Sequence record: OQ067374.1
DNA: 64,000 nt
Source: Escherichia phage a20
Reading direction: 5' to 3' (one strand)
In this document: positions 1-64,000 of the stretch, piece after piece
How the letters are laid out: each line of letters opens with the position of its first letter
Numbering within the stretch: position 1 is the first letter of the stretch
Made by a program: the position numbers and the translations under genes
The notes under the pieces: generated by a model
The model's database searches: none
What the model was told of the DNA's origin: nothing
Seen by the model: the letters and a program-made list of their open reading frames with translations, nothing else

Positions 1-122
1 TAATTCCAGCGGCGGTTTTAAATTCATGGAGAACTTTAAAAATCATCCCAGGGATTCCAACACCTTTTAATTGGACTGTTTGTGCTATTAAAAATTTCAT
101 ATTTTTCCACTTACTAAAGAAA

Positions 123-157
123 TCATTATACTCTAATCCGTCCTTGGATGTACACTA
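123..157 (-). promoter_or_regulatory. early sigma70-type promoter, PeSL-like
   Basis: minus strand reads GTGTACA-N18-TATAAT; member of a recurrent promoter family. Confidence 0.5.
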
Positions 158-769
158 CTTAATGAAATTAATTTCTACCGGATGAACAACAGGTTGAGCA
201 GTGATATATTGAGTAATTGCTTTCATGACTAGAGCTTCAGAACCAGGATTTTTCTCAACGAATTCACGTGCTTGGTTATGAGCTTCAAGTTCACTTAGTA
301 AACCACTTCGTTGGCATCCACGGTCTTGAGTACCCTGTTCAGATAAAAAGACGACGATGTATTTTTCATCGTCGTAGGGCTTAGCCAGTTGAGCAAATGT
401 TCCTTTACTTCCAAAAGGAGAGTTATGTCGCCACATCACGCCGTGAGGAGTTTCAACCTTCGTATATTCGTGCGGTCCATTTTTCTTAGTTTCTTGATGT
501 GGAACTTCATAGACCTTAGGGTTAGGACATTCAATAAAATGCTCATCTAAATCGGTCGAGAATATTAAAGTAAAACAATTACTGAATTTACCAACACCGG
601 CCTGATAAATTTTACCTTCAGAAGTTCTAATTTCACAAACTGAGCCGGCATCAGTAACTTCTAAAACTTCAAAAGGCTCAATAAGGTCATATGAGAACAT
701 GTTTTTAAGGCGTGGAGTAATATCCCCATTTTTAAAATTCATTTTATAAAAAGTATTAACTTTAAACAT
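155..769 (-). CDS. hypothetical protein (T4 30.x region); start moved to ATG 769
   Basis: ORF track 155..799; ATG at 767-769 preceded by GAGGAAATT SD and an upstream hairpin. Confidence 0.5.
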   Translation of the reverse strand: MFKVNTFYKMNFKNGDITPRLKNMFSYDLIEPFEVLEVTDAGSVCEIRTSEGKIYQAGVGKFSNCFTLIFSTDLDEHFIECPNPKVYEVPHQETKKNGPHEYTKVETPHGVMWRHNSPFGSKGTFAQLAKPYDDEKYIVVFLSEQGTQDRGCQRSGLLSELEAHNQAREFVEKNPGSEALVMKAITQYITAQPVVHPVEINFIK

Positions 770-780
770 AATTTCCTCAG

Positions 781-797
781 TGGGAGCCGAAGCTCCC
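781..797 (-). other. RNA stem-loop with UUCG tetraloop just upstream of SD
   Basis: gggagccgaagctccc palindrome; on minus RNA GGGAGC-UUCG-GCUCCC. Confidence 0.5.
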
Positions 798-804
798 AAT
801 TAAT

Positions 805-1170
805 TTAGATATCAAATTCGTTAAGAACTACATCAAAGATTGCTTCGAGATGTTCAGGTTTAGCTCGGTTACTCAGGATATGACGAATCCAAGTTTTAAC
901 CAGAAGTTTACGATTAACACCATTCCAGCAAGGATGAGTACCTAAATCACGCTGACGGAAATCATCATCTAATGCAATTTTAAAATTTGAACCTTCCATC
1001 GTGATTGAAACCGTGATACCGTTTTCAAATCGCATATAAACGTAATTAGGAGTCATGCACTGTTCGATTTCACAAACTGTACCGTTTTCGTGTTTCCATA
1101 AGCAAATAACTTCAGAAGAACCAGCGATACCGTTAGAAACATATTTACGTTCGAAGTTGATGTAGTTCAT
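805..1170 (-). CDS. hypothetical protein (T4 30.x region)
   Basis: 121-aa ORF packed in operon, own upstream promoter. Confidence 0.5.
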   Translation of the reverse strand: MNYINFERKYVSNGIAGSSEVICLWKHENGTVCEIEQCMTPNYVYMRFENGITVSITMEGSNFKIALDDDFRQRDLGTHPCWNGVNRKLLVKTWIRHILSNRAKPEHLEAIFDVVLNEFDI

Positions 1171-1207
1171 TTTATTCTCCAGATGTTTAAGTTGTTTGTT
1201 GGTACAG

Positions 1208-1241
1208 GTCTATAATAACATAACCTGTACCAAAGTAAACT
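1208..1241 (-). promoter_or_regulatory. early promoter, PeSL-like
   Basis: minus strand GTTTAC-N17-TATTAT flanked by inverted repeat GGTACAGGT/ACCTGTACC. Confidence 0.55.
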
Positions 1242-1244
1242 GTT

Positions 1245-1613
1245 TTATGCAACTTTAATCCAATTGTCTAAATTTAAAACACCTTTGGCTTTCATTTTTT
1301 CTATCAGGTTATCTGCTGTAATGCGTCCATTTTGATACCATGTAACATCTTCAGAGTAACCAGTTTCTTCGTCAACATATGTTTCTGAACGAATTTTACC
1401 GGTAATAATAGTTTTTAATTCGTATGTGTCACCTGTGAAAAAGTTTGCTAACACAATTTTCCAAGAGAAATCATCAGAAGGACCTTCAGGGGTCATACAA
1501 CCTACGAACTCAAATTGCTCTTTGTATAACATCCACTGGAATTCTTTAATTTCGATAGCTTTATAACCATCGTGGTCTTTACATTTGATGTATGAGTTCA
1601 GATTGATTTTCAT
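1245..1613 (-). CDS. hypothetical protein (T4 30.x region)
   Basis: 122-aa ORF with ATG start downstream of promoter 1650..1686. Confidence 0.5.
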   Translation of the reverse strand: MKINLNSYIKCKDHDGYKAIEIKEFQWMLYKEQFEFVGCMTPEGPSDDFSWKIVLANFFTGDTYELKTIITGKIRSETYVDEETGYSEDVTWYQNGRITADNLIEKMKAKGVLNLDNWIKVA

Positions 1614-1649
1614 TTTGTTCTCCAGGTTGTTTTATTGATTAGATGGTAC

Positions 1650-1686
1650 AAGTCTATAGTAACACATCCTACAGGAGAGTAAACAT
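1650..1686 (-). promoter_or_regulatory. early promoter, PeSL-like
   Basis: minus strand GTTTAC ... TACTATAGAC. Confidence 0.5.
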
Positions 1687-1720
1687 CTTTTTAAACTTTT
1701 TCTGCCCTAAACGCACAAAA

Positions 1721-1738
1721 GGGAGACCGAAGTCTCCC
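1721..1738 (-). terminator. UUCG-tetraloop hairpin followed by U-run
   Basis: gggagaccgaagtctccc then UUUUG on minus RNA, 3' of small ORF stop at 1744. Confidence 0.5.
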
Positions 1739-1743
1739 TAAAA

Positions 1744-1923
1744 TTATGCAATAACCTTTCCAAAACGAGAAGCATCATCTCGAAGAACTGCACGTGCTCT
1801 GCGCATGATCTTCTCAACTGTTTGATTAATACGAGAGTTCGACCCACGCTTGTATCCAGCGCGTTTAGAGGTACCATCAACTTTCTTTTCAACTGCTTTC
1901 TTTGCTTTAGCTTGTTTTGCCAT
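1744..1923 (-). CDS. small basic protein, 59 aa (MAKQAKAKKAVEKK...), missed by ORF track
   Basis: ATG-initiated ORF below the 60-aa cutoff; competing track ORF 1707..1892 is a TTG-start frame. Confidence 0.4.
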   Translation of the reverse strand: MAKQAKAKKAVEKKVDGTSKRAGYKRGSNSRINQTVEKIMRRARAVLRDDASRFGKVIA

Positions 1924-2076
1924 TATAAATTCTCTTTAAATGAAAATGCAGGACTTATTGACATTGCCTGCGCAAGCCCTCAAGGGGAACATAGGTTTTG
2001 GATATTTAACGACAGGATAACCATAAACCCGTCATCATACCAACCACGACTTAGACAGATAACCTTTTTCTGACGC

Positions 2077-2110
2077 GTGATAGTACAAAATACATTCAAG
2101 AGGTACACCG
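2077..2110 (-). promoter_or_regulatory. putative early promoter
   Basis: minus strand GGTGTAC-N17-TACTAT in the 295-bp gap downstream of rIII. Confidence 0.35.
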
Positions 2111-2136
2111 TAAAACTGCCGGGGTCTTAAAACTAT

Positions 2137-2154
2137 AATGATTCGCAAATCATT
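2137..2154 (-). terminator. putative stem-loop/terminator downstream of rIII
   Basis: inverted repeat AATGATT-nnnn-AATCATT followed by AUAGUUUU on minus RNA. Confidence 0.3.
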
Positions 2155-2217
2155 AATCAGACAGTTCGACGGCTCCTCGATTTTCTAGCCGCACTAAGGT
2201 AGCGAATCACCTAAAAC

Positions 2218-2466
2218 TTATTTAAGGGTAATAACAAAATGACGTACTGCTTTACGAGCTGCAGAAGCCAAAGGCTTAGCATATTTCAGTTCATCTTTTG
2301 CTTCCAGTTCAGAGGCCAAAGCTGCCTGTACCGGGTTCAGATGTTTGAAATATCGCAGGATTTCAAGAGCTTCGGCTTCAACATCAATAGATGCGCCATA
2401 GTTTTCGTGGCCGTTATTCCATGCGTTTCGTTGCAGTTCAAGAGCGTGTTGTAATTGTTTAATCAT
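2218..2466 (-). CDS. rIII: rIII lysis-inhibition accessory protein
   Basis: 82 aa; sequence and position match T4 rIII from memory. Confidence 0.85.
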   Translation of the reverse strand: MIKQLQHALELQRNAWNNGHENYGASIDVEAEALEILRYFKHLNPVQAALASELEAKDELKYAKPLASAARKAVRHFVITLK

Positions 2467-2582
2467 TTTAAATTCTCAATTCGAGATAATATTTAGTAGC
2501 CACGTTCGTCTGAATTTCACTTCCTTTCGACAAGTCTCTCAGTTGTAGGCTACCGCTTAGAAGAGTGTTCTCTTCATATAGT

Positions 2583-2590
2583 TATTTATA
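2583..2590 (-). promoter_or_regulatory. late promoter TATAAATA
   Basis: exact TATAAATA on minus strand between gene 31 stop and rIII. Confidence 0.5.
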
Positions 2591-2923
2591 TCACTTATAA
2601 AGACACGGAATAGCTTTATAGTGGCATGTTACGAATTTCTGTTTAATTTCTTTAGGTTGTTTAAGTCCCAAAGCCACAAATGGATGTGGAACATTTCGAA
2701 TTTGTCCAACTGGTAGTGGAGTCAAATCACCGACTTCAACAAAACCTTTAGGAACATCAGGACCTACAGAATGAACTACACATAGTTCAGGAACTTCACC
2801 TTGAACACGTTTACCAATCACAAGTCCTGATTCGGTAACTTCTTCATCACCTGCTTGAGCGGGTTCAGAAACCAGAATGACATATTCACCAACGGCACGA
2901 ATTGGGAGTTGTACTTCAGACAT
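2591..2923 (-). CDS. 31: gp31 co-chaperonin (GroES-like)
   Basis: 110 aa, [21 protein letters not shown]... near-identical to T4 gp31. Confidence 0.92.
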
Positions 2924-2980
2924 CTTATTTCCTTGTTGTTTAACGATAGATTAATAATACCATACTATTCGTAAAGCATA

Positions 2981-3277
2981 TTACATAAGAAGCAAACGTT
3001 CTACCGGAGTACCATCAACCGAAATTACTTTATCAAGGCGGAAAGAACGCCACTGACCTAACTCGGTATCGAATGCTCGAACTGATTCACGAGGTTCAGA
3101 ACGAACTTCTGTTGATGGGTTACTATTTTCATATTTGACTTCAAGTTCATCGCGGGAGGCAAACATCGTACGAACATCACCGTTAGCCTTTTCAAACACA
3201 ACACAATGAACGCCTACAGACAGAATAGTTTTAATACGTTCACGAAGAACCATAGTTTCTTGTTCAGTTAAAATCAT
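2981..3277 (-). CDS. hypothetical protein (31.1/31.2 position); ATG start at 3277
   Basis: track ORF begins at GTG; ATG 3 nt after cd stop (TAATATG). Confidence 0.5.
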   Translation of the reverse strand: MILTEQETMVLRERIKTILSVGVHCVVFEKANGDVRTMFASRDELEVKYENSNPSTEVRSEPRESVRAFDTELGQWRSFRLDKVISVDGTPVERLLLM

Positions 3278-3278
3278 A

Positions 3279-3860
3279 TTATTCACCACAAAAGTTTCGA
3301 ATTTGTTCCCAATTCAGAGAACGAAGATTATTACGAGAGTACTGAATTACTTCAATACCGGCTTGTTTTAGAATGTCTGCCCAATTTTCAGGAGATCGGT
3401 CATATAATTCTGCATATACAACCTTTTTAATACCTGACTGTGTAATAGCTTTAGTGCAATCAGGGCACGGAGAAAGCGTAGTATATAACGTAGCACCTTC
3501 AATAGAATTACCTTTACGAGCTGCAAACAAAATTGCATTCAATTCCGCATGGATTTCGTTATTAGCAGACCATGCACTATGAGCGGCCCGATGTTCTTTA
3601 GCCAAAACAAAATTATCCACCCGTCCAAATGCTGTAGTGCCTTCTTTATGCCCAGCAACGATGACCGGGCTTGGTTTATTCTTCAACCAACCGTTTTCGG
3701 ATGCATGTTCGCAACAGTTTGTACCACCTGAAGGAGAGCCATTATAACCTGTAGAAATAATGCGCCCATCTTTTTCAATGACGGCACCAACTTTCCATGA
3801 ACAACATTTTGATTCTTGAGAAATCAGATATGCAATCTGAAGGTATGTGCTAGCTTTCAT
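3279..3860 (-). CDS. cd: dCMP deaminase
   Basis: 193 aa; zinc-deaminase motifs (CAE, PCxxC) and match to T4 Cd. Confidence 0.9.
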   Translation of the reverse strand: MKASTYLQIAYLISQESKCCSWKVGAVIEKDGRIISTGYNGSPSGGTNCCEHASENGWLKNKPSPVIVAGHKEGTTAFGRVDNFVLAKEHRAAHSAWSANNEIHAELNAILFAARKGNSIEGATLYTTLSPCPDCTKAITQSGIKKVVYAELYDRSPENWADILKQAGIEVIQYSRNNLRSLNWEQIRNFCGE

Positions 3861-4852
3861 TATTGAACCTTATTAATATGAGTTAACAGCTCTTTAGTTT
3901 GTTCCCAACTGATGCACGCATCGGTAACGGAAACGCCATAGGACATATTATCAGAAATTTTTTGATTTCCTTCATGTAGGAATGATTCTATCATAATTCC
4001 TTTGACCAAATCATTAGCTGCTAAATTTTTACCAATACCAATTTGATTGCTATAATGCCCAGCAGCGTTTGCATGGCTACAGTCAACCATTACATAATGA
4101 TTCAGACCTACTGCACTTGCTTTGTTAGAAGCTTCTTGAATATCAGAAGAATGATAGTTCGGGCCGTTGGTCCCGCCACGCAATACGATATGCGTATTCT
4201 GATTACCTTCAGCTTCAACAATGCCTACAGTACCATCGACGTCCATACCCATATACCGATGAGGCCAGGCGGCACTATACATCGCGTCTGTAGCTACTTT
4301 AATAGAACCATTGGTTGCGTTCTTGAAGCCTACGCACATCGGTAGACCTGAAGCAATTTCACGATGTGTCTGACTTTCAGTCGTACGGGCGCCAATAGCA
4401 ACCCATGAGAAAATACCAGAAAGATACTTAATCGTGAATGGGTCTAATACTTCAGTTGCTAATGGAAGTCCCATACGTAGAAGTTTACGACACAATGTTC
4501 GTGCAACTATAAGACCGTGGTTCATATCAAAACTTCCGTCAAGATATGGATCATTTACAAGACCTTTCCAACCTACGGTAGTTCGAGGCTTTTCAAAATA
4601 AACGCGCATCACTAACAGAACATTAGGAAGACGAGTTTGAAGTTCAGCCAAACGTTTGCCGTATTCAACAGCAGCAATAGGGTCATGAATTGAACAAGGA
4701 CCTACAACAATAAGTTTGCGTGGGTCTTCACCGTTCATAATCGAATTAACTTGTTCGCGATGAGAAGCCACTTGTGATGCGTAAGCTTCCGACAAAGGAA
4801 TAATCTCAGCCAGTTCTTTTGGAGAAATAAGTTTTCCGACGACAGGTAACAT
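3860..4852 (-). CDS. class-I DAHP synthase (AroG/AroF/AroH-like)
   Basis: 330 aa; KLIVVGPCSIHDP, KPRTTVGWKGL, GARTTESQ motifs; SD AAGGA; stop overlaps cd start (TAATG). Confidence 0.85.
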   Translation of the reverse strand: MLPVVGKLISPKELAEIIPLSEAYASQVASHREQVNSIMNGEDPRKLIVVGPCSIHDPIAAVEYGKRLAELQTRLPNVLLVMRVYFEKPRTTVGWKGLVNDPYLDGSFDMNHGLIVARTLCRKLLRMGLPLATEVLDPFTIKYLSGIFSWVAIGARTTESQTHREIASGLPMCVGFKNATNGSIKVATDAMYSAAWPHRYMGMDVDGTVGIVEAEGNQNTHIVLRGGTNGPNYHSSDIQEASNKASAVGLNHYVMVDCSHANAAGHYSNQIGIGKNLAANDLVKGIMIESFLHEGNQKISDNMSYGVSVTDACISWEQTKELLTHINKVQ

Positions 4853-4972
4853 AACAATCCTTAGGAGATATAAACAGATTCTGATTCAACAATACCTTTA
4901 ACCGGATTAGACAGGCTAAGTTGGTAGTGCTCAGATTTATGACCATTCTCGATAGTAATTAGATAGCTCTCA

Positions 4973-5209
4973 TTATAGTGTTCCATATACTCGAGTTGCT
5001 TCAACTAAACCGTCACTGCCTAATTTAAGGCTAGTAATCTGGTCACCATCTTTAGGATTAACGATTATGAGAAAAGAACGTGGAGATTCTTGAATAACTC
5101 GTAATGTTGCATCCTGGAAACGTTCAGACACTTTATTGATGAGTGCTTGAGCAAATTCTTTTACTTTAATCTGAAATTCGTGTACTGTAATTGGGTTTTC
5201 ACTTAGCAT
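4973..5209 (-). CDS. hypothetical protein (cd.x region)
   Basis: 78-aa ORF with own promoter. Confidence 0.5.
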   Translation of the reverse strand: MLSENPITVHEFQIKVKEFAQALINKVSERFQDATLRVIQESPRSFLIIVNPKDGDQITSLKLGSDGLVEATRVYGTL

Positions 5210-5235
5210 TTCGATTTCCTCATTGTGTTGGTAGA

Positions 5236-5270
5236 GTCATAGTATCACAACTCTACCATGTTGTAAACCA
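5236..5270 (-). promoter_or_regulatory. early promoter, PeSL-like
   Basis: GTTTAC ... GATACTATG with inverted repeat GGTAGAGT/ACTCTACC. Confidence 0.5.
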
Positions 5271-5546
5271 TTAAATTGCTTTGCATTCAATTTTTTGTGT
5301 ACCGAAATTGATATCACATTGGATAACTAAATCGCCGTCAAGATCAAATACCACGATGACGTGTGCAGACCCAGGGAGAAGAGTAATAGCAATAGAATCT
5401 ACTTGGTCTGGGAGCAAAGCATTGAGTACATGAGTTACTTGAGCATGAACTCTGAGTTCGGCTGCATTATCAAGCACTTCAAACATATTATTAGCAATAA
5501 TCTGACTGAAGACTACCTTTACAATTTCAGAATAAGTTGGGAACAT
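5271..5546 (-). CDS. hypothetical protein; start moved to ATG 5546
   Basis: ATG start avoids overlap with upstream ORF. Confidence 0.45.
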   Translation of the reverse strand: MFPTYSEIVKVVFSQIIANNMFEVLDNAAELRVHAQVTHVLNALLPDQVDSIAITLLPGSAHVIVVFDLDGDLVIQCDINFGTQKIECKAI

Positions 5547-5553
5547 AATTACC

Positions 5554-5778
5554 TCAGTGTACAGTGTGCACTTTAACTCGAACAACAAATCGCTCGGTTG
5601 GTTCACCTACAGGAACAAACTCTACATGATATTCACCTTTGTAACGAGTATTCAGATCATTACGAATTCCTGCGAGTTTGTTGATTAATGTAGGACTCAT
5701 ATTAAGTCCCACTAGTTTACGAAGCATTTTGTATGCTTCATCTTCGATTTCATGATGTTTATCATACATAGTTTTCAT
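5554..5778 (-). CDS. hypothetical protein (cd.x region)
   Basis: 74-aa ORF, ATG start. Confidence 0.5.
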   Translation of the reverse strand: MKTMYDKHHEIEDEAYKMLRKLVGLNMSPTLINKLAGIRNDLNTRYKGEYHVEFVPVGEPTERFVVRVKVHTVH

Positions 5779-5949
5779 TTAACCATTCAATTGCTTGGTC
5801 AACACTATCGAAAATAGCACCATCCAAACGTTCTTCATGCTCATAGTCCAGCACATCAATACCGAACTGTCCATTTACTAAAGGCCAGGCTACAAACAAA
5901 TATTCTTTATGCTGTTCGATGGCCTCAATCACTTCATATAATCGTTTCA

Positions 5950-5950
<1 letters not shown>
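5762..5950 (-). CDS. hypothetical protein (cd.x region)
   Basis: 62-aa ORF, ATG overlapping pseT stop. Confidence 0.5.
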
Positions 5951-7036
<1,086 letters not shown>

Positions 7037-7037
<1 letters not shown>

Positions 7038-7336
7038 TATTTTATTCCTAAGAAAGTTTCAAGAATACGAATGTTATGCTCGCGCCGGTCTTTATTAATT
7101 TCAGCAACGTTTTTATTAATTGACGTACTTCTAACGTTTGAAGAAATAAATTTAATCATATGACTTTTGAGTTGTTGCAAATCCAACCCTTTTTCTTTAG
7201 CAGCTTTACGAAGAGCTTTACCTGCTTCATCTAGTGCCTTTGCTGCATCTTTGTCATAATTGACAAGTGACATTCCACGGCAGATATCAATATACTCATC
7301 CGACCGTTTGATGTAATTCTCTAGTAATGTTTTCAT
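7037..7336 (-). CDS. hypothetical protein (pseT.x)
   Basis: 99-aa ORF downstream of promoter 7362..7395. Confidence 0.5.
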
Positions 7337-7361
7337 TTAGATTTCCTCAATTATCCATGGG

Positions 7362-7395
7362 AGCATTATACTCTGCTCCCGAGAGTTTGTAAACT
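7362..7395 (-). promoter_or_regulatory. early promoter, PeSL-like
   Basis: GTTTAC ... AGTATAATG with inverted repeat GGGAGC/GCTCCC; near-copy at 38006..38039. Confidence 0.55.
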
Positions 7396-7618
7396 ATTTT
7401 ACTAAAGATTCGATATACTCATGAAGAGCTTTAGTCGCTACTGCCCACTTGTTCTGATATTCATTTTTCAGATTAGCACGAGACTGAACTAACAAGCGGT
7501 CGTTAGTCGGGGGCAAAGATTCTAATCGTTGAATCTGACGGCCGTAAATCATAGCCGCCATTTCAGAGTCATAGATAAGTCCTTTAAGGTATTCATGCTG
7601 TTCTTTAGTCATTGGCAT
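7394..7618 (-). CDS. hypothetical protein
   Basis: 74-aa ORF. Confidence 0.5.
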   Translation of the reverse strand: MPMTKEQHEYLKGLIYDSEMAAMIYGRQIQRLESLPPTNDRLLVQSRANLKNEYQNKWAVATKALHEYIESLVK

Positions 7619-7899
7619 TTTTCCTCTTTTAAACCACTACGATAATAACATAACATAGTCTTCTGGTCATGTACATATCTTTTTACGTCGTTTAACCAGA
7701 TACGAAATTCTTGAGAGTCTTCAAATGGCATTCCAACCCACGGATTACCATCAATAACCTTTACTTGCCATTTCTGGTTATATTCAACAATAGATTCAGG
7801 CCACGGCGGATGTAAAGTTTCTTTAGGGCTTAAGGGCACATCCTGAGTACATCCAACTAGGAGACCAATAGATAATACAGCCACAGTTAATTTAATCAT
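7609..7899 (-). CDS. predicted lipoprotein
   Basis: signal peptide with LVGC lipobox. Confidence 0.55.
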   Translation of the reverse strand: MIKLTVAVLSIGLLVGCTQDVPLSPKETLHPPWPESIVEYNQKWQVKVIDGNPWVGMPFEDSQEFRIWLNDVKRYVHDQKTMLCYYRSGLKEEKCQ

Positions 7900-8252
7900 T
7901 CTGAGAGCTTCCTGAGGTCTTCTGCAAAGGAATCGAAGGACCTGTTGATTTGTTTTTCGACCAATCCTGGCTTACTTGCCACCACGTTCTTCTTCTTCGA
8001 ATCCTTACGGAGCTTTTCATTTTCGGCCTTAAGTTGGTCAACTAAAACACGGTTCTTATAAGTCATTTCTTCGATTGACTGATATTGAACCTTGAAGTCG
8101 TCTAATACTTTAGCATTGTTTTTAGCGGTCTCTTTGACAGAAGCTAATTCAGTATTCAACGAATCAACTTTGTTGTTTAAGACAACTATTGTTACCGTAG
8201 AAACTAGAGCAAAAGCTGCTACTATAACATAAATCGGATTTACTTTAAGCAT
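7896..8252 (-). CDS. predicted membrane-anchored coiled-coil protein
   Basis: N-terminal hydrophobic helix then charged heptad-like region. Confidence 0.5.
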   Translation of the reverse strand: MLKVNPIYVIVAAFALVSTVTIVVLNNKVDSLNTELASVKETAKNNAKVLDDFKVQYQSIEEMTYKNRVLVDQLKAENEKLRKDSKKKNVVASKPGLVEKQINRSFDSFAEDLRKLSE

Positions 8253-8740
8253 GTTTTAATAATCTCAATGATTTCATCTCGGGATAATCCATTGATAAGA
8301 ACGGTTTTCAAACCATCACACTGGATTTTGTACGATTCAAACAATACACACAACTCTTCTGCTGTATGATATGGGCTTGAGATTCCGAGACGGTTGAATT
8401 TGTCGGTAAGAGGGTCGCAAATAATATAGAATTTGATACCTGCGATATGTACGTTTGGTTGACTAATATTAATGAACACATTAGCGTCATATTTAGTCAA
8501 ATTGTTTTGAAGAAATTCTACCATAGCATTAACTGCTTCTGGCATCGCTTCGCGTTTCTCTTCAGCGTATCGGGTTGAATACTCTTTTTGTTTTACTTTC
8601 TTTTTAAGATTTTTGGCCAGTGTAACACGTAGGTCAGTAAGATAACCAACTGGACGTCCTTTCTTAAAGACCCGGATTCCGTCAGTTGTGTCTCCAAAAG
8701 CGTTTACGACCATATCGTTAGTAATCAATTGCATATTCAT
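8240..8740 (-). CDS. alc: Alc-like transcription terminator protein; start moved to ATG 8740
   Basis: 166 aa versus T4 Alc 167 aa; position between pseT and rnlA; strong SD GAGGAGAAAATT. Confidence 0.6.
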   Translation of the reverse strand: MNMQLITNDMVVNAFGDTTDGIRVFKKGRPVGYLTDLRVTLAKNLKKKVKQKEYSTRYAEEKREAMPEAVNAMVEFLQNNLTKYDANVFINISQPNVHIAGIKFYIICDPLTDKFNRLGISSPYHTAEELCVLFESYKIQCDGLKTVLINGLSRDEIIEIIKTCLK

Positions 8741-8766
8741 AATTTTCTCCTCGTGTTGTTGATAAA

Positions 8767-8800
8767 CCCATAGTATCACCATCCTTGGTGTTTGTAAACC
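8767..8800 (-). promoter_or_regulatory. early promoter, PeSL-like
   Basis: GTTTAC-N17-GATACTATG. Confidence 0.5.
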
Positions 8801-8801
8801 G

Positions 8802-9935
<1,134 letters not shown>

Positions 9936-9951
9936 TCAGTTAGTTTTTTTT

Positions 9952-9984
9952 AAATTGTACCACAATCCTTGTGGTATGTAAACT
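9952..9984 (-). promoter_or_regulatory. early promoter
   Basis: GTTTAC-N18-TACAAT with inverted repeat CCACAA/TTGTGG. Confidence 0.5.
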
Positions 9985-10393
9985 ACTTTTTCTTATGTTG
10001 GATATTCCAAGGCGGGTTGAACTTTTTGATAAAAAGTGGTTCTTCAAGGTCCATTGTTGCGATGGTCATTGAACCAAGTTCGTTGGTGACTGAAAGGTCA
10101 AAACATTGGCGGGCCCAGAATTCAACCTTTTTGCCTTGCATTAAGGCATCCAAAATCATAAGTGATTTTCTTGAATCTGAAGTCTGGTCTTTTCGATTTA
10201 TGGCTGTTCGATAATAGTTAATGCGTTTCTTTAAATTCTTGGTTTTACCAATATACACAAGTTCGTCATCTATAGCAATAGCGTATATGACATTTTTCTT
10301 ATTAGGGACATCAACTGTTTTAATTGTTGCATCTTCTAATAGCTCCAATTCTGTATATTTAATAAAGGAATATTCGGCGGCAATATCTTTCAT
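9983..10393 (-). CDS. denA: endonuclease II (GIY-YIG type)
   Basis: 136 aa; position between rnlA and nrdB as in T4. Confidence 0.8.
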   Translation of the reverse strand: MKDIAAEYSFIKYTELELLEDATIKTVDVPNKKNVIYAIAIDDELVYIGKTKNLKKRINYYRTAINRKDQTSDSRKSLMILDALMQGKKVEFWARQCFDLSVTNELGSMTIATMDLEEPLFIKKFNPPWNIQHKKK

Positions 10394-10401
10394 AATAAAG
10401 T

Positions 10402-10415
10402 GGGACCGAAGTCCC
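10402..10415 (-). other. UUCG-tetraloop hairpin 8 nt upstream of denA start
   Basis: gggaccgaagtccc between nrdB stop and denA ATG. Confidence 0.45.
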
Positions 10416-10419
10416 GTCC

Positions 10420-10922
10420 TTAGAAATATTTTTTGTATGAATTGATTACATTTTGGTCTACATCATTATCAATTTGTGCGACAAGATAAGAACTGATTTC
10501 AACTTCCTGAGGAGCGGCTTGAACTAAATCAGAGTTCAGATATTCACGAATCCAAGGATACGGATGCTTGGTCGGAGCATCAGTGATTGGGCATGGCAAA
10601 CCACACTGTTTCATACGAGACACAGTCAAGTAATCAACAAAAGCACACATACTCTGCGTATTGATACCTGGACATGTACCGTCTTTAAAGAGGTGTGCAG
10701 CCCATTCCTTCTCTTGACTATTTACTTCCATAAAAATGTCAACTGCTTCTTGTTCACATTCTTTAGCAATTTGAACCCACTCATCACCATCAGTACCAGA
10801 TTGAAGTTGACGGATAATGTACTGAGTACCCTTGAGGTGGAGTTGTTCGTCACGAGCAATGAACTTCATAATCTTTGCATTACCTTCCATAATTTCCATA
10901 TTTTTATGGAAGTTAAAGGTAC
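10420..10922 (-). CDS. nrdB: ribonucleotide reductase beta subunit, exon 2
   Basis: C-terminal NrdB sequence; junction reconstructs FYVSFA-C-TFNF matching E. coli FYVSFACSFAF; spliced CDS 392 aa. Confidence 0.75.
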
Positions 10923-12012
10923 CGTATGTTCGATTGAGCTCGCTAATTCTCAACCCGTTCTCTTATGAACTGCTGCATGTTACCATGCAGTCCAGACTAT
11001 ATCACAATCCCGGAGGGATTCTCCCCATTTCGAGTCGCTTGACCCTACGTCCGAAGACTAGTCGTTGAACCTTGTTTTGCAATTGTCGCCGTGCCATCGT
11101 TTATATGTTGATGGTGATAAATCTTTCTTATCACAATATGGACAATTCAATTGAATTCTATTTGGATTTAATTTACATCTGTCATTATGTTTTAGATAAA
11201 ATCCAGGACCTTTACCAATGTGACCACAAAAATCACATGTGATTTCTTTTTGTGCAGGATGGGTCCCGTTCTTAACCATTTCTAATGTTTTTGCTGATGT
11301 TCTTTTCTTATGGTCTTCTGATAAGAAATGATGTGAACCGTCATTTACCCGTTTTGATTGAGTTTCTGACTGCATTTTACCACCGCAAAATACATGAGTA
11401 CCTTCTTTTATAGCTGCAATATTGCGTTCTTTAACTTTTGCAATATGCTCAGCTTGTTGAAAATTATGTATACCTAATGCAACTCTATTTAAATTAGATT
11501 TACGCTGTATTTCACCATCTAAAAGATGAAATGTACCATTTTCTATCTTAGATTTAATAGAGGCAATATTTTTAGCTCGTACTTCAGGGATATTAAAAAT
11601 CTGGATTTCTCTAGATTTTGCGGCTTTAGAAGCTAATTCAGAAATTTCTTCAGGAGAATATTTCATTCTAAGCTTTATAGCATGACAAGCCTGGTAATCT
11701 TTTTGAGCTAAATGTATATCATAATGTTCCTGTATAGAAAGGCACATCAAATTATCTAAATCATTATTTTCACGGTTACCGTCTTTATGATGGATTTCGT
11801 ATGTTCTTCCATCAGAATCTTTAGGTATAGGTCCGTTAGCATCTATCCAAATTTTTCTATAGTTCAATTGTGCATCCTCTTAAAAGTATAATCATATTTA
11901 TATTATACTAATTAAAGGTGCAAGCAAAACCTTGGCTGCTAGTTTTCCTATAAAGGACTTTCCAGCAATTAAAGGAGTTTTCGATAAACGTTACCGTTTA
12001 AAGGCGCATTTT
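10923..12012 (-). mobile_element. group I intron in nrdB (1090 nt) carrying I-TevIII
   Basis: exon 1 ends on U, intron ends on G; boundaries set by frame restoration and conserved Cys. Confidence 0.7.
11058..11867 (-). CDS. I-TevIII: intron-encoded HNH homing endonuclease I-TevIII, full length
   Basis: 269 aa with Cys-rich zinc-finger C-terminus; TTG start after AAGAGGA SD; late-promoter-like TATAAATA at 11887..11894. Confidence 0.7.
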   Translation of the reverse strand: MNYRKIWIDANGPIPKDSDGRTYEIHHKDGNRENNDLDNLMCLSIQEHYDIHLAQKDYQACHAIKLRMKYSPEEISELASKAAKSREIQIFNIPEVRAKNIASIKSKIENGTFHLLDGEIQRKSNLNRVALGIHNFQQAEHIAKVKERNIAAIKEGTHVFCGGKMQSETQSKRVNDGSHHFLSEDHKKRTSAKTLEMVKNGTHPAQKEITCDFCGHIGKGPGFYLKHNDRCKLNPNRIQLNCPYCDKKDLSPSTYKRWHGDNCKTRFND

Positions 12013-12688
12013 ACGCAAAAGATACATAAAAACGAATAGCTTCTAAGGCATTAATAACGTGCAAACAGAGGTAAAGAGATTTCATTAAAGCACGTTTAGC
12101 TTCGGCTTCTTGTTTAATAGCTCGGTTTAAACGAAAGTCGGCATCAGGAGATTCTTTAGCTAATTCTACAAATTCTTTAGCATTTTCCCAATAACGAGTT
12201 TTAACCAGAACATCATCGTAATAGCGACCAATAGATTCAGCTCGTTTCATGATTGCTTCGTCTAATACAATCTCATCAAATACCTTAGATGGGTCCGTAT
12301 AAAGATTTCGCATAATATGAGTATACGAACGAGAGTGAATAGTTTCACTGAATGTCCATGTTGCAACCCACGTATCTAATGAAGGGTCGGAAATCAGTGC
12401 CATAAGTACCGCAGATGGGGCCCTGCCTTGGATAGAATCTAATAATGATTGATACTTAAGATTGTTTGTAAAGATGTCCTGTTGGAACTGAGGAAGCTTA
12501 TTGAACTGCGCAGAGTCCAACATCAAGTTTACCTCTTCTGGGCGCCAGAAAAACGACAATTGCTTTTCAATAAGTTCTTCAAAAACTTTATGTCGCTGAA
12601 TATCATAACGTGCGAGGCCAAGACCAGAACCAAAGAACATTGGTTCATTCAAAACATCGACTTGTTGTGTGTTAAAAACTGTACTCAT
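12013..12688 (-). CDS. nrdB: ribonucleotide reductase beta subunit, exon 1
   Basis: 225 codons of NrdB N-terminus ending ...RFYVSFA. Confidence 0.8.
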
Positions 12689-12727
12689 TATATTTTCTCA
12701 CTTAGTTATTAACTCATCCATGAGTAA

Positions 12728-12750
12728 ATTATAATCAAAAGTCTTAAAGC
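12728..12750 (-). promoter_or_regulatory. putative MotA-dependent middle promoter for nrdB
   Basis: minus strand GCTTTA-N11-TATAAT; Mot box overlaps nrdA stop. Confidence 0.4.
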
Positions 12751-15008
12751 TTACAAGCAGAACAATCTTCAGCTTTAGGTGTTTCTAATTCATAGTCATC
12801 TGTACCTGACCCATCACGAGTGTTATGATAGTAGAGGTTTTTTCCGCCAAAGTACCAGAAGTAAAGCAGATCGTCAAGCATTACTGACATTGGCACTTTA
12901 CCTTTCTCAAATACTGCAGGGTCATAGTAAGTATTAGCAGAAGCAGATTGGCACACCCATTTCAACATGATAGCAACTTGGGTCAAATAAGGTTTATTAC
13001 CTTTCTTAGCAAGTTTCCACGCATAATCGTAAAGACTCATGTTATGTTCGATATTAGGAACAACCTGACGGAAGTTGCCTTCTTTAGATTCTTTAATACT
13101 TACTGGACCACGTGGGGGCTCAATCCCGTTTGTAGAGTTTGATACTTGACTGCTTGACTCACAAGGCATGAGTGCAGACAACGTTGAGTTACGAATTCCA
13201 TGTTCTTTGAGTTCAGCTCGAAGTTCTTCCCAGTCACATACGTAGTTCGGGGCTGCGATTTGGTCAATCTTTTTATTGTACCAGTCGATAGGTAATTCGC
13301 CTCTAGACCATTTAGTGTCTGAATAATACTCGCAACATCCTTTTTCTTTGGCGAGTTTGATTGATGCTTTGATAAGGCCATATTGCAATCTCTCAAACAA
13401 TTCATGAGTCAAATCGTTAGCGTCTTCATATGAAGCAAAGTTAGAAGCTAACCATGCAGCATAGTTCGTAACACCAACACCAAGATTACGACGCTTTTTA
13501 GCTTTTAAAGCTTCTGGAACCGGATAATCCTGATAGTCTAACAGGTTATCAAGTGCACGTACTTGTACTTCAGCAAGTTCATTAATTTTATCTTGGTCTT
13601 GCCAATCAAATTTATCCAATACAAAAGCAGATAATGTGCATAAACCAATTTCAGCATCAGGACCATTCACATCATTAGTTGGAATAGCGATTTCACAACA
13701 TAAGTTACTCTGACGAATTGGAGCTTTTTCACGAATAAACGGAGTGTAGTTATTCGTGTTATCAACAAACTGTGGATAAATTCGAGCAGTACCAGAACGT
13801 TCAGTCATGAACAATTCAAAGAGTTCTAGTGCTTTGATTCTTTTCTTTCTGATTGTTGGGTCTTTTTCAGCTTTCTCATAAAGCTCACGGAATTTATCTT
13901 GATCTTCAAAGAATGAGTAATATAGTTCGCCTGACATTTCGTGAGGGCTAAATAAAGTAATATAATCATTTTTACCAAGGCGTTCCATCATAAGGTCATT
14001 AATCTGAATTCCGTAGTCCATATGTCGAATACGGTTTTCATCCACGCCTTTGTTATTTTTCAGAACTAATAGGTTCTCTACTTCTAAGTGCCACATCGGA
14101 TAATACGCTGTAGCAGCACCACCACGAATACCACCTTGAGAACAAGATTTTACTGCAGTTTGGAAATGTTTCCAGAATGGAATAACACCCGTATGTCGAA
14201 CTTCACCCATACCGATCTTAGAACCTTCTGCACGAAGCATACCAACGTTGATACCAATACCAGCTCGTTTAGAAATATATTCAATAATTGATGCTGAAGT
14301 TTTGTTAATAGATTTTAACGAATCACCGGCTTCAATAACTACACAACTAGAGAACTGGCGAGTCGGAGTACGAGCACCTGCCATAATTGGAGTAGGCAAT
14401 GAAACTTGATGAGTAGAAACGGCGTCATAAAAACGAATAATATGTTTCAAACGGTCATGAGTTTCGTCTTGGTGTAAGGCCATGCCAATAGCCATGATAG
14501 CAAACTGTGGAGTTTCATAAATCTTCCCGGTTGTTTTATCTTTAACTAGATATTTTTCTTTAAGCTGCATAGCACCAGCATAAGTCAGGTCAAAGTCTCG
14601 TTCATGTTTAATCTGTGAATCGAGATAAATGATTTCTTCTGCTGAATATTGAGACAACAGCTCAGGGTCATATTTGCCTTCATTAACACAATAAGAAATA
14701 TGGTCGATAAAAGCAGGCGGTTCAAACTGCCCATATACATCTTTACGAAGTGCAAACATTAGCCCTTTGGCGGCGACATACTGATAATCAGGTTCTTCGA
14801 CAGAAATCGAGTTAGCTGCAACTTTAATACAAATCTTCTGGATATCTTTGGTGCTCATCCCATCGACAAGATGGGTCTTAATTTCTTCGTACAATTCATA
14901 TGGGTCAATTTGTGTTCCTTCACATTGCCAAGTTAAGACTTGAATAATTTTCTGTGCATCAAAATTTTGGGATACACCTGAATTTTTCACTACTTTAAAA
15001 TTATACAT
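12744..15008 (-). CDS. nrdA: ribonucleotide reductase alpha subunit
   Basis: 754 aa, class Ia RNR large subunit; same length as T4 NrdA. Confidence 0.92.
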   Translation of the reverse strand: MYNFKVVKNSGVSQNFDAQKIIQVLTWQCEGTQIDPYELYEEIKTHLVDGMSTKDIQKICIKVAANSISVEEPDYQYVAAKGLMFALRKDVYGQFEPPAFIDHISYCVNEGKYDPELLSQYSAEEIIYLDSQIKHERDFDLTYAGAMQLKEKYLVKDKTTGKIYETPQFAIMAIGMALHQDETHDRLKHIIRFYDAVSTHQVSLPTPIMAGARTPTRQFSSCVVIEAGDSLKSINKTSASIIEYISKRAGIGINVGMLRAEGSKIGMGEVRHTGVIPFWKHFQTAVKSCSQGGIRGGAATAYYPMWHLEVENLLVLKNNKGVDENRIRHMDYGIQINDLMMERLGKNDYITLFSPHEMSGELYYSFFEDQDKFRELYEKAEKDPTIRKKRIKALELFELFMTERSGTARIYPQFVDNTNNYTPFIREKAPIRQSNLCCEIAIPTNDVNGPDAEIGLCTLSAFVLDKFDWQDQDKINELAEVQVRALDNLLDYQDYPVPEALKAKKRRNLGVGVTNYAAWLASNFASYEDANDLTHELFERLQYGLIKASIKLAKEKGCCEYYSDTKWSRGELPIDWYNKKIDQIAAPNYVCDWEELRAELKEHGIRNSTLSALMPCESSSQVSNSTNGIEPPRGPVSIKESKEGNFRQVVPNIEHNMSLYDYAWKLAKKGNKPYLTQVAIMLKWVCQSASANTYYDPAVFEKGKVPMSVMLDDLLYFWYFGGKNLYYHNTRDGSGTDDYELETPKAEDCSACKL

Positions 15009-15636
15009 AATAATTCCATGTTGGATAATTTGATGATTTTAGACGGCGTCTAACCGTTTGGGTGCTCATAGATAAAATTATTGACGCTTCATTTAATGTA
15101 TCATATATTACGTCGTTTATAATTACTTTCTTTGCAAATGGATTCTTAGCTCCTATCATAGCATTAGAAATAGCTTGCTTAGTTGATTCTTTTAATGGGA
15201 CTCCTTTAGAAATTTTTGATTTAATTTTTATATTGTATTGTCCACGTTTTTTACCTAATAAAGAATTTCGTATCTTTTCTTTAGTCTCTTCAGATTTAAC
15301 ATGTCCTAGTTTGGAACGAGATATTTTATCTTTTGTTTTTTGGTCTAATTTTCGCCCTTTAAGCAAATCAACCATTTTTGCTCTAGTCCATCCAAATTCT
15401 TTATTATTTCTAGAACTCATTAAATTAACCGCGGTTGCTAAACCTAAATTGTTCGGATATATTTTTAATAAAAGAAGATGAGCCAAATAATGTTCTGAAT
15501 ATGTTAATTTAACTAGATTGTATGACTCATTGGTGCCACCTAAACATTTTGGGATTATATGATGCCATTCACCATCTATATCTTCAAAATTTCTTTCTTT
15601 ATTTACCAAGTTTTTATATATTTTTAAATAATCCAT
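15001..15636 (-). CDS. free-standing HNH homing endonuclease (Mob-like); start moved to ATG 15636
   Basis: HNH motif WHHIIPKCLGGTNESYNLVKLTYSEHYLAH plus NUMOD-like repeats; stop overlaps nrdA start. Confidence 0.7.
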   Translation of the reverse strand: MDYLKIYKNLVNKERNFEDIDGEWHHIIPKCLGGTNESYNLVKLTYSEHYLAHLLLLKIYPNNLGLATAVNLMSSRNNKEFGWTRAKMVDLLKGRKLDQKTKDKISRSKLGHVKSEETKEKIRNSLLGKKRGQYNIKIKSKISKGVPLKESTKQAISNAMIGAKNPFAKKVIINDVIYDTLNEASIILSMSTQTVRRRLKSSNYPTWNYYV

Positions 15637-15687
15637 AGTATAATCCACTTTGTAGTATCAACGGGATAGTATTTATCCCGTTAATTT

Positions 15688-15710
15688 ATTATACACTTTT
15701 AAACTGAAGC
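15688..15710 (-). promoter_or_regulatory. putative middle promoter upstream of HNH gene
   Basis: GCTTCA-N11-TATAAT on minus strand, followed by hairpin AACGGGATA...TATCCCGTT in the leader. Confidence 0.35.
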
Positions 15711-15711
15711 G

Positions 15712-15966
15712 TTAATTATCCTCAGCAATAATTTCTTTATATTCTTTAGGAGTCAAGACTGTGATATTGAAATAAACCAACGGTTCTTTTTCTATACCGA
15801 ATCCACCACAGAATTCACGATATTCATAAATTCGTTCATGTGAATAACAAATGAATCGTTCACCTTTAACTGTGATTTCACTATTCGGTGAAGGGATATC
15901 TAGTTCGGTAGGATTTTTCATTTCAAAAATTGTGGTGCCATATGAATTAATAAAACGTAAAATCAT
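15712..15966 (-). CDS. hypothetical protein (nrdA.x position)
   Basis: 84-aa ORF, ATG start right after td stop. Confidence 0.5.
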   Translation of the reverse strand: MILRFINSYGTTIFEMKNPTELDIPSPNSEITVKGERFICYSHERIYEYREFCGGFGIEKEPLVYFNITVLTPKEYKEIIAEDN

Positions 15967-16278
15967 TTATACCGCCATTTTAGCTTTGATAGTTGGATGA
16001 GATTCATAATTTTTAAGAACGAAATCAGAATGTGTCATCGTTCCAGTAACCCAGTCCATTTGGATTTTTGTAGGCCAATTCTCAAAATTACTAGGCCAAT
16101 TAATTTCAAGAGAACACAACTCTTTAGGTTCACGACGAAGAACTTCTTTGCATTGTTCTACATGATTGCTGTAGATATGCGTGTTGCCGCCTGAGAACAC
16201 TAAATCACCTGGGATAAGGTTACACATCTTCGCTACAATATGCGTCAAGGCAGCGTACGAGGCAATGTTGAACGGTAG
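15967..16278 (-). CDS. td: thymidylate synthase, exon 2
   Basis: begins LPFNIASYA...; joined with exon 1 gives 286 aa as in T4. Confidence 0.9.
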   Translation of the reverse strand, partial: LPFNIASYAALTHIVAKMCNLIPGDLVFSGGNTHIYSNHVEQCKEVLRREPKELCSLEINWPSNFENWPTKIQMDWVTGTMTHSDFVLKNYESHPTIKAKMAV

Positions 16279-17294
16279 CATTATGTTCAGATAAGGTCGT
16301 TAATCTTATCCCGGAATTATATCCAGCTGCATGTCACCATGCAGAGCAGACTATATCTCCAACTTGTTAAAGCAAGTTGTCTATCGTTTCGAGTCACTTG
16401 ACCCTACTCCCTAAAGGGATAGTCGTTAGGCATTTATGTAGAACCAATTCCACTTATCAGATTTTACACGGTAAGTAACTAATCCTGATGAAATTTCAAA
16501 ATGTCTAGCCGCATCGGCTGCACATTCAAAAATAATCCCATCGCATGAAATCTTTTTGATGTTAGCTGGCTTTTTGCCTTTCATCTTTTCAGATAGTTTA
16601 GTTTTAGTTTTTTCTGAATGTTTGTGATTAAAGAACGGGTTATTTTCACCTGAACGTTTTCGGCACTTTCCACAAGTATCGGCCGAAGATGGTATGCGAA
16701 CACCGCATTTACAAAACTTGTGGTTTTCTGGATTCCATCGGCCATTTTTACTTCCGTGTTTACCATAAAGAGCTTTCCGACCATCAGGACCAAGCTTAAG
16801 CATCTTAGCTTTAACAGTTTCAGCTCGTTTCTTAGCAATTTCTTCTTTTAATGGATGATTTGAAAGCACATCACCAAAAGACGCATCAGCAATATTATAT
16901 CCATTAATTTTAGAATTTAGCTCTTTAATCCAAAAATTTTCTCGTTCAATAATCAAATCTTTCTCATATGGAATTTCTTCCAGTACAGAGCATTCAAAAA
17001 CATTACCATGTTTATTAAAAGACCTTTGAAATTTTATAGAAGAGTGAACACCGTTTTCAAGGTCTTTAAAATGTCTCTTCCATCTTTTCTCAAAATCTTT
17101 AGCACTTCCAACATACACTTTACCGTTTAAAGTGTTTTTAATCTGATAAATTCCGCTTTTCATAAACACCTCTTTTTATATAGAAGTATTTATTAAAGGG
17201 TAGTCCTACAATTTAGCACGGGATTGTCTACTAGAGAGGTCCCCCGTTTAGATAGATTACAAGTATAAGTCACCTTATACCTAGGCCTAAATTA
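16279..17294 (-). mobile_element. group I intron in td (1016 nt) carrying I-TevI
   Basis: 5' end reads UAAUUUAGGCCUAGGUAUAAGGUGACUUAUACUUG..., 3' end ...CAUAAUG; matches T4 td intron length and remembered sequence. Confidence 0.9.
16426..17163 (-). CDS. I-TevI: intron-encoded GIY-YIG homing endonuclease I-TevI
   Basis: 245 aa from ATG 17163; MKSGIYQIKNTLNGKVYVGSAKDFEKRWKRH... near-identical to T4 I-TevI. Confidence 0.92.
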   Translation of the reverse strand: MKSGIYQIKNTLNGKVYVGSAKDFEKRWKRHFKDLENGVHSSIKFQRSFNKHGNVFECSVLEEIPYEKDLIIERENFWIKELNSKINGYNIADASFGDVLSNHPLKEEIAKKRAETVKAKMLKLGPDGRKALYGKHGSKNGRWNPENHKFCKCGVRIPSSADTCGKCRKRSGENNPFFNHKHSEKTKTKLSEKMKGKKPANIKKISCDGIIFECAADAARHFEISSGLVTYRVKSDKWNWFYINA

Positions 17295-18666
<1,372 letters not shown>

Positions 18667-18675
18667 TGTATTTTC

Positions 18676-18918
18676 TCAAACAGACTTTTTCACAATTTTC
18701 CAATCAGCTTTAAATTGGTCGACATCCGAGTGATAAATCCAGAATCCGGATGATATACCATCTTCGTAGAGTGGACATCCATCACATTCTTCGTTCCAAC
18801 CCATTTCACGTAAAGCTTCTTCGGCTTGTTCAAGGAGTTCAACATCTTTACCAACGATGTTGAAGTACCATTTACCTCTAACTTCAGAATCTTTGATACT
18901 CTGGCGTTGCAATCTCAT
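18676..18918 (-). CDS. hypothetical protein (frd.x); start moved to ATG 18918
   Basis: AAGGAG SD 8 nt upstream of ATG. Confidence 0.5.
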   Translation of the reverse strand: MRLQRQSIKDSEVRGKWYFNIVGKDVELLEQAEEALREMGWNEECDGCPLYEDGISSGFWIYHSDVDQFKADWKIVKKSV

Positions 18919-18948
18919 TTTATTCTCCTTCACTTTTATTTGATAGGG

Positions 18949-18982
18949 CTACTATAACATAACCCTATCTGATTGTACACTA
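18949..18982 (-). promoter_or_regulatory. early promoter, PeSL-like
   Basis: GTGTAC ... TTATAGTAG with inverted repeat GATAGGG/CCCTATC. Confidence 0.5.
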
Positions 18983-19372
18983 CTTTTTAAAAGTTTTTTG
19001 CAAAAGATTGATGATTTCGTCGACGTTGGTTTCATCTACGATACAATGGATTTTTGTTACACCTAAAGCTATACCTTCGTTAGTAGTTTGAGACTTTACT
19101 AAATCTACCTCAGTAAAGTATTTGAACTCGTCAGGATAAATCTCAAAATAAGTTTCAATTTCACCACCGGCAGAACATACAGTACCGTCTTCCATAGTTA
19201 CACTTACTACGTTTGACGTATCGCTATCATAATCAGGTTCCATTCCGTTTACAACAAAACTAGGCCCGTGGAGTTCAATCAATTTTAACATCTTAGCGTT
19301 ATTGTGTGGTGCTTCTTGAACAAAGTCGTCTTTAAATAAAGGGTTAATGATATAAGATTTTCCGATTTCCAT
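18980..19372 (-). CDS. hypothetical protein (frd.x/32.1 position)
   Basis: 130-aa ORF. Confidence 0.5.
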   Translation of the reverse strand: MEIGKSYIINPLFKDDFVQEAPHNNAKMLKLIELHGPSFVVNGMEPDYDSDTSNVVSVTMEDGTVCSAGGEIETYFEIYPDEFKYFTEVDLVKSQTTNEGIALGVTKIHCIVDETNVDEIINLLQKTFKK

Positions 19373-19397
19373 TTTGATTTCCTCATGTTGTTGATAG

Positions 19398-19432
19398 GTC
19401 TATACTAACACATCCAGGGAAGAAGTAAACAA
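19398..19432 (-). promoter_or_regulatory. early promoter, PeSL-like
   Basis: GTTTAC ... TAGTATAGAC. Confidence 0.5.
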
Positions 19433-19461
19433 CTTTTTCGGCAATTTACAGATACTCAAAA

Positions 19462-19479
19462 GGGAGACCGAAGTCTCCC
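19462..19479 (-). terminator. UUCG-tetraloop hairpin after gene 32
   Basis: gggagaccgaagtctccc followed by UUUUG on minus RNA. Confidence 0.55.
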
Positions 19480-19485
19480 AATTTA

Positions 19486-20388
19486 TTATAGACCAGCTAA
19501 CAGGTCATCGAGGTCGCCATCATCAGAGGATGAGGTAGAGCTCATGAAGTCATCTTCAGTTTTTGCAGAACTAAAGGCTTCCATGTCTTTATCAAAATCG
19601 TCAAGGTCAGAAGCAACTTTATCTGCAACAGAAGCTGCTGCGGCTGCTGCACCACCAAGAGCGGCAGTACCAAGAACCTTAGCGAAAGATTCATTTAATT
19701 TTTCAAAGGATTTGAACTGGTCTTTAGCCGTCAAAGTAGTAAGGTCTACCATCTGGTCATATAGTTCTTTCTGGAATGCTTCGTCATTAATACGAGGAAT
19801 TTCAGATTGACCCAAGAATTTAGATTCGTCATAGTTGCTAAAACCTGAAACCTGCTTAGCTTTCAGAACGAAGTTAGCACCTTCAAACGGACAAGTAACA
19901 TCAACTGGAGTTTCACCCATTTCAGTATCAACAGCAATCATTGCATTGATTTTGTCCCAAATCTTTTTACCGAAACGATATTTAAATACTTTACCTTCGT
20001 TATCTGGAGCTTGAGGGTCTTTAACAACCAGAATATTAGCCCAATAAGAAGTTTTACGTTTCAGTTGAGAATATTCATTTTTATTGGTATTGTACAGGTC
20101 GTTTTTACTAATGTACTGACATACAGGACAAGAGTCGTAATCACCGTGTGTAGAAGAGCAATTTTCAATATACCATTTACCATTTTTCTTGAACCCGTGG
20201 TTAACAAGAATTGCAAATGGTAGTGCATCATCAGTTTTTGCTGGCAAGAAACGAATTACCGCTTGACCATTACCTGATGCATCTAGCTTCAGCTTCCATT
20301 CGCCTTTATCTTCTGAAGAGAAACCTTTGTTACCGTTCAGTTTAGCCATTTGAGCAGCGAGGTCAGCAGTAGATTTACGTTTAAACAT
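19486..20388 (-). CDS. 32: single-stranded DNA-binding protein gp32
   Basis: 300 aa; near-identical to T4 gp32 including acidic C-terminus. Confidence 0.95.
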
Positions 20389-20468
20389 TATATTTACCTT
20401 TTATTTAGATTATTTAATTTATTTACAGTTGGTTGCTACGACACTTATACCTCGTAGCTGGTATGATT
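20389..20468 (-). promoter_or_regulatory. gene 32 leader: candidate translational operator with hairpin
   Basis: GCUACGAGG...CGUAGC stem followed by AU-rich UAAAUAAAUUAAAUAA tract before the SD. Confidence 0.5.
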
Positions 20469-20476
20469 TATTTATA
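20469..20476 (-). promoter_or_regulatory. late promoter TATAAATA upstream of gene 32
   Basis: exact TATAAATA on minus strand. Confidence 0.45.
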
Positions 20477-20505
20477 AAGTAATTTTAACACACAAGAAAT
20501 AAAGC

Positions 20506-21159
20506 TTAATACTTACATGATTTGATTGTTTCTATGAACAATTTCTTAGCAGCATTTCCATCGATTTGAAGTATTTTTCGATATGCCTTTAATTTGGTAG
20601 AATAATTTTGCCAAACTAAGTTATCGGTGAGTTCGTCGTGCTTATCTATAATATTCAAAAACGAGTCCAACAATAAGAAAGTTTCAAATGAAATTATATT
20701 GCTTTGTAGCAATTTAAATATGTAGCTCGACTGAACGTTGTTATTATAATCAAATATCTCTTGAAGCGCACTAACTTCAACTTTCTTACTGAAATAGTAG
20801 ATGTTACGTACGTCTTCAGCAAACGACTCTTTAGCTTGTTTGAGACGTCCAATATATTCCCTATAGAAAACTAATGCATCAGCGTCCGATATCTCACCAA
20901 TCCATGCGTCTTGGTTAGCAACTAAGTTGCTTATGAATATCAAGGTGAGTTCCTTCAATTTATATTTCTCTGCTAGTTTTTCAAAGAAATATTTATCTCG
21001 GCGTTTTTGATACGCATTATCCGAAACACGCATGCACCAGTTATATTTGATTACATCATACCGACCACCAAAGTGGTTTTTGCACATCAAGTATAGTTTA
21101 TATACTGATTTACCGTTAATATAACGTTCTCCGTCAGGAGGCATGCGTATTTTAATCAT
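20506..21159 (-). CDS. 59: gp59 helicase loader
   Basis: 217 aa; T4 gp59 length and position. Confidence 0.85.
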   Translation of the reverse strand: MIKIRMPPDGERYINGKSVYKLYLMCKNHFGGRYDVIKYNWCMRVSDNAYQKRRDKYFFEKLAEKYKLKELTLIFISNLVANQDAWIGEISDADALVFYREYIGRLKQAKESFAEDVRNIYYFSKKVEVSALQEIFDYNNNVQSSYIFKLLQSNIISFETFLLLDSFLNIIDKHDELTDNLVWQNYSTKLKAYRKILQIDGNAAKKLFIETIKSCKY

Positions 21160-21494
21160 AATAAGAAATCTAACGTATTAGTTTTTTCACCACGAGCAAC
21201 TGATGGGCGAAGCATGTTTTCGTCAATTGCTTCGCTTGTAATTTTTTCAACAATTCCTGTAGGAATAAATTTAGCAAATTGTGTTTCTGGAATAGAATTT
21301 TCTTCCAAGAAAGCAGTTGTTGCTTCTAAATAAGACATACCAAATTGTTCAACCATAGATTCGATAATGAATCCGTTTTCTTGGCGGTCAAGCAATTTAG
21401 CGATATCATCTTTATCGTGTTTTACTGCTAATTCTTGTTCAGACAAACCGGCCTCATCAACCGGTTTAATATCACTTAGTGAAAACTGTGTCAT
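21156..21494 (-). CDS. 33: gp33 late-transcription co-activator
   Basis: 112 aa; T4 gp33 length and position. Confidence 0.85.
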   Translation of the reverse strand: MTQFSLSDIKPVDEAGLSEQELAVKHDKDDIAKLLDRQENGFIIESMVEQFGMSYLEATTAFLEENSIPETQFAKFIPTGIVEKITSEAIDENMLRPSVARGEKTNTLDFLL

Positions 21495-21741
21495 AAAGCT
21501 CGACTACCTCTTCGTTTTCAGCTTCAAATTGGTCACGAGCGTCTTTATGATAAAGAGCTAACAAACGATTAAACATTTTTCCATCAACGCCAAGCTCTTC
21601 TTTAGCACGAGTACGAATGTCTTTAATCAGTTCATTATAACCAGAAATTTTAAGTTTGTTATCGGAAGCTTCCTTGACTAGTTTAGCCAGTTCTTCACCA
21701 TGCACATCTTGATTAAATTCAACTGCTTCTTTCTTAGCCAT
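21472..21741 (-). CDS. dsbA: DsbA dsDNA-binding protein; start at ATG 21741
   Basis: 89 aa from MAKKEAVEF... matching T4 DsbA. Confidence 0.8.
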   Translation of the reverse strand: MAKKEAVEFNQDVHGEELAKLVKEASDNKLKISGYNELIKDIRTRAKEELGVDGKMFNRLLALYHKDARDQFEAENEEVVELYDTVFTK

Positions 21742-21748
21742 GTTTACC

Positions 21749-22666
21749 TCAGAATTCATTAATTACACTTGTTAATTTAGAAAGACCAGATTTTACAAAG
21801 TATGAATAAATCTTGCCTTTAGGTTGTGGTTTATATGAGTTATAATACTCTATAATGGTTGAAGCAATATTATCAGGGATATAATCAAAATCAATGAGAA
21901 CCAAATTTTCTTGATACCGTTTATATTCTTCAGCACTTAATAATACTTCAGCTTGAGAACGGTCGTTAGCAATTGCTTCAATAATTGATGTTTTCATGCT
22001 TGGAGTTCGTTCACCATCAACTCTGGTAAACCAGAAGTCGCCACGAACTCGAACCGATGCGACACCATCCTTACGGTCACCTTTAAGAATTTTAGTCATG
22101 CAATCAATTTCAGCAGAACCGTTCTTAATTTTAACCCATTTTTTCTGTGGTGGCGACCACTGTTTAACGTTAGGATATTTGTGTAATTGTGTAAAGTCAC
22201 CATCTGATGCAACAATACATACCTTATGACCAGCTAATGACAAATATTTAGTTAATACACCGATATGGTCATCCGCTTCATACTTGTCAATATCCATTAC
22301 AACGTATGGCATGTATTTCTTAATCTCATCAACAACTTGATGGAGTGCAGTAAAATATCCTTCCCAATCCCACTTTGAAGCTTCACGATCGGTTTTGCGA
22401 TTTTTCTTGTAATAGTAAGCAAAGTCACGACGCCAATAACCTGAAGTAGCATTATCCATACACAATACAAATTTTGTATAGCCTTGCTTACGGAACATCA
22501 CTACGTTTTTACGAATTGAATTCAAGATTACATGTCGAACCATTGGAACAGTAATTTTATCACCGTCTTCAAAGTTGTTTAATGCGGCTGCCAACGCAAT
22601 GTTACTAAAGTCGGCAAGTGCAATACCTTCTTTGTAATCTTCATCCAACATCATTTCTAAATCCAT
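21749..22666 (-). CDS. rnh: RNase H (5'-3' exonuclease, FEN family)
   Basis: 305 aa; same length as T4 RNase H, start MDLEMMLDEDYKEG. Confidence 0.9.
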   Translation of the reverse strand: MDLEMMLDEDYKEGIALADFSNIALAAALNNFEDGDKITVPMVRHVILNSIRKNVVMFRKQGYTKFVLCMDNATSGYWRRDFAYYYKKNRKTDREASKWDWEGYFTALHQVVDEIKKYMPYVVMDIDKYEADDHIGVLTKYLSLAGHKVCIVASDGDFTQLHKYPNVKQWSPPQKKWVKIKNGSAEIDCMTKILKGDRKDGVASVRVRGDFWFTRVDGERTPSMKTSIIEAIANDRSQAEVLLSAEEYKRYQENLVLIDFDYIPDNIASTIIEYYNSYKPQPKGKIYSYFVKSGLSKLTSVINEF

Positions 22667-22694
22667 ATGAACCTCTTGTTCAGTTAGTCAACTT

Positions 22695-22730
22695 GTCTAT
22701 AGTAACACACTCATTTGAAAGCGTAAACTG
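22695..22730 (-). promoter_or_regulatory. early promoter for rnh, PeSL-like
   Basis: GTTTAC-N17-TTACTATAG on minus strand. Confidence 0.5.
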
Positions 22731-22731
22731 G

Positions 22732-22739
22732 TATAAATA
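22732..22739 (+). promoter_or_regulatory. late promoter TATAAATA for gene 34
   Basis: exact TATAAATA about 30 nt upstream of AAGGA SD and ATG 22770. Confidence 0.65.
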
Positions 22740-22769
22740 AGTATTATTGAAACAATAAAGGAAAAACGA

Positions 22770-25700
22770 ATGGCCGACATCAAACGTAAGTTCAGAGCCG
22801 AAGACGGTCTGGACGCCGGTGGCGACAAGATTGTTAACGTAGCATTAGCCGACCGTACAGTAGGTACTGATGGCGTAAACGTTGACTTCCTGGTACAAGA
22901 AAACACCGTTCAAGTATATGATTCTACGCGTGGATATAACAAAGGATTTGTTGTTCTTTATGACAACCGTTTATATCAAGCAATAAATGATATCGTGTCT
23001 CCTTCCGGGGCATTTAACCTTTTACAATGGCGTGCAGTTCGTACTGATGCACAATGGATAACTGTCGCTTCTGGGACTTATCAACTTTCTTCAGGTGAAT
23101 CGATTTCGGTTAACACTGGTGCCGGCAATGATATGGTTTTCACGTTGCCAAATGCGCCGGTTGATGGTGACACTATTGTTTTGGCTGATATTGGTGGAAG
23201 AACCGGGACAGTTAAAGTACAGATTAACGCGTCTGTGCAGAGTATTTTAAACTTTAGAGGCGAACAAGTTCGTACAGTTTTAATGACGCGTCCGCGTTCA
23301 CAACTAGTGTTTGTGTTTAGTAATCGTTTGTGGCAGATGTATATTACCGATTATGGTAAAGAATCAATCACTGTTACACCTGCGACACCATATCAAGCAC
23401 AAGCAAATGATTTTATCGTTCGTCGTTTTACTAGTGCAGCACCAATCAACATTACACTTCCACGTAATGCTAACAATGGTGATATAATCAGCCTAGTCGA
23501 TTTAGATAAATTAAACCCACTGTATCATACGATTATTAAAACATTTGATGATACAACGTCTATTGGCGAAGTCGGGACTCATATCGTCGAAGGTAGAACT
23601 TCTTCTGACGCGTTTTTTGTTTTTGATGCTGCAAGTAGTTTATGGCGTATATGGGAAGGCGACCAGAAATCGCGTCTTCGTATTATCCGTGCGGATTCAA
23701 ATATTCGCCCAAATGAAGAAGTTCTTATTTTTGGTACAAATAACGCTACAGCAGAAACTATTAACCTTACGCTTCCTACAGGAATTTTGACCGGTGATAC
23801 TGTTAAAATTTCAATGAACTACATGCGTAAAGGCCAAACAGTAAAAATTAAAGCTGCCGAAGGTGATACAATTGCTTCTTCTGTTGCATTACTTCAGTTC
23901 CCTAAACGTTCTGAATATCCACCTGATGCTCAATGGGTCTCTGTTACTGAACTAGAATTCAATGGCACTACTTCATATGTTCCTGTATTAGAATTAGCGT
24001 ATATCGAAGACACCGTTGCTGGTACAAGTTATTGGGTTGTTCAACAAAACGTCCCAACTGTAGAACGTGTCGATGCTGGAACTGATGCTACACGAGCTCG
24101 TTTAGGTGTTATTGCTCTTGCTACTCAAGCGCAAGCAAATGTTGATTTTGAAAATTCTCCGGCTAAAGAAGTTGCTATTACTCCTGAAACGTTGGCAAAT
24201 CGTACAGCAACTGAAGCTCGACGTGGTATCGCTAAAATTGCTACAACAGCACAAGTTAACCAGAATTCCACAGCAGCATTTGTGGACGATACTATTGTTA
24301 CGCCTAAAAAACTAAATGAGCGTACAGCAACTGAAACTCGTCGCGGACTTGCTGAAATTGCTACTCAGGTTGAAACCGATGCTGGTCTTGATGACACAAC
24401 GATTATTACACCTAAGAAATTGCAGGCACGTCAGGGTTCTGAAACACTATCTGGTATAGTTAAATATGTATCAACTACTTCTGCTACTCCTGCTGAAACT
24501 CGTGGGGCTGCAGGCACTAACGTTTATAATAAAACCGTAAATAATTTAACTATTTCTCCTAAAGCCCTTGACCAATATAAAGCAACTTATGCTCAACAAG
24601 GTGCAGTAATTTTAGCTGTTGATAGTGAAGTAATTGCCGGACAATCTCAAGCAGGTTATTCTCACGCTGTAGTAACTCCTGAAACACTACATAAGAAAAC
24701 TTCTACTGATGGACGTATTGGTTTAATTGAAATTGCTACGCAAGCAGAAACTAATGCTGGGACTGATTATACACGTGCAGTAACGCCTAAGACGTTAAAT
24801 GATAGGAGAGCGACGGAAGGATTATCCGGCATAGCCGAACTTGCTACGCAAGTCGAATTTGATACTGGAACTGACGATACTCGTATCTCAACTCCACTGA
24901 AAATTAAAACTCATTTTGATTCTTCTGACCGTACCAGTGTTAATTCTGATTCCGGACTTATTGAAGAAGGAACCTTGTGGAACCATTATACTCTTGATAT
25001 TTCTAAAGCAAATGAAACACAACGTGGTACACTTCGCGTAGCGACTCAGGCAGAATCTAATGCAGGAACTTTAGATGATGTTCTTATTACTCCTAAAAAG
25101 CTTTTAGGGACTAAGTCCACTGAAACGTCTGAAGGTGTAATTAAGGTTGCTACTCGGGCTGAAACTGTAACAGGAACTTCTGCTAATACTGCTGTATCGC
25201 CTAAGAATTTAAAATGGATTGTCCAGAATGAACCAACATGGGCTGCTACTACGGCAATTCGTGGATTCGTTAAAACTTCATCCGGTTCTATTACATTCGT
25301 TGGTAATGATACAGTTGGTTCTACCCAAGATTTAGAACTGTATGAAAAAAATAGCTATGCGGTATCACCATATGAATTAAATCGCGTATTAGCAAATTAT
25401 TTGCCATTGAAAGCTAAAGCCGTAGATAGTAATTTATTAGATGGACTAGATTCATCTCAGTTCATTCGTAGGGATATTGCACAGACGGTTAATGGTTCAC
25501 TAACCTTAACGAAACAAACTAATCTGAGTGCCCCTCTTGTATCATCTAGTACTGCTACGTTTGGTGGGTCAGTTTCGGCAAATAGTACATTAACTATTTC
25601 TAACTCCGGAACAGCTACTCGTCTGATTTTTGAGAAAGGACCTCAAACTGGAACTAACCCAGCACAGACGATGACTATCAGAGTTTGGGGAAATGAATTT

Positions 25701-26645
25701 GGCGGTGGTTCAGATACAACACGTTCTACTGTATTTGAAGTTGGCGATGAAACATCTAATCACTTTTATTCTCAACGTAATAAAGCTGGGAATATAACGT
25801 TTAGCATTAATGGTACTGTGATGCCAATAAATGTTAACGCTTCAGGCACGTTAAATGCGAATGGCGTTGCAACATTTGGTCGTTCAGTTACAGCCAATGG
25901 TGAATTCATTAGCAAGTCTGCAAATGCTTTCAGAGCAATTAGTGGTGATTACGGATTCTTTATTCGTAATGATGGCGGCAGCACATATTTTATGCTTACT
26001 GCATCTGGTGATCAGACCGGCGGATTTAATGGATTACGTCCATTATCAATTAATAATCAATCCGGTCAAGTAACGATTGGTGAAGGCTTAATCATTGCCA
26101 AAGGTGCTACTATAAATTCAGATGGTTTGACTGTTAACTCGAGAATTCGTTCTCAGGGCACTAAAACATCTGATTTATACACCCGCGCACCAACATCTGA
26201 TACAGTAGGATTCTGGTCAATCGATATTAACGATTCAGCCACTTATAACCAGTTCCCAGGTTATTTTAAAATGGTTGAAAAAACTAATGAAGTGACTGGG
26301 CTTCCATACTTAGAACGTGGCGAAGAAGTTAAATCTCCTGGTACATTGACTCAGTTTGGTAACACACTTGATTCGCTTTACCAAGATTGGATTACTTATC
26401 CAACAACTCCAGAAGCACGTACAACCCGTTGGACACGTACATGGCAGAAAACTAAAAATTCTTGGTCAAGTTTTGTTCAGGTATTTGATGGTGGAAACCC
26501 TCCTCAACCTTCTGATATTGGTGCTTTACCTTCTGATAATGCAACAATCGGAAACTTGACAATAAGGGATTTCTTAAGGATTGGTAATGTCCGCATTATT
26601 CCGGACCCTGTGAATAAATCTGTTAAATTCGAGTGGATTGAATAA
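22770..26645 (+). CDS. 34: long tail fibre proximal subunit gp34
   Basis: 1291 aa versus T4 1289; internal repeated motifs. Confidence 0.92.
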   Translation: MADIKRKFRAEDGLDAGGDKIVNVALADRTVGTDGVNVDFLVQENTVQVYDSTRGYNKGFVVLYDNRLYQAINDIVSPSGAFNLLQWRAVRTDAQWITVASGTYQLSSGESISVNTGAGNDMVFTLPNAPVDGDTIVLADIGGRTGTVKVQINASVQSILNFRGEQVRTVLMTRPRSQLVFVFSNRLWQMYITDYGKESITVTPATPYQAQANDFIVRRFTSAAPINITLPRNANNGDIISLVDLDKLNPLYHTIIKTFDDTTSIGEVGTHIVEGRTSSDAFFVFDAASSLWRIWEGDQKSRLRIIRADSNIRPNEEVLIFGTNNATAETINLTLPTGILTGDTVKISMNYMRKGQTVKIKAAEGDTIASSVALLQFPKRSEYPPDAQWVSVTELEFNGTTSYVPVLELAYIEDTVAGTSYWVVQQNVPTVERVDAGTDATRARLGVIALATQAQANVDFENSPAKEVAITPETLANRTATEARRGIAKIATTAQVNQNSTAAFVDDTIVTPKKLNERTATETRRGLAEIATQVETDAGLDDTTIITPKKLQARQGSETLSGIVKYVSTTSATPAETRGAAGTNVYNKTVNNLTISPKALDQYKATYAQQGAVILAVDSEVIAGQSQAGYSHAVVTPETLHKKTSTDGRIGLIEIATQAETNAGTDYTRAVTPKTLNDRRATEGLSGIAELATQVEFDTGTDDTRISTPLKIKTHFDSSDRTSVNSDSGLIEEGTLWNHYTLDISKANETQRGTLRVATQAESNAGTLDDVLITPKKLLGTKSTETSEGVIKVATRAETVTGTSANTAVSPKNLKWIVQNEPTWAATTAIRGFVKTSSGSITFVGNDTVGSTQDLELYEKNSYAVSPYELNRVLANYLPLKAKAVDSNLLDGLDSSQFIRRDIAQTVNGSLTLTKQTNLSAPLVSSSTATFGGSVSANSTLTISNSGTATRLIFEKGPQTGTNPAQTMTIRVWGNEFGGGSDTTRSTVFEVGDETSNHFYSQRNKAGNITFSINGTVMPINVNASGTLNANGVATFGRSVTANGEFISKSANAFRAISGDYGFFIRNDGGSTYFMLTASGDQTGGFNGLRPLSINNQSGQVTIGEGLIIAKGATINSDGLTVNSRIRSQGTKTSDLYTRAPTSDTVGFWSIDINDSATYNQFPGYFKMVEKTNEVTGLPYLERGEEVKSPGTLTQFGNTLDSLYQDWITYPTTPEARTTRWTRTWQKTKNSWSSFVQVFDGGNPPQPSDIGALPSDNATIGNLTIRDFLRIGNVRIIPDPVNKSVKFEWIE

Positions 26646-26653
26646 GAGGTATT

Positions 26654-27781
26654 ATGGAAAAATTTATGGCTAAGTTTGGACAAGGATACGTCCAAACGCC
26701 ATTTTTATCGGAAAGCAATTCAGTACGATTTAAATTAAGCATAGCGGGCTCTTGCCCGCTATCAACATCTCCTGCTTATATTAAGTTTCAAGATAATCCA
26801 CTTGGGTCTCAGGTTTTTTCCGTTGGATTAAACGTTCGTGTAATAAATCCTACAACAGGTGCAGTAGTTGAATCTAAGACATATAATTTCTCTACTGAAA
26901 ACGACGCCACGTCAAGTGCATTTGTTACTTTCATGGACACATATGCTTCAAATTTTATATTTGCTCTTGTTACCAACGCTAAAACAAACTTTCCACCTGA
27001 AGTTCTTGCATGGTTTACTAAAGCTGGGAGTTCTGCTATTCCATTAGCTCAACAAGTTTTAAATATAGTGGACATTTCTTATTCTGCATTTTATATTTCT
27101 GGTAAGAATGCTATAGCACTAGAACATATTAAGTATAGTAATAAGAAAACTTCAACCGACTATAGTACACCACTTGATGTTGTGTACGACACGATCGATG
27201 ATATTGGTGCTACCGGCTTCCCTAGTCGTACGTACGAATCGACAGACACATTTTTATCTGCTGTTGGAGGTACTAATAATGAAATTAAAAGGATGCCTAC
27301 AACGTCCATTATTACACCTCTCGCTGGGTATAAATTGAAGCCTGGAGATTTCCTTTATATGAAATTCCAACTAATGGCCGATGCTGATTTGTTAGCACAA
27401 GGGACGACACGACTTTCTATTCGTTTCTTTAAATCTCCTTCTACTTCACCTATTTCATTTAAGGATACAAACTTTGATGGGGTTGCAGGTGAATGGAAGA
27501 TATATGAAGACTACATAGAAATTCCTGCTGATGCCGACGGGTTCACGATTTATTGTTATCGTACAGCTCCAGTCGGGCAAGGTGGATTAAGAAACGTTAT
27601 ATTCACTGAAGTATCATGTAATGGAAGCGTTTCAAAACCTGCTGAGTTTGGTATAAATGGTATTCGTGTAAATTATGTTTCAGAGTCTTTAAGTGCCCCA
27701 GACATAATGACATTACCTACTCAATCTTCAACTGATACTGGTAAGGTATTTGGACAAGAATTTAAAGAAGCATCAGAATAA
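26654..27781 (+). CDS. 35: long tail fibre hinge connector gp35
   Basis: 375 aa; position and size as T4 gp35. Confidence 0.85.
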   Translation: MEKFMAKFGQGYVQTPFLSESNSVRFKLSIAGSCPLSTSPAYIKFQDNPLGSQVFSVGLNVRVINPTTGAVVESKTYNFSTENDATSSAFVTFMDTYASNFIFALVTNAKTNFPPEVLAWFTKAGSSAIPLAQQVLNIVDISYSAFYISGKNAIALEHIKYSNKKTSTDYSTPLDVVYDTIDDIGATGFPSRTYESTDTFLSAVGGTNNEIKRMPTTSIITPLAGYKLKPGDFLYMKFQLMADADLLAQGTTRLSIRFFKSPSTSPISFKDTNFDGVAGEWKIYEDYIEIPADADGFTIYCYRTAPVGQGGLRNVIFTEVSCNGSVSKPAEFGINGIRVNYVSESLSAPDIMTLPTQSSTDTGKVFGQEFKEASE

Positions 27782-27786
27782 ATTTA

Positions 27787-27804
27787 GGGAGACTTCGGTC
27801 TCCC
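27787..27804 (+). terminator. intrinsic terminator hairpin after gene 35
   Basis: GGGAGAC-UUCG-GUCUCCC followed by AUUUUU. Confidence 0.6.
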
Positions 27805-27811
27805 ATTTTTG

Positions 27812-27819
27812 TATAAATA
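27812..27819 (+). promoter_or_regulatory. late promoter TATAAATA for gene 36
   Basis: exact TATAAATA then TAAGGAGA SD and ATG 27844. Confidence 0.65.
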
Positions 27820-27843
27820 TGGTATACATATAAGGAGACAACT

Positions 27844-28509
27844 ATGGCCGATTTAAAAGCTGGTAGTACAACTGGCGGTGCCGTTATATGGCATCAAGGT
27901 AATTTCCCTTTAATGCCAGCAGGTGATGACGTCCTGTATAAAACGTTTAAACTCTATTCAGAATATAATAAACCACAAGCGGCTGATAACGATTTCGTTT
28001 CTAAAGCAAATGGTGGTACGTATGCCGCTCGAGTAACATTTAATAATGGTGTGCAAATACCATATGCTATAAACAATACAAACCAAAGCGGTATTTTTCC
28101 TGGTAACGGTGATGCAGCTACTTTTGTTACAGCAAATATTGACATCGTTTCGTGGTATGGTATTGGTTTTAAATCATCACAAGGATCCGCCGGGAGAACT
28201 GTAGTAATCAATACACGTAATGGTGATATTAATACAAAAGGCGTTGTGTCGGCAGCTGGTCAAGTAAGAAGCGATATGACTGCTCCGGTTGCAGCAAATG
28301 ATCTCACAAGAAAAGATTATGTTGATGGACGAATAAATATTGTTACGGATAACGCAAATTCCCGTGTATTGCGTAAAGGCGATACCATGACTGGTACTTT
28401 AACAGCACCAAACTTTTTCTCACAGAATCCGGCGTCTGAGGCTAATCATGTTCCTCGTTTCGACCAGATTGTAATTAAAGATTCTGTTCAAGATTTCGGC
28501 TATTATTAA
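27844..28509 (+). CDS. 36: long tail fibre distal connector gp36
   Basis: 221 aa, same as T4 gp36. Confidence 0.85.
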
Positions 28510-28517
28510 GAGGACTT

Positions 28518-31500
28518 ATGGCTACATTAAAACAGATACAATTTAAAAGAAGCAAAGTAGCAGGAGTTAATCCTACTGCAGCACAATTAGCCGAAGGCGA
28601 ATTAGCGATAAACTTAAAAGATCGAACTCTTTTTACTAAAGATGACCTCGGTAATATTATTAGCCTAGGCTTTGCTAAGGGCGGGGATATTAACGGTAAT
28701 GTAACTCAAAATGGCGATTATTTACAAAACGGTACATATAATCTTAATGGAAACCAGTTTGTTTATGCAGGAAAATATATTGAATTTTTACCTAAAATAG
28801 CTGGTAATGGCGCTTGGGCAAATCAACACCTAAATAAAGCCCCTATCTTTACAGATTTGAGTTCAACTACCTCAGTATCAGAATATCATCCTCTGATTAA
28901 GCAACGTTATAAAGACGGTACTTTTTCTGCCGGTACATTAGTAAACGAAGGTAGTTTTAAATTCCATTATATTGATGAAACCGGGACTTCAAAATATTGG
29001 ACTTTTAATCGAAATGGTAATTTCATCGTAGATTCCGGTAGTATTGAAGTTCGTACCGGTAATATTTCTGCTTCAGGCAATATAAACTCTGCTAATGGTA
29101 TTATCACCGGTCCTGAAATTGTTACTAAAAATATTAATTTTAGTACAAAAAGATTTGTAGCTAATGCTAACATTGGATATGATTGGGTTTCTTTACCTAC
29201 TTGGGTTTATAACCCACCGGCTGATGGTTCTGATAATACTACTAACGGTTTAAACTATTTGCGTAAATTGCGTGCATCAAGTGCATCAAGTATTTTCCAT
29301 GAAATTGCCGATTGCCGAAAAGGTAAGCCACAAGAAATTTCTTGGTGGACAGGTGTAGGCCCGGAATCTTTCCAATGGGCGTTTGATACCTCCGGTCGTA
29401 TTACTGCAGGTAAATCGATTTCGGTAGGTCTTCCTGATAATGGTACAAATGGACGTTATCCTTTAGATTCTGCGATTTCTATAGGTATTGCAATTGGTGA
29501 TAACGACACCGGTATTAAATGGGTCCGCGACGGTGTTATTGATTTCATGGCTAACGGTATTTCATCCGCTACCATTTTGAATAAAGGTATTAACAGCACT
29601 AAGAAATTGATGGTCGGTTATAGCCGCGATTCTGGTACTACTTGGGATTACCCAAATAACAACCAAGCAATGTTTACTGCGCGTACCGATGTTGATGGTA
29701 ATAATAATGGTGATGGTCAAACTCATATCGGTTATAGCAGTAATTCTAAAATGTATCACTATTTCCGTGGCACGGGTCGTATGTCCATTAGTATGGGTGA
29801 TGGGCTTCTTGTTGAGCCTGGCATTTTAGATATTAAAACCGGTTCAAATTCGTTAAATTTGCGTGCTGATGGTACCATCGCTTCTGTTCAAACATTAAAA
29901 CTTAATAATGGATTATATTTTAATGGTGATGGAACTAATGCTTCTCTAGTTTTTAAAGCAGCTTCAGGTATTGATGGCACTAAGCAAATTTTGTGGGAAG
30001 GCGGTACTCGTGCTGGTCAGAATAAAAGCTATGTAACTGTTAAAGCATGGGGTAATTCATTTAACGCATCTGGCGATCGTAATCGTGAAACGGTTTTTGA
30101 AGTATCAGATGGGCAAGGATATTATTTTTATTCACAGCGTGTGGCTCCAAGTGGCTCTGAAACTACTGGGCCTGTTGTAACCCAGTTCAATGGACAAGTT
30201 AATGCTAGAGGAAGTATTATTACTGACGGAAGTTTTAAAGTTAATGGATTAAGCACTTTAGTCGGTAATGTTACCATGTCTAATGGTTTGTTTGTCCAAG
30301 GTGGTTCTTCTATTACTGGACAAGTTAAAATTGGCGGAACGGCAGATGCATTAAGAATTTGGAATGCCGAATACGGTGCTATTTTCCGACGTTCTGAAGA
30401 TAAGCTTTATATTATTCCAACTCCGCAGAATGCCGGTGAATCAGGTGGTATTTCTAATTTACGTCCGTTCTATATTACATTAAGTGATGGTCAAGTTTCT
30501 ATGGACCATGTAGTAGATATAGGCGGCGGTAGATTTAAAGTAGATACAACCGGTACTACGGCTGGACAACGCATAACAGTAAATATGGCGTCAGATGCTA
30601 TTAGAATAAATGCCCCAACACAAGAATCTTCTAACTTCATCCAAGGACGTAAAGCGGATGTTCCGAAATGGTATTTAGGTATTGGCGATGGCGGTAACGT
30701 CGTTCGTATGCACAGTTACACCTACTCCCATGGTATTGCATTAAACTCTGATACGGTTGATATAGCTAAACCTCTTAGAATAGGTTCAGCTCAATTAGGT
30801 ACTGATGGTAATATCACCGGTGGTTCTGGCAACTTTGCTAACTTGAATACCACAATAAATAACCTTAAGACGGATATTGTGTCGAGTTATCCAATTGGTG
30901 CTCCGATTCCTTGGCCTACTGATACACCTCCTGATGGTTATGCCATAATGGAAGGTCAAACATTTGATGTTGGCTTGTATCCTAAGTTAGCTGCGGTGTA
31001 TCCTTCCGGCGCTCTGCCTGATATGCGTGGTCAAACTATCAAGGGTAAACCATCTGGGCGCGCTGTATTAAGTACAGAAGCAGACGGTGTTAAGTCACAT
31101 AGCCATAGTGCAAGTGCATCAAGCACAGATTTGGGTACTAAGACCACTTCTAGTTTTGATTACGGTACTAAAACATCTTCAAGCTTTGATTATGGTACTA
31201 AGACCAGCAATACCACTGGTAACCATAACCATACAGTGAGTGGTAATACTGGTTCTGCTGGTGCACACCAACATGCGCGTTCAGGCCCTCAGGTACAAGG
31301 CGGCATACCCACTAGCGTATTCTATGATGGATACAATAGTGCGGGTCCAAACGGCAACGCTAAATTCACTGCAACCGTGAGCGGTGCTACTGCATCGTCG
31401 AATATGGCCAAAACTTCTTCAGACGGTGCCCACACCCATAGTTGGTCAGGAACTACTAGCGCTACGGGTAACCATGCTCATACTGTGGGTATTGGTGCTC

Positions 31501-31643
31501 ATACCCATTCGGTAGGTATTGGTGCTCATACGCATACTGTTGCAATTGGTTCCCATGGACATACAATAACTGTAAATGCCACAGGAAATACAGAAAACAC
31601 AGTTAAAAACGTTGCTTTTAACTATATCGTTCGTTTAGCATAA
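28518..31643 (+). CDS. 37: long tail fibre distal subunit gp37 (receptor-binding)
   Basis: 1041 aa; C-terminal His-box repeats ([16 protein letters not shown]...) of the T4-type tip. Confidence 0.9.
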
Positions 31644-31673
31644 GGAGAAGGGACTTCTGTCCCTTTTTATAAT
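31644..31673 (+). promoter_or_regulatory. gene 38 translation initiation region with hairpin between SD and AUG
   Basis: GGAG ... GGGACUUCUGUCCC ... UUUUUAUAAU-AUG; resembles the split-SD arrangement described for T4 gene 38. Confidence 0.5.
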
Positions 31674-32225
31674 ATGAAACTCTATCACTATTATTTTGAC
31701 ACTAAAGAATTTTACAAAGAAGAAAATTATAAACCATTAAAAGGCGTAGGATTTCCGGCTCATTCGACACCAAAAAAACCTTTAGACCCTAAAGAAGGCT
31801 ATGCTGTTGTATTTGATGAACGCGAACAAGAATGGGTATATATTGAAGACCATCGTGGAAAAACAGTATGGACTTATGATAAGCAAAAAATTGTTATTGA
31901 CACTCCAGGTGCTCTTCAAAATGTTACTACAGAAGAACCTGGTGAATTTGACATTTGGACCGACGACGGGTGGAAGGAAGATGAAGCATATAAACGCGTA
32001 GTTCAACGTGATAAGAAAATTCATGAACTCTATAAATTATTCAGTGTTTTAAGTTCTCTTATTGACGCAGAGGTTGCTAATAGAGAAGAAAAACGAAAAT
32101 TTAAAGAGCTCAAAAAATTCTTTGCTCTTTTAGAAAAACATGAACATCTTGGCGGCGAATTCCCTAAATTCCCTGACCTTGAAAACAAATCTATTGTCAA
32201 AGCGATTATAAATATCTTTAAGTAA
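31674..32225 (+). CDS. 38: gp38 tail-fibre assembly chaperone (T4 type)
   Basis: 183 aa; MKLYHYYFDTKEFYKEENYKP... matches T4 gp38. Confidence 0.88.
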   Translation: MKLYHYYFDTKEFYKEENYKPLKGVGFPAHSTPKKPLDPKEGYAVVFDEREQEWVYIEDHRGKTVWTYDKQKIVIDTPGALQNVTTEEPGEFDIWTDDGWKEDEAYKRVVQRDKKIHELYKLFSVLSSLIDAEVANREEKRKFKELKKFFALLEKHEHLGGEFPKFPDLENKSIVKAIINIFK

Positions 32226-32234
32226 GGAGGTATT

Positions 32235-32894
32235 ATGGCAACACCAAAAGTGTCATTTTCGCCTAGTGATATTCTATTTGGGTTGCTAGATCGTATTTTC
32301 AAAGATAACGCTACTGGAAAGGTTTTAATGTCCCGAGTAGCGGTAATTATTCTTTTGTTCCTAATGGCACTAATATGGTACAAAGGAAGTATTTTGCTGG
32401 ATTATTATGTAAGAGCTAAGTATGATACTTATACTGAAATAATCCAAAAAGAACGAGCTTTACGTTTTGAATCTGCGGCTCTAGAACAACTGCAAATAGT
32501 TCATATCTCATCTGGTGCAGATTTTAGTGCTGTGTATTCTTTCAGACCTAAAAACTTAAATTATTTTGTCGACCTTATAGCTTATGAAGGCAAACTACCT
32601 AGCACAATTTCTGAAAAGTCCCTTGGCGGATTCCCGGTGGATAAAACGGCCGATGAATATATAATTCATTTAAGCGGCCGTCATTTCTCATCTAAATCAG
32701 AATTTGCATTTTTGCCTACAAAATCTAAGACTGCCGAACTTTCTTATATGTATAGCTGTCCATACTTTAATTTGGATAACATCTATGCCGGAACTGTGAC
32801 GATGTATTGGTATAAGGGGAATAATATACTTGAGGAGGACCGCTTAGCGGCTATATGCAACCAAGCGGTCCGAATACTAGGAAGGGCTAAATAA
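32235..32894 (+). CDS. t: holin T
   Basis: 219 aa; matches T4 holin including the N-terminal transmembrane segment. Confidence 0.92.
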   Translation: MATPKVSFSPSDILFGLLDRIFKDNATGKVLMSRVAVIILLFLMALIWYKGSILLDYYVRAKYDTYTEIIQKERALRFESAALEQLQIVHISSGADFSAVYSFRPKNLNYFVDLIAYEGKLPSTISEKSLGGFPVDKTADEYIIHLSGRHFSSKSEFAFLPTKSKTAELSYMYSCPYFNLDNIYAGTVTMYWYKGNNILEEDRLAAICNQAVRILGRAK

Positions 32895-33167
32895 TTAGTT
32901 GTTAGAATACATCGCTAAATGACGATAAATATTTTCAAAACCTTCATTGAATTCACTAATCAGTGTTTTCTTTTCTTCGGCAGTTAAATTTGTAATTAGT
33001 TTTCTAAAAGAATTCTGATTTAGCTGCCGACCATCTTTTTTAATTCCAATCTCATTCAAGAATCCGATGAAACTTGCTCGGTCTTCAACAATATCTTCCC
33101 TAGAGAATTTAATCAAAATAGAAGCAATAGTAATAATTTCACGTACGATTTCAATGTCTTTATTCAT
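32895..33167 (-). CDS. asiA: anti-sigma70 protein AsiA
   Basis: 90 aa; MNKDIEIVREIITIASILIKFSREDIVE... matches T4 AsiA. Confidence 0.92.
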   Translation of the reverse strand: MNKDIEIVREIITIASILIKFSREDIVEDRASFIGFLNEIGIKKDGRQLNQNSFRKLITNLTAEEKKTLISEFNEGFENIYRHLAMYSNN

Positions 33168-33213
33168 AACGTTTTATTCATTCCACTTAGTTGATATGGA
33201 TATAGTACCATTA

Positions 33214-33375
33214 TCAGTGTTGATTGTAAACGGCTTTTTCTACGCTTTTAACGTAATCAATGTAGTCTTCCTGTTCGTACGAGTTTAAGGCTAAGAACGA
33301 GGCTAATAGTTCATTATAGACTAAAGCCTCACGCTCACGTTCGGCCTCTACTACGTTCTGAAGATTATGACTCAT
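33214..33375 (-). CDS. hypothetical small protein; start uncertain
   Basis: track ORF 33214..33429 overlaps the upstream gene; internal ATG 33375 reduces overlap. Confidence 0.35.
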   Translation of the reverse strand: MSHNLQNVVEAEREREALVYNELLASFLALNSYEQEDYIDYVKSVEKAVYNQH

Positions 33376-33751
33376 ATTGTTCCTTATAACTATCAATGTA
33401 ATCCTGTATGTCAAAGAATGACATTTCATATTCTAGGACATTAAGAGCCCGTTCTTCAGTATAGTCAGAACCAAAGACGATAGTGATTTCACCAGGCTTC
33501 ATATGATTGAAATCGACACTAAAAGGAATACGAGAACATACTTCGTCTGCCATATCTACGATAACACTACGACACACTTCTCGGTTAACCTGATAAAGCT
33601 CTGCAAGTTCTTCACATCGAATAACAAGTTCAGTGGCAGGATTTTCTTTGATTTTAGTAAGCATAGTCTTTACCCTTATGTTTTTGTTTACGTTTAGATT
33701 GAAGTTCTGATTTCTTTTTGTCCTTATGGACGGAAGCCTTATTGAAATCAT
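33365..33751 (-). CDS. hypothetical acidic protein (position of T4 arn)
   Basis: 128-aa ORF, ATG coupled to upstream stop; Arn identity is positional guess only. Confidence 0.45.
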   Translation of the reverse strand: MISIRLPSIRTKRNQNFNLNVNKNIRVKTMLTKIKENPATELVIRCEELAELYQVNREVCRSVIVDMADEVCSRIPFSVDFNHMKPGEITIVFGSDYTEERALNVLEYEMSFFDIQDYIDSYKEQYES

Positions 33752-33966
33752 GTTTTGCTACAAGATTGTTCATAATGCTTTATAACCTCGTTTAAACATT
33801 TACTAGTGAAAGAAAACTTTTTAGCCACAGAACATTCGATAATGTGCTCTTTCAAATCTTTAGAGTCAGTATAACCCATCTCAGTAATAAAGTGGCGAAT
33901 TAAAGCTTTATTCTTATCATTAACAGAATTAAAATAATCTGCTTTAGAATCAATTATTCTCATCAT
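33748..33966 (-). CDS. hypothetical protein (arn.x)
   Basis: 72-aa ORF. Confidence 0.5.
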   Translation of the reverse strand: MMRIIDSKADYFNSVNDKNKALIRHFITEMGYTDSKDLKEHIIECSVAKKFSFTSKCLNEVIKHYEQSCSKT

Positions 33967-34231
33967 CTAATTTCCTTAATTGATATTGCAACGAGCTAAT
34001 AATTTCTTCATTCATTTTAATATACATGTCGCGCAAGAAAGGTTTTAACCCATCACGAATAATTGCTAACGTATCACCTTTACATAAATTAACCAAATAA
34101 GGATGGTCTAAAGCATCCCAACCAGGCTGATTAGCATACATACCATAATTTTCTTCCATCATAGCATTCAGGCGTTTGATATGATTAATGTGGGCTTCAA
34201 TAGCATCAATCTGGAGTTGTTTAAGATTCAT
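33950..34231 (-). CDS. hypothetical protein (arn.x)
   Basis: 93-aa ORF. Confidence 0.5.
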   Translation of the reverse strand: MNLKQLQIDAIEAHINHIKRLNAMMEENYGMYANQPGWDALDHPYLVNLCKGDTLAIIRDGLKPFLRDMYIKMNEEIISSLQYQLRKLDDENN

Positions 34232-34692
34232 TAGTAAAGGTCCTCAGAGTAAAGTTCTTTTTCATTACCGCCACGTTCAATACGTACCTGTCCAGCATAC
34301 GTTGCAATAATCATTGCTTCTTCACGAGTCCAGTAATTAGAGTATTGATCAATAAAGCCTTGGTCGTCGCCACAAACTTGCTGCGAGACTAATTGAGGAC
34401 CAACTATATCAAGTACTTCAGCCATATCTTTAGAGTAATGACGAGCACCTGGAATAATAAGAGTTCGTCCATCTTTTAATTTAAAACGGTTGGCTGCACA
34501 GACAATTCGTCGTTGGTACTTTTGGTTTTCATCCCAATACAGAGTCTGCCAACATATTTCAGGAACTTCATCTAAAACATTTTGTTCTGTATATTCACCG
34601 CCGTAAGAAGCTAATTTAGCAGCCAGACTTTCCGGAGTCTCACGAGATAAAGCTTTATCTAACAGAGCTAAACGTTCTTTAAAAGTTTTCAT
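34231..34692 (-). CDS. hypothetical protein (arn.x)
   Basis: 153-aa ORF. Confidence 0.5.
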
Positions 34693-35018
34693 TTAAACCA
34701 TCCTTTAATACGTTGCCAAATAGATTTTTGTGCTTGTTTATTTACACCAAACGAACGAATAACCGGTTGTGACTGCTGATATTCTTTATAATCTTCTTTA
34801 TAGATTTCGTAAGCTGCATCAACAAATGAACTGATCGCTGCCATGTAGTTTTTACGAAGGCCAAATGGCGCGTCATTATTTTCACGAATAACCGTATATT
34901 GGCCTGCTTTAATCTTTACAATTGTCCCTAAATAAGCCCCGTGGTACCAAATATCCCATCCTTCCTGAGTAGGTTCTGCACATTTACGAAGTTCGTTAAT
35001 AATATTCAGCTTATTCAT
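34689..35018 (-). CDS. hypothetical protein (arn.x)
   Basis: 109-aa ORF. Confidence 0.5.
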
Positions 35019-35028
35019 TATGTATTCC

Positions 35029-35661
35029 TCACAGTACGTTAGTTACAAGGGTAATGATTTCTTTGGACACATTAGGGAAGTCAATGTAAGTATATTTACC
35101 ACCGATCTTAATCTTAACATCATTTTCAAGAGAAGTAAACAGCTTTGATTCAGTTTCTGACATGTTGTATGCAAAGATTCTAAGAGCGCCATCTCGACGA
35201 ATTTCGATCTGACGAATACCTAGAACTCGTTTTGCAAATCGAACTTCCAAGTTACTACGGTTTTCACCAATTTCTTTAACTTCAACTTTATCTTTAATAT
35301 TTTCAAAAACAAAGTTTGCTAGTTCATGCATTTCAGGAGTAACTCCACGTGCTTTTCTAGTGTTACGTTTCTGAAGAAGTTCTGGAGCATTTTCTTGGGC
35401 AAAGAGGTCTGCAGCTTTTTGGATAATATCCATTGCTTCGCCTGTTGCTATAAGTCCATCACCGGATTTTTCGACTAAACCTTTCTTAATCAATACACCA
35501 ATGTTAGAGTTAACAACCGATGCATTGTATTCCGCTTCTAGAGCTTCACGGACATTGGCAGCAGTGGTGAAGTTGTTCTTAATGATATAAACCATTATTG
35601 CAGCAGTTTTTTCATTCAGAGCGTTTTCAGAAGCTTTGATGATGTAAGTAACTTTAGACAT
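35029..35661 (-). CDS. motA: MotA middle-transcription activator
   Basis: 210 aa; matches T4 MotA. Confidence 0.88.
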   Translation of the reverse strand: MSKVTYIIKASENALNEKTAAIMVYIIKNNFTTAANVREALEAEYNASVVNSNIGVLIKKGLVEKSGDGLIATGEAMDIIQKAADLFAQENAPELLQKRNTRKARGVTPEMHELANFVFENIKDKVEVKEIGENRSNLEVRFAKRVLGIRQIEIRRDGALRIFAYNMSETESKLFTSLENDVKIKIGGKYTYIDFPNVSKEIITLVTNVL

Positions 35662-35695
35662 TTTATTTCTCCAATTTGGTTGTTTTGTTTTGATA

Positions 35696-35731
35696 GGTCT
35701 ATAATATCATGTTTGAAGCATATGTAAACTG
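35696..35731 (-). promoter_or_regulatory. early promoter for motA, PeSL-like
   Basis: GTTTAC ... GATATTATAGAC. Confidence 0.55.
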
Positions 35732-35756
35732 TTTTGTGAGAAAAAAATGCACAAAA

Positions 35757-35772
35757 GGGAGCCGAAGCTCCC
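35757..35772 (-). terminator. UUCG-tetraloop hairpin followed by U-rich tract downstream of gene 52
   Basis: gggagccgaagctccc then UUUUGUGCAUUUUUUU on minus RNA. Confidence 0.5.
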
Positions 35773-35848
35773 TAATCATGTTTGTCTAACCAATACAGCC
35801 AAATCACTAGTACAGCTATTGCACCGAGAAATCCTAAGGCTAGGGCAC

Positions 35849-37174
35849 TCAAAGTGCCTCCAAGTCTTTAGTGTACTCTGTCACAACATCAGTAGACTTC
35901 CAATACTCATTTTCTTCTTTCTTAGCTTTAGCTTCTTCTGCTAGTTTACGTGCTTCGTCGGAAGTGATATGGAAGATGTTAAGACCTACCAGTTTATCGA
36001 CATGTTCTTTATACATTTCGATTTGTGCTAGCTCTTCAGTCAAAGCTTTACGAGTCTTGTCCTGAATCACAATTTCACCACTGATAACTTTTTTGATGAA
36101 GTGTGCCTTAGCAAAAGCAAGTTTAAATGCTTTTTCAGATTCAAGGATTTTGTTGTCAATACGTTTCTGAACGTAAGTCTTACGGACTTCAACAAAATCT
36201 TTGATTAAGTCCACTACGTTATCGTAGACAGCTAATTTACCCTTTTCATTAATCACTGTGATGTTTTGTGAACGACGTTCGATGAGACTAAAATCTTTCA
36301 TGATTTTTTCATGACGTAGCTCTTCATCATCAGGAAGCGAGTACTCTTTACGGAACTTCACCTTAAACCCAAAGCCGTGTTCACCACAATCATCTTCCCA
36401 AGAGATTAGACCTTTGTCTTCCAACGGGTCAAGAACCTTACTCACATACGTTTCACGGTCGAATTTATATGGGATTTCAGTTATCTGCATTTGAGTGCGA
36501 GATGTGAACTTATATGTTCCGTGAATCTCATAACGCCCATCAACTTCATGTACTTCGCCACGGAATTCCGGGAATTCAACTTTTGGCTTAGTGACATTTT
36601 TACCTTGAAGAGCTTGTAATACAGCCTTTTTTACCGATTTAAAACTATGAGGCAGAATATTTGTTGCGTAACCGGTTGCAATACCAGAAACACCATTCAA
36701 AAGAACTGTCGGAATAATAGGAAGATAGAATTTTGGTGGAATGTGTTCTTTATCTTCATGAGCTGGAGCATATTCAGTATCTTTATATACGTTATAGAAA
36801 TTTTTACTTACACGAGCAAAAATATAACGAGATGCTGCAGCTTTTTGGACTGTTCTAGAACCAAAGTTGCCCTGGCCATCTAACAGTGGATAGTTGTTGT
36901 TCCATGTGTTAGCCATTAATGCACCTGCATCTTGTGCAGAAGATTCACCGTGGTGATAACCTAAATCTGCAACACCGCCTGCAATTGACGCAAGTTTATG
37001 AAATTTTTCTTTATTACCACGAGCCAAATCTAATGCACGATGAACCACAAAACGTTGAACCGGTTTAAATCCATCAATCATGTTTGGGATTGCACGGTTT
37101 TCAACGGTGTACATCGCATATGCTAAGGCTTCGTTATCAATAATACTTTTTAGATTACGAGAATTCAATTGCAT
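35849..37174 (-). CDS. 52: DNA topoisomerase II medium subunit gp52
   Basis: 441 aa; GyrA-like N-terminal domain matching T4 gp52. Confidence 0.92.
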   Translation of the reverse strand: MQLNSRNLKSIIDNEALAYAMYTVENRAIPNMIDGFKPVQRFVVHRALDLARGNKEKFHKLASIAGGVADLGYHHGESSAQDAGALMANTWNNNYPLLDGQGNFGSRTVQKAAASRYIFARVSKNFYNVYKDTEYAPAHEDKEHIPPKFYLPIIPTVLLNGVSGIATGYATNILPHSFKSVKKAVLQALQGKNVTKPKVEFPEFRGEVHEVDGRYEIHGTYKFTSRTQMQITEIPYKFDRETYVSKVLDPLEDKGLISWEDDCGEHGFGFKVKFRKEYSLPDDEELRHEKIMKDFSLIERRSQNITVINEKGKLAVYDNVVDLIKDFVEVRKTYVQKRIDNKILESEKAFKLAFAKAHFIKKVISGEIVIQDKTRKALTEELAQIEMYKEHVDKLVGLNIFHITSDEARKLAEEAKAKKEENEYWKSTDVVTEYTKDLEAL

Positions 37175-37178
37175 ATTT

Positions 37179-37319
37179 TCACCATATTAATGAACGAATA
37201 ATCATTATAACATCTGAAATGAAAAGCACTACTTGGATTAGTCCAAACATCACACCATAGTACAGAACCGTAAGCAACAACAAGAGCCCGAAGGCTCCTG
37301 CTAAGATTTTCTTAATCAT
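37179..37319 (-). CDS. small hydrophobic protein, 46 aa, missed by ORF track
   Basis: ATG ORF MIKKILAGAFGLLLLLTVLYYGV...; T4 has small genes ac/stp here. Confidence 0.35.
   Translation of the reverse strand: MIKKILAGAFGLLLLLTVLYYGVMFGLIQVVLFISDVIMIIRSLIW
37204..37230 (-). promoter_or_regulatory. putative middle promoter for gene 52
   Basis: minus strand TGCTTTTCA-N12-TATAAT. Confidence 0.4.
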
Positions 37320-37465
37320 TACTCGCCTTTTAATACGTTAAGAAGCGCTAAGACCGCTAAGGTACCTTGTGATACGGCCTGTTGAAATACTGTTGTTTCG
37401 CCTGTAACTAAAGTGCTAACGAATAAAAACGACCAACACAGCAATGCAATAATCCATGCTACCAT
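37319..37465 (-). CDS. small hydrophobic protein, 48 aa, missed by ORF track (Ac-like by position)
   Basis: ATG ORF MVAWIIALLCWSFLFVSTLVTGE...; stop overlaps next start. Confidence 0.35.
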   Translation of the reverse strand: MVAWIIALLCWSFLFVSTLVTGETTVFQQAVSQGTLAVLALLNVLKGE

Positions 37466-37517
37466 TTTAATTACCTCAAAAATAAATTAAAGGCCTATTA
37501 AGCTAGGCCTATATAAA

Positions 37518-37964
37518 TTAGTAACTCTGCAGAATGAATTTGAAATTATCTGCCAGAAGACGGTTCATTTCAGTGAGTGTTTGATATTCTGATGTATGGT
37601 TGCGAGTGAATGCCAGAGCCAATTGTCCTTTACCGTAACCAGTGGTCAGTGGTTTCATGTTCTTAGCTGCAACAAAGATTACATCATATTCAATATTGTT
37701 AGTGCCCATAGTACGGGCTAGTTGCGAACGGCCTTGACGAATGTGAGAAAGAATTGCATCCAACCCTTGTTTAGAACGTTGACGTCCTACAAAGAATCGT
37801 GCTGCAACTTGACGCCAGTCAGATGAACCTTTAACAAAGAAGTAAAAACCTTCACGAGAACGAAACTCTTTAGAAACTTCAGAACCGTATTCGCCATTAC
37901 GAACTACTGCAACAACTTCACCGCCAACTGCCAGAAGGTCTTTACGAGTTAAATATTTGGACAT
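37518..37964 (-). CDS. ndd: Ndd nucleoid-disruption protein
   Basis: 148 aa; RQRSKQG...SHIRQ...SQLART...KPLTTG...[13 protein letters not shown] motifs match T4 Ndd. Confidence 0.88.
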
Positions 37965-38005
37965 GCTAATTTCCTCAATTGATTAATGTTTTTGTAATCC
38001 ATGAG

Positions 38006-38039
38006 AGCATTATACTCTGCTCTCAAGAGTTTGTACAAT
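38006..38039 (-). promoter_or_regulatory. early promoter, PeSL-like
   Basis: TTGTAC ... AGTATAATG; near-copy of promoter at 7362..7395. Confidence 0.55.
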
Positions 38040-38040
38040 T

Positions 38041-38241
38041 TTATTCGGTTATATCAGAACGTTCAAAAAGCTCTTCAACAGTTAAACATTCGGTGTCATC
38101 CTCAATAAAGAATCGGGTCCAATACGTTGGGGCGATGCAGTTATGAGTTTGTCCGGCTATAGAAGCTACACGAATAAGCTGCTGACCATTATTCAGGACA
38201 AATTTTTCACCAATTTCAACATCTTTAAAAAGCTTAGCCAT
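38041..38241 (-). CDS. hypothetical protein (ndd.x)
   Basis: 66-aa ORF. Confidence 0.5.
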   Translation of the reverse strand: MAKLFKDVEIGEKFVLNNGQQLIRVASIAGQTHNCIAPTYWTRFFIEDDTECLTVEELFERSDITE

Positions 38242-38265
38242 TTTGTGTTCCTCATATTTTGATAG

Positions 38266-38300
38266 GACTACTATACCATAATCCTACCTTGTTGTAAACA
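38266..38300 (-). promoter_or_regulatory. early promoter, PeSL-like
   Basis: GTTTAC ... TATAGTAG with inverted repeat. Confidence 0.5.
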
Positions 38301-38491
38301 ATTAAATTACATTAAAATATGTTAAAGCCAACCATGTTCCAGTGAACGAACATGCGATGTAAAAACCCGTATCACAAATTGTTCTTAGTACAATAAGAAG
38401 TGCATTTTTCATAAGTACCTCAATGCAATTGAAAATATTATACAAATCATAGGGATACTAAGCAACCATATTCCAATCCACATTTTAGAGC

Positions 38492-38755
38492 TCATATCTC
38501 AACTTCCGCGAGTTCCATATATCCTTTGTTGATAACCTCTTTAAGGTCTTTAGAAAGAATAACACCAAAATGGTCGTTCATATGTCCGTTAACTAAACGA
38601 GTTATTTCGGCTTCAGATGACATATAAGGCACGTCCGAGTCCCAGTGAGATAGGCCTAAATGGGTATAAATCATCCCTTCGTCATCTGCAGTGTTGTACA
38701 TTGAAACAAATTCGCCTGTTACTTTATGTTTTGCGTAGAAAAATTTAAATTTCAT
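38492..38755 (-). CDS. hypothetical protein (ndd.x)
   Basis: 87-aa ORF. Confidence 0.5.
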   Translation of the reverse strand: MKFKFFYAKHKVTGEFVSMYNTADDEGMIYTHLGLSHWDSDVPYMSSEAEITRLVNGHMNDHFGVILSKDLKEVINKGYMELAEVEI

Positions 38756-38777
38756 GATGTTATCCTCTTTTAGATAG

Positions 38778-38812
38778 GACTACTATATCATAGTCCTACT
38801 TAGTTGTAAACA
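38778..38812 (-). promoter_or_regulatory. early promoter, PeSL-like
   Basis: GTTTAC-N17-ATATAG with inverted repeat TAGGACTA/TAGTCCTA flanking the -10. Confidence 0.55.
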
Positions 38813-38823
38813 CTTTTATGAAA

Positions 38824-39381
38824 TTAAAGATGAAGATACCACCCGTTGTAGTTGCTCTTGCGGACGATTTTCTTTAGGTCTTCATGGTCTCCCACGAACT
38901 TTATAGAATAAGAGAAGACGTCAGGTGAGGTTTCTTTGACATCTAATATAATAATGCAATCTGCGACTCGATGGTTCAAGAAGGGCCCTATATTGATTCC
39001 ATTACCACCCGGATAATCACCACTGTATCCTGTGGTAACCGAAATCCATTTCGAATCCATCTGATGGGTCTTTACTTCTACGCGTAGACCACAGTACTTA
39101 GGATGAGCTAAAACGTCCCATGCATACGTGTAAGGGTCTTCTACGTCTTCATTACCTTTATTAACATATCCGTCTAGCCAATTTGCTACTACATACTCTG
39201 CAAAGACTGCAACCTTACAACGTCGAACAACGTCTTCTTTTATTTGACCTGGATCTTGTTTCAACGAGTACCGAGCAGTATCAGCGATCTTAACCTTCAT
39301 TTCGCTAGTCAAAAACTCATTCGACAGGATAAATGTCGGAAGACTCTTCAGCCTCAACAGCCCCAAGTTCGTCTTTACCAT
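38824..39381 (-). CDS. denB: endonuclease IV (DenB)-like; start chosen at ATG 39381
   Basis: 185 aa from this ATG equals T4 DenB length; position between ndd and rIIB; alternative starts at 39444 and 39300. Confidence 0.55.
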   Translation of the reverse strand: MVKTNLGLLRLKSLPTFILSNEFLTSEMKVKIADTARYSLKQDPGQIKEDVVRRCKVAVFAEYVVANWLDGYVNKGNEDVEDPYTYAWDVLAHPKYCGLRVEVKTHQMDSKWISVTTGYSGDYPGGNGINIGPFLNHRVADCIIILDVKETSPDVFSYSIKFVGDHEDLKKIVRKSNYNGWYLHL

Positions 39382-39604
39382 AGATACCTCTGATGTGTAG
39401 TTCGCCAAAATAAATGCGGTCACCTTCTTCAAGATATTCTGCATCTACAGGCGGAATTTCAATAACAACTTCGTCGCATTCTAACCAGCCGTAGTGTGCA
39501 TCGCCAGGATGTTTTACCAATTTAGCGCAATACACTGATTTACATTTATGATGGCCACGAAGATTAGCGATTTTGGATTCTGATACGTCAAATGGATGAA
39601 TCAT
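39317..39604 (-). CDS. hypothetical protein (denB.1 position)
   Basis: 95-aa ORF. Confidence 0.5.
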   Translation of the reverse strand: MIHPFDVSESKIANLRGHHKCKSVYCAKLVKHPGDAHYGWLECDEVVIEIPPVDAEYLEEGDRIYFGELHIRGIYGKDELGAVEAEESSDIYPVE

Positions 39605-39624
39605 AATTACCCCTAAAGAAAAAA

Positions 39625-39640
39625 GGGGACCGAAGTCCCC
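39625..39640 (-). terminator. intrinsic terminator after rIIB
   Basis: GGGGAC-UUCG-GUCCCC followed by UUUUUUCUUU on minus RNA. Confidence 0.6.
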
Positions 39641-39645
39641 AATTA

Positions 39646-40593
39646 TTATTCTGCAAATAATTCAGTAACGTCTGAAATTACTTCATAACGACATGTACGC
39701 ATCTTAGCATCACCATAGTCAACCGGGATGGATACAACATCACGTGGATGAACTTTAACTTTCACAACTTTATCTGAGCTTGAACCAAAGTGGCGAATAT
39801 AAGATTTAGCACAAACGTGGAGACCGCGAGAACAGGTTTGAGTATCATCGTCGTTAACTCGAGTACGAGGCATTGAAACAACTTTACCAGGCGAGTTATC
39901 AAATGTACCACTATAACAGTCTAAATAGTCCTTACGAACTACTTTCCATGCATAGAAATGTCCGTCTTCAGTGATTTCAATATCATTTGCAACCAAGAAG
40001 TCGAATAAACGTTGTACAGCTTTTTCGCTCGGGTTTTCTAACAGGTTTTCAAGGAACGGCAGATAGAATTTAAAGTCTTCACCTTTTTCCATTGAATCAA
40101 TAATACGGTTAACCAGCCCTGAACGAATCTCTATACCTTGATAAAATAAACTACCACCTTCAATAGTAACATTACCATCAACAAACTTAGTAATAGCTTT
40201 CTTGATGTTAATAAGTTCGACAGCTTTACTAAGGTTTCCTGCGACCAGATTAGCTTTAATTTCTTCAAAATTTGCATGACTTGATGGAGTCGCATTGTAT
40301 GCTACGCGTCCTTCAATAATTGAAATAAATTTAGATGACGCGTTCCATACGATTTCAGGACGATGTCCGCCGATAATAGGTTCATCATTTTCTGGAACTT
40401 CTTCGATTACATAAGAGGCATCGTTTGCTTCAGGGACAACGCCTTCCGCTTTAAAATTCTTAACAATCTTACGAAGAGTATCTGTTGAAATGTCGAAGTA
40501 ATCGGCAATTTCTTTACGGGTCCATTTGCCTGATTCAACCAGGCCGTAAGCTTCTAACTGTTCTTCTTGGGACAAGCATTTGATATTATACAT
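39646..40593 (-). CDS. rIIB: rIIB rapid-lysis protein
   Basis: 315 aa; position and size as T4 rIIB. Confidence 0.88.
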   Translation of the reverse strand: MYNIKCLSQEEQLEAYGLVESGKWTRKEIADYFDISTDTLRKIVKNFKAEGVVPEANDASYVIEEVPENDEPIIGGHRPEIVWNASSKFISIIEGRVAYNATPSSHANFEEIKANLVAGNLSKAVELINIKKAITKFVDGNVTIEGGSLFYQGIEIRSGLVNRIIDSMEKGEDFKFYLPFLENLLENPSEKAVQRLFDFLVANDIEITEDGHFYAWKVVRKDYLDCYSGTFDNSPGKVVSMPRTRVNDDDTQTCSRGLHVCAKSYIRHFGSSSDKVVKVKVHPRDVVSIPVDYGDAKMRTCRYEVISDVTELFAE

Positions 40594-40602
40594 AATGTTT
40601 CC

Positions 40603-42816
40603 TTATTTGGCCGCTTCCACGGCCTTCATGAATTTAACGATTTGAGCGACCTGTTCTTTTGAAAGAGTACCACGTCGTCCCATGTATTCTGACACAATAT
40701 GATAATTGGTTTCGAATTCAATAACCATTTTATCATCATTATCGTAAGCATTATCTTTAAGCTTATCGAAAATTTTAGCACACAATTCTAACTTCTTATT
40801 CAGTTCTCTGTTAGTAGCACCTGAGAATCGATTCCATCCCCAACGATTATTTACTGTTGAAAGTTTTGCAAAATCTTTACTGATTTCTTTGTTCTTAGAG
40901 CTAAAATACTTACTAAGGAAGTTAAGCTCTTCATTACGAGTAATATGATTCAAATAAGGCTGTGCTCTACGACTTGGTGATACATACTCATCATAATCCA
41001 CTTTATCAATTAGCGTAATATAGTCATTAATTGATTTTTCGAACAAGCATTCTACTTCACCAAGTTTACGAACTTTCTTAGCAATCTGTGGACGGACTAC
41101 AGTGAACTCTTTAATACCTGACAAATCAGCAATACGAGTCAAGAAATTAGAATCATAGTTCAACCAACCTTTATCTGCGTCAAGACATTCAGCGTTAGAA
41201 CGATTACGAATTACAACATAACCTTGAATCTCATCAGCTTTACCGGCCGGAATAAAGAGATCTTCTGATACCCAAACATCGTTTTCATTCTTAAAGAACC
41301 GATGAGCACTTGGGGATTTAGGACGAGGCTGCGATGAACGTTCTTTAACTTCAATCCATGGTTTAACTAATGCAAGAATTTCAGAGGTCTTATAAAATTT
41401 AAGGCTATCACCAGCGAAAATAACCTTTAATCGTTCCAGAAGTTTCATTGCAACTTCATCTTCCGGGTTAATGAATAATACGCTACTACCCCGTCCGGAA
41501 GGAACCTTATCAACGAGTGTTGATGCATCGGTGGAAGTCAAAGCATCGTTCAGAGCACGCATCATTGGTACGCGGCCTTTCACATCGTCAATAACAATAT
41601 CAATATGCTTACGACTAATACCTAGCAGGCTATTAATTGAAATAGTTGCAGACGAGCTTCCGCTTTCACGAATACGACGAAGTCGTGGATCTGAAACGAT
41701 ATCATATACAACGCCAAGGTTGCACCATTCAGGTCCCATTTTAAAACGTTTGTACAACTCAGAATAAGTTAGTTGTTCTTTAGAATATTTCAGTGATTCA
41801 ATATTAGAACCGGCTTTTTCCATGTATTTACGAGCAGAGTAACCAAGAGAATCGATTTCACGGAATACATGACGTGGATATTCACAATCAATCCATTTCT
41901 TAGAATCTTCAGCAAATAATTTTGCATCAATTTCTGCAACACGTTTATGAATATTTGCTACTGTACGTTTATCAAATGACAATGCTTCACGAGACGGGGC
42001 TACATCTAGTTCACCCATAGGGAATTTGATATAAGCTGTAGTGCATCGCGTCATCATCCATGTTTGTTCTTTAATAACACTTCCGATTGGATATACAATA
42101 CCACCATAAACAGCCATGATATTACCACGTTCACCCCATGGAGCTTCCTTGGCCAAATATACATCGTCAAATTCAGGAAAGTATTTAATATCTTTAACAC
42201 CACGAACTTCTGCAATATCGCCGAGAGGACGCATAACATAAGCAATTTCGGATGCGAACTTTTCAAAATCTTCTGGGTTAACCGGTACAACTACTTCTAC
42301 ACCCGTACGGTCATCGGGGCCCATCTTATCTACAAAGGTTGGCTTAATTTGTGGACCTGTGTCATCTTGGTAGATTACGTAACCACGAACTTCACCGTTG
42401 TGATAAGACGTAAGGTTAAACGTATCGGTATATGCTAGTGGAGCTTTAGAGCCGAGTCCGAATCCACCAATGAAATCGTTACTCGATGTTTTAGTTGAAG
42501 CAAAATACGAGTTATAGATTCCTGGCTCTTCGTCATTACCTCGAATGGTGAAATCACTCATACCAGGACCAAAGTCTCGAACTACAAAACGCGGGTCTAA
42601 ACGACCTGGAGCCTGAACAATAAACTTATCAGTGCAACCATTAAGAATTTGTCCATCGATACAGTTTGTGATTAATTCACGTACACAAGCCAATTCTTTG
42701 TTTGTATAAAGGTCATTAGACAAAATCTTATAAACTTTACTATTGCCTTGAATAGTGAATGCTGTGCTCTTACCGCCTGAACCAATAATCGTTTCTTTAG
42801 CCGTTTCAATAATCAT
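40603..42816 (-). CDS. rIIA: rIIA rapid-lysis protein
   Basis: 737 aa; position and size as T4 rIIA. Confidence 0.9.
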   Translation of the reverse strand: MIIETAKETIIGSGGKSTAFTIQGNSKVYKILSNDLYTNKELACVRELITNCIDGQILNGCTDKFIVQAPGRLDPRFVVRDFGPGMSDFTIRGNDEEPGIYNSYFASTKTSSNDFIGGFGLGSKAPLAYTDTFNLTSYHNGEVRGYVIYQDDTGPQIKPTFVDKMGPDDRTGVEVVVPVNPEDFEKFASEIAYVMRPLGDIAEVRGVKDIKYFPEFDDVYLAKEAPWGERGNIMAVYGGIVYPIGSVIKEQTWMMTRCTTAYIKFPMGELDVAPSREALSFDKRTVANIHKRVAEIDAKLFAEDSKKWIDCEYPRHVFREIDSLGYSARKYMEKAGSNIESLKYSKEQLTYSELYKRFKMGPEWCNLGVVYDIVSDPRLRRIRESGSSSATISINSLLGISRKHIDIVIDDVKGRVPMMRALNDALTSTDASTLVDKVPSGRGSSVLFINPEDEVAMKLLERLKVIFAGDSLKFYKTSEILALVKPWIEVKERSSQPRPKSPSAHRFFKNENDVWVSEDLFIPAGKADEIQGYVVIRNRSNAECLDADKGWLNYDSNFLTRIADLSGIKEFTVVRPQIAKKVRKLGEVECLFEKSINDYITLIDKVDYDEYVSPSRRAQPYLNHITRNEELNFLSKYFSSKNKEISKDFAKLSTVNNRWGWNRFSGATNRELNKKLELCAKIFDKLKDNAYDNDDKMVIEFETNYHIVSEYMGRRGTLSKEQVAQIVKFMKAVEAAK

Positions 42817-42828
42817 ATTTTTCTCTCA

Positions 42829-43029
42829 TCACAAGTTACGTTTAAAAATTTCTGCTACTTCAAGAAGTTCTTCTTTAGTAGCTGTATCGGTTTGTATTTT
42901 ATATCGAATTTCTTTAAAGCGTTCTTTAAAGGACTCTGCCGACTCGATATCAAAAAATCTTTGGATAAGCCGGAATTCCCGGAGCACTGCTTTATCAAAA
43001 AGTTCCAAGTCCACGTTATATGTTCTCAT
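42829..43029 (-). CDS. hypothetical protein (rIIA.1)
   Basis: 66-aa ORF. Confidence 0.55.
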   Translation of the reverse strand: MRTYNVDLELFDKAVLREFRLIQRFFDIESAESFKERFKEIRYKIQTDTATKEELLEVAEIFKRNL

Positions 43030-43054
43030 AATATTCTCTTCAGTAGATTCCTAG

Positions 43055-43105
43055 GGCACTATTACTAAAGACCATATAATCTATCATCTTATGTGTAATA
43101 GTGCC
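43055..43105 (-). promoter_or_regulatory. 11-bp perfect inverted repeat enclosing a promoter-like core
   Basis: GGCACTATTAC ... 29 nt ... GTAATAGTGCC. Confidence 0.4.
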
Positions 43106-43121
43106 TCAGGCTATTCAGGAT

Positions 43122-44222
43122 TTACGCTGTGAAGATTTTATCCCACATCGCAACAACTGCATCTCGGTTATACTTCTTCCATACTGCTTCAGCACGTTTA
43201 ACTCGAGCTTCGTATGTGTCAGTGAATTCTAATACAGCTTTTGTGTAAAGCGCAACTACTTCTTTCTTAGGAGTAGAGGAATCAATTTCTACACGCACAG
43301 TATCTGGGTCGTATTCGAATGTCGCATGAGGATAATCCTTAAAAACTAACTGGATTACAGGGACACCTTTAGAGATGGCTTCAATAGAACTATTCTCTAC
43401 CGTACCTGTGTCAGGACACGTATTAATAAGTGCTTTAGCCGTTTTAAGACGTTCCATGATTTCACTGTGTGGAGCATCAATAATAACAGGATATTTAGCT
43501 GGTGGTGCCCATTTACTAGGACAGTATCCTACACCATTTTCGCCTAGTGCTTTAATCGCTTCAAGAGCAACATCAGTACGACGCATTTTAGTGTCATAAC
43601 GTTGTGCACTAATAATCAGATCAGTCGCCGGAAGAACTTCAGGTTTCTCATTCAAACAAATAACCGGATAATCTTCGGCTTCAAACAACGGATTTGCTCG
43701 CCAATAATCATAATCGATTTTGTCAGTCAGACCTGAAGTCATATAACAATATTTGCGTTCAAATTCACGGAAGGCTTTAGTAGGAGCATAACTCTTACCG
43801 CCATTCTTATGAATTTGAATAGTCTGGTCCCAAATTTGAACAATGCCACGAGATACTGGTTCAAATGGTGTTGCCATAAAATTCTTATGAACTTTAGAGA
43901 GACCTGCGTCTTTAATTGCCTGAACGGTTAGTTTAGTCGGTTCCATAGTAACAACAAAATCGTATTCATGGATGCCGGCTAGTTCAACAATCTTACGAGC
44001 CATAGTATAACTCATACCTAGACTGAATTTAGTCAGATGACCAACAGGATGGTGTGTAACTTTCCAGTCACCAAACATGTCATTATCAAAGCCGATATAA
44101 TCAATATCGGCACCGATAGAAACTAAATATTTCAACACGTTCAAATGAACCGCTTCAAGACCACCTTGTACACGGTCAGGATTAAATGGGACTGCACGAG
44201 ATGGGATAAACATAACTTTCAT
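43122..44222 (-). CDS. putative GT-B fold glycosyltransferase
   Basis: 366 aa; N-terminal MKVMFI...GGLEAV and C-terminal GTVENSSIEAISKGVPVI resemble GT4-type donor-binding motifs; motif-level only. Confidence 0.5.
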   Translation of the reverse strand: MKVMFIPSRAVPFNPDRVQGGLEAVHLNVLKYLVSIGADIDYIGFDNDMFGDWKVTHHPVGHLTKFSLGMSYTMARKIVELAGIHEYDFVVTMEPTKLTVQAIKDAGLSKVHKNFMATPFEPVSRGIVQIWDQTIQIHKNGGKSYAPTKAFREFERKYCYMTSGLTDKIDYDYWRANPLFEAEDYPVICLNEKPEVLPATDLIISAQRYDTKMRRTDVALEAIKALGENGVGYCPSKWAPPAKYPVIIDAPHSEIMERLKTAKALINTCPDTGTVENSSIEAISKGVPVIQLVFKDYPHATFEYDPDTVRVEIDSSTPKKEVVALYTKAVLEFTDTYEARVKRAEAVWKKYNRDAVVAMWDKIFTA

Positions 44223-44250
44223 AATTAAGCCTTATTAAAATTAAAATGAA

Positions 44251-44266
44251 GCTCCCGAAGGAGCTT
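44251..44266 (-). other. UUCG-tetraloop hairpin between HNH gene and glycosyltransferase gene
   Basis: agctcccgaaggagct overlapping HNH stop codon. Confidence 0.45.
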
Positions 44267-45062
44267 AGGACATCCAACACATTTTATAACCTTTGCAGGT
44301 TCTGTTAGGATTATTTAATGCTTTCAATATATTAGAAGACCCTATATCTAAATACTCTCTTAATTCATAAAGATAGTTAAAATCAATAGTTTCACCTGTT
44401 TTTACACTTGTGATTCTTATAGGCCTTCTTTCATATTTAGATTTATACAACTCTCTAGTCTTAGCTTTAGTTTCTTCCGACCTAGGAGTGTATGGTTTAA
44501 ATCCTTTTGTTTTAAATGTTTCCATTCTTGATTTAGTTATTTTATCCTGGTGTTCTTTTGTTTTTACAGGTGCTTTTCGCCCATTCTCCCAAGATAACTT
44601 GTTGGCCTGTATTATTTTATCTATTGCTTCTTGCGTATGAGTTTTACCATAAAATGGATTTAATTCGCCTATACGTTGTGAAGCAATATGTGACATTAAT
44701 TCTCTTGTTGCTTTAGTATGTTTTTTACCTTTAAATGGGTTGCCGTTTTTAGCAATCCATTCTTTCATAAATCTAGAGTGCTCTTTAGAGAATTCTTGTT
44801 TAAGCCAATCATAATCTCTAGAATTTCTAGCTCCCATGTAAAAAGCTCTAATAGCCATAAGCATAGAACGGTTCTTATGAATTTTATAAAGCAATAAATG
44901 GGCGATAAAATGCTCTCTAGGGGTCATTTTAACTAGATTTGATTTATCATTACTCCCACCCATAGATTTTGGCAATATATGATGTGTCTCAGTATAATTA
45001 GGAATAATGCTGCGGTTTTTAGCCGCAGCGATAAGTTTATCATAAATTTTACGATAATTCAT
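44265..45062 (-). CDS. free-standing HNH homing endonuclease (MobA-like); start at ATG 45062
   Basis: HNH motif ETHHILPKSMGGSNDKSNLVKMTPREHFIAH with NUMOD-like repeats; ATG overlaps gene 39 stop. Confidence 0.7.
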   Translation of the reverse strand: MNYRKIYDKLIAAAKNRSIIPNYTETHHILPKSMGGSNDKSNLVKMTPREHFIAHLLLYKIHKNRSMLMAIRAFYMGARNSRDYDWLKQEFSKEHSRFMKEWIAKNGNPFKGKKHTKATRELMSHIASQRIGELNPFYGKTHTQEAIDKIIQANKLSWENGRKAPVKTKEHQDKITKSRMETFKTKGFKPYTPRSEETKAKTRELYKSKYERRPIRITSVKTGETIDFNYLYELREYLDIGSSNILKALNNPNRTCKGYKMCWMS

Positions 45063-46882
45063 TATCCTAGCATCCAATCTTTACGGAGTTCAGGGTCGTT
45101 ACCCATGAGCATTTCAAATAGTTCTTTCCAATTTTCAGGAAGTTTAACTACGTCGTACACAGGGTTTTGAATCATTTCTTTATATTCATCTCGCTGAAGT
45201 GAGCCCAATCCCTTGATGTATCGAATACTATGCTTAGGCAGTGTATCTTTAGCTTCTTCATACTCAGCTACAGTATAAAACCATTTTTGAGTTTTGCCAA
45301 TTTGTGCAATAATTACAGGCGTTTTAACAAAGCGAATACGTCCTTGTTCAAACAATTCAGGCCAATTACTAAAGAAAGCAAGCAAAGCTGGATAGATACT
45401 TCCAAGACCGTCATGATCGGCATCGGTCATAATTGCAATATTACGATAGTTCGTATTCTCTGCCTTTTCACCAAGAATAAGACCTGTGATAGCACAGATA
45501 TCAAAGAGCTCTTTGTTCTTCATCATATCAGCATATGACATACCCCAGCTATTCATCACCTTACCACGTAATGGGAATCCGCCGTGTAGTTCACGGTCAC
45601 GAACATCAATGAGATAACCAATTGCCGAATCACCTTCTGTTAAAAACAATGTCGTATCTGCATCTTTACCACATTGGTTAGCTTTAATATGCTTATGAAC
45701 CTTAGCTTTAGTTGCCTTTTTAGCTGCTTTAGTTTCTGCAGCCTTTTCTGCCGCCAATTTACGAGCTAATGCTGCTTCAACAATAGGCATAATCAAGGCT
45801 TCGTTTTTAAGAAGTGCCTGAGCAATTTTCTTAGCATCTAATTGGATATGATTACGAATATCACCATACGTTGACGTTAAACGTTCTTTAGTCTGAGAAT
45901 CAAAACGCATGTTGCTCATGTCTCTAATAAACATCAACATTGTGAGACATTCTTTAACACGAGCTTTAGTGACTTCAATACCCTTATATTTCTTTTTAAT
46001 ACCCGGCAAAAGATGTTCACAGATATCATCCATTACACATTCAACATGATGACCACCGTTTTTAGTATGGATGTTATTCACATAAGTTAAATGACGGAAG
46101 CCATCTGGTGATGTTGTGAATGCTATAGAGACTTTATCATTTTCTTGAATGATGTTATCTTCACCAAATTGTTTAGCAAATCGTTTAAAATTACCATCAA
46201 CCTTTTTACCATTAAATGTGAACTTGATATCAGGATAAACGACTGCCAATGTTTGAAGTCGGTCTAAAGTAATATCTAAATAAATTTGAGATAAATTATG
46301 CTCTTCAAATGAAGAGAAATCAGGAGTGAAGATTACTTTAGTGCCTTTACCTTTAGATTTCTTAGAAGACCATGATTTGTTTTCCATTCCGTTTGAACAG
46401 TTAACAGTGATTTCATTTTCGCCATCTGACGTGATGCCTGTAAACAACGTAGAGAAGATATTAGTTAAACTACTCCCGACGCCGTTCATACCACCAGTCT
46501 TGCGTTCAGAGTCATCACCAAAGTTACCACCAGCCTTTGGAATAGTCCAGGCTGCTACAGGCCCAGGAATTTGTTCACCTGTTTGGTCGGTAACTAAACC
46601 TTGAGGAATACCACGTCCGTTATCTTCCACCGAAACTTGATTATTTTTAATTTGCACATCAATTTTATTTGCAAACTTAAATGATGTACGAATAGCTTCA
46701 TCAACCGAGTTGTCAATAATCTCATCGATTAATTTAACCAGACCAGGAACATATTCAACTTGTTGATATTTACCAAACAAAAAACGCTCGTGTGCTTCTT
46801 TAGCCGAAGAACCAATATACATACCACTACGTTTCTTAATATGTTCTACATCTGACAATACCTTAATTTCATTTTTAATCAT
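45062..46882 (-). CDS. 39: DNA topoisomerase II large subunit, unsplit 39+60
   Basis: 606-aa continuous ORF with GyrB-like ATPase and Toprim regions. Confidence 0.88.
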   Translation of the reverse strand: MIKNEIKVLSDVEHIKKRSGMYIGSSAKEAHERFLFGKYQQVEYVPGLVKLIDEIIDNSVDEAIRTSFKFANKIDVQIKNNQVSVEDNGRGIPQGLVTDQTGEQIPGPVAAWTIPKAGGNFGDDSERKTGGMNGVGSSLTNIFSTLFTGITSDGENEITVNCSNGMENKSWSSKKSKGKGTKVIFTPDFSSFEEHNLSQIYLDITLDRLQTLAVVYPDIKFTFNGKKVDGNFKRFAKQFGEDNIIQENDKVSIAFTTSPDGFRHLTYVNNIHTKNGGHHVECVMDDICEHLLPGIKKKYKGIEVTKARVKECLTMLMFIRDMSNMRFDSQTKERLTSTYGDIRNHIQLDAKKIAQALLKNEALIMPIVEAALARKLAAEKAAETKAAKKATKAKVHKHIKANQCGKDADTTLFLTEGDSAIGYLIDVRDRELHGGFPLRGKVMNSWGMSYADMMKNKELFDICAITGLILGEKAENTNYRNIAIMTDADHDGLGSIYPALLAFFSNWPELFEQGRIRFVKTPVIIAQIGKTQKWFYTVAEYEEAKDTLPKHSIRYIKGLGSLQRDEYKEMIQNPVYDVVKLPENWKELFEMLMGNDPELRKDWMLG

Positions 46883-46904
46883 GTTGTCTCCTCGTTATGA
46901 AGGT

Positions 46905-46931
46905 ATTCTATCATCCGAAATCTAAAGCAAA
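46905..46931 (-). promoter_or_regulatory. putative middle promoter for gene 39
   Basis: minus strand TTTGCTTTA-N12-TAGAAT. Confidence 0.5.
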
Positions 46932-46933
46932 AA

Positions 46934-46945
46934 GGGCCGAAGCCC
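46934..46945 (-). terminator. hairpin with U-run after upstream gene
   Basis: gggccgaagccc followed by UUUUUG on minus RNA. Confidence 0.45.
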
Positions 46946-47368
46946 TTATTTAAATTTAATTTTCTGAAGTGCATCAATTGCAGCCAAACGCCCTTGTTCA
47001 CTTTTAACTGTAATGACCACATCGCCTGATACGATCACCGAACCATCAACAAATTCTATAGAGCCTTTTTTGAAATCGACAGCTGTATCTGGTTCCGGAA
47101 CTTCTTCAAAGAATTTAAATTCTGCACCATAAAGCAGAATATCACCTTGCATACTAATGATTGTACGTCCAGGTCCATCGGTTTCAGCGGCAATCATTGA
47201 AACACCATAACCAATCATCTCTTCTACAATAAAATCTCTTGATAATAAAACTGTATGCAGAGTAGTGTTAAGACGTTTACCAGTCGTATTAAGAATTCTC
47301 AAGAAATTATCTTCCTGTCCTTTGATAATACGATATTTCTTACCAACTTCAAAACCTTTAAAAGCCAT
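46946..47368 (-). CDS. hypothetical protein (position of T4 goF)
   Basis: 140-aa ORF immediately upstream of gene 39. Confidence 0.5.
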   Translation of the reverse strand: MAFKGFEVGKKYRIIKGQEDNFLRILNTTGKRLNTTLHTVLLSRDFIVEEMIGYGVSMIAAETDGPGRTIISMQGDILLYGAEFKFFEEVPEPDTAVDFKKGSIEFVDGSVIVSGDVVITVKSEQGRLAAIDALQKIKFK

Positions 47369-47370
47369 AA

Positions 47371-47550
47371 TTAACCCTTCTTAAGTAAGTCGTAAAAACC
47401 ACCGTTCACATGTTTAGGAGCAGAAACCCGACGAGTAGACAGACGATGACATTCAGGGCAAACATCGTTTTCTCGTTCAGAAATTCTTTTAATTTTTTCA
47501 TATTCATGACCACAATCTTCAGATTGACATTTATAGTCGTATAACGGCAT
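47371..47550 (-). CDS. small zinc-ribbon protein, 59 aa, missed by ORF track
   Basis: [17 protein letters not shown]...CPECH; two CxxC pairs; coupled to flanking genes. Confidence 0.5.
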   Translation of the reverse strand: MPLYDYKCQSEDCGHEYEKIKRISERENDVCPECHRLSTRRVSAPKHVNGGFYDLLKKG

Positions 47551-47963
47551 TATTGTTCCTTAAAGTGAGCTTTCAACATTTGATACAAAGACCATGCCTG
47601 GTCATTATTTTCGATAGTAATAGTCATCACAGGAAATTCAGACAATTCATCAAGTTCACCAGAATCTTGCTCTTCGGACGCTTGATACGGATTTCCAACT
47701 TCGTCAAAGAACTCTGCTTCATTCGTGGAGAGCCAGATAAAGTTTTCATCAAGGATATCACCGCCTGTTGCGTATCCAACCGTGCCAGTAGATGTCACAA
47801 TTTTAGTAGGACGACCAAGATGGTCAACATCTAATACTTTAAATGGTTCCATGCCAAGACGTCGTGCATAAATCCCATTATCAGTGTGGTCTTTAATAAA
47901 CTCTTCTTGGGCACGTTTATCTTTAAATTGGTACCATGAGTTAACGCGGAATTTATTAGCCAT
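47550..47963 (-). CDS. hypothetical protein; start at ATG 47963
   Basis: track ORF starts at TTG; ATG overlaps upstream stop. Confidence 0.5.
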
Positions 47964-48190
47964 TAGTAAGTTTCCTTCCAATAAGTTGTACCGTTTTCAG
48001 TGATTTCACGGAAGATACCATAGATAGGCATTTCATCGCCGAGTTTTTCGTAAACGTAAACCACTTCAGTGTAGCATAAAAATTCGGTCCAGTTTTTCTG
48101 TACAACAACTAAATCAGGATTAAACAGAACATCTTCAAACTCATCGATGTTTGAATCAGTAGTTACGTTTTTAATGATTTGACGTTTCAT
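47963..48190 (-). CDS. hypothetical protein; start moved to ATG 48190
   Basis: track start lies inside the upstream promoter; ATG 48190 has SD AAGAGGAGAA. Confidence 0.5.
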
Positions 48191-48214
48191 AATATTCTCC
48201 TCTTGTTTTGATAG

Positions 48215-48250
48215 GTCTATAGTATCATAGACCATAGTTGTTGTACATCA
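48215..48250 (-). promoter_or_regulatory. early promoter, PeSL-like
   Basis: ATGTACAA-N17-TACTAT with inverted repeat GGTCTAT/ATAGACC. Confidence 0.55.
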
Positions 48251-48772
48251 TTTTAGCAAAATAAAATCAACTTGTTCTGCCAATGAACGTCTAAACATTA
48301 ATTGACAACTTCCGAGGATGAAATCAGGTGCTTCATAGACCGCGATGTAGTATCCTTTAGCTTTCAAGAGTTCAACATCCACCTGGTCATCAAACCATGC
48401 ATAAACCGCGTCAACACTTTCAAATCCAAAATAGAACCCTTGAGCCCAATCTTCACTCAATTCAAATGTGTGCTCAATTCTATAGTATCTTAAGATATTT
48501 TGTTCAAGGAGTTTGTCTTCATTTACTGTAGGACGATTAGGGACATTATAGTTGTCGCCGTGATGGTAGAAGTTACCTGAGAGTATTCCATGCTTATCAA
48601 GGAACTCCCATGTTTCTTCAGAGTTGTCGGTGCCCGACCAACCGTATGGCGAACGAGGTTCTTTATTCCAAGAGGTTTCCCAAATTCTGACGGCTTTACC
48701 GTCTTCGATAGCAATTCCCGGTAATGATTCACGTTGAGTACAAAAACTACGTTCTACGCGGTAAACTAACAT
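48248..48772 (-). CDS. hypothetical protein (motB region)
   Basis: 174-aa ORF with SD AGAGGAGAAT. Confidence 0.5.
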   Translation of the reverse strand: MLVYRVERSFCTQRESLPGIAIEDGKAVRIWETSWNKEPRSPYGWSGTDNSEETWEFLDKHGILSGNFYHHGDNYNVPNRPTVNEDKLLEQNILRYYRIEHTFELSEDWAQGFYFGFESVDAVYAWFDDQVDVELLKAKGYYIAVYEAPDFILGSCQLMFRRSLAEQVDFILLK

Positions 48773-48795
48773 ATTATTCTCCTCTGGTTGATATG

Positions 48796-48829
48796 GTTAT
48801 AATACCAAAACCAGAGGAGAAGTAAACAA
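48796..48829 (-). promoter_or_regulatory. early promoter, PeSL-like
   Basis: GTTTAC ... TATTATAAC with inverted repeat CCTCTGGTT/AACCAGAGG. Confidence 0.5.
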
Positions 48830-48831
48830 CT

Positions 48832-49251
48832 TTATGCGAAAGCAGCTGGGCTATATTTTTTAATTTGGAATTCAGGAACTACCATGAACTGTCCAGCGAA
48901 AACGATGTTATAAAGCTTAACACCATCTTCTACCCAACGGTCGCTAATAAATCCGGCGATTTGCTTAGTTTTCCACGGTGTTCCATCAGTTGCCGCAGCA
49001 ATAGTGAATTCATGGTCTTTTTCAACAGAAACTGATCTGCATAGTCCCCATTTGAACGCTTTTTCTTCTGGTTCAATGAATTGGCTTTTAACGTAACCAA
49101 TGTTACCATCAGCGTCACGAACTTTAACTTCATTACGTCCAAAAACCGGATCGCTCACAGAAAGAACTTCAACCAACTTCCCGGCAACTTTAGAGCGAGA
49201 AGCAACAGATACATATACGTAATCACCTGTAGAGAGATTTACAATATTCAT
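48832..49251 (-). CDS. paralogous family protein A
   Basis: 139 aa; shares N-terminal ASRSK-AG-LVEV and C-terminal DRWVEDGVKLYNIVFAG with the next two ORFs. Confidence 0.6.
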   Translation of the reverse strand: MNIVNLSTGDYVYVSVASRSKVAGKLVEVLSVSDPVFGRNEVKVRDADGNIGYVKSQFIEPEEKAFKWGLCRSVSVEKDHEFTIAAATDGTPWKTKQIAGFISDRWVEDGVKLYNIVFAGQFMVVPEFQIKKYSPAAFA

Positions 49252-49260
49252 AATAATTCC

Positions 49261-49734
49261 TTAAGCTTTACGAGGAGACACATAGCGAGTGATTTCAGAT
49301 TCTTTAACAACTCGGAAGTCACCTAAGAATACGATATTGTATAACTTTTCACCATCTTCAACCCATTGGTCACTAATGAAGCCACACATAGTATCAGTTT
49401 TGCTTGGATAACCGTATTCGTCGATGAAATCAAATTCTTTATCAGTCTGGAATTCAACACCTTTACACAAGGCCCATTTGAACTGTACATTAGGCTCTGT
49501 GGATTCAACTTTTTCTCTTGAAGCAAGAGCACCACTCACAGGAGTTTCCAAAAATTTAGGACTTACGTAAGCGTACTGAGTTTCAGTTTTTCCAGAACTA
49601 GGAATGATTCGAACTTTAACTTCTTTAACACGACCAGTACCATTAGTACGAAGTCCTACCACTTCAACTAGACGACCTGCAGCTTTAGAACGAGATGCAG
49701 ACGATACACGCTTAATTTCACCAATAGTAATCAT
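49261..49734 (-). CDS. paralogous family protein B
   Basis: 157 aa; C-terminal FISDQWVEDGEKLYNIVFLGDFRVV. Confidence 0.6.
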   Translation of the reverse strand: MITIGEIKRVSSASRSKAAGRLVEVVGLRTNGTGRVKEVKVRIIPSSGKTETQYAYVSPKFLETPVSGALASREKVESTEPNVQFKWALCKGVEFQTDKEFDFIDEYGYPSKTDTMCGFISDQWVEDGEKLYNIVFLGDFRVVKESEITRYVSPRKA

Positions 49735-49758
49735 AATTTCTCTCTTTGTTTAAATTGA

Positions 49759-49793
49759 ATTCACTATACTCCATCCATCCTTGGATGTACAAC
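49759..49793 (-). promoter_or_regulatory. early promoter, PeSL-like
   Basis: TTGTAC ... AGTATAGTG. Confidence 0.5.
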
Positions 49794-49794
49794 A

Positions 49795-50289
49795 TTAATT
49801 AAGGATATTAACCACAGCACTACGTGGAACTACACTAAAATCACCTGCATGAACAACGTTCAGAAGTTCAACACCATTTTCAATCCATTGGTCAGTTACC
49901 CATCCATTTACTGGACCGGCGAACGGTCGACGAATTGAAACATATTTACACAACAAATCAGTAGGCTCAATAGGCTTAATCAGAGTACCGTACATACAAG
50001 CGATATCCATATCAATACAGATGTCTTTAACGGGTTCTACTTCTTCAATCAACAGTTCAAAGTCGGTGCTTGGAAGGGCGGTAGTAGAAATTGTACCGTA
50101 TGAATTTTTAATTTCTAAGAATAACCAAGGGCCTTCAGCTTGTTTGATAAAGTTAACAATAGTGAAACTATTACCTTGAGTGGCACCTAAAATTTCACAA
50201 AACTTTTCATAAGCTCGCACTGAAGCACCGTACCAGTTGATTTGTTTTTCGTCTTTCAGGATGTAAGTAGCCGTAGTATTGATATTCAT
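49795..50289 (-). CDS. paralogous family protein C
   Basis: 164 aa; C-terminal WVTDQWIENGVELLNVVHAGDFSVV. Confidence 0.55.
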   Translation of the reverse strand: MNINTTATYILKDEKQINWYGASVRAYEKFCEILGATQGNSFTIVNFIKQAEGPWLFLEIKNSYGTISTTALPSTDFELLIEEVEPVKDICIDMDIACMYGTLIKPIEPTDLLCKYVSIRRPFAGPVNGWVTDQWIENGVELLNVVHAGDFSVVPRSAVVNILN

Positions 50290-50317
50290 AATGTTTTTCC
50301 TGTTTGGTTAAGATAGA

Positions 50318-50352
50318 AAGATTATACTCCAACCATCCTTGGTTGTAAACTG
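50318..50352 (-). promoter_or_regulatory. early promoter, PeSL-like
   Basis: GTTTAC ... AGTATAATC. Confidence 0.5.
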
Positions 50353-50355
50353 GTT

Positions 50356-51033
50356 TTATCGCTGTTTTACACTTAACGGGTCAGGATTCTCAGGGACATC
50401 TTCAAGGCCAAGCGCATAACGCTGAGCATATTTTAACATCAAAATATCTTTAGCACAATCATGAATACTATCATGGGCAACGAATCCTTTTAGCGTACCC
50501 ATCGGTAATGGACACATACTTAATCCTCGTGTCAAAGAGTAAGCTTCGATTGCCGTACGAATATCACGTTGAGCCCAGAATTTAACAGGTTCTAATTTAT
50601 CAGTATCAATATCTGGTTCAAGAACACCTTCATCACGATAGAGGTCACGAATCAAATCGACCAAGATCGGGAAGTCAAAGCTCATACCACGGCACCACAT
50701 CTGTGATTTCCATTGGTCAACTTTATTAGCTCGGCAATAGTCTAAAAAGATTTTAATGCCTTCAAGCGTAGTGACATCGTCTTCAGACGGAGCCAAGTTT
50801 TTACGCGCTTCAACCGATTGTTCTTTCCACCATTTCATAGTTGATTTAGCGAAAACTCGCTTCCCTTTCTGAGAAGCTAAATTAAATTTAATTCGCTTAC
50901 CTCGTTGAACAAGTTCTTCAAATGATTCAACAACTTCAGGGTCGGAATTATATGCAATAACCGCAAGGTCAATAACAGCCGCTTTTGATGTATTGCCGAA
51001 TGTTTCAAAGTCTATAATAACATCAGTGCTCAT
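50356..51033 (-). CDS. dexA: exonuclease A (DEDDh 3'-5')
   Basis: 225 aa; N-terminal DFETFG motif and position as T4 dexA. Confidence 0.85.
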   Translation of the reverse strand: MSTDVIIDFETFGNTSKAAVIDLAVIAYNSDPEVVESFEELVQRGKRIKFNLASQKGKRVFAKSTMKWWKEQSVEARKNLAPSEDDVTTLEGIKIFLDYCRANKVDQWKSQMWCRGMSFDFPILVDLIRDLYRDEGVLEPDIDTDKLEPVKFWAQRDIRTAIEAYSLTRGLSMCPLPMGTLKGFVAHDSIHDCAKDILMLKYAQRYALGLEDVPENPDPLSVKQR

Positions 51034-51042
51034 AATTTTCTC

Positions 51043-52356
51043 TCAAATAAAATGGACGTCAAAACGACCACGAGTCGTGCCGACATACAATAACTGTTTA
51101 GCTAATTCTGAATCAGCATAATGGATACACGGTGTATAAACAAAGGCCGTGTCAACAGACATACCCTGGGCCTTATGGAAGGTTGATACTGGTAGTGCCT
51201 TCACCTTAGTGAACATACGTTTAGCATCCCAGAATTCGCTCCATGGAGCTTTACCACCTTTATTCCAGAATTTGTATGTTTCTGCAGTCTTAGCCAAAAA
51301 CAAATTGAATTTATAAAGCTCTTCTTCAGAAGAAATAACCTTTATATCTTCGCGGATATATTCTTCATCATCCCCATATGTTTCTACTGTAAGATTCCAG
51401 TATCGTATCATATATTCGCCTGAAACACCACGTGCTTTAACGAATGTAGACGTTTCTACAGCATCTCGAATACGAACGAATTGCCCGTTATTGAAAAGCA
51501 TTTCGGTCATATTTTTACCATCTAGCTTATATGTCTTAGTAAATGGCTCTTGTAGAACAATGACTTCGTCTTTAATAAATGGTTTTTCTGTTTCAAGAAG
51601 TTTTCGGCGAATAATTGAATTTAACTTGTCCACCGACTTATTTGTGAATGCCATCATTCGATTTTCGAAAAGGTCTTCAGGAGTTTTAACGACGTTAAAA
51701 TAGTTCATCATATACGATTTAAGGTCTGTATATCCATGAACACCGTGTCCATCAACTACTTTATCGTAAATCCATTTGCCATTACGAATATCAGTCGCAA
51801 CATCAATAATTGGTGCATTGCTACGTTTAACTTCTGTAAGGTTGCATTGCACGAAGTCTTTGTGAGTGAAGAAAGGACTTAGATACGCAGTTGATTCGCC
51901 TGGGTCTACCGGACGAATCTGGCATCGGTCGCCGATTCCAATTACTGTACACCATTTAGGGATACTAGCTAACATTATTTTAAACAGAGAACGGTCACAC
52001 ATTGACGCTTCATCAAATAACAGTACACGGCACAAGGCTAAGTCGGGAACCTTTTTCTGTTCAAACAATACGTTTTCTTCGTATGTAGTTGGGTTGATTT
52101 TAAGAATGCTATGAATAGTCGATGCTTCTTGACCTGCAAGTTTGCTTAGAACCTTTTTAGCAGCATGTGTAGGGGCTGCTAAAATAATACCTGATTCTCC
52201 AGAAGAAATAAGGGCTTCAACGATGAATCTAGTAAGGGTTGTTTTACCTGTACCAGCAGGCCCATTAATAGTTACGTGATGTTTCTTTTCTTTAATAGCG
52301 TTCATAACAACGTTGAAGGCGTTTTTCTGGCCTTCAGTCAAATCATCAAATGTCAT
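51043..52356 (-). CDS. dda: Dda DNA helicase (SF1B)
   Basis: 437 aa; Walker A GPAGTGKTT; matches T4 Dda. Confidence 0.92.
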   Translation of the reverse strand: MTFDDLTEGQKNAFNVVMNAIKEKKHHVTINGPAGTGKTTLTRFIVEALISSGESGIILAAPTHAAKKVLSKLAGQEASTIHSILKINPTTYEENVLFEQKKVPDLALCRVLLFDEASMCDRSLFKIMLASIPKWCTVIGIGDRCQIRPVDPGESTAYLSPFFTHKDFVQCNLTEVKRSNAPIIDVATDIRNGKWIYDKVVDGHGVHGYTDLKSYMMNYFNVVKTPEDLFENRMMAFTNKSVDKLNSIIRRKLLETEKPFIKDEVIVLQEPFTKTYKLDGKNMTEMLFNNGQFVRIRDAVETSTFVKARGVSGEYMIRYWNLTVETYGDDEEYIREDIKVISSEEELYKFNLFLAKTAETYKFWNKGGKAPWSEFWDAKRMFTKVKALPVSTFHKAQGMSVDTAFVYTPCIHYADSELAKQLLYVGTTRGRFDVHFI

Positions 52357-52664
52357 CGTAAAGTCCCTGCAATTGGAATACTAACAATACGGCCTGTGTC
52401 CAGGATTCGTTGATACAATCTTTGCGTCTCCGCATCTAGTTTAACGTGTTTCATTTCAAGCTTATTAAACCAGAACTTACGCGGAGTTTCGACCATTCTT
52501 AGAACTCCCATTTTTAAATCTGTTTTATACTGTGTTTTCAAAGTATCGAAAACTTTATCTGCAATATCCTTTCTAAAAAATACTGCAGGACGATGCTCAT
52601 CAAGTGGAACCGGGACAGTAAATCCTTCCATATCTCGATAAACTATTGCATATACATAAACCAT
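52353..52664 (-). CDS. hypothetical protein (dda.1)
   Basis: 103-aa ORF overlapping dda start. Confidence 0.5.
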   Translation of the reverse strand: MVYVYAIVYRDMEGFTVPVPLDEHRPAVFFRKDIADKVFDTLKTQYKTDLKMGVLRMVETPRKFWFNKLEMKHVKLDAETQRLYQRILDTGRIVSIPIAGTLR

Positions 52665-52666
52665 AA

Positions 52667-53413
52667 TTAACCTTTAATCAGTTGGAATAATGATGCGCTA
52701 AGTGGTAAGCCACGTTTCAATTTTAATTTACCAATGAAACCAATCTTTTCAAAACGTTGCAGACCTTGGATAACTTTATCATATGTATCGAAAAGCGATT
52801 CAGCGTCAGTTAATTTAGTTTTAGTTTTCCAGTCAGAGCCTTTAAGAAGAACGTTGAGTTTAGTAAGTTCATGGCCTTCTGCTTGATGTGAGCCATTAAT
52901 GCGTGCTTTCAAAGCAACAATTCTAAGTTTAGATTCGTTAGATAAAGGTTGATTTTTCATCATGTTCGCCATATGCTTAACACGATTTTCACGTTTTGCT
53001 CGGATTTTTAAAATAGTACCATAAACATTTTTAATTTGGGCCCATTTCTTCTCGTCGAGATTAAGTTTCTCTACTTTACGGGCAGAAGGATTAGCAATAC
53101 GTCTTGCAACAGCGTCACGTTTCTCAATAAGTTCTTCTAGTGTTAAATCAGAACGAGCCGTGTTATATTTTTTCTTAACTGGGATAACATTACCTTTAAT
53201 GTAGCCTATATCATTATTAAAACGTTCTAAGGATAATTTCTCACCTTCAACAGAGTTATTAAAAGATTCACCTGAGTAAGCGCAGACCTTTTGATCAAGA
53301 ATGTTTTTAAGGTAATTAAAGTCTAAGTTAAAATCCTTGGAGCGTCTCTTCGCAGAAGCTCTGGTGTGGTCAAGACGACGATTGATTTTGTTAATTTTAT
53401 TATTTGATAACAT
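52667..53413 (-). CDS. srd: Srd-like protein
   Basis: 248 aa; position between dda and modA. Confidence 0.55.
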   Translation of the reverse strand: MLSNNKINKINRRLDHTRASAKRRSKDFNLDFNYLKNILDQKVCAYSGESFNNSVEGEKLSLERFNNDIGYIKGNVIPVKKKYNTARSDLTLEELIEKRDAVARRIANPSARKVEKLNLDEKKWAQIKNVYGTILKIRAKRENRVKHMANMMKNQPLSNESKLRIVALKARINGSHQAEGHELTKLNVLLKGSDWKTKTKLTDAESLFDTYDKVIQGLQRFEKIGFIGKLKLKRGLPLSASLFQLIKG

Positions 53414-53458
53414 AATATTTTCCTCTGTCTTACGGACGTTAAGGTCATTTAGCTGATA

Positions 53459-53494
53459 AGTCTATAATATCATGCCCTCAGGTAGTGTACACTC
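53459..53494 (-). promoter_or_regulatory. early promoter, PeSL-like
   Basis: GTGTAC ... GATATTATAGAC. Confidence 0.5.
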
Positions 53495-53566
53495 TTTTTT
53501 CGTAAAATGCTTTAATTTTTTATGTGTTATAATGGTTCTGAGTTCCATCCGGTTATTCCAATTCAG

Positions 53567-54175
53567 TCAGTAACTGACAATAGACAGATTCCAGATTGTA
53601 TAACGTCCATCTTGAATAATAGAATCTACACGCAGTGTAGTCCCTATAGGGAGCATAAATTCACATTCGTCAGATATAAGTCTAGCATTAGACCGTCTTG
53701 TCGCTTCAGGGAAAGCTCCATTGAACTCACAAGATGGCGCAGCCAGAATCATGTTAAGCATATGTTCGCGGAAGTTGAAAGCAAATGGTGCATCTTTGAT
53801 GCAGAACATATTAAATGTTCCGTAAAAATTATACGAAGCAAAGTTACGTGCTACACCGAACACTGGGCTGAAGCTCATTACTCTGTCAAATTTAATAATA
53901 CTACCAATGCCTTTATCATCGAGTGTGGCCATAGTTTTCTTAGAGATTCCACGATACATTGTCTCAGGAACAGAAGACGACCAATTTCTACGAACAATTG
54001 CACTTAAATCTTGTTGGATGCTATCGGGCTTGTTTTCCATACACTGCCACAGTACACTTTGTTCAATGTCGCTGAATTGCTCATCGATTTTGTACTGAAG
54101 CATATCTTGATAATCTGGACATTGAGCACGACGAACCATTTCTTCAATTTCACACTCGTTATACGGCATAAACAT
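53567..54175 (-). CDS. modA: ADP-ribosyltransferase ModA
   Basis: 202 aa; position after modB; AGGAGA SD. Confidence 0.75.
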   Translation of the reverse strand: MFMPYNECEIEEMVRRAQCPDYQDMLQYKIDEQFSDIEQSVLWQCMENKPDSIQQDLSAIVRRNWSSSVPETMYRGISKKTMATLDDKGIGSIIKFDRVMSFSPVFGVARNFASYNFYGTFNMFCIKDAPFAFNFREHMLNMILAAPSCEFNGAFPEATRRSNARLISDECEFMLPIGTTLRVDSIIQDGRYTIWNLSIVSY

Positions 54176-54199
54176 TTAGGTTTCTCCTGTGGTTGATAA

Positions 54200-54235
54200 A
54201 GGTATAGTATCATCGTCTGTAGAGTTTGTACACTA
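54200..54235 (-). promoter_or_regulatory. early promoter, PeSL-like
   Basis: GTGTAC ... GATACTATAC. Confidence 0.5.
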
Positions 54236-54814
54236 AAAATTCAACATTTTCAAATGAATGATTTTGTATAATCGAGATAAAGGGTCATATTCTAAGTCTT
54301 CAATTTCCACAATCTCAAATCTAGAGATACCTGAGACCATGTACTCTCGTTCAGATTCAATCATATCTAGGACGTCAACACGCTTTTCTTCCATAACATG
54401 CTTAGGGTTCTTTCCGGCGAGTACAATGTTAATCATGTTTTGGTAGTAATCAAAAATGAATGGAGCATTCCTGAGACTAAGAATAGTGTACGTCTGATAT
54501 TCCCATCTCCCGGAGAATTGACGAGCTGTACTGAAATCAGTTGTGAATGATGTTACTCGTCCAGGAGACCAATGGCATCCAACAGAAAGAAGGGAAAGAC
54601 GTTCTACTTCTTCTGGAGTTACACCACGGTAGAGTTCTACTGGTACTGTAGAAGTCATATGCTTACGAACAAGATGGTCTAATTCATAGTGGAAATCCGG
54701 GTCTTCCTTAGAATCAGTGCAAGCCCAGAGAATGTTTTGTTCTTGGCGGGTGAATTTGCTATCAATCAGATTTGTTAGGTATTCACGTTCTTGAAGTTCA
54801 GATTGACATGTCAT
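54233..54814 (-). CDS. modB: ADP-ribosyltransferase ModB
   Basis: 193 aa; paralog of the adjacent modA. Confidence 0.7.
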   Translation of the reverse strand: MTCQSELQEREYLTNLIDSKFTRQEQNILWACTDSKEDPDFHYELDHLVRKHMTSTVPVELYRGVTPEEVERLSLLSVGCHWSPGRVTSFTTDFSTARQFSGRWEYQTYTILSLRNAPFIFDYYQNMINIVLAGKNPKHVMEEKRVDVLDMIESEREYMVSGISRFEIVEIEDLEYDPLSRLYKIIHLKMLNF

Positions 54815-54839
54815 GATAGACCTCCATTTAAAGATAAGC

Positions 54840-54872
54840 CTATCATAACACGAGAGGAGGGAATGTAAACTA
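54840..54872 (-). promoter_or_regulatory. early promoter
   Basis: GTTTAC-N17-TATGAT. Confidence 0.5.
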
Positions 54873-55022
54873 CTTTTTAAGCTTTCCTACTAAAGGTCCA
54901 TCAGGACCAGGTTGTTCTAACATGAATAAGGACGCTTTAAAAAGCAATGTCAACCCTTTCACCATTCGATACCATGTCTCGAAGTCTTTTTCCTTGATTT
55001 CTAGTAAGAATTTCTCTTTCAT
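54870..55022 (-). CDS. small hypothetical protein, 50 aa, missed by ORF track
   Basis: ATG ORF MKEKFLLEIKEKDFETWYRMVKG... Confidence 0.3.
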   Translation of the reverse strand: MKEKFLLEIKEKDFETWYRMVKGLTLLFKASLFMLEQPGPDGPLVGKLKK

Positions 55023-55198
55023 TTCCAAGGACTCCATGGTGGAGGGTCATCATAATAAGAGGCAAGGTCTTTCAGGGCTTCAACAGGTAAACTAAAGCCG
55101 TGTCGTTGTATAATACTATCTAGTTCATCAACAAGTTCACTACGATGCACTTTAGGAGCCTCAACTTCAGGCTCGTCAAACATACTCATAAGGTCCAT
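55019..55198 (-). CDS. hypothetical acidic protein; start at ATG 55198
   Basis: track ORF starts at GTG. Confidence 0.45.
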   Translation of the reverse strand: MDLMSMFDEPEVEAPKVHRSELVDELDSIIQRHGFSLPVEALKDLASYYDDPPPWSPWK

Positions 55199-55199
55199 A

Positions 55200-55664
55200 T
55201 TATTCACCTAAATAAAAACTAGGCTGCTCGGAGAATGTTTCTAGTGCTACACCTTTTGTCTTAAAAAATTTCCAAATGGCTCGTTGCAAATGGATTAAAT
55301 CTGCTAATGATGTAATAAAGTATTTTTTGGCAAAATACTTATGGTCTCGCTTTTCAAACAAGTCTAAACGCTTTTCAGGATTCACATAAACTGCATTTTC
55401 CGTAGATTCATACCCTAAGTCCTTTATGCCTTCTTCAAGACTAAACGGAGAATTTTTAGAATGAGTAATAGCTCCAACTCGCTCTACACGAATTTTGTAA
55501 CCTTTAGGAATCTGCAATTTGCAGAATTCTTCTACGATATATTGCGGATTATTTAGACTTTTGTTAATGAGAATAGCTATTTCTAGTGGAGTCTTATCTT
55601 CCACTGGTATATGTTTAAATGACTTGGCTTCAAGCAAATACATTTTAAATAACATAGCATCCAT
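55200..55664 (-). CDS. hypothetical protein (position of T4 mrh)
   Basis: 154-aa ORF. Confidence 0.5.
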   Translation of the reverse strand: MDAMLFKMYLLEAKSFKHIPVEDKTPLEIAILINKSLNNPQYIVEEFCKLQIPKGYKIRVERVGAITHSKNSPFSLEEGIKDLGYESTENAVYVNPEKRLDLFEKRDHKYFAKKYFITSLADLIHLQRAIWKFFKTKGVALETFSEQPSFYLGE

Positions 55665-55843
55665 TATAATTTCCTCGATGGTTCACCCATATAAAGTTTT
55701 ACAATACGTTCGCCTTCATCTTCGACGAGCTTTTCTTCATGTTTCTGGAATTCTTTAGCCATATTCTCTTCAAGAACATCCAGCCAATCTTCTGGACCGA
55801 CACCATCGTCCCAGCTTTTAAACCATTTAACTATCTTGTTCAT
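55664..55843 (-). CDS. hypothetical protein; start at ATG 55843
   Basis: SD AGGGAG upstream of ATG. Confidence 0.45.
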   Translation of the reverse strand: MNKIVKWFKSWDDGVGPEDWLDVLEENMAKEFQKHEEKLVEDEGERIVKLYMGEPSRKL

Positions 55844-56040
55844 TCGCAGCTCCCTGAGCTTGAACCACAATCAGAATAACTTGACCCAGAATCACCAGGC
55901 CAAGACGATACGTATGAATGATTATAACTTGAAGAGCTTGAAGCATTAACATGTTTTGTTTTTGGACGAACAACTTCTTCTATCATGCCGTCACCAATGT
56001 ATTCCCAAGCCTTTTCATGTGTATCAGGAATAGGCATCAT
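55840..56040 (-). CDS. hypothetical Ser-rich protein; start uncertain
   Basis: ORF ends in a Ser/Gly/Cys-rich tail; the longest form overlaps the upstream gene by about 100 nt. Confidence 0.3.
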   Translation of the reverse strand: MMPIPDTHEKAWEYIGDGMIEEVVRPKTKHVNASSSSSYNHSYVSSWPGDSGSSYSDCGSSSGSCE

Positions 56041-56053
56041 ACCTTCGCCTGGT

Positions 56054-56281
56054 TTAACAGCAAACAACTTCTTCAGCATCGTAAGCATTAATTGTTCCTC
56101 GAACAAAACGAACACCACCATCATCCCAACGGATTTCGGCATTAAATTTGATGTCTTCACCGTCCATCATGAATGAGTGTACGACTACGTCGTCATAATA
56201 TCCAAGACCGTACTTTAATGAAACTTCTTGAGCAATCAAAGCACCTAATGTGTTATTAGGTTTAATCCAACGATTTAACAT
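56054..56281 (-). CDS. hypothetical protein; start at ATG 56281
   Basis: SD AAGAGGAGAACAAT upstream. Confidence 0.5.
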   Translation of the reverse strand: MLNRWIKPNNTLGALIAQEVSLKYGLGYYDDVVVHSFMMDGEDIKFNAEIRWDDGGVRFVRGTINAYDAEEVVCC

Positions 56282-56355
56282 ATTGTTCTCCTCTTGAGTA
56301 AGTAAGAATATCTTAACACAGTTTTTAGTGGTTGTAAACTGTAGAAACAAAAAAA

Positions 56356-56373
56356 GGAATCCCGAAGGATTCC
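56356..56373 (-). terminator. intrinsic terminator after soc
   Basis: GGAAUCC-UUCG-GGAUUCC followed by UUUUUUUG on minus RNA. Confidence 0.6.
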
Positions 56374-56382
56374 TTAAATTAT

Positions 56383-56619
56383 TTAACCGCTTACTGGTGT
56401 AGGGGTAAACATTGCAGCGTTCTTAGTTTTCCAAGTTGCTGCATCAGAAACGACATCAGAATAAGCTGCCTTTTCTGATGGAAAGATTTGGTAATGAGAA
56501 TCTGCAATCCGATGTTCGTTTGAATAAATCTCAAACGGTACAGAAACTTCCATACCTTTAACTTCTTTGCCTTCACCAGCCGGATGTGTAAAGGTTTTGA
56601 TATTAACGTAACCACCCAT
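56383..56619 (-). CDS. soc: small outer capsid protein Soc
   Basis: 78 aa; GYVNIKTF...HYQIFPSEKAAYS matches T4 Soc. Confidence 0.88.
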   Translation of the reverse strand: MGGYVNIKTFTHPAGEGKEVKGMEVSVPFEIYSNEHRIADSHYQIFPSEKAAYSDVVSDAATWKTKNAAMFTPTPVSG

Positions 56620-56650
56620 AATTAACTCCTTTGTTGTTTAATTACAGGTG

Positions 56651-56658
56651 TATTTATA
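56651..56658 (-). promoter_or_regulatory. late promoter TATAAATA for soc
   Basis: exact TATAAATA then AAGGAG SD upstream of soc ATG. Confidence 0.65.
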
Positions 56659-56664
56659 ACTTAA

Positions 56665-57186
56665 TCAGTAACCATTATCCTGACGTTCAAAGTTGTGTTG
56701 GTTTTTCAAGTAGTAAAGTTTAAAGATTTCTTCAGCGGAAAGACCCAGACCTTGGAACATATTCAGAACAAAGTGGAGGATATCAATCATCTCGAATTTA
56801 ATTTCAAGCTGGTCTTCAGGAGACAGTTCATCGATACGACGATTTCGATATTCAGCATGTTGTGCTTTCCATGGCTTCCATACAGAGCTAGCGGTTTTCT
56901 CACCATTGCTCATACCACCAAGTGAAGTCAGCAGTTCACGGAATTCATCATCAATATAATCTTTCTGATTACGCAGCCAATCAACAACATCACCAGCAGT
57001 GGCCAATTCATCAGGATGTTTGTTATGTTCAGGCTTGTCATTTGCCAGACGAACCTGTAAAGATTTCTGCATATCAAGCATTACCTGCAGTGGGTCTTTA
57101 TCTTCGTGAATCAGAGCATTAAAATAAGCTTCTTCTGCTTTATCAACACCAGAAATAAGTTGTGAACATTCGTTAAAGTGTGCCAT
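56665..57186 (-). CDS. 56: dCTPase/dUTPase gp56 (MazG-like); start at ATG 57186
   Basis: 173 aa from ATG versus T4 171; position between soc and 61. Confidence 0.8.
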   Translation of the reverse strand: MAHFNECSQLISGVDKAEEAYFNALIHEDKDPLQVMLDMQKSLQVRLANDKPEHNKHPDELATAGDVVDWLRNQKDYIDDEFRELLTSLGGMSNGEKTASSVWKPWKAQHAEYRNRRIDELSPEDQLEIKFEMIDILHFVLNMFQGLGLSAEEIFKLYYLKNQHNFERQDNGY

Positions 57187-57219
57187 TATTTTTCCTTTCA
57201 ATTCAGTATAAGAGAGTTA

Positions 57220-57244
57220 ATTCTAACATTAATTTTATAAAGCG
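57220..57244 (-). promoter_or_regulatory. putative middle promoter for gene 56
   Basis: minus strand CGCTTTA-N12-TAGAAT. Confidence 0.4.
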
Positions 57245-57274
57245 TAATAAATAATAGGTAACTAAGGAGATATT

Positions 57275-57463
57275 ATGTTTAAACTTCCATCGTTAATCAA
57301 CGCTATTAAAGGCAATAAAAAGAAAACTGCAATAGTTGTAGGTGGCATTATTTCATGGAACTTCGGGATTGCACCGTTGTTAGTTGCCCATGGTGTTATG
57401 GTTCCTTCTGTTCCATTGGATACTGTAGTTGATTTGGCCTTTGCTATTATAGGGCTTGTTTAA
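57275..57463 (+). CDS. small hydrophobic protein, 62 aa, plus strand
   Basis: strong SD TAAGGAGATATT-ATG; sole plus-strand ORF in an early cluster; 3' end overlaps convergent gene 61 stop. Confidence 0.5.
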   Translation: MFKLPSLINAIKGNKKKTAIVVGGIISWNFGIAPLLVAHGVMVPSVPLDTVVDLAFAIIGLV

Positions 57464-58482
57464 ATCTTCGAATAACGAGATAATCTCATTTTAGCATGCA
57501 ACCCACTTGAAATATTCTGTTTCATATATTCTAAAATTTCTTGTGGTGTTGCATTTTCTTTCATTACCATATCATTCACATCCTTTGATCTCCATGGAGC
57601 TCGGTCCCAGAACATGACACGTTCGTCTGCATCAACTAATCGCTTCATGCGAGCTATAGTATCCGGATGCCTAGGTTCATTATCCATTACCCATACCCGA
57701 CGTTCTTTAAATGGTACCACATCTAAATCTATTGAGCCGCCTGTAATAGCGATTGCATTGGGTATGAATAAACTATCAATAGGGCCTTCCATTACCCAGA
57801 CGTCTCCTTCCTTAACACGTTCAACACCATAAATTTTTGTTGCAGACTCAAACGCTTTAATAGTGATATATTTCTGAGGAGCATCTTTACGAAGTGCACG
57901 TCCTTGGAATGACTCAGCCTTCCCATCTTTATTAAAAATAGGAATCACTAAACGTGGTTCGTGGATCTCTTTCTTATACGTACCAGGTTGAATCTTGTTG
58001 ACCAATTTGGGCCATTCTAATGTGAACCATAATCTGTTCCATGATTCTTTAGGAATACACCGAGACTTAACATATTTCACAATAGGATGCTCTTCAGGCA
58101 ACTTGTCCAGACGAGAACAAGACGGCAAAGAATTTATAGTCTTTTTCTCTGGCTCCGGCTTAGCTTCAGGAACCTTTTCAATCTTTGGTTCCATTCTAGC
58201 TTTTTCTTTACGAACTTCCATTAGATATTCGCGATAAAGCTCTTCATCATACTCTTTTAAGTATCCGGAAATTGTATTGTGGTATTGACAGTTATAGCAA
58301 TGTACATTACCAGGAGTACCGCCATAATACCAACCGCGAGCTTTCATTGCATCTGTCTGAGAGTCGCCACAAACTGGACAACGAAACGTTAATTTAAATG
58401 TGCTTGAATTATTGATTTGTCTAAAACGAGGGAGGTGAGAAAACGCACGATAAGCAAATTCATTATCTATCCATTCAGCCAT
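57460..58482 (-). CDS. 61: DNA primase gp61
   Basis: 340 aa; zinc-binding CPVCGDS...CYNC and Toprim region matching T4 gp61. Confidence 0.92.
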   Translation of the reverse strand: MAEWIDNEFAYRAFSHLPRFRQINNSSTFKLTFRCPVCGDSQTDAMKARGWYYGGTPGNVHCYNCQYHNTISGYLKEYDEELYREYLMEVRKEKARMEPKIEKVPEAKPEPEKKTINSLPSCSRLDKLPEEHPIVKYVKSRCIPKESWNRLWFTLEWPKLVNKIQPGTYKKEIHEPRLVIPIFNKDGKAESFQGRALRKDAPQKYITIKAFESATKIYGVERVKEGDVWVMEGPIDSLFIPNAIAITGGSIDLDVVPFKERRVWVMDNEPRHPDTIARMKRLVDADERVMFWDRAPWRSKDVNDMVMKENATPQEILEYMKQNISSGLHAKMRLSRYSKI

Positions 58483-58523
58483 AGTATTCTCCAGAGGCCT
58501 TAAATTAATTTAAGGCCATCATA

Positions 58524-58991
58524 TCACAACTTATTAATATTTACTTTAATTCGCTTTCTTTTCTTGGAAGGAATTTGGTCTGGACCTTTATTTACGACTG
58601 CACCTGTAGTTGTTCCTGATGCAATAGCTTGAGGACTGCCGCCTGAATCACCAGCAACCATATCCTCAAATAAAGGGAGTTCTTTAAATATTTCTTTCTG
58701 TTGTTCTTCCGTAATGTTATAGCGTGAAGCTACAGCACTCCAGGCAGACATCATTGAGGCCATTCCATTAAGACCCGGAACAGTGCTCATCATTCGCTTC
58801 ATTGAACGAACTGAAGCATGAAAAGGTGTATAAGCCGCTTTCTCTTCGGGAGTAGAAGGACGTTTAAGAACACTTCCACGTTCATCGATGATTTTGGCTT
58901 CGTATGCTTTCCATTCGGTAAAAGGTTTTTGCATTAGTCGAATAAACTTATATGCGTAAACAGAATCTATTGCAGTGTTAATAATACCCAT
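58524..58991 (-). CDS. hypothetical protein (61.1); start at ATG 58991
   Basis: SD AGGAGGT upstream; track ORF starts at TTG. Confidence 0.5.
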   Translation of the reverse strand: MGIINTAIDSVYAYKFIRLMQKPFTEWKAYEAKIIDERGSVLKRPSTPEEKAAYTPFHASVRSMKRMMSTVPGLNGMASMMSAWSAVASRYNITEEQQKEIFKELPLFEDMVAGDSGGSPQAIASGTTTGAVVNKGPDQIPSKKRKRIKVNINKL

Positions 58992-59010
58992 AGGTACCTC
59001 CTGAGTATAT

Positions 59011-59208
59011 TTAATCAATTACAAAGATTGCTTTGTCACCATTTATATCTGTGACTTCATATGTAGTGCCTTCATACCGTGGAATATTCCAAATTACACC
59101 GTCATTAGCTTTTACGCTAATATGGCATTGGTGTTTTGAAACAACTTCATAATCTTCAAAACTTGTAAAAACACTAATTTTAGAACCAGTGCAAATTGCA
59201 GTAGTCAT
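59011..59208 (-). CDS. hypothetical protein (61.2)
   Basis: 65-aa ORF. Confidence 0.5.
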   Translation of the reverse strand: MTTAICTGSKISVFTSFEDYEVVSKHQCHISVKANDGVIWNIPRYEGTTYEVTDINGDKAIFVID

Positions 59209-59209
59209 T

Positions 59210-59860
59210 TTAACCTCGATTCATAAATGCATTAAATATTTGGTCATCAACAGAAATTTCTAATTCGACTTCAATTGCTTCGGCCTTTTCTTCAGGTGGT
59301 AATTCGTATCCACACACTACAATTTTTTCATCGATATCAAAATATACAGAAGCAATACGATTAATGTTATTTTCAGTTAAGTCTAAATCAACATCAACAT
59401 CTTTTTGACCTACACTTAAAGGATAACTAATACGGGTTATTTTATTATCTTTAACAAAGAGTCCACCAACATACTCTGTACTACGTTTGAAGTTTACACG
59501 TTTCCGAATTGAAAGATATGATGCATCTTTACCGTGAGCTCGGCTCATAGGACATAATGAATAGCTAGAATAAGAGATGTCAAATCCTACACCTTCAATA
59601 TGAGCCAACGTGTCATGATTAAACCAATTATAATCATATGCCAAATCCATTATATTGTAATATGTGAAAGGCACAGGATTAACATCATATGTTGTACCTT
59701 TAAAATCTGCCCAGGCAACGATTTCGTTATCTTTAACAATTACAAAAATTACACCGAGATGGTATCCGTTATTATTTTCATTCGGCGTTATATTATAACA
59801 TTGTGCATTAGGAAATTTACCATATTTAAATGGCGCATTTTTGTGCATATAATAAATCAT
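59210..59860 (-). CDS. hypothetical protein; start at ATG 59860
   Basis: 216-aa ORF with no recognisable motif. Confidence 0.5.
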   Translation of the reverse strand: MIYYMHKNAPFKYGKFPNAQCYNITPNENNNGYHLGVIFVIVKDNEIVAWADFKGTTYDVNPVPFTYYNIMDLAYDYNWFNHDTLAHIEGVGFDISYSSYSLCPMSRAHGKDASYLSIRKRVNFKRSTEYVGGLFVKDNKITRISYPLSVGQKDVDVDLDLTENNINRIASVYFDIDEKIVVCGYELPPEEKAEAIEVELEISVDDQIFNAFMNRG

Positions 59861-59861
59861 A

Positions 59862-60155
59862 TTATTCACCTGTGATTTCGGTTACGATATCTTTGTTATC
59901 GAAATTAGGGTCACAATACAAAACATAGTTGTACTGCATGATACCGCCAGACTTAAGTTGTTCAACAACTTTATTAACCATATTAGGACGGTCTCGTTTA
60001 GTGATGTTCATGATATCAGAGAAGATTTGTTGTTCAACATCTTCTTGATTTGCAGTCATTGACCACTCACAGAGGTCTTTATCATAACCTGCCGTAACTG
60101 GAGCCGGTGCACATGATACTGCAAGTAAGATTGCTGCCAATGATAACTTTTTCAT
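59862..60155 (-). CDS. sp: Spackle periplasmic protein
   Basis: 97 aa; signal peptide and GYDKDLCEWSMTA...GGIMQYNYVLYCD match T4 Sp. Confidence 0.88.
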   Translation of the reverse strand: MKKLSLAAILLAVSCAPAPVTAGYDKDLCEWSMTANQEDVEQQIFSDIMNITKRDRPNMVNKVVEQLKSGGIMQYNYVLYCDPNFDNKDIVTEITGE

Positions 60156-60175
60156 TTTAACTCCTTAGTTGATTT

Positions 60176-60216
60176 GATAGGACTACTATACTATAGTACA
60201 TCTATAATGTAAACAA
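60176..60216 (-). promoter_or_regulatory. early promoter for sp, PeSL-like
   Basis: GTTTAC ... TATAGTAG with inverted repeat. Confidence 0.5.
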
Positions 60217-60218
60217 GT

Positions 60219-60467
60219 TTATTCTTTTTCGCGAATAATAATTACTTGTTGAGGCTGCTGAGCAGATTTCTTTTCGGCAACGATAGACCAAATTAAAGTT
60301 CCAATCCAACCAACCATCGTCCAGTTAAAGAGTAAAGATACAAAGAAGATTGCTGTTGTGCTTTTTGTGCCACGAATAAGTGCGATTACCCAAGGCAACA
60401 TGTAAATGATGATTGAACCAATACCTGCGATTAAAACTGCTACTGAACTAGCCACGAGTAATTCCAT
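60219..60467 (-). CDS. small integral membrane protein; start at ATG 60467
   Basis: 82 aa with two predicted TM helices; SD AAGAGGAAATTAAC. Confidence 0.5.
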   Translation of the reverse strand: MELLVASSVAVLIAGIGSIIIYMLPWVIALIRGTKSTTAIFFVSLLFNWTMVGWIGTLIWSIVAEKKSAQQPQQVIIIREKE

Positions 60468-60492
60468 GTTAATTTCCTCTTGATTTGTTATG

Positions 60493-60527
60493 TTTATAGT
60501 ATCTTGTTTTAACTTTGGTGTAACCAA
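60493..60527 (-). promoter_or_regulatory. early promoter
   Basis: GGTTACA-N17-TACTAT. Confidence 0.5.
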
Positions 60528-60896
60528 TTAATTAAATTTGTTTAAACGTTCAATACACTGGACGTAGTTATTCGCGATTTGTTTCTGGGTAGGCTCTTTA
60601 CCAGTTGTTTCAACATAGCGAATGAATGCGATTTCAGTAGCCTGTAAGCAATGTTCTTTAACGCGTTGTTCTTTTGACAATGCTACAGTATCAGAGTCAC
60701 GATAACGTTGAGCATGGGCATCAGCTTGAATCATTCGATTACCTACAGTAACCGGGTCTTCCACTTCAACTTTAGGTTGGTCGTACTGTTTAACATTCGG
60801 ATTGTAAATCAGTTGGCCAACGTTATTAGGGATAAAGCCATGGGCACCACATCCTGTTAATCCAAATACCATTGCTAAAGCGATTAATTTTTTCAT
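60528..60896 (-). CDS. predicted lipoprotein
   Basis: signal peptide with LTGC lipobox. Confidence 0.55.
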   Translation of the reverse strand: MKKLIALAMVFGLTGCGAHGFIPNNVGQLIYNPNVKQYDQPKVEVEDPVTVGNRMIQADAHAQRYRDSDTVALSKEQRVKEHCLQATEIAFIRYVETTGKEPTQKQIANNYVQCIERLNKFN

Positions 60897-60920
60897 TTCA
60901 ATTTCCTCTGTAGTTGATAG

Positions 60921-60956
60921 AAAGATAGTAACACAGTATGTGGGGCTTGTAAACAG
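60921..60956 (-). promoter_or_regulatory. early promoter, PeSL-like
   Basis: GTTTAC ... TACTATC. Confidence 0.5.
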
Positions 60957-60967
60957 TTATTTTAAAA

Positions 60968-61156
60968 TTATCGAAAATCTGCTTCGAAAACTTTCTCGTC
61001 ATTAACAAATGCTTTAACTAATGCTTTGTTCACTTCAGCAAGTTGTACCGTAACCCACTCGATTTCTTCGCGATCACCTGATAACATCATATCTTTAGTG
61101 AACATCTCACCGCTTTTAAACCAACCGATAAAAGTAACTTTAGTTAATTTGCTCAT
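60968..61156 (-). CDS. dmd: Dmd antitoxin; start at ATG 61156
   Basis: 62 aa MSKLTKVTFIGWFKSGEMFTKD...AEVNKALVKAF matches T4 Dmd. Confidence 0.8.
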   Translation of the reverse strand: MSKLTKVTFIGWFKSGEMFTKDMMLSGDREEIEWVTVQLAEVNKALVKAFVNDEKVFEADFR

Positions 61157-61470
61157 ATTTCCTCGCAAAATGCCCATTCAGCGTGATAAACTGTAGCGCC
61201 TTTAGTATCATTCATTTGAACTACATCTACCGGAGAAATTACTCGGTAGAGACGTGGTTCACCTCCATAAGAGCGTGCTGCTCGTCCTGCATAAATCTTT
61301 GCTAAACCGATATCTTCAGTAAAGAATACACGATCCAAGTTTTTCTTACGTCCAGTTTCAGACAGAACTCCTGTTTCTTCAGGAGGACAAAGCATGTTTT
61401 CGATGTTAGCTGAACTACTTGAACCGTGATAAAAAATCTTAAATTCTGCTTTACAATCGATGGTTTTCAT
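61153..61470 (-). CDS. hypothetical protein
   Basis: 105-aa ORF overlapping dmd start. Confidence 0.5.
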   Translation of the reverse strand: MKTIDCKAEFKIFYHGSSSSANIENMLCPPEETGVLSETGRKKNLDRVFFTEDIGLAKIYAGRAARSYGGEPRLYRVISPVDVVQMNDTKGATVYHAEWAFCEEI

Positions 61471-61491
61471 TTTGTTCTCCAGTAGTTGATA

Positions 61492-61527
61492 GGTCTATAA
61501 TAACACAACTACTGGAGAAGTAAACTT
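61492..61527 (-). promoter_or_regulatory. early promoter, PeSL-like
   Basis: GTTTAC ... GTTATTATAGAC with inverted repeat AGTAGTTG/CAACTACT. Confidence 0.55.
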
Positions 61528-61900
61528 AAAAACGTAATTTAGATATATCTGCGTTGATTTCGTTTTGGTTTGCGTCGTATGCAATTAAACGAACCGCTTT
61601 AGATGGGTCATTCAATGCATAGAAATGATGGAACATTGCTCGAACGATATCACCATTTACGAGTTCTACCTGGATAGGAGAACCTTTTTCGAGTTGGAAA
61701 TGTTCATAAGCTTTGATGGTTCGTAGATAATCAAGTTTTTGATTTCCGGCTCCAACTATTTGTACGATACGTTTGCCCATATTTTCCATACGAGATACAA
61801 TAGTTTTAGGAGCAAGAATAACGTAGGTTGCCAGTGGAGAAACTACTTCAACAGTTGTGTTTTCGGTGATTGCAGTAAAAATTGCTTGAGACATATTCAT
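61526..61900 (-). CDS. hypothetical protein
   Basis: 124-aa ORF. Confidence 0.5.
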   Translation of the reverse strand: MNMSQAIFTAITENTTVEVVSPLATYVILAPKTIVSRMENMGKRIVQIVGAGNQKLDYLRTIKAYEHFQLEKGSPIQVELVNGDIVRAMFHHFYALNDPSKAVRLIAYDANQNEINADISKLRF

Positions 61901-61926
61901 AATGTTTTCCTCTTGGTTGGTGTAAG

Positions 61927-61961
61927 TACATCATATCATGCCTAGAGGAAGATGTAAACCC
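61927..61961 (-). promoter_or_regulatory. early promoter
   Basis: GTTTAC ... GATATGATG. Confidence 0.45.
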
Positions 61962-61966
61962 CGAAA

Positions 61967-61982
61967 GGAGACCGAAGTCTCC
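61967..61982 (-). other. UUCG-tetraloop hairpin downstream of gene 41
   Basis: ggagaccgaagtctcc. Confidence 0.5.
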
Positions 61983-61988
61983 TTTTTA

Positions 61989-63431
61989 TTAAAATTTTAA
62001 CTCATTGGCTAAGCTATCTAGGTCAGCACGTGTTGCTTTGGCTTTACCTACGCGTTCCGTACGATTCACCTCTGCCTGACGCATCTGAGCACCTGCGTTT
62101 TCATTTACTGTGTTAGGTGTGTTCATGCCTTCTTGCTCAATCTCAATCCATTTCTGGTTGCCTTTACGTACACCCATCAGGAATTTATTCCACTTATTCT
62201 TATCACCATATCGTGATTTGATTTGTTTGATAAGTTGTTGTTCAGCTTGTGCAAGTTCTTCGGTTTCAATTACGGCCAACATGAAATCTGCCGTTGCTGG
62301 TAAACCTGCTGATTCTGCAATATCGCTCATGTTCATATCCGAAGCATCCCATGCTGCACGTCCTACTTGAGCTGCAGTCCATAGAACTGTTTCAGATTCT
62401 ACTGCTAATGCACGAAGTTCTTCTGCGATAGCTTTAACTAATGTGTAGCTATTTTCAGTGTAAACTCTGATACGACAAGACCCACAAATACCTAAGTAAT
62501 CAACCATGATTACAGATGGCACAAAGTTCTTCTTAAGTTTTAACTCATTAAGCAATGCACGAAATGTATTAGCATTAGCTCCACCGGTAGGATACTGTTT
62601 AACTACTAAACGTCCTAATGTGGATTTTGAACGCCATTTTTCCATCTTGGCTTTATATTCAGCATAAGATACGTTACCATCATCGATATCATCAAGTGAT
62701 ACGTCAAGCATGTTTGCATCTATACGCTTAGCGCAAACTTCTTCAGCCATTTCCATGGAAATATAAAGAACATTATGACCTGTTTGAAGATAATCTGCAG
62801 CAAGTGAACAAAGGCCTAAAGATTTACCAACGTTAACACCGGCCATTAAAACATTCAGTGTACCGGTTTCAGCACCACCTTTAGTGATTTTATTCAGAAT
62901 GTTTAATTTGAACGGGACCTTACGTGCTTTATTTAGATAAGAAAGCCAGCGTGCTTCGTAGTCTTCCATCCAGTCATGTCCAACATAACTATCAAACGAA
63001 ATTGAAAGTGCTTGACGCATAATATCAGGAATAGCTCCTACATCAGGCATTTTCTTGTTACGTTGTTCTGGAGGTAGTTCAGCATTAGACTGAATCTCAA
63101 TGATTTTGGATGTAGCATTATACATCGCTTTTTGCTGGACATATTTCTCAGTTTCTTTAACCAACCATTCGTGGTCTTCAGGAGTATCAGCCAATTTTTC
63201 AATTAGGTCTGAAGTTCCTTTATATTCGGCTTCAGTTAAAGAACTGTTATCTAAAGCCACCTTTAATGCATTGATAGATGGCATTGCATTATATTCGTTA
63301 ACGTGGCTCTTTATAATTTTAAAGACATTTTTTGCCGGTCCACGCTCAAAATACTCAGAATCCATATAAGGCCAGACCTTAGAAAAATAAGCCTGGTCGT
63401 ATACTAGATGAGACAAAATAATTTCTACCAC
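61989..63431 (-). CDS. 41: replicative DNA helicase gp41 (DnaB-like)
   Basis: 480 aa; MVEIILSHLVYDQAYFSKVWPYMDSEYF and Walker A GVNVGKS match T4 gp41. Confidence 0.93.
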   Translation of the reverse strand: MVEIILSHLVYDQAYFSKVWPYMDSEYFERGPAKNVFKIIKSHVNEYNAMPSINALKVALDNSSLTEAEYKGTSDLIEKLADTPEDHEWLVKETEKYVQQKAMYNATSKIIEIQSNAELPPEQRNKKMPDVGAIPDIMRQALSISFDSYVGHDWMEDYEARWLSYLNKARKVPFKLNILNKITKGGAETGTLNVLMAGVNVGKSLGLCSLAADYLQTGHNVLYISMEMAEEVCAKRIDANMLDVSLDDIDDGNVSYAEYKAKMEKWRSKSTLGRLVVKQYPTGGANANTFRALLNELKLKKNFVPSVIMVDYLGICGSCRIRVYTENSYTLVKAIAEELRALAVESETVLWTAAQVGRAAWDASDMNMSDIAESAGLPATADFMLAVIETEELAQAEQQLIKQIKSRYGDKNKWNKFLMGVRKGNQKWIEIEQEGMNTPNTVNENAGAQMRQAEVNRTERVGKAKATRADLDSLANELKF

Positions 63432-63440
63432 GATAACTCC

Positions 63441-63782
63441 TTAAAAGAATTTAAATTTTTTCTTGGTTCGTTCATTAAAAGCTTGTTGTACTTGCATTGT
63501 AACACATTTTTCAACATGTGGTGCAAGTTCTGCTTTTCTGTCCTGGTCAAGAACTGCAAAGTCCATTACGATTTTACCATCAACCCAGTCTAGTTTTGTA
63601 ATATAGACTATATGATGGGAACCGTCTTCAAGTGTAATCAGAATCTCTTGAATGACATTTTCCATTGCTGAACGGATAATTTTAAGAGATTCATTAAACA
63701 CTCGTTCTTTGCGAATGTCTTCCCCTTCCGAAGAAGGGGATTCATCAACGATTTCTAGATTTAAATCATCGAGATTATTCAT
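63441..63782 (-). CDS. 40: gp40 head-assembly protein; start at ATG 63782
   Basis: position between uvsX and 41; track ORF starts at TTG; ATG overlaps uvsX stop. Confidence 0.6.
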   Translation of the reverse strand: MNNLDDLNLEIVDESPSSEGEDIRKERVFNESLKIIRSAMENVIQEILITLEDGSHHIVYITKLDWVDGKIVMDFAVLDQDRKAELAPHVEKCVTMQVQQAFNERTKKKFKFF

Positions 63783-64000
63783 CGAAATCTTCCATTTCGT
63801 CAAGGTCGTTTTCTATATCTGCTGCAGACGGAGCATCAGAAGTTTTAACCGGAACTTTAGTTGTTGCTTTGCAATTAATAAGGTCATTAACAGCGTCATC
63901 AACTTCTTTAATAGAAGAGATAGCACCTAGTTTATATTTAGTTTCAATTGCATCTCGGAAAGGTTTGTGTTTAAACAAAGGTCCCCAGAATTCTACACAA
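63775..64000 (-). CDS. uvsX: UvsX recombinase, C-terminal fragment (5' end beyond window)
   Basis: ORF ends with acidic tail ...DLDEMEDFDE. Confidence 0.75.
   Translation of the reverse strand, partial: CVEFWGPLFKHKPFRDAIETKYKLGAISSIKEVDDAVNDLINCKATTKVPVKTSDAPSAADIENDLDEMEDFDE

Follow-up and report, generated by a model that had tools for sequence, protein, structure and literature searches.

The DAHP synthase reaction is the flux-controlling entry to aromatic amino acids, folate, quinones and siderophores, and the aro promoters of the host are under TyrR/TrpR control. In E. coli AroG, P150 and Q151 are residues of the inhibitor site, a salt bridge formed by D155 stabilises the region around this site, and S180 touches the main chain of the inhibitor (PMC9529685). 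The S180F, F209A and F209S variants are feedback-resistant, and positions P150, S180, L175, F209 and Q151 have been used in laboratory selection or design to abolish inhibition (PMC9529685). The inhibitor cavity is formed in part by the N-terminus of the partner subunit (PMC10349828). In phages, the gene has been listed among auxiliary metabolic genes, with a function that is at most hypothesised in the available portions of these reports, which mention neither a remodelled regulatory site, nor a repeat-bounded cassette, nor polymorphism within a genus (10.1101/2020.01.19.911818, PMC8022965, PMC11845039). No enzyme assay or infection phenotype was found for any phage DAHP synthase in the literature searched.

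We analysed a stretch of 64,000 nucleotides (hereafter, the window) of Escherichia phage a20 (OQ067374.1), a T4-like phage of the genus Mosigvirus. A homologue of its DAHP synthase is present in 212 phage records, 139 of them at 95% identity or more (best match, 99.7%), and many are already annotated as DAHP synthase, AroG or AroF. The gene is therefore already known in T4-like phages, which settles the question of novelty left open by the initial annotation of this DNA: it is annotated in many such genomes and mentioned in the literature. What goes beyond the existing annotations is that the phage genes form a single clade in a fixed slot, that their inhibitor site is rewritten and that a repeat-bounded cassette carries the gene.

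Identity and active site of the phage enzyme

The gene and its ribosome-binding site were located as follows:

3860..4852, minus strand: DAHP synthase ORF (3-deoxy-7-phosphoheptulonate synthase, type I-alpha), 330 aa, ATG start; supported by Pfam, NCBIfam, phrog_5045, identity to AroF and AlphaFold
4858..4862, minus strand: Shine-Dalgarno AAGGA of DAHP synthase, 5 nt 5' of the ATG; read from the sequence

The ORF carries the motifs KLIVVGPCSIHDP, KPRTTVGWKGL and GARTTESQ, and the TAA stop of the small ORF upstream overlaps its Shine-Dalgarno (TAAGGA). No in-frame ATG, GTG or TTG exists between the start and the preceding stop, and the short N-terminus of the protein is therefore real. The Pfam model DAHP_synth_1 (PF00793) matched the 330-aa protein with E=7.4e-75 and 251.8 bits (cut-off 25.5), and the NCBIfam models TIGR00034 aroFGH and NF009395 scored 427.9 bits (cut-off 173.2) and 455.6 bits (cut-off 343), while the isozyme-specific models stayed below their cut-offs (AroH, 385 vs 463; AroG, 365 vs 568). 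The protein matched phrog_5045, 'phospho-2-dehydro-3-deoxyheptonate aldolase', over its full length (E=1.6e-181), a family placed by PHROGs in the category 'moron, auxiliary metabolic gene and host takeover'. It shares 51, 47 and 44% identity with E. coli AroF, AroG and AroH, respectively. The other branch of PF00793, KDO8P synthase (KdsA), was considered and rejected: no KdsA model is among the four NCBIfam matches at E<=1e-3, which all describe DAHP synthases, and the top PDB sequence and fold matches are likewise DAHP synthases.

The metal tetrad C53, H260, E289 and D311 (AroG C61, H268, E302 and D326) is present and invariant in all phage and bacterial homologues tabulated. The ligands of PEP and erythrose-4-phosphate (E4P) are also kept (R83, K88, R90, T91, G154-A155-R156, K177 and R225), corresponding to AroG R92, K97, R99, T100, G163-A164-R165, K186 and R234 and including the KPRT motif; none of the ten active-site positions tabulated across homologues varies. 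The AlphaFold2 model (pLDDT 93.5, pTM 0.92) superimposes in Foldseek on AroG and Neisseria DAH7PS (1GG1, 1KFL, 4HSO) with a TM-score of 0.96 and an rmsd of 1.4 A, and the closest solved structure is AroF 6AGM (E=9e-105). The (beta/alpha)8 barrel and the beta6a/beta6b hairpin (strands 198-203 and 209-214) are kept in the model, and residues 1-10 are coil.

Judged by these profile matches and alignments, the ORF encodes a DAHP synthase of type I-alpha in which no catalytic residue has been lost. The initial annotation had described a 330-aa ORF with the three motifs as a class I DAHP synthase, to be checked against Pfam and abandoned if catalytic residues were lost; the ORF is there on the minus strand, the Pfam and TIGR00034 scores lie far above their cut-offs, and the alignment shows all metal and substrate ligands. 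We predict, with somewhat more confidence than doubt, a metal-dependent and catalytically competent enzyme condensing PEP and E4P.

The inhibitor site in the phage clade

We compared alignment columns between 29 sequences of the phage clade and 98 bacterial sequences. Clade-specific fixed differences were found in only nine columns (AroG 73, 150, 151, 155, 156, 175, 180, 209 and 223). Six of the nine, substituted in all clade members compared, are published inhibitor-site or feedback-resistance positions (AroG P150, Q151, D155, L175, S180 and F209); taking as reference set the 11 such positions named in PMC9529685, the hypergeometric P of this overlap is 1.5e-8. The following replaced codons were located in a20:

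4427..4432, minus strand: codons I141-K142, in place of AroG P150-Q151; alignment
4412..4417, minus strand: codons G146-I147, in place of AroG D155-L156; alignment
4340..4342, minus strand: codon P171, in place of AroG S180 (AroF S181); alignment
4253..4255, minus strand: codon Y200, in place of AroG F209; alignment

The canonical P150, Q151, S180 and F209, which bind the aromatic amino acid, are found in 92-99% of the 98 bacterial homologues and are Ile, Lys, Pro and Tyr in the phage protein. The replacement residues I, K, G, I, P, Y and A are each kept in 97-100% of the clade. The only clade-wide deletion removes the equivalents of AroG residues 2-8, missing in 29 of 29 members. Because 11 residues precede the column of AroG residue 20 in the phage protein, against 19 in AroG, its N-terminus is about 8 residues shorter; the count is 9-13 across the phage clade and 17-54 in bacteria. 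What the phage protein lacks is the N-terminal extension with which one subunit closes the inhibitor cavity of its partner.

By this comparison, the feedback-control pocket is systematically remodelled in the phage clade. With the pocket rewritten, the phage enzyme is probably without the normal brake of the host, that is, insensitive to feedback by Phe, Tyr and Trp. In mechanistic terms, the pocket that serves AroG, AroF and AroH would have lost key polar contacts (N-terminal residues, Gln and Ser), for which reason no response to aromatic amino acids is predicted. The shorter N-terminus had been noted initially, together with the idea of a deregulated enzyme and a proposal to align the feedback residues. 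The alignment with AroG and the lack of an upstream start bear out the shortening. The deletion of AroG 2-8, with the cavity residues that it takes away, and the six replaced inhibitor-site positions lend support to deregulation.

Genomic position, Mosigvirus cassette and distribution

The gene lies within a tightly packed series of minus-strand genes, for which the following features were identified:

5239..5267, minus strand: promoter-like site of the sigma-70/T4-early type (TTTACA-17-TACTAT), upstream of cd.2; consensus scan
4973..5209, minus strand: cd.2 homologue, 78 aa, DUF7320, first gene of the predicted transcription unit; Pfam, 96% identical to RB69 Cd.2
4861..4986, minus strand: cd.2', small ORF of 41 aa from ATG (47 aa from TTG at 5004); DUF7320 positions 43-76, phrog_15876, phrog_1504
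3858..3862, minus strand: TAATG junction of the DAHP synthase stop and the cd start; one-base overlap read from the sequence
3279..3860, minus strand: cd, dCMP deaminase, 193 aa, directly downstream of DAHP synthase; Pfam dCMP_cyt_deam_1 (E=1.7e-26) and annotation of phage NRG-P0074

Phage NRG-P0074, whose annotation names cd, is 98% identical. The cd.2' ORF corresponds to the 3' half of an additional cd.2 gene of divergent sequence, and in alignments an ORF of this cd.2 type adjoins the DAHP synthase gene in Kanagawavirus and Marfavirus. Between 5209 and 2981 every gene is encoded on the minus strand; those around DAHP synthase overlap or lie at most 8 nt apart, and no minus-strand terminator-like site was predicted from 5239 to 3279. 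The promoter-like site is a consensus match of a kind that is no more frequent than in shuffled sequence; the annotation of phage SA35RD places a T4-early-like promoter at this very site, and the T4 early promoter Pe133.3 lies between cd.3 and cd.2. A late promoter for DAHP synthase was rejected, as no TATAAATA occurs nearby and the nearest is at 2583. Strand, lack of a terminator, upstream promoter-like site and tight packing thus all agree with the cd early unit, and DAHP synthase is probably part of a unit running from the promoter through cd.2, the cd.2' remnant and DAHP synthase to cd. As a member of this unit, it would be made soon after infection.

Two statements of the initial annotation about this junction were accurate. 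The slot between cd.2 and cd holds cd.1 in T4 (and nothing in RB69), and the TAA stop (3862..3860) and the cd ATG (3860..3858) have one A in common. This overlap suggests co-translation with cd, but the coupling is not a feature of DAHP synthase as such: TAATG copies the cd.2-cd junction still seen in RB69, and one or two other ORFs intervene before cd in Marfavirus, Winklervirus and Bragavirus. Among the ORFs lying between the two genes in other genera, Pfam gave an HNH/NUMOD3 endonuclease, a sub-threshold DUF6957 or nothing; other shikimate genes (chorismate mutase, shikimate kinase) were sought there and not found.

In Mosigvirus, DAHP synthase is borne on a 1,113-bp cassette between 14-nt direct repeats:

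4964..4977, minus strand: left copy of the direct repeat, TATAATGAGAGCTA; sequence comparison
3851..3864, minus strand: right copy of the direct repeat, AATAATGAAAGCTA, with the cd start codon inside; sequence comparison

RB69 does without the cassette, as do some five further Mosigvirus isolates (11 records), and the cassette is therefore dispensable. Neither the ORF list nor Pfam revealed an endonuclease or other mobility gene inside it. It is far less diverged than its flanks; within Mosigvirus, dN/dS is 0.15-0.44, an imprecise range because only four genomes with very few substitutions were compared.

Beyond this genus, the copies of Kanagawa-, Marfa-, Winkler- and Bragavirus are 58-77% identical. 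The T4-like phage genes form one clade across several Straboviridae genera, monophyletic in 30/30 and 47/50 neighbor-joining (NJ) bootstraps, and in each of the five genera inspected they share one slot, directly behind cd.2 and upstream of cd. The dN/dS values of 0.05-0.2 between phage lineages indicate purifying selection on the gene. With a GC3 of 29%, its codon usage resembles that of the other genes of the window (cosine 0.935, vs 0.74-0.79 for host aro genes), and its identity from genus to genus rises and falls with that of cd, pseT and gp31; both observations point to long residence in phages. The best bacterial matches, from Planctomycetota, Pontiella and gammaproteobacterial AroF, do not exceed about 55% identity. 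As these phyla are unrelated and the NJ tree singles out no sister group, a recent bacterial donor was rejected. Two candidates for independent acquisition were also discarded: the matches of 'Acinetobacter phage MD-2021a' are on a bacterial contig with cob genes, and the 'Bacteriophage sp.' contigs from faeces are neither verified nor annotated. Aeromonas phage HJ05, which has Pro180, is the only convincing separate phage case. A giant-virus-like IMG/VR contig (L029) encodes a DAHP synthase with Pro180 and Tyr209, adjoining a thymidylate kinase. A common origin of these two with the T4-like clade was not upheld, the grouping being recovered in 21-38 of 50 bootstraps and prone to long-branch attraction.

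Possible role and relation to known systems

The reading that we favour, and hold to be reasonably likely, is that of an early-expressed, probably feedback-insensitive DAHP synthase sustaining carbon entry to the shikimate pathway after host shut-off, to the benefit of the phage. T4-like phages of Enterobacterales would have gained the gene in the distant past, and this phage-specific clade would then have taken on phage codon usage. During the shut-off of host gene expression, the phage enzyme would keep carbon flowing into the pathway while the host isozymes are inhibited or decaying, and surviving host enzymes would take the pathway on to chorismate. The isolates that do without the cassette count against this reading.

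The rewritten pocket admits another interpretation. The conserved replacement residues could count against a simple loss of the pocket, as an abandoned pocket might drift; being 97-100% conserved, they could mean that the site binds something else or is structural. It is possible, if on balance unlikely, that the pocket is repurposed for allosteric control by some other ligand (such as chorismate, prephenate, a nucleotide or a further anionic metabolite held by the conserved Lys142), so that shikimate entry would depend on the metabolic state of the phage itself. This would fit the constancy of the substitutions in a clade otherwise about 55% identical (111 of 330 columns invariant), the hairpin forming the site, still there in the model, and the change from Gln to Lys, which adds a charge rather than deleting a side chain. 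However, the sequence points to no ligand, the conservation may equally reflect packing that holds the active conformation, and the N-terminal arm closing the cavity is truncated. Removal of E4P, together with PEP, by an unregulated enzyme has also been considered, with transketolase and transaldolase reactions drawn towards pentose phosphates for nucleotides and shikimate products as mere by-products. The nucleotide-metabolism neighbours, the similarly altered site beside a thymidylate kinase in the giant-virus-like contig and the fit of such a role with an enzyme free of feedback control speak for such a sink, but it is purely inferential as regards fluxes, a position in the hypervariable cd.x region is a weak guide to function and the use of PEP would be costly; we regard it as highly improbable. 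A broader conjecture, rather doubtful in our view, is that the conserved rewrite goes beyond a mere loss of regulation and is either a new effector site or a constitutive E4P/PEP sink device coupling either shikimate entry or pentose-phosphate supply to phage nucleotide metabolism, in which case Pro180/Tyr209 in L029 and Pro180 in HJ05 would represent a recurrent viral solution.

The initial annotation had proposed a supply of folate precursors. Chorismate is the precursor of p-aminobenzoate (pABA), and on this account the gene would mainly raise the flow from chorismate through pABA to folate for frd, td, cd and the hydroxymethylase; its location in an early nucleotide-metabolism region, with frd, td, nrdAB and cd no more than 15 kb away and in the same orientation, is in keeping with this. 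T4 and RB69, however, keep cd without a DAHP synthase gene, and frd and td belong to the standard T4-type gene set, so that nothing ties the gene to folate specifically and the proposal is left without specific support. As a catalytic cofactor that frd regenerates, folate moreover needs to be made anew only in small amounts. The inspected parts of a near-identical genome carry no annotated gene of pab or fol biosynthesis, and the abutment on cd goes back to the cd.2-cd junction and is interrupted in other genera by ORFs including an HNH/NUMOD3 endonuclease. We consider this role improbable. A connection with arabinosyl-hmC, the modification reported for RB69-type phages, was rejected because RB69 itself lacks the gene. 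It seems a very remote possibility that a mobile cassette carries the gene along as a neutral passenger that plays no part in infection. The direct repeats, the absence of the cassette from some Mosigviruses and its low divergence relative to its flanks, which fits recent horizontal spread, could be so explained, but the dN/dS across lineages and the invariance of the checked catalytic residues in the clade stand against it, as do the retention of the slot while flanking core genes fell to 45-65% identity and the lack of an endonuclease or mobility gene in the Mosigvirus cassette.

On the favoured reading, that of a feedback-insensitive early enzyme, the maintenance of a pocket-rewritten DAHP synthase by a virulent coliphage lineage suggests that the supply of aromatic precursors can limit T4-type infections. 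Since the existence of the gene is documented, its value lies in the testable prediction that the enzyme does not respond to Phe, Tyr and Trp, and in natural isolates without and with the cassette, namely Mosigviruses of the RB69 type and of the JS09/HX01 type. Metabolic engineering could also benefit from an I-alpha enzyme in which natural evolution has combined several substitutions and which may resist feedback.

The phage DAHP synthase is not a new kind of system. It belongs to the same type I-alpha family as E. coli AroF (6AGM/6AGL), AroG (1KFL, 1QR7) and AroH, with identical metal and PEP/E4P ligands and a common TIM-barrel with the beta6a/beta6b hairpin, and it resembles AroF in having Pro at AroG position 147 and Gly at position 211. 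Unlike these enzymes, it is 20-26 residues shorter, lacks AroG residues 2-8 and carries P150I, Q151K, D155G, S180P, F209Y and T223A; its gene has phage codon bias and a predicted phage early unit. The cd.1/cd.x region of T4 offers the same slot, in the early unit run from Pe133.3, but T4 carries a 112-aa Cd.1 there instead of DAHP synthase; elsewhere, the slot is empty (RB69) or has an extra HNH/NUMOD3 endonuclease (Marfavirus). At the gene level, there is no difference from the genes already annotated in JS09, HX01, phiC120, the O157 typing phages and KLB31 (phrog_5045). The engineered AroG variants P150L, S180F, L175D, F209A/S and those of Q151, with their AroF equivalents, are changed at the same positions (PMC9529685), whereas the phage clade changes several of these positions and the N-terminus together, uses other residues (Ile, Lys, Pro and Tyr) and has had the combination fixed by natural selection throughout, with feedback resistance as the predicted outcome.

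Enzyme identity and gene neighbourhood

The initial annotation had reported a DAHP synthase gene abutting cd on the basis of three motifs, all of which are present in the following ORF:

3860..4852, minus strand: DAHP synthase ORF, 330 aa, N-terminus MLPVVGKLISPKELAE

The ORF caller opens each frame at the earliest ATG, GTG or TTG that follows the previous stop codon, so no in-frame start of these three kinds lies further upstream. A Shine-Dalgarno sequence (AAGGA) is located 5 nt 5' of the ATG and is overlapped by the stop codon (TAA) of the small ORF before it. At the other end, the TAA of the gene (3862..3860) and the ATG of cd (3860..3858) share one base in the TAATG overlap noted originally. 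The downstream gene encodes a dCMP deaminase (Pfam dCMP_cyt_deam_1, E=1.7e-26). The original observation was borne out in all details.

The proposed enzymatic identity also held. The protein matches Pfam DAHP_synth_1 (E=7.4e-75) and the aroFGH equivalog NCBIfam TIGR00034 (427.9 bits versus a cut-off of 173.2), while the cut-offs of the isozyme-specific NCBIfam AroG and AroH models were not reached. It shares 51, 47 and 44% identity with AroF, AroG and AroH of E. coli MG1655, respectively, and its closest solved structure is AroF 6AGM (E=9e-105). The four metal ligands (C53, H260, E289, D311) and every PEP/E4P ligand, including KPRT, are conserved, and of the catalytic positions, the ten that were tabulated for the homologues show no variation. 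An AlphaFold2 model built from an alignment of 40 sequences (mean pLDDT 93.5) superimposes on AroG and Neisseria DAH7PS with a TM score of 0.96 and an rmsd of 1.4 Å, and retains the beta6a/beta6b hairpin. A KDO8P synthase was considered and rejected on the NCBIfam profile matches. The protein is a genuine type I-alpha DAHP synthase.

Along the minus strand, the genes follow one another as pseT, a cd.4-like gene, an RB69ORF227c-like ORF, a cd.3-like gene, cd.2, the small ORF, the DAHP synthase gene, cd, 31.1, 31 and rIII. In T4, the slot between cd.2 and cd is occupied by cd.1, and the early promoter Pe133.3 lies between cd.3 and cd.2. A promoter-like site, TTTACA-17-TACTAT, is found at 5267..5239 of the window; phage SA35RD has this site too, annotated there as a T4-early-type promoter. 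Neither a minus-strand terminator-like site nor a late promoter was predicted within the cd.2-cd unit. Together with the T4 precedent, these features make early co-transcription of the DAHP synthase gene with cd likely.

In Kanagawavirus Entb_45, Marfavirus vB_Kpn_P545, Winklervirus X20 and Bragavirus PM2, the gene likewise lies immediately 3' of a DUF7320/cd.2 homologue and 5' of cd. One or two ORFs, one of them an HNH/NUMOD3 endonuclease, separate it from cd in the last three genera. In Klebsiella phage vB_Kpn_P545, the homing-endonuclease-like ORF (3480-4049 of the compared locus) underlines the plasticity of the slot before cd. No shikimate, pab or fol gene was found among the intervening ORFs checked in other genera, nor any such annotation in the inspected parts of the near-identical Mosigvirus phage NRG-P0074. 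In the NRG-P0074 annotation, nrdB and td (minus strand, at about 10400-12700 and about 15960-17840 of the window) are each in two pieces around homing/intron-like endonuclease ORFs, and nrdA and td are separated by another homing endonuclease (about 15000-15630). The 31.1 homologue (2981-3289, minus strand) carries a WYL_2/Sm-like SH3 beta-barrel domain (E=4.5e-10), and its label "tail fiber protein" in many GenBank records is probably a propagated misannotation; cd is labelled "ribD" or "tRNA-specific adenosine deaminase" in some records.

The regulatory site of the phage clade

A search of 5.8 billion proteins showed a sharp break between matches of 55-99% identity (319-343 aa), which belong to T4-like phages or to further contigs, some of them the size of a T4-like genome, and the bacterial DAHP synthases, all at about 55% identity or less (341-388 aa). 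The phage group is monophyletic (30/30 and 47/50 neighbour-joining bootstraps). When 29 sequences of the clade were set column by column against 98 homologues from bacteria, clade-specific fixed differences emerged at nine positions only, in AroG numbering A73G, P150I, Q151K, D155G, L156I, L175I, S180P, F209Y and T223A; the L175 column holds Met in most bacterial homologues. Six of the nine fall within an 11-position set of regulatory residues from the literature (P=1.5e-8). Substitutions P150L, S180F, L175D and F209A/S confer feedback resistance, Q151 (AroF Q152) and S180 (AroF S181) contact the main chain of the inhibitor, and D155 stabilises this site through a salt bridge (PMC9529685). The inhibitor cavity is formed in part by the N-terminus of the partner subunit (PMC10349828).

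The sole clade-wide deletion in the same comparison removes AroG residues 2-8. Inhibition by Tyr is reportedly also abolished by AroF N8K and by deletion of Ile11. With the catalytic positions invariant and most fixed differences at regulatory positions, the earlier suggestion of a deregulated enzyme, made from the shortened N-terminus, is considerably strengthened at the sequence level. The replacement residues are 97-100% conserved within a clade in which only 111 of 330 columns are invariant, and the pocket may therefore have been locked or repurposed instead of simply abandoned.

Age of the gene and the Mosigvirus cassette

The gene is phage-like in composition, with a GC3 of 29% and a codon-usage cosine of 0.935 to the other genes of the window, versus 0.74-0.79 for host aro genes. 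Between-genus identities (77, 67, 68 and 58%) parallel those of cd, pseT and gp31, and dN/dS is 0.05-0.2. These sequence measures indicate a long stay in phages under purifying selection.

Within Mosigvirus, by contrast, the type species RB69 lacks the gene, and there it is cd.2 that ends in a TAATG overlap with cd. The TAATG is therefore a property of the locus, and the "fusion" described initially is no evidence that DAHP synthase and cd are functionally linked. The alignment placed 1,113 extra bases of the window exactly at the cd.2-cd junction of RB69. This cassette, bounded by 14-nt direct repeats (13/14 identical), consists of two parts, the DAHP synthase gene and the 3' half of another, divergent cd.2 (cd.2'):

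4977..4964, minus strand: left repeat TATAATGAGAGCTA, cassette boundary
4861-4986, minus strand: cd.2' small ORF (47-aa version from TTG at 5004), C-terminal half of cd.2, DUF7320 positions 43-76, with a PHROGs family of its own, phrog_15876
3864..3851, minus strand: right repeat AATAATGAAAGCTA, cassette boundary, holding the cd start codon

The cd.2' remnant is nearer to the Kanagawavirus/Marfavirus cd.2 alleles that adjoin DAHP synthase than to the RB69/T4 type. The cassette is present in 139 records, and the uninterrupted junction in 11, corresponding to about six phages (RB69, mar005P1, JK42, JK36, moha, ECO111 5-P). Among four Mosigvirus genomes, the cassette (3881-4980) shows about 1 mismatch per 100 nt and a dS of 0.02-0.03, far below its flanks (2981-3880 and 4981-5606), where cd has a dS of 0.13-0.30 and the cd.3 side up to 38 mismatches per 100 nt. 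Judged by this divergence, the common ancestor of the cassette is younger than that of the flanks. This suggests recent recombinational spread within Mosigvirus; the data are also consistent with repeat-to-repeat deletion in the RB69 lineage.

Possible role and comparison with known viral copies

The reading with the best support, which we consider probable with some reservation, is that the phage makes an early-expressed, catalytically normal DAHP synthase that no longer binds Phe, Tyr or Trp canonically. Such an enzyme would be made early in infection and, its aromatic-amino-acid site being unable to take these ligands in the canonical way, would let PEP and E4P go on entering the shikimate pathway once the host no longer transcribes its genes; surviving host enzymes would perform the later steps. 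The active site, the altered pocket, purifying selection and the conserved gene position are directly observed, and feedback insensitivity, early timing and benefit to the phage are inferred. That the pocket has instead become a site for another effector is possible, at clearly lower probability, and would fit the strict conservation of its replacement residues.

The initial annotation had proposed folate or pABA supply, given the presence of frd, td and cd. As a main purpose this seems unlikely: T4 and RB69 keep cd though they lack the DAHP synthase gene, frd and td are part of the standard T4-type gene set, and folate gets recycled. We give still less credence to an E4P/PEP sink feeding pentose phosphates, and least of all to a neutral passenger, an idea at odds with the dN/dS values and with the invariance of the catalytic residues.

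Other viral DAHP synthases were examined in IMG/VR, where 80 loci were detected. The ten closest copies (58-98% identity, matching T4-like phages) carry the full clade signature. In most others tabulated, which derive mainly from giant-virus MAGs, the canonical Pro-Gln, Asp, Ser, Phe and Thr are retained; two cases stand out. Locus L029 (UViG_3300028829_003504, 262 kb, giant-virus-like; DAHP synthase at 3956-5005) has N151, H155, P180, Y209 and S223, as does a second locus, L030. Two of the non-canonical residues of L029 are common to the T4-like clade; its gene is adjoined by a eukaryotic-type topoisomerase IB, a NUDIX gene and a thymidylate kinase. The unrelated Aeromonas phage HJ05 (OQ594355, 79 kb) encodes a 387-aa DAHP synthase, 38% identical, in a different gene context (3899-5062 of the compared locus), where its sole label is "hypothetical protein"; the enzyme has A150, H151 and P180, and lacks the canonical Gln151 and Ser180. 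A candidate from "Acinetobacter phage MD-2021a" (CAKLQH020000056.1) was rejected as a phage copy, lying beside cobS, cobT, cobU and other chromosomal genes; the contigs with this label seem to be bacterial, and their genes do not belong in a tally of phage DAHP synthases.

Over its first 20 kb, the window is 98.4% identical to Escherichia phage NRG-P0074. A tblastn search of 50,697 phage records found the protein in 212 (at least 95% identical in 139, best 99.7%). Frequent annotations are "phospho-2-dehydro-3-deoxyheptonate aldolase", "DAHP synthetase", "AroG" and "aroF", and a dedicated PHROGs family, phrog_5045, is assigned to the auxiliary-metabolic-gene category. In the parts of the literature consulted, the phiC120 genome paper remarks on the DAHP synthase domain (PMC8022965), a Klebsiella phage study hypothesises aromatic amino acid supply for the gene in Kanagawavirus KLB31 (PMC11845039), and a third paper (10.1101/2020.01.19.911818) mentions it as an auxiliary metabolic gene. 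Our literature search turned up no enzymological or genetic study of a phage-borne DAHP synthase. Given these annotations, the PHROGs family and the published mentions, the gene is already known as an annotation and catalogued, and its novelty is low. What the present analysis adds is a testable prediction of natural feedback insensitivity, or of different regulation; isolates from nature with and without the cassette could help in planning fitness experiments.

Follow-up and report, generated by a model that had tools for sequence, protein, structure and literature searches.

Early promoters coupled to a stem-loop have been described in T4-type phages as PeSL cassettes (PMC2839356). In RB49 and phi1, the stem-loop was most often located in the gap from the -35 to the -10, or overlapped the -10 (PMC2839356). 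In RB69, 57 early promoters of the type discussed here were predicted, 45 of which precede T4 orthologs (Nolan 2006). The window analyzed here, 64,000 nucleotides of Escherichia phage a20 (OQ067374.1), comes from an RB69-like Mosigvirus, a T4-type phage, and its dispersed promoter motif belongs to the known, strong sigma-70 early promoters of T4 type.

Early promoters in the window

The pattern GTTTAC-N17/18-TAnnnT matched 22 times, exclusively on the minus strand, versus 1.96 +/- 1.29 expected (none of 100 shuffles reached 22). With the -35 widened to GTGTAC, TTGTAC and ATGTAC, 31 minus-strand and 7 plus-strand matches were obtained. Removal of three intragenic or overlapping hits from the former left 28 promoters (Table 1), the number estimated in the first-pass annotation, whose four example sites were all recovered in place. 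An extra copy at 125-155, whose spacer is longer by one base, falls outside this fixed-spacer count. The consensus displayed GTTTAC at -36 to -31, so that the -35 hexamer is TTTACA; the spacer is 17 nt, a TG extension is frequent, and the -10 reads TAnnAT. The promoters also share an A-rich element upstream and, around the predicted start site, the conserved box aGaCCTATCAA. They are located in very short intergenic gaps, and the upstream gene's stop codon is often no more than 10 nt from the -35. Syntenic counterparts were found in T4, including Pe133295, a name given in the T4 record itself.

Table 1. Promoters and associated features of the window (SD, Shine-Dalgarno; z, RNA fold z-score)
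Feature	Span	Strand	Context	Repeat or hairpin	z
P1212	1199..1240	-	-35 1235-1240, -10 1212-1217; upstream of gene 30.7 homolog	TTGGTACAGGT 1223-1233 / ACCTGTACCAA 1199-1209; 11 bp, 13-nt loop, hugs -10	-4.58 (-19.7 kcal/mol)
P5239	5229..5268	-	upstream of cd.2 homolog	TGGTAGAGT 5250-5258 / ACTCTACCA 5229-5237; 9 bp, 12-nt loop, hugs -10	-3.83
P7365	7359..7394	-	upstream of non-T4 ORF 7037-7336	GGGAGC 7375-7380 / GCTCCC 7359-7364; 6 bp, 10-nt loop, hugs -10	-2.46
P18951	18942..18980	-	upstream of frd.1 homolog	GATAGGGTT 18961-18969 / AGCCCTATC 18942-18950; 9 bp, one G.U, hugs -10	-4.93
P38009	38002..38038	-	upstream of ndd	TGAGAGC 38019-38025 / GCTCTCA 38002-38008; 7 bp, hugs -10	-3.64
P38270	38261..38299	-	upstream of ndd.1 homolog	GGTAGGATT 38280-38288 / AGTCCTATC 38261-38269; 9 bp, two G.U	-3.34
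P38782	38775..38811	-	upstream of non-T4 ORF 38492-38755	TAGGACTA 38791-38798 / TAGTCCTA 38775-38782; 8 bp, last T of -10 opens 3' arm	-2.62
P48799	48777..48827	-	upstream of ORF 48248-48772 (motB.2-like)	TTCTCCTCTGGTT 48809-48821 / AACCAGAGGAGAA 48777-48789; 13 bp, spacer + SD region	-6.24 (-24 kcal/mol)
P61497	61475..61525	-	upstream of non-T4 ORF 61153-61470	TTCTCCAGTAGTTG 61506-61519 / CAACTACTGGAGAA 61475-61488; 14 bp, spacer + SD region, 17-nt loop	-5.43
P61930	61907..61982	-	-35 61954-61959, -10 61930-61935; terminator hairpin GGAGACTTCGGTCTCC 61967-61982 just upstream	weak spacer/SD repeat TTCCTCT 61944-61950 / AGAGGAA 61907-61913; 7 bp, 30-nt loop	-1.25 (not significant)
P35701 (motA)	35701..35773	-	terminator hairpin 35756-35773 upstream	none at -10	+0.28
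P1656	1656..1737	-	promoter 1656-1684; terminator hairpin GGAGACTTCGGTCTCC 1722-1737 upstream	none significant at -10	
P19402	19402..19478	-	promoter 19402-19430; terminator hairpin GGAGACTTCGGTCTCC 19463-19478 upstream		
P56310	56310..56375	-	promoter 56310-56339; terminator hairpin 56354-56375 upstream	none at -10	+0.67
P8770 (alc)	8770..8799	-		small, intra-spacer, CACCA 8786-8790 / TGGTG 8777-8781; contains CCAAGGATGG	
P9954 (rnlA)	9954..9983	-		intra-spacer, CCACAA 9969-9974 / TTGTGG 9960-9965	
P49763	49763..49792	-	TTGTAC -35	CCAAGGATGG within spacer	
P50321	50321..50350	-		CCAAGGATGG within spacer	
P48219	48219..48248	-	ATGTAC -35	GGTCT/AGACC around -10; 5 bp, within chance	
P60185 (sp)	60185..60214	-		stem weakened by G>T	
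P60925	60925..60954	-		none	+1.66
P54842	54842..54870	-		spacer-SD pairing CCTCC/GGAGG, 5 bp only	
P54204	54204..54233	-	GTGTAC -35	none	
P53464 (srd)	53464..53492	-	GTGTAC -35	none	
P33202 (asiA)	33202..33231	-	T4 counterpart Pe161182	none	
P22699 (rnh)	22699..22728	-	T4 counterpart Pe150734	none	
P7647 (pseT.1 homolog)	7647..7676	-	ATGTAC -35	none	
Doubtful match	2080..2108	-	GTGTAC...TACTAT; lacks A-rich upstream region and nearby start codon		
Extra member	125..155	-	GTGTAC, 19-nt spacer with CCAAGGACGG, TATAAT		
ORF, 124 aa, no T4 homolog	61526..61900	-	between P61930 and P61497		

Inverted repeats at the promoters

The first-pass annotation placed an inverted repeat around the -10 in most copies, which is wrong: 9-10 of the 28 promoters, about a third, carried one with G.U pairs allowed, and perfect repeats of 7 bp or longer were present in only eight. 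About 18 promoters of the window set showed nothing above chance around the -10. The excess of repeats over chance is real. When each spacer was paired with the downstream 30 nt of the same promoter, the mean duplex energy was -9.1 kcal/mol, versus -6.4 with arms swapped between promoters, and none of 20000 permutations was as good; ten promoters reached -10 kcal/mol or better versus 3.0 expected. The fold z-scores of nine repeat promoters ranged from -2.5 to -6.2, while four repeat-free promoters had z of at least +0.28. The same duplex test on T4 promoters gave 0/5000 permutations, with nine promoters at -12 kcal/mol or better versus 1.5 expected. Among 40 promoters from diverse T4-like contigs, eight reached -15 kcal/mol or better versus 0.8 expected. 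The layouts in T4 and distant T4-like phages were the same as those of the window.

In the 9-10 promoters, the arms of the sense-strand hairpin occupy positions that polymerase does not read, one in the spacer at -25 to -16 and the other past the -10. Two layouts were distinguished. In seven promoters the repeat brackets the -10 as proposed, with a stem of 6-11 bp and the -10 in a loop of 8-13 nt as drawn; in some computed folds the stem included part of the -10 and the loop shrank to 4-8 nt. The description did not fit the repeats at 61475-61519 and 48777-48821, which are among the strongest and join the spacer with the SD region across loops of 17-19 nt. The 19-nt loop of P48799 contains the -10 and the start site. 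P19402, a paralog of P48799 and P61497 (70-75% identity), lacks their long stem. Anti-SD 4-mers were found in the spacers of 15 of 64 promoters from the window and T4, versus 4.0 expected.

Variation and strandedness of the stems

Several stems could be followed among relatives. T4 Pe129890 and JS98-like phages retain the P1212 arms, with one C>T that yields a G.U pair. The ortholog of P5239, T4 Pe133295, has an identical stem, and other variants of P5239 held the pairing by wobble or lost one pair. For P18951, a T>C in NRG-P0074 turned the G.U into G-C, and FL18 carried two disruptive changes. A G>A in LF82-1 converted a U.G of P38270 into U-A, and O157 typing phage 3 showed a compensatory A-U to G-C change in the stem of P61497. 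The spacer/SD stems of the distant T4-like contigs L040, L043 and L044 differed by three to four compensatory pairs. At P60185, relatives displayed a stem of 6 bp (GGACTA/TAGTCC) bracketing the -10, which a G>T weakens in the window. The P9954 spacer is similar to that of T4 Pe167057.

P7365 is a member of the TACAAACTCT...AGAGTATAAT subfamily and P38009 is its paralog, with compensatory stem differences. The segments 7362..7395 and 38006..38039, previously called nearly identical, are clearly paralogous; the wording was generous, as identity was 88% (43/49, with an 18-nt exact run) and 75% over 60 nt. Covariation was analyzed in 16 members of this subfamily, including P7365, P38009 and T4 Pe7186. 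In this set 97.3% of cells were paired versus 87.9% after shuffling (0/500), both sides had changed in 4 of 7 pairs, and slid registers gave 36-51% pairing.

Internal mismatches in 83 helices, counted from related sequences, comprised 24 G.T versus 4 A.C, an excess indicating a hairpin of the sense strand. This hairpin probably acts as RNA. Hairpins formed by the non-template strand of the DNA would share the G.T asymmetry, which does not separate the two. The paired changes could also have arisen without selection by templated quasi-palindrome mutation, for which T4-type replication is known. In close Mosigvirus relatives the arms were not better conserved than free positions (6% versus 4% variable), and the changes at paired positions were five wobble-preserving, one compensatory and four disruptive. 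The G.T asymmetry favors a sense-strand RNA structure over a DNA recombination signal.

Gene gain and loss at the promoter cassettes

The promoters as a whole were not enriched before non-T4 genes (4/19 vs 22/76, p=0.58), contrary to the clustering proposed in the first pass and in agreement with the distribution in RB69. Enrichment was limited to the repeat-bearing subset (4/10 vs 0/16, p=0.014, small numbers).

The ORF 61526-61900 is bounded by P61497 and P61930 and its gain or loss involved two independent junction types. Among 162 Mosigvirus records, 131 covered at least 80% of this locus and about 20 covered about 50%; the ORF is thus present in most and absent from about 20. In LF82-1, which lacks it, the boundaries coincide with the -35 and the -10/+1 box, while in 348Ecol098PP and JQD51, which also lack it, the junction lies within the two SD sequences. 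The 61.5 kb locus has three allelic states with junctions in cassettes. The motA cassette is present twice in direct orientation in LF82-1, each copy running from the -35 through ATGTCTAAA, and an additional 72-codon gene sits between the copies. In HY126 and 308Ecol101PP, an added gene of 204 bp is located about 20 nt upstream of the P60925 -35, and its junction is at a microhomology outside any promoter.

Cassettes account for about 3.3% of the sequence and contained 4 of 16 indel endpoints (Poisson p=0.002). The cassettes of 60-90 bp (promoter, leader, SD and start codon) are alike enough to serve as crossover sites, and crossover there would add or remove single genes. Modular shuffling by cassettes, as first proposed, was partly supported, by the junctions of ORF 61526-61900 and by the motA duplication. 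Most other indels relative to relatives were homing-endonuclease or intragenic events unrelated to promoters. Shuffling does not require the repeat, which the duplicated motA cassette lacks; junctions fall at the -35, the -10/+1 box, the SD and the start codon.

Possible function in read-through RNA

The transcription start is predicted at the A of ctAtcaa, 7 nt past the -10. The promoter's own transcript would begin past the 5' arm, so the hairpin could form only in RNA reading through from an upstream promoter. Such read-through RNA is expected from T4 biology. Where two genes meet, the hairpin may mark and insulate it.

In the spacer/SD layout, the computed probability of an unpaired SD was 0.00 in read-through RNA versus 0.69 in own-start RNA for P48799, and 0.00 versus 0.75 for P61497. 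The ribosome-binding site would be hidden in read-through RNA and the downstream gene translated mainly from the RNA of its own promoter, or once ribosomes completing the upstream gene have opened the stem.

For stems hugging the -10, the most likely role is to attenuate upstream transcripts or to give them a stable 3' end. This role is putative, because computed unpaired probabilities showed no SD masking by these hairpins, they had no U-tract, and none was called as a minus-strand terminator. Hairpin-free promoters were 18 of 28. Whether an upstream terminator was missing had no correlation with hairpin presence (Fisher p=0.375 for the window and 1.0 for T4), nor did the distance to the next promoter upstream (p=0.36). 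Taken together, an explanation by T4-type early promoters, hairpins in read-through RNA and cassettes as crossover sites is, on balance, probable.

Comparison with known systems

The T4 genes e, soc, 49 and I-TevI follow a like logic with late promoters. The spacer/SD stems of the window would mask by the same logic, but are located at early promoters. Attenuation or a stable 3' end, suggested here for the stems hugging the -10, is also the role proposed for PeSL stem-loops. The match to these cassettes noted in the first pass holds for the combination of promoter and stem-loop, which has been published (PMC2839356), and extends to the third of the promoters that carry the repeat. The window cassettes are therefore a well-documented new example of the known PeSLs and T4 early promoters rather than a new kind of element.

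Source phage and gene layout

A megablast search with the region 7000-15000 returned 948 phage records, and the best match was Escherichia phage NRG-P0074 (99.3% identity; genus Mosigvirus, RB69-like, Tevenvirinae). The T4 gene order is kept from 30.7 through nrd, td, 32, the tail-fibre genes 34-38, asiA, motA, rII, 39, dda, mod and 56 to 61 and 41. The early genes are all located on the minus strand, and the late tail-fibre block (22.8-32.9 kb) is located on the plus strand. A 330-aa gene without a T4 match (see table) is annotated in related phages as phospho-2-dehydro-3-deoxyheptonate aldolase (DAHP synthase). This gene, apparently a metabolic one of the genus, lacks its own family promoter. 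The nrdB and td genes are each interrupted by an ORF matching T4 intron endonucleases, and the presence or absence of these insertions varies among relatives. Despite these splits, a search of the entire window against Rfam at gathering thresholds gave zero matches, including no group I intron.

The early promoter family

The first-pass annotation had proposed about 28 minus-strand early promoters. Its four cited examples were found where it had placed them, and 28 promoters were kept, one of which (2080) is doubtful. They are designated here by P and their position. The pattern GTTTAC-N17/18-TAnnnT gave 22 matches, all on the minus strand, against 1.96 expected, and none of 100 shuffles got to 22. 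When the one-base -35 variants GTGTAC, TTGTAC and ATGTAC were added, 31 minus-strand and 7 plus-strand matches were obtained. The 28 promoters are these 31 minus-strand matches less three that are intragenic or overlapping, and comprise the 22 exact matches and six with a one-base -35 variant. An additional family copy has a longer spacer. A generic sigma-70 scan, in which the family members score 9-11 of 12, was not enriched over shuffles (83 vs. 67, 57 vs. 65 and 63 vs. 58). Only the T4-specific GTTTAC pattern is informative, and the signal is specific to the T4 early promoter consensus.

Anchored on the -10, the consensus reads AAAA..GTTTACAA....TATGnTATTAT; it has an A-rich element upstream, and the box aGaCCTATCAA is conserved 3' of the -10. 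GTTTAC is positioned at -36..-31 (TTTACA as the -35) and is separated by a spacer of 17 ± 1 nt from a TAnnnT -10; a TG before the -10 was flagged in many members. Of the 28 promoters, 26 directly precede an ORF on the minus strand, which is a T4 homolog in 22 cases. The promoters lie on the correct strand and at the position of T4-type early promoters, which is 25-50 nt upstream of an early gene start codon. A Shine-Dalgarno sequence (SD) and ATG follow 23-50 nt after the -10 in 25 of 28 promoters, and the upstream genes' stop codons adjoin the -35 region. Syntenic T4 counterparts were found for several promoters, among them P5239 (the annotated T4 early promoter Pe133295) and P1212 (Pe129890), both with the same stems. 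Judged by sequence, the window promoters belong to the T4 early promoter family (T4-type sigma-70).

In RB69, 57 early promoters were predicted, 45 preceding T4 orthologs and 13 preceding novel ORFs; C-rich positions at -3 to -1 were noted and inverted repeats are unmentioned (Nolan et al., 2006; PMC1524935). The T4 early promoter consensus has been given as GTTTAC ... TGn TAtAAT with an UP element (review, PMC2988021).

Inverted repeats at the promoters

The two halves of a repeat are called arms here, the 5' arm lying in the spacer and the 3' arm after the -10. Each spacer was paired with its own downstream 30 nt and then with the downstream 30 nt of the other members, a swapped-arm control that preserves composition and the family consensus. 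Matched arms had a mean of -9.1 kcal/mol and swapped arms of -6.4, and the observed mean was not reached in 20000 permutations. Ten promoters were at or below -10 kcal/mol against 3.0 expected, and eight at or below -12 against 1.2. Folded as single strands, nine promoters gave z of -2.5 to -6.2, which P61930 did not reach (-1.25), and four repeat-free promoters gave z of at least +0.28. Thus, the repeats described in the first-pass annotation are real and exceed chance. It overstated their frequency in assigning one to most promoters: about one third carry one, and a perfect repeat of at least 7 bp is present in 8 of 28.

Stems of 6-11 bp hugging the -10 were detected in P1212, P5239, P7365, P18951, P38009, P38270 and P38782. 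Their 5' arm stops 3-5 nt short of the -10, and their 3' arm starts 0-2 nt after it; in TATAGT -10s the last bases take part in the stem. In P61497 and P48799 a stem of 13-14 bp joins the first part of the spacer with the SD region, and weak spacer/SD stems are found in P61930 and P54842. Four promoters have a 3-6 bp stem inside the spacer, and 7-8 promoters are without any stem-loop. The loops measure 8-19 nt as the repeats are drawn, and folding shortens some of them to 4-8 nt.

Three of the four promoters with a stem inside the spacer contain the 10-mer CCAAGGATGG, at the same spacer position. This 10-mer allows a small stem of CCA/UGG or CACCA/UGGUG around the loop AGGA. With one mismatch allowed, four copies were found against 2.0 expected, which is not significant; every copy lies in a promoter spacer.

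Features of the window and the related T4 sites, with positions
Feature	Position (strand)	Description
Additional family promoter copy	125-155	Longer spacer
CCAAGGATGG	8779-8788; 49775-49784; 50333-50342	Exact copies
CCAAGGATGG, one mismatch	138-147	In a fourth promoter spacer
P61497 and P48799, spacer/SD stems		Arms TTCTCCAGTAGTTG/CAACTACTGGAGAA and TTCTCCTCTGGTT/AACCAGAGGAGAA
GGAGACTTCGGTCTCC terminator hairpin	1722-1737; 19463-19478; 61967-61982 (-)	Directly upstream of family promoters; terminator-promoter composites
GGAGACTTCGGTCTCC, fourth copy	27788-27803 (+)	After gene 35 in the late block
330-aa gene	3860-4852 (-)	In place of cd.1
nrdB	10420-12688	Interrupted by I-TevIII-like ORF (97%)
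td	15967-17843	Interrupted by I-TevI-like ORF (89%)
124-aa ORF	61526-61900 (-)	Between P61930 and P61497
Promoter-unrelated event	44265-45062 (-)	mobB-like homing endonuclease; clean 795-bp indel
Promoter-unrelated event	18437-18686	ORF replaced
Promoter-unrelated event	HY126	Internal deletion of modA-like gene
Promoter-unrelated event	Between soc and 56	Extra small ORFs
Promoter-unrelated events	nrd-td region, all differences	Intron or homing-endonuclease genes
T4 promoters before rnlA and alt.-3	T4 136307; 123064 (16307 and 3064 of the T4 piece L058)	Almost identical spacer/RBS stems GTCCCTCGTGTT ... AACATGAGGAC
T4 counterpart of window 5239-5250	T4 133300-133313 (L058 13300-13313)	14-bp loop including the -10, between the arms

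Covariation and strand asymmetry

A search with the pattern TACAAACTCT-N7-AGAGTATAAT detected 31 loci of one subfamily. The covariation set comprised 16 different sequences drawn from five or more genomic contexts, including window 7365 and 38009 and the T4 early promoter Pe7186. In the 7-bp helix of this subfamily, 97.3% of cells were paired against 87.9% in shuffled sets (0 of 500), and slid registers gave 36-51%. Both sides vary in four of the seven pairs, and one pair occurs as G-C seven times, C-G six times and U-A once. A compensatory A-U to G-C change was found in the P61497 stem of O157 typing phage 3, and the spacer/SD stems of three distant T4-like contigs (L040, L043 and L044) differ at 3-4 compensated positions.

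Internal mismatches were examined in 83 helices drawn from 297 non-redundant promoter variants. G.T was found 24 times and A.C four times (binomial p = 0.0002, indicative only as the sequences are related). This asymmetry fits a sense-strand hairpin, either in RNA or in the non-template DNA strand, and not a symmetric duplex signal. Among close Mosigvirus relatives, conservation of the arms was undetectable (6% variable columns in arms vs. 4% at free positions), and six pair-keeping changes stood against four pair-breaking ones. Purifying selection on the arms was therefore not detected at this distance, and the covariation evidence comes from deeper comparisons.

The repeats in T4 and distant relatives

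In T4 (NC_000866), the matched arms of 26 promoters had a mean of -10.3 kcal/mol and swapped arms of -6.7 (0 of 5000 permutations), and nine promoters were at or below -12 kcal/mol against 1.5 expected. Spacer/SD stems are numerous in T4, such as those before motB.2, ndd.4, rnlA, alt.-3, denV and regB, and stems hugging the -10 occur before dmd, ipI and motB. Anti-SD 4-mers were present in 15 of the 64 spacers of the window and T4 together (4.0 expected). From diverse T4-like contigs, 40 non-redundant promoters were obtained via a conserved downstream protein; eight of them were at or below -15 kcal/mol against 0.8 expected, and this strong-stem set includes Aeromonas-type relatives with quite different arms. 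When orthologs of single proteins were collected from IMG/VR, three of four queries yielded few Mosigvirus loci, and the DNA pattern search worked better (one subfamily).

The T4 promoters before rnlA and alt.-3 are 13 kb apart and represent dispersed paralogous cassettes, like window 7365 and 38009. At the T4 counterpart of P5239, the RefSeq annotation reads 'inverted complement of previously reported sequence; corrects the early promoter Pe133295', so the earlier T4 sequence had the loop flipped. An old sequencing artefact at the hairpin could account for the flipped loop, as could a true inversion between the two arms, which would switch the promoter off.

Proposed hairpins in read-through RNA

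By T4 convention transcription starts about 7 nt after the -10, which we take here to be the A of CTATCAA. With this start the 5' arm always lies outside the transcript of its own promoter, and the hairpin is therefore possible only in RNA coming from an upstream promoter. The RB69 logo places the start after the C-rich positions -3 to -1 (Nolan et al., 2006; PMC1524935).

In P61497 and P48799 the 3' arm lies over the SD and the 5' arm upstream of the start, an arrangement that is weak in P61930 and P54842. Partition-function folding of P61497 and P48799 gave an unpaired probability of the SD of 0.00 in the read-through RNA and of 0.69-0.75 in the RNA with its own start. The SD is left uncovered by the stems hugging the -10, which had no consistent computed effect on its unpairing, and an apparent masking effect at P18951 did not come from its -10 stem. 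Masking of the ribosome-binding site (RBS) was thus dropped as a general role, having been computed only for P61497 and P48799. The upstream stop codon at P61497 adjoins the -35, so that a terminating ribosome would get to the 5' arm, and this stem could couple the translation of both genes.

The repeats resemble hairpins of the sense strand that are specific to read-through RNA. We tentatively suggest that they may serve generally in the T4 superfamily as an RNA device which tells transcripts apart by their start site. About one third of the early genes of T4, Mosigvirus and Aeromonas-type phages would then carry a structure formed only on read-through. Such a structure would hide the RBS or mark the gene boundary for attenuation or processing, and the output of each gene would be tied to its own promoter despite overlapping polycistronic RNAs. 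If this is true, the principle of T4 e, soc, 49 and I-TevI would extend from a few late-promoter cases to the early programme, and the arrival of new genes with such promoters would be explained. The stem-loops of such cassettes are usually discussed as terminators or recombination sites; in sequence comparison those described here behave as sense-strand RNA structures. Part of them lies exactly on RBSs, which gives a simple, testable model for insulating tightly packed early genes. The interest of the repeats is moderate and lies mainly in this RNA-level model.

Relation to transcription terminators

A classical UUCG-tetraloop terminator is located just upstream of 5-6 family promoters. The terminator hairpin GGAGACTTCGGTCTCC, followed by TTT, is separate from the -10 stems and occurs in four exact copies in the window against 0.02 expected.

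It seems unlikely that all hairpins are terminators or attenuators of the upstream gene which overlap the promoters only owing to short intergenic gaps. The hairpins directly follow the preceding gene's stop codon and in part precede the next start site, and classical terminator hairpins stand directly upstream of other family promoters in the same genome. The authors who described promoter-early stem-loops (PeSLs) hold this terminator or attenuator view and regard such stem-loops as attenuators, and one RB49 PeSL stem-loop cut downstream lacZ expression as much as rrnB T1 (PMC2839356). However, the 3' arms are followed by AUCAA(A/C) and not by a U-tract, and a terminator scan defined by a G+C-rich stem, a 3-8 nt loop and a U-tract directly after called none of the stems around the -10 on the minus strand. 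An inverse association between hairpins and separate upstream terminators was not significant (Fisher p = 0.375 in the window and 1.0 in T4), by which the idea that a hairpin substitutes for an upstream terminator was rejected. Termination also leaves unexplained the two window stems and many T4 stems that are built exactly on the SD. A preference of hairpins for sites where the next upstream promoter is close was likewise rejected; the window medians were suggestive (451 vs. 740 nt), but p was 0.36 with T4.

Gene gain and loss at the promoter cassettes

The window was compared with eight Mosigvirus genomes. A cassette is the 60-90 bp unit of promoter, leader, SD and start codon. The ORF at 61526-61900 was present in 131 of 162 records and missing in about 20. 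Its place in LF82-1 is taken by a single promoter, which shares the -35 side with P61930 and the -10/+1 side with P61497; this hybrid has a spacer of its own and no long stem. 348Ecol098PP and JQD51 lack the ORF with a different junction, inside the two SD sequences (between aagagga and gaacaaaATG). The two junction types indicate that the ORF was gained or lost at least twice via the flanking cassettes. LF82-1 also encodes an extra 72-codon gene before motA, between two direct copies of the P35701 (motA) cassette (-35 through ATGTCTAAA), which has no repeat (z +0.28).

Both junctions lay within cassettes in two events, and in two more one junction lay at most 40 nt from a cassette. Four of 16 early-region indel endpoints fell into cassettes, which make up about 3.3% of the sequence, against 0.5 expected (Poisson p = 0.002, inflated by selection for intergenic junctions). 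At least four early-region events and all left-arm events were unrelated to promoters.

Among these, the mobB-like ORF (265 aa), flanked by a 366-aa non-T4 gene and gene 39, shares 46% identity with part of T4 mobB, an HNH homing endonuclease, and was missing in four of the five relatives compared. The replaced segment at 18437-18686 (250 bp; ORF 18415-18666, no T4 homolog) could not be aligned to NRG-P0074, which is otherwise 97-99% identical and has a different small ORF of the same size there. This is an allelic replacement, and neither boundary has a promoter.

Genes were regarded as non-T4 when they had no tblastn match in T4 1-85 kb and 120-169 kb, as was the case for 19 of 95 minus-strand genes. 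The promoters directly precede 4 of these 19 genes and 22 of the 76 others (p = 0.58). Thus, the clustering of promoters in plastic regions with non-T4 genes, which the earlier annotation had described, was not seen for the entire family. All four promoters before non-T4 genes are repeat-bearing (4 of 10 vs. 0 of 16, p = 0.014; p = 0.047 counting P56310), and the repeat-bearing subset may cluster with non-T4 genes, although the numbers are small. The cluster at 38.0-38.8 kb with three repeat-bearing promoters corresponds to the T4 ndd-denB region, for which PeSL-mediated exchange was proposed by Comeau et al. (2014; PMC4122927). It was expected to be polymorphic and is instead conserved across the genus, in 152 of 161 Mosigvirus records.

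The first-pass annotation had taken up the strong PeSL shuffling model, in which the stem-loops are DNA recombination signals that are extruded or cut (e.g., by endonuclease VII) and make the cassettes mobile. We consider this improbable. The cassette-bounded gain or loss of the ORF at 61526-61900, the duplicated motA cassette and the enrichment of repeat-bearing promoters before non-T4 genes are in its favor, as are a crossover mapped within the loop of one RB49 stem-loop and the detection of mini-circles (PMC2839356). However, the junctions observed here lie at the -35, the -10/+1 box, the SD and the start codon and not in stems, the duplicated motA cassette is repeat-free, and the densest repeat-bearing cluster is the conserved one at 38.0-38.8 kb. 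The G.T to A.C ratio would be unexpected if the signal were a symmetric duplex or a cruciform, and cruciform extrusion is disfavoured by loops of 10-19 nt. Most indels against relatives are homing-endonuclease or intragenic events. Shuffling by cassettes stood for the cassette-bounded indels and not for most of the others, and the recombination role belongs to the cassettes, not to the repeats. For annotation, the motif marks Mosigvirus early transcription units, and the cassettes predict places of single-gene gain or loss between relatives.

Action on promoter DNA and chance

An action of the repeat on promoter DNA is very unlikely, be it as a dyad operator bound by a dimeric protein of phage or host (for example in the shut-off of early promoters) or as a non-template hairpin presenting the -10 to sigma-70. 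Most stems hugging the -10 have a nearly common symmetry centre at the upstream edge of the -10, and the G.T asymmetry also fits a non-template-strand hairpin; how T4 early promoters are shut off is described as incompletely understood (PMC3014915). However, the arms of different promoters diverge freely in sequence and covary, by which a common sequence-specific binder is excluded, and two thirds of the promoters have no repeat. The shared centre follows from arms placed as near as the fixed TG and -10 allow, and spacer/SD stems with loops of 17-30 nt are left unexplained.

There is hardly any likelihood that the repeats as a whole have arisen by chance or as a side effect of consensus positions in the spacer and the leader: part of the complementarity is inherited with the conserved CCTATCAA box of the family and some paralogous spacers, but matched arms beat consensus-keeping swapped arms, compensatory changes exist, T4 and distant relatives show the same excess, and the swapped-arm test rejects chance for the nine strong cases. 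For the approximately 18 promoters with pairing in the swapped-arm range, chance is the best reading.

Comparison with known systems

The window elements belong to known kinds, and no new kind of element was found. The promoters agree with the early promoters of T4 and RB69 in consensus, strand and place before early gene orthologs (PMC2988021, PMC1524935). The latter are described as a linear motif with no mention of inverted repeats, whereas the window promoters partly have repeats. Outside the PeSL papers, the literature searched contained no description of these repeats in RB69-type phages or at T4 early promoters.

PeSLs were described in RB49/phi1 (Arbiol et al., 2010; PMC2839356) and in PST/T4 and nt-1/KVP40 (Comeau et al., 2014; PMC4122927); no Mosigvirus or RB69-type phage is analysed in these two papers. 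In RB49/phi1 the stem-loops fall into five positional classes, the commonest lying between -35 and -10 or over the -10 (PMC2839356). PeSLs and window cassettes share an A/T-rich region, a strong sigma-70-type early promoter, a stem-loop, an SD and a start codon, and both occur as many dispersed copies in early regions with some indel junctions of close relatives inside. The window cassettes have the SD and start codon at the 3' side and the upstream stop codon in the A/T-rich 5' end, and some indel junctions between close relatives lie in or next to them. A stable stem-loop accompanies only part of the family: 9-10 promoters, about one third, have a -10 or SD stem, 5-6 have an upstream terminator, four have a spacer stem only and 7-8 have none. 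The preference of PeSLs for hyperplastic regions and variable genes was not found when the whole family was compared with the non-T4 genes. Interpreting the window units as PeSL-type cassettes was therefore right in part, namely in composition, stem positions, dispersal and some indels, and failed for the stem-less promoters and the preference for variable genes.

A figure legend of PMC4122927 places the T4/PST stems 'just upstream' of the promoter, whereas many stems in our T4 scan wrap the -10 or pair with the SD, with uncertain overlap between the two T4 sets. Covariation, strand asymmetry and SD masking are additions to the PeSL description.

Intrinsic (Rho-independent) terminators likewise form a G+C-containing RNA stem-loop 3' of a stop codon. 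They have a U-tract and, as defined in our scan, a 3-8 nt loop, whereas the window stems have no U-tract and loops of 8-19 nt as drawn.

The window spacer/SD stems are closest to the mechanism of T4 e, soc, 49 and I-TevI and of Aeh1 mobE, in which a promoter lies within an RBS-hiding hairpin (reviewed in PMC3014915); their effect on translation is a computed one. In those genes, as in P61497 and P48799, the 5' arm is upstream of the start of the internal promoter. Long RNAs of the e/soc/49/I-TevI type fold over the SD and RNAs from the internal promoter leave it open, and the same layout was computed for P61497 and P48799. However, the reviewed internal promoters are late (gp55) and the hairpin delays expression until late (PMC3014915), whereas the internal promoter of the window is early, so that the contrast would be between two early transcripts and not between two times.

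Follow-up and report, generated by a model that had tools for sequence, protein, structure and literature searches.

The described system that most resembles the locus reported here is the nrdB intron of phage RB3 (NC_025419; Eddy and Gold 1991; Robbins et al. 2007, PMC1865063), which shares with it the insertion site, a 269-aa open reading frame (ORF), a late promoter, a Shine-Dalgarno (SD) hairpin and the ribozyme helices. The endonuclease of the RB3 intron, I-TevIII, works as a dimer and confers mobility on the intron (PMC1865063). Mutagenesis of the RB3 enzyme has demonstrated that residues H26, H27, N39 and H48 are required for cleavage and that C211/C214 and C242/C245, located in the zinc fingers, are required for DNA binding (Robbins et al. 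2007, PMC1865063). RB3 is a Tequatrovirus with a mobE gene upstream of nrdB, whereas the phage described here is of the RB69 type and is without mobE.

The td intron with I-TevI and the nrdD intron with I-TevII, both of phage T4, are built on a similar plan, being group IA2 introns with an endonuclease ORF looped out of the core (PMC2988022). Late or middle intron promoters, sequestration of the ribosome-binding site, cleavage at a distance and co-conversion of exon sequence are further features of these two introns that recur here (PMC2988022). Their enzymes are of another kind: I-TevI and I-TevII are GIY-YIG endonucleases, with I-TevI acting as a monomer, whereas I-TevIII is an HNH dimer with two DNA-binding zinc fingers (PMC1865063). 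The promoters of the three intron ORFs of T4 have been mapped by primer extension (PMC2988022). The T4 nrdB intron is not mobile by itself and relies on the endonuclease MobE, which nicks the 5′ end of nrdB (PMC2790892). According to a 2010 review, RB69 is without homing endonuclease genes, intron endonuclease genes are found in the T-even cluster, and recombination of RB69 with T4 had never been seen (PMC2993671).

We analyzed a window of 64,000 nt, the whole stretch of DNA under study, from Escherichia phage a20 (sequence record OQ067374.1). The nrdB gene in this window is divided by an insert that is almost certainly the T-even nrdB group I intron with a full-length I-TevIII gene in its P6a loop. 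The element is an ordinary one that was already known, near-identical sequence being public in GenBank, and it adds little biologically, since work on T4 and RB3 from 1986 to 2010 had already elucidated the intron, its endonuclease and their regulation and homing.

The nrdB exons and the identity of the intron

The divided gene comprises the following features:

12013..12688, minus strand: nrdB exon 1 (676 nt), with codons 1-225 and the first base of Cys226, ending ...UUUGCGU
10923..12012, minus strand: predicted group I (IA2-type) self-splicing intron (1090 nt), placed by base-for-base alignment with the RB3 and T4 nrdB introns
10420..10922, minus strand: nrdB exon 2 (503 nt, including the TAA stop)

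Read without splicing, the minus-strand ORF from 12688 meets a stop at 12011-12013 and codes for NrdB residues 1-225, and a second minus-strand ORF, ending at 10420, codes for the remainder of the NrdB small subunit. When 10923..12012 is taken out, ...UUUGCGU is joined to GUACCUUU..., which yields a single 392-aa frame reading ...RFYVSFA-C-TFNF... across the junction. Residues 3-388 of the spliced NrdB align with E. coli R2 (1piy: RFYVSFACSFAF; E=2e-127) free of gaps at the junction, the spliced product matches Ribonuc_red_sm in Pfam, and the protein sequence at the junction is that of the intron-less nrdB of RB69 and of phage SF. The insertion site is the same as in RB3 and T4, whose records both annotate nrdB as a two-piece join. 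The original prediction for this DNA had given exons at 12013..12688 and 10420..10922 separated by about 1090 nt, and these coordinates proved exact. Its splice sites, with exon 1 ending on U, the intron ending on G and the junction restoring FYVSFA-C-TFNF, were likewise borne out, including the match to E. coli NrdB across the junction.

The intron starts AAAAUGCGCC and ends ...ACAUACG, its last base being G; in the numbering used below, intron position i is window position 12013-i. It is 99.0% identical to the intron of RB3, from which it departs by 14 nucleotide differences and in length (1090 nt against 1091 nt), and 99.3-99.5% identical to that of T4 (NC_000866) over the parts that T4 retains. 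The T4 intron measures 598 nt and uses the same splice sites; it differs from the window by one substitution and a 1-nt indel and is without 491 nt from the proximal half of its ORF, a stretch that includes the HNH domain. The T4 record labels I-TevIII as defective, and the original prediction of a shorter intron with a truncated endonuclease in T4 was right. At seven sites in the 3′ core (intron 938, 1001, 1022, 1029, 1034, 1038 and 1087) the window and T4 agree against RB3. By this alignment, the window intron is in effect the undeleted T4-type form.

Among the 50,697 phage records searched, 190 matched the intron query alone. The full-length intron (at least 80% of the query) was found in 84 phage records, and the others hold T4-like versions of approximately 590-600 nt or ORF-less versions of approximately 300 nt. 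By the classification of their records, full-length copies come from Tequatrovirus, Mosigvirus, Gelderlandvirus and Dhakavirus phages, and an ORF-less form comes from Gaprivervirus. Degenerate forms are common, whether T4-type (598 nt), 587-592 nt long or ORF-less (~304-309 nt). The ORF-less introns of phages PD112 and DCP80 correspond to an exact deletion between two copies of a short repeat that are visible in the window sequence:

11865..11871, minus strand: first copy of the 7-nt direct repeat ACAATTG, at the start of the ORF
11080..11086, minus strand: second copy of ACAATTG

Escherichia phage NRG-P0074 (PQ480333, Mosigvirus) has a copy of the 2301-nt locus that is 99.9% identical over its full length and 100% identical in the intron, the only differences being two substitutions in exon 2. 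Seven other close full-length matches were found (FL31, PTE-Eco05, JM17, WFL6982, WFK, BEU50 and JM10), among which the genus was looked up for WFL6982 only, a Mosigvirus. For annotation, our findings mean that nrdB should be entered as one CDS joined across an intron that holds an I-TevIII gene. Two nrdB fragments and a “hypothetical protein” are listed instead in several GenBank records of near-identical sequence.

The group I ribozyme core

We drew the helices from P1 to P9.1 by hand on the window sequence and counted their pairs on nine homologues from which the ORF had been removed (alignment A1). The two halves of the predicted core flank the ORF:

11924..12012, minus strand: 5′ ribozyme core with the P1 3′ strand (internal guide sequence, intron 6-9), P2 (13-28), the P3 5′ strand (36-41), P4 (46-51/71-76), P5 (56-67) and the P6 and P6a 5′ strands (78-79, 83-89), from the hand-drawn helices and their pair counts
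10923..11080, minus strand: 3′ ribozyme core with the P6a and P6 3′ strands, P7, P7.1, P7.2, the P3 3′ strand, P8, P7′, P9, P9.1 and the terminal G

The drawn structure has 84 pairs in 15 helices. Across the nine ORF-deleted homologues 99.7% of cells are paired, a percentage inflated because the helices were derived from the same sequence, so that compensatory changes are the sole independent evidence. Such changes were found in eight pairs (three in P2, one each in P5, P7.2 and P9, and two in P9.1). None of 500 shuffles reached the observed pairing and compensation, and controls in which the partners were slid by 1-3 columns gave 36-45% paired and no compensatory changes. P3, P4, P6 and P7 are invariant across the homologues and have the support of conservation only; P7 is pseudoknotted with P3.

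In P1, exon 1 GCGU pairs with intron GCGC (positions 6-9), which places U-1 opposite G6 as a U.G pair at the 5′ splice site. Between P7 and the 3′ strand of P3 lie P7.1 (GUC-UUCG-GAC) and P7.2 (GGGUC-AAGC-GACUC), the latter with U-A replaced by C-G in DCP80, a compensatory change. The presence of both P7.1 and P7.2 points to an IA2-type subgroup, to which the T4 introns are known to belong. P6a (GUUUUGC/GCAAAAC) is the helix from which the ORF is looped out, and the final eight codons and the TAG stop of the ORF extend over the 3′ strands of P6a and P6, J6/7 and the 5′ strand of P7.

An Rfam scan of the whole window at gathering scores returned no match. In a permissive scan, Intron_gpI gave a partial match at 10973..11213, covering the 3′ half only (35.6 bits against a cut-off of 50; E=4e-7). 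The score on the window falls below the threshold because the 785-nt ORF segment within P6a splits the core. Natural ORF-less copies pass the same model (RF00028, cut-off 50), with 74.1 bits for DCP80 (309 nt) and 68.6 bits for PD112 (304 nt), and these introns are 92-97% identical to the window intron in the core. We therefore rejected the missing gathering-score match as evidence against an intron, as the permissive scan and the ORF-less homologues show that the ORF disrupts the model. The group I core anticipated by the original prediction could thus be folded from P1 to P9.1 and is supported by comparative evidence, both in its compensatory pairs and in the Rfam matches of its ORF-less homologues.

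That the insert might be something other than an intron, leaving nrdB disrupted or expressed as two separate polypeptides, has next to no probability. Several GenBank records do annotate the halves of nrdB as separate CDSs. Against such a reading, the core is conserved and covarying and its ORF-less homologues pass Rfam, joining the exons restores the reading frame of an essential enzyme, and the homologue in T4 is a textbook case of self-splicing whose gene is annotated as a join (PMC2988022). Under the intron reading, which we retain, nrdB would be transcribed as a single pre-mRNA from which the intron RNA, once folded, excises itself by guanosine-initiated two-step transesterification, joining ...GCGU to GUACC... 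and giving a functional 392-aa NrdB. Guanosine-dependent self-splicing of the T4 homologue is well known, and splicing in the present phage is expected by analogy with the work on T4 and RB3.

The I-TevIII gene and its predicted control

The intron carries a single long ORF, with putative control elements immediately upstream:

11058..11867, minus strand: I-TevIII ORF (269 aa, TTG start), assigned from HNH_3, phrog_12324 and the RB3 comparison
11895..11902, minus strand: TATAAATA, the T4 late-promoter consensus, 27 nt upstream of the I-TevIII TTG, called from its position and conservation
11871..11922, minus strand: predicted hairpin in the P6a loop, in which the SD sequence GAGG (11876..11879) pairs with UGCACCUUU (intron 91-99) and the late promoter lies in the loop

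The TTG start codon is the one annotated in RB3. Residues 4-48 match HNH_3 in Pfam (48.7 bits against a cut-off of 24.8), and the entire protein (residues 1-269 of 269) matches phrog_12324, “intron-like DNA endonuclease” (E=2e-193). Two zinc-finger motifs of the form CX2CX12-13HX3C are located at residues 211-231 and 242-263. A Pfam match of residues 74-114 to FlgM (26.2 bits against a cut-off of 25) was marginal and judged spurious. The protein is identical to RB3 I-TevIII at 267 of 269 residues, the two exceptions being positions 23 (Y here, D in RB3) and 265 (T here, A in RB3). The copies in WFL6982, HY03, S16 and Bp7 also have Y23, which makes RB3 the outlier at this position. All eight residues defined by mutagenesis of the RB3 enzyme (H26, H27, N39, H48, C211, C214, C242 and C245) are present. 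Relative to the 89%-identical copy in phage S16, codon differences comprise 57 synonymous and 29 non-synonymous changes.

The ORF had originally been described as a 269-aa HNH/zinc-finger protein and an intact I-TevIII, to be compared with that of RB3; with the HNH_3 match, both zinc fingers, the catalytic residues and the near-identity to RB3 all in place, calling the gene intact is justified at the level of its sequence. The further suggestion of a potentially active homing element is a fair one, given the full-length ORF, the required residues and the co-conversion tract described below. Activity of I-TevIII in the present phage is presumed by analogy with the RB3 enzyme.

A late-promoter-like sequence upstream of the endonuclease ORF, which had also been part of the original prediction, is present at 11895..11902 and agrees with the mapping of the T4 promoters (PMC2988022). 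The motif TATAAATA shows no enrichment in the AT-rich window, where it occurs 8 times against 7.45 expected by chance. The promoter call consequently draws on its position, its conservation in intact copies and the published T4 mapping: in alignment A1 the motif persists in each of the four copies whose ORF is intact, and three of the five ORF-less or truncated ones have lost it.

The hairpin has a fold z-score of -3.45. Partition-function folding gave the SD sequence an unpaired probability of 0.00-0.04 in the pre-mRNA context versus 0.14-0.90 in the late-promoter transcript. The same arrangement, a promoter within a hairpin that sequesters the SD sequence, has been described for I-TevIII (Edgell et al., PMC2988022). 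By extension from T4 and RB3, the ribosome-binding site of I-TevIII would be locked in the hairpin of early and middle pre-mRNA, and late in infection transcripts initiated at the TATAAATA promoter inside the hairpin would free the site and allow the endonuclease to be made.

A published “operator,” a sequence resembling the homing site and overlapping the I-TevIII promoter, was not convincingly found within the intron. When the first 28 nt of exon 2 were used for the search, the best ungapped match in the intron was 18/28, a score equalled by 29 of 500 shuffles, and this match sits at the start of the ORF, not at the promoter. By eye, intron 93-104 matches in 10 of 12 positions, which is unconvincing.

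An RB3/T4-type tract in an RB69-type nrdB gene

The genes surrounding the intron have a different affinity from the intron itself. The rnlA, denA and nrdA genes and the distal part of nrdB are 91-98.5% identical to RB69 and 68-82% identical to T4/RB3; for the neighbouring genes the identity to T4/RB3 is 68-79%. Neither the RB69-type character of the phage nor the near-identical GenBank copies formed part of the original prediction. The closest record, NRG-P0074, is classified as Mosigvirus and has the same gene order (nrdA-nrdB-denA-rnlA). As in RB69, nrdA and nrdB are separated by a gap of 55 nt without mobE. The nrdB genes of RB69 itself and of the Mosigvirus SF are uninterrupted.

Donor-type sequence is found on both sides of the insertion site:

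12013..12182, minus strand: exon 1 part of the putative co-conversion tract, Tequatrovirus (RB3/T4)-type, solid from -1 to approximately -170 and patchy to approximately -221 (12233)
10915..10922, minus strand: exon 2 part of the tract (+1..+8), with the first RB69-type site at +20 (10903)

Positions in nrdB at which RB69 and RB3 differ were taken as informative sites. Between -170 and +10 of the insertion site, across both exons, 58 of 60 sites are RB3-type and two are RB69-type; elsewhere in nrdB, 14 of 178 are RB3-type and 164 are RB69-type (Fisher p=3e-39). With the intron-less SF as the reference, the corresponding ratios are 35:0 inside the tract and 7:172 outside it. The homing site of RB69/SF (ACGTATCATTTGCAT/GTACTTTCAAC, with the stroke marking the insertion site) differs from the T-even site (ATGTATCTTTTGCGT/GTACCTTTAAC) by five silent changes, and all five positions are of the T-even type here. 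The tract also spans the published I-TevIII cleavage positions.

During homing, double-strand-break repair would copy the intron together with some flanking exon from the donor, and a short donor-type tract flanking the intron is what such repair after I-TevIII cleavage should leave. From its composition and boundaries, we read the tract as co-conversion left by homing across genera. I-TevIII homing probably carried the nrdB intron from Tequatrovirus to Mosigvirus on more than one occasion. Neither the intron variant nor the tract boundaries are the same in the three intron-bearing Mosigviruses compared: the full ORF lies in a T4-type intron in the window and in an RB3-type variant in WFL6982, which has a shorter, different co-conversion tract, and AV109 has a truncated intron of 592 nt. 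These differences suggest several separate acquisitions, or later recombination.

An entry of the intron without I-TevIII cleavage, either by ordinary homologous recombination with a phage of the T-even type or through a cut made by a free-standing endonuclease encoded nearby (trans-homing of the MobE kind), is unlikely. Trans-homing of the nrdB intron driven by MobE has been documented in T4 (PMC2790892), and the nrd region is a hotspot of endonuclease genes, a free-standing HNH gene lying at 15001..15648 in the window. MobE itself could be rejected as the driver, as mobE is absent from the short RB69-like gap between nrdA and nrdB and the first 450 nt of nrdB, the part nicked by MobE, are RB69-type. 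Other routes of entry fit poorly with the form of the tract, which is short, abuts both ends of the intron, takes in the I-TevIII cut sites known from the literature and is longer in exon 1 (~170-220 nt) than in exon 2 (8-19 nt).

It is improbable, too, that the intron splices but carries an inactive I-TevIII, in which case the present copy would be a recently stranded one that persists passively, as in T4. Such a state is favoured by the frequency of degenerate intron versions (598-nt T4-type, 587-592 nt and ORF-less ~304-309 nt) and by the substitution at position 23, three residues ahead of the catalytic pair H26-H27, where the window has Y and RB3, the sole enzyme to have been assayed, has D. 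However, Y23 is the majority state (WFL6982, HY03, S16 and Bp7), the ORF is uninterrupted with every mutationally defined residue in place, and the substitutions relative to S16 are mostly synonymous (57 versus 29). The promoter, SD sequence and hairpin are intact, and the co-conversion tract looks fresh and is centred on the I-TevIII cleavage site. Homing by a functional I-TevIII is the reading that we prefer.

If the intron did cross between the genera in this way, I-TevIII would tolerate the five silent changes in the homing site, and the T-even and RB69 clusters would exchange DNA at homing sites. The sharply bounded tract in an RB69-type backbone would then be a natural record of homing between phage genera, and the intron-less (RB69, SF), truncated (AV109) and ORF-less (PD112, DCP80) states, together with the tract, offer material for studying the cycle of gain, decay and loss of homing elements. 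In the literature collection that we searched, we found no paper describing the passage of the nrdB intron from Tequatrovirus to Mosigvirus, and its documented passage into RB69-type phages is the sole, mildly new angle of the locus. Genomes showing the intron in RB69-type phages have been public since at least 2019.

Variation in the nrdB intron

Comparison of the nrdB insertion site in the Mosigvirus genomes RB69, SF, AV109, WFL6982 and the window distinguished four states. The co-conversion tracts, in which exon sequence of T4/RB3 type flanks the intron within an RB69-type nrdB, have boundaries that are not alike from genome to genome.

States of the nrdB insertion site in Mosigvirus genomes
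RB69, SF: no intron
AV109: truncated intron, 592 nt
WFL6982: full intron, RB3-type
Window: full intron, T4-type

The I-TevIII ORF, which encodes the HNH homing endonuclease of the intron, has a copy of the 7-nt direct repeat ACAATTG on either side (window 11865..11871 and 11080..11086). Phages PD112 and DCP80 have introns that lack the ORF, and the sequence of these introns is precisely what a deletion between the two copies would leave, which suggests that the ORF is lost through the repeat, by slippage or recombination.

Segments of the intron's 3' core, each 50-80 nt long (P7' to P9.1; intron positions 1010..1088, window 10925..11003), were also matched at 84-96% identity in unannotated regions of Pectobacterium, Klebsiella, Vibrio, Aeromonas and Pseudomonas phages, and these matches probably represent related group I introns of other phage groups.

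The nrdB locus in public records

In the records of phages NRG-P0074, FL44 and ESh36, nrdB is entered as two separate CDSs, and small "hypothetical protein" CDSs are annotated within the ribozyme core of the intron (3104..3199 of the NRG-P0074 locus, L002); both features are likely to be annotation artefacts. The translation of the RB69 reference nrdB CDS (NC_004928; 8701..9873 of locus L004) reads LHLRVLSTLSVNFNLV...KLIVKYKEW over ~45 aa, which is unrelated to the LHLKGTQYIIRQLQSG...SQEKEW found at this place in the window, RB3 and T4. DNA identity across this stretch is 95-98%. The record dates from 2003, and the discrepancy looks like either sequencing errors in it or a frameshift that is compensated further on.

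A second split gene, the nrdA-nrdB gap and a free-standing homing endonuclease gene

The thymidylate synthase gene, td, is likewise interrupted (window 15967..17843, minus strand), with the following features:

17292..17843, minus strand: td exon 1 (Thymidylat_synt, 215 bits)
16426..17169, minus strand: I-TevI-type GIY-YIG endonuclease, 247 aa, with a zinc finger and a DNA-binding domain
16327..16557, minus strand: partial match to Rfam Intron_gpI (36.1 bits)
Inside 15967..16281, minus strand: td exon 2

The split gene, the I-TevI-type ORF and the partial Intron_gpI match together indicate that the td intron is also present in this RB69-type phage.

Unlike T4 and RB3, which carry mobE between nrdA and nrdB, the window has no mobE in its 55-nt nrdA-nrdB gap (12689..12743), as is also the case in RB69. 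A free-standing HNH homing endonuclease gene (15001..15648, minus strand; 215 aa) lies immediately upstream of nrdA and overlaps its start. Its product contains the motif EWHHIIPK...NLVKLTYSEHYLAH, matches phrog_655 "homing endonuclease" (E=3e-45) and shows a weak match to an I-TevI-type DNA-binding domain.
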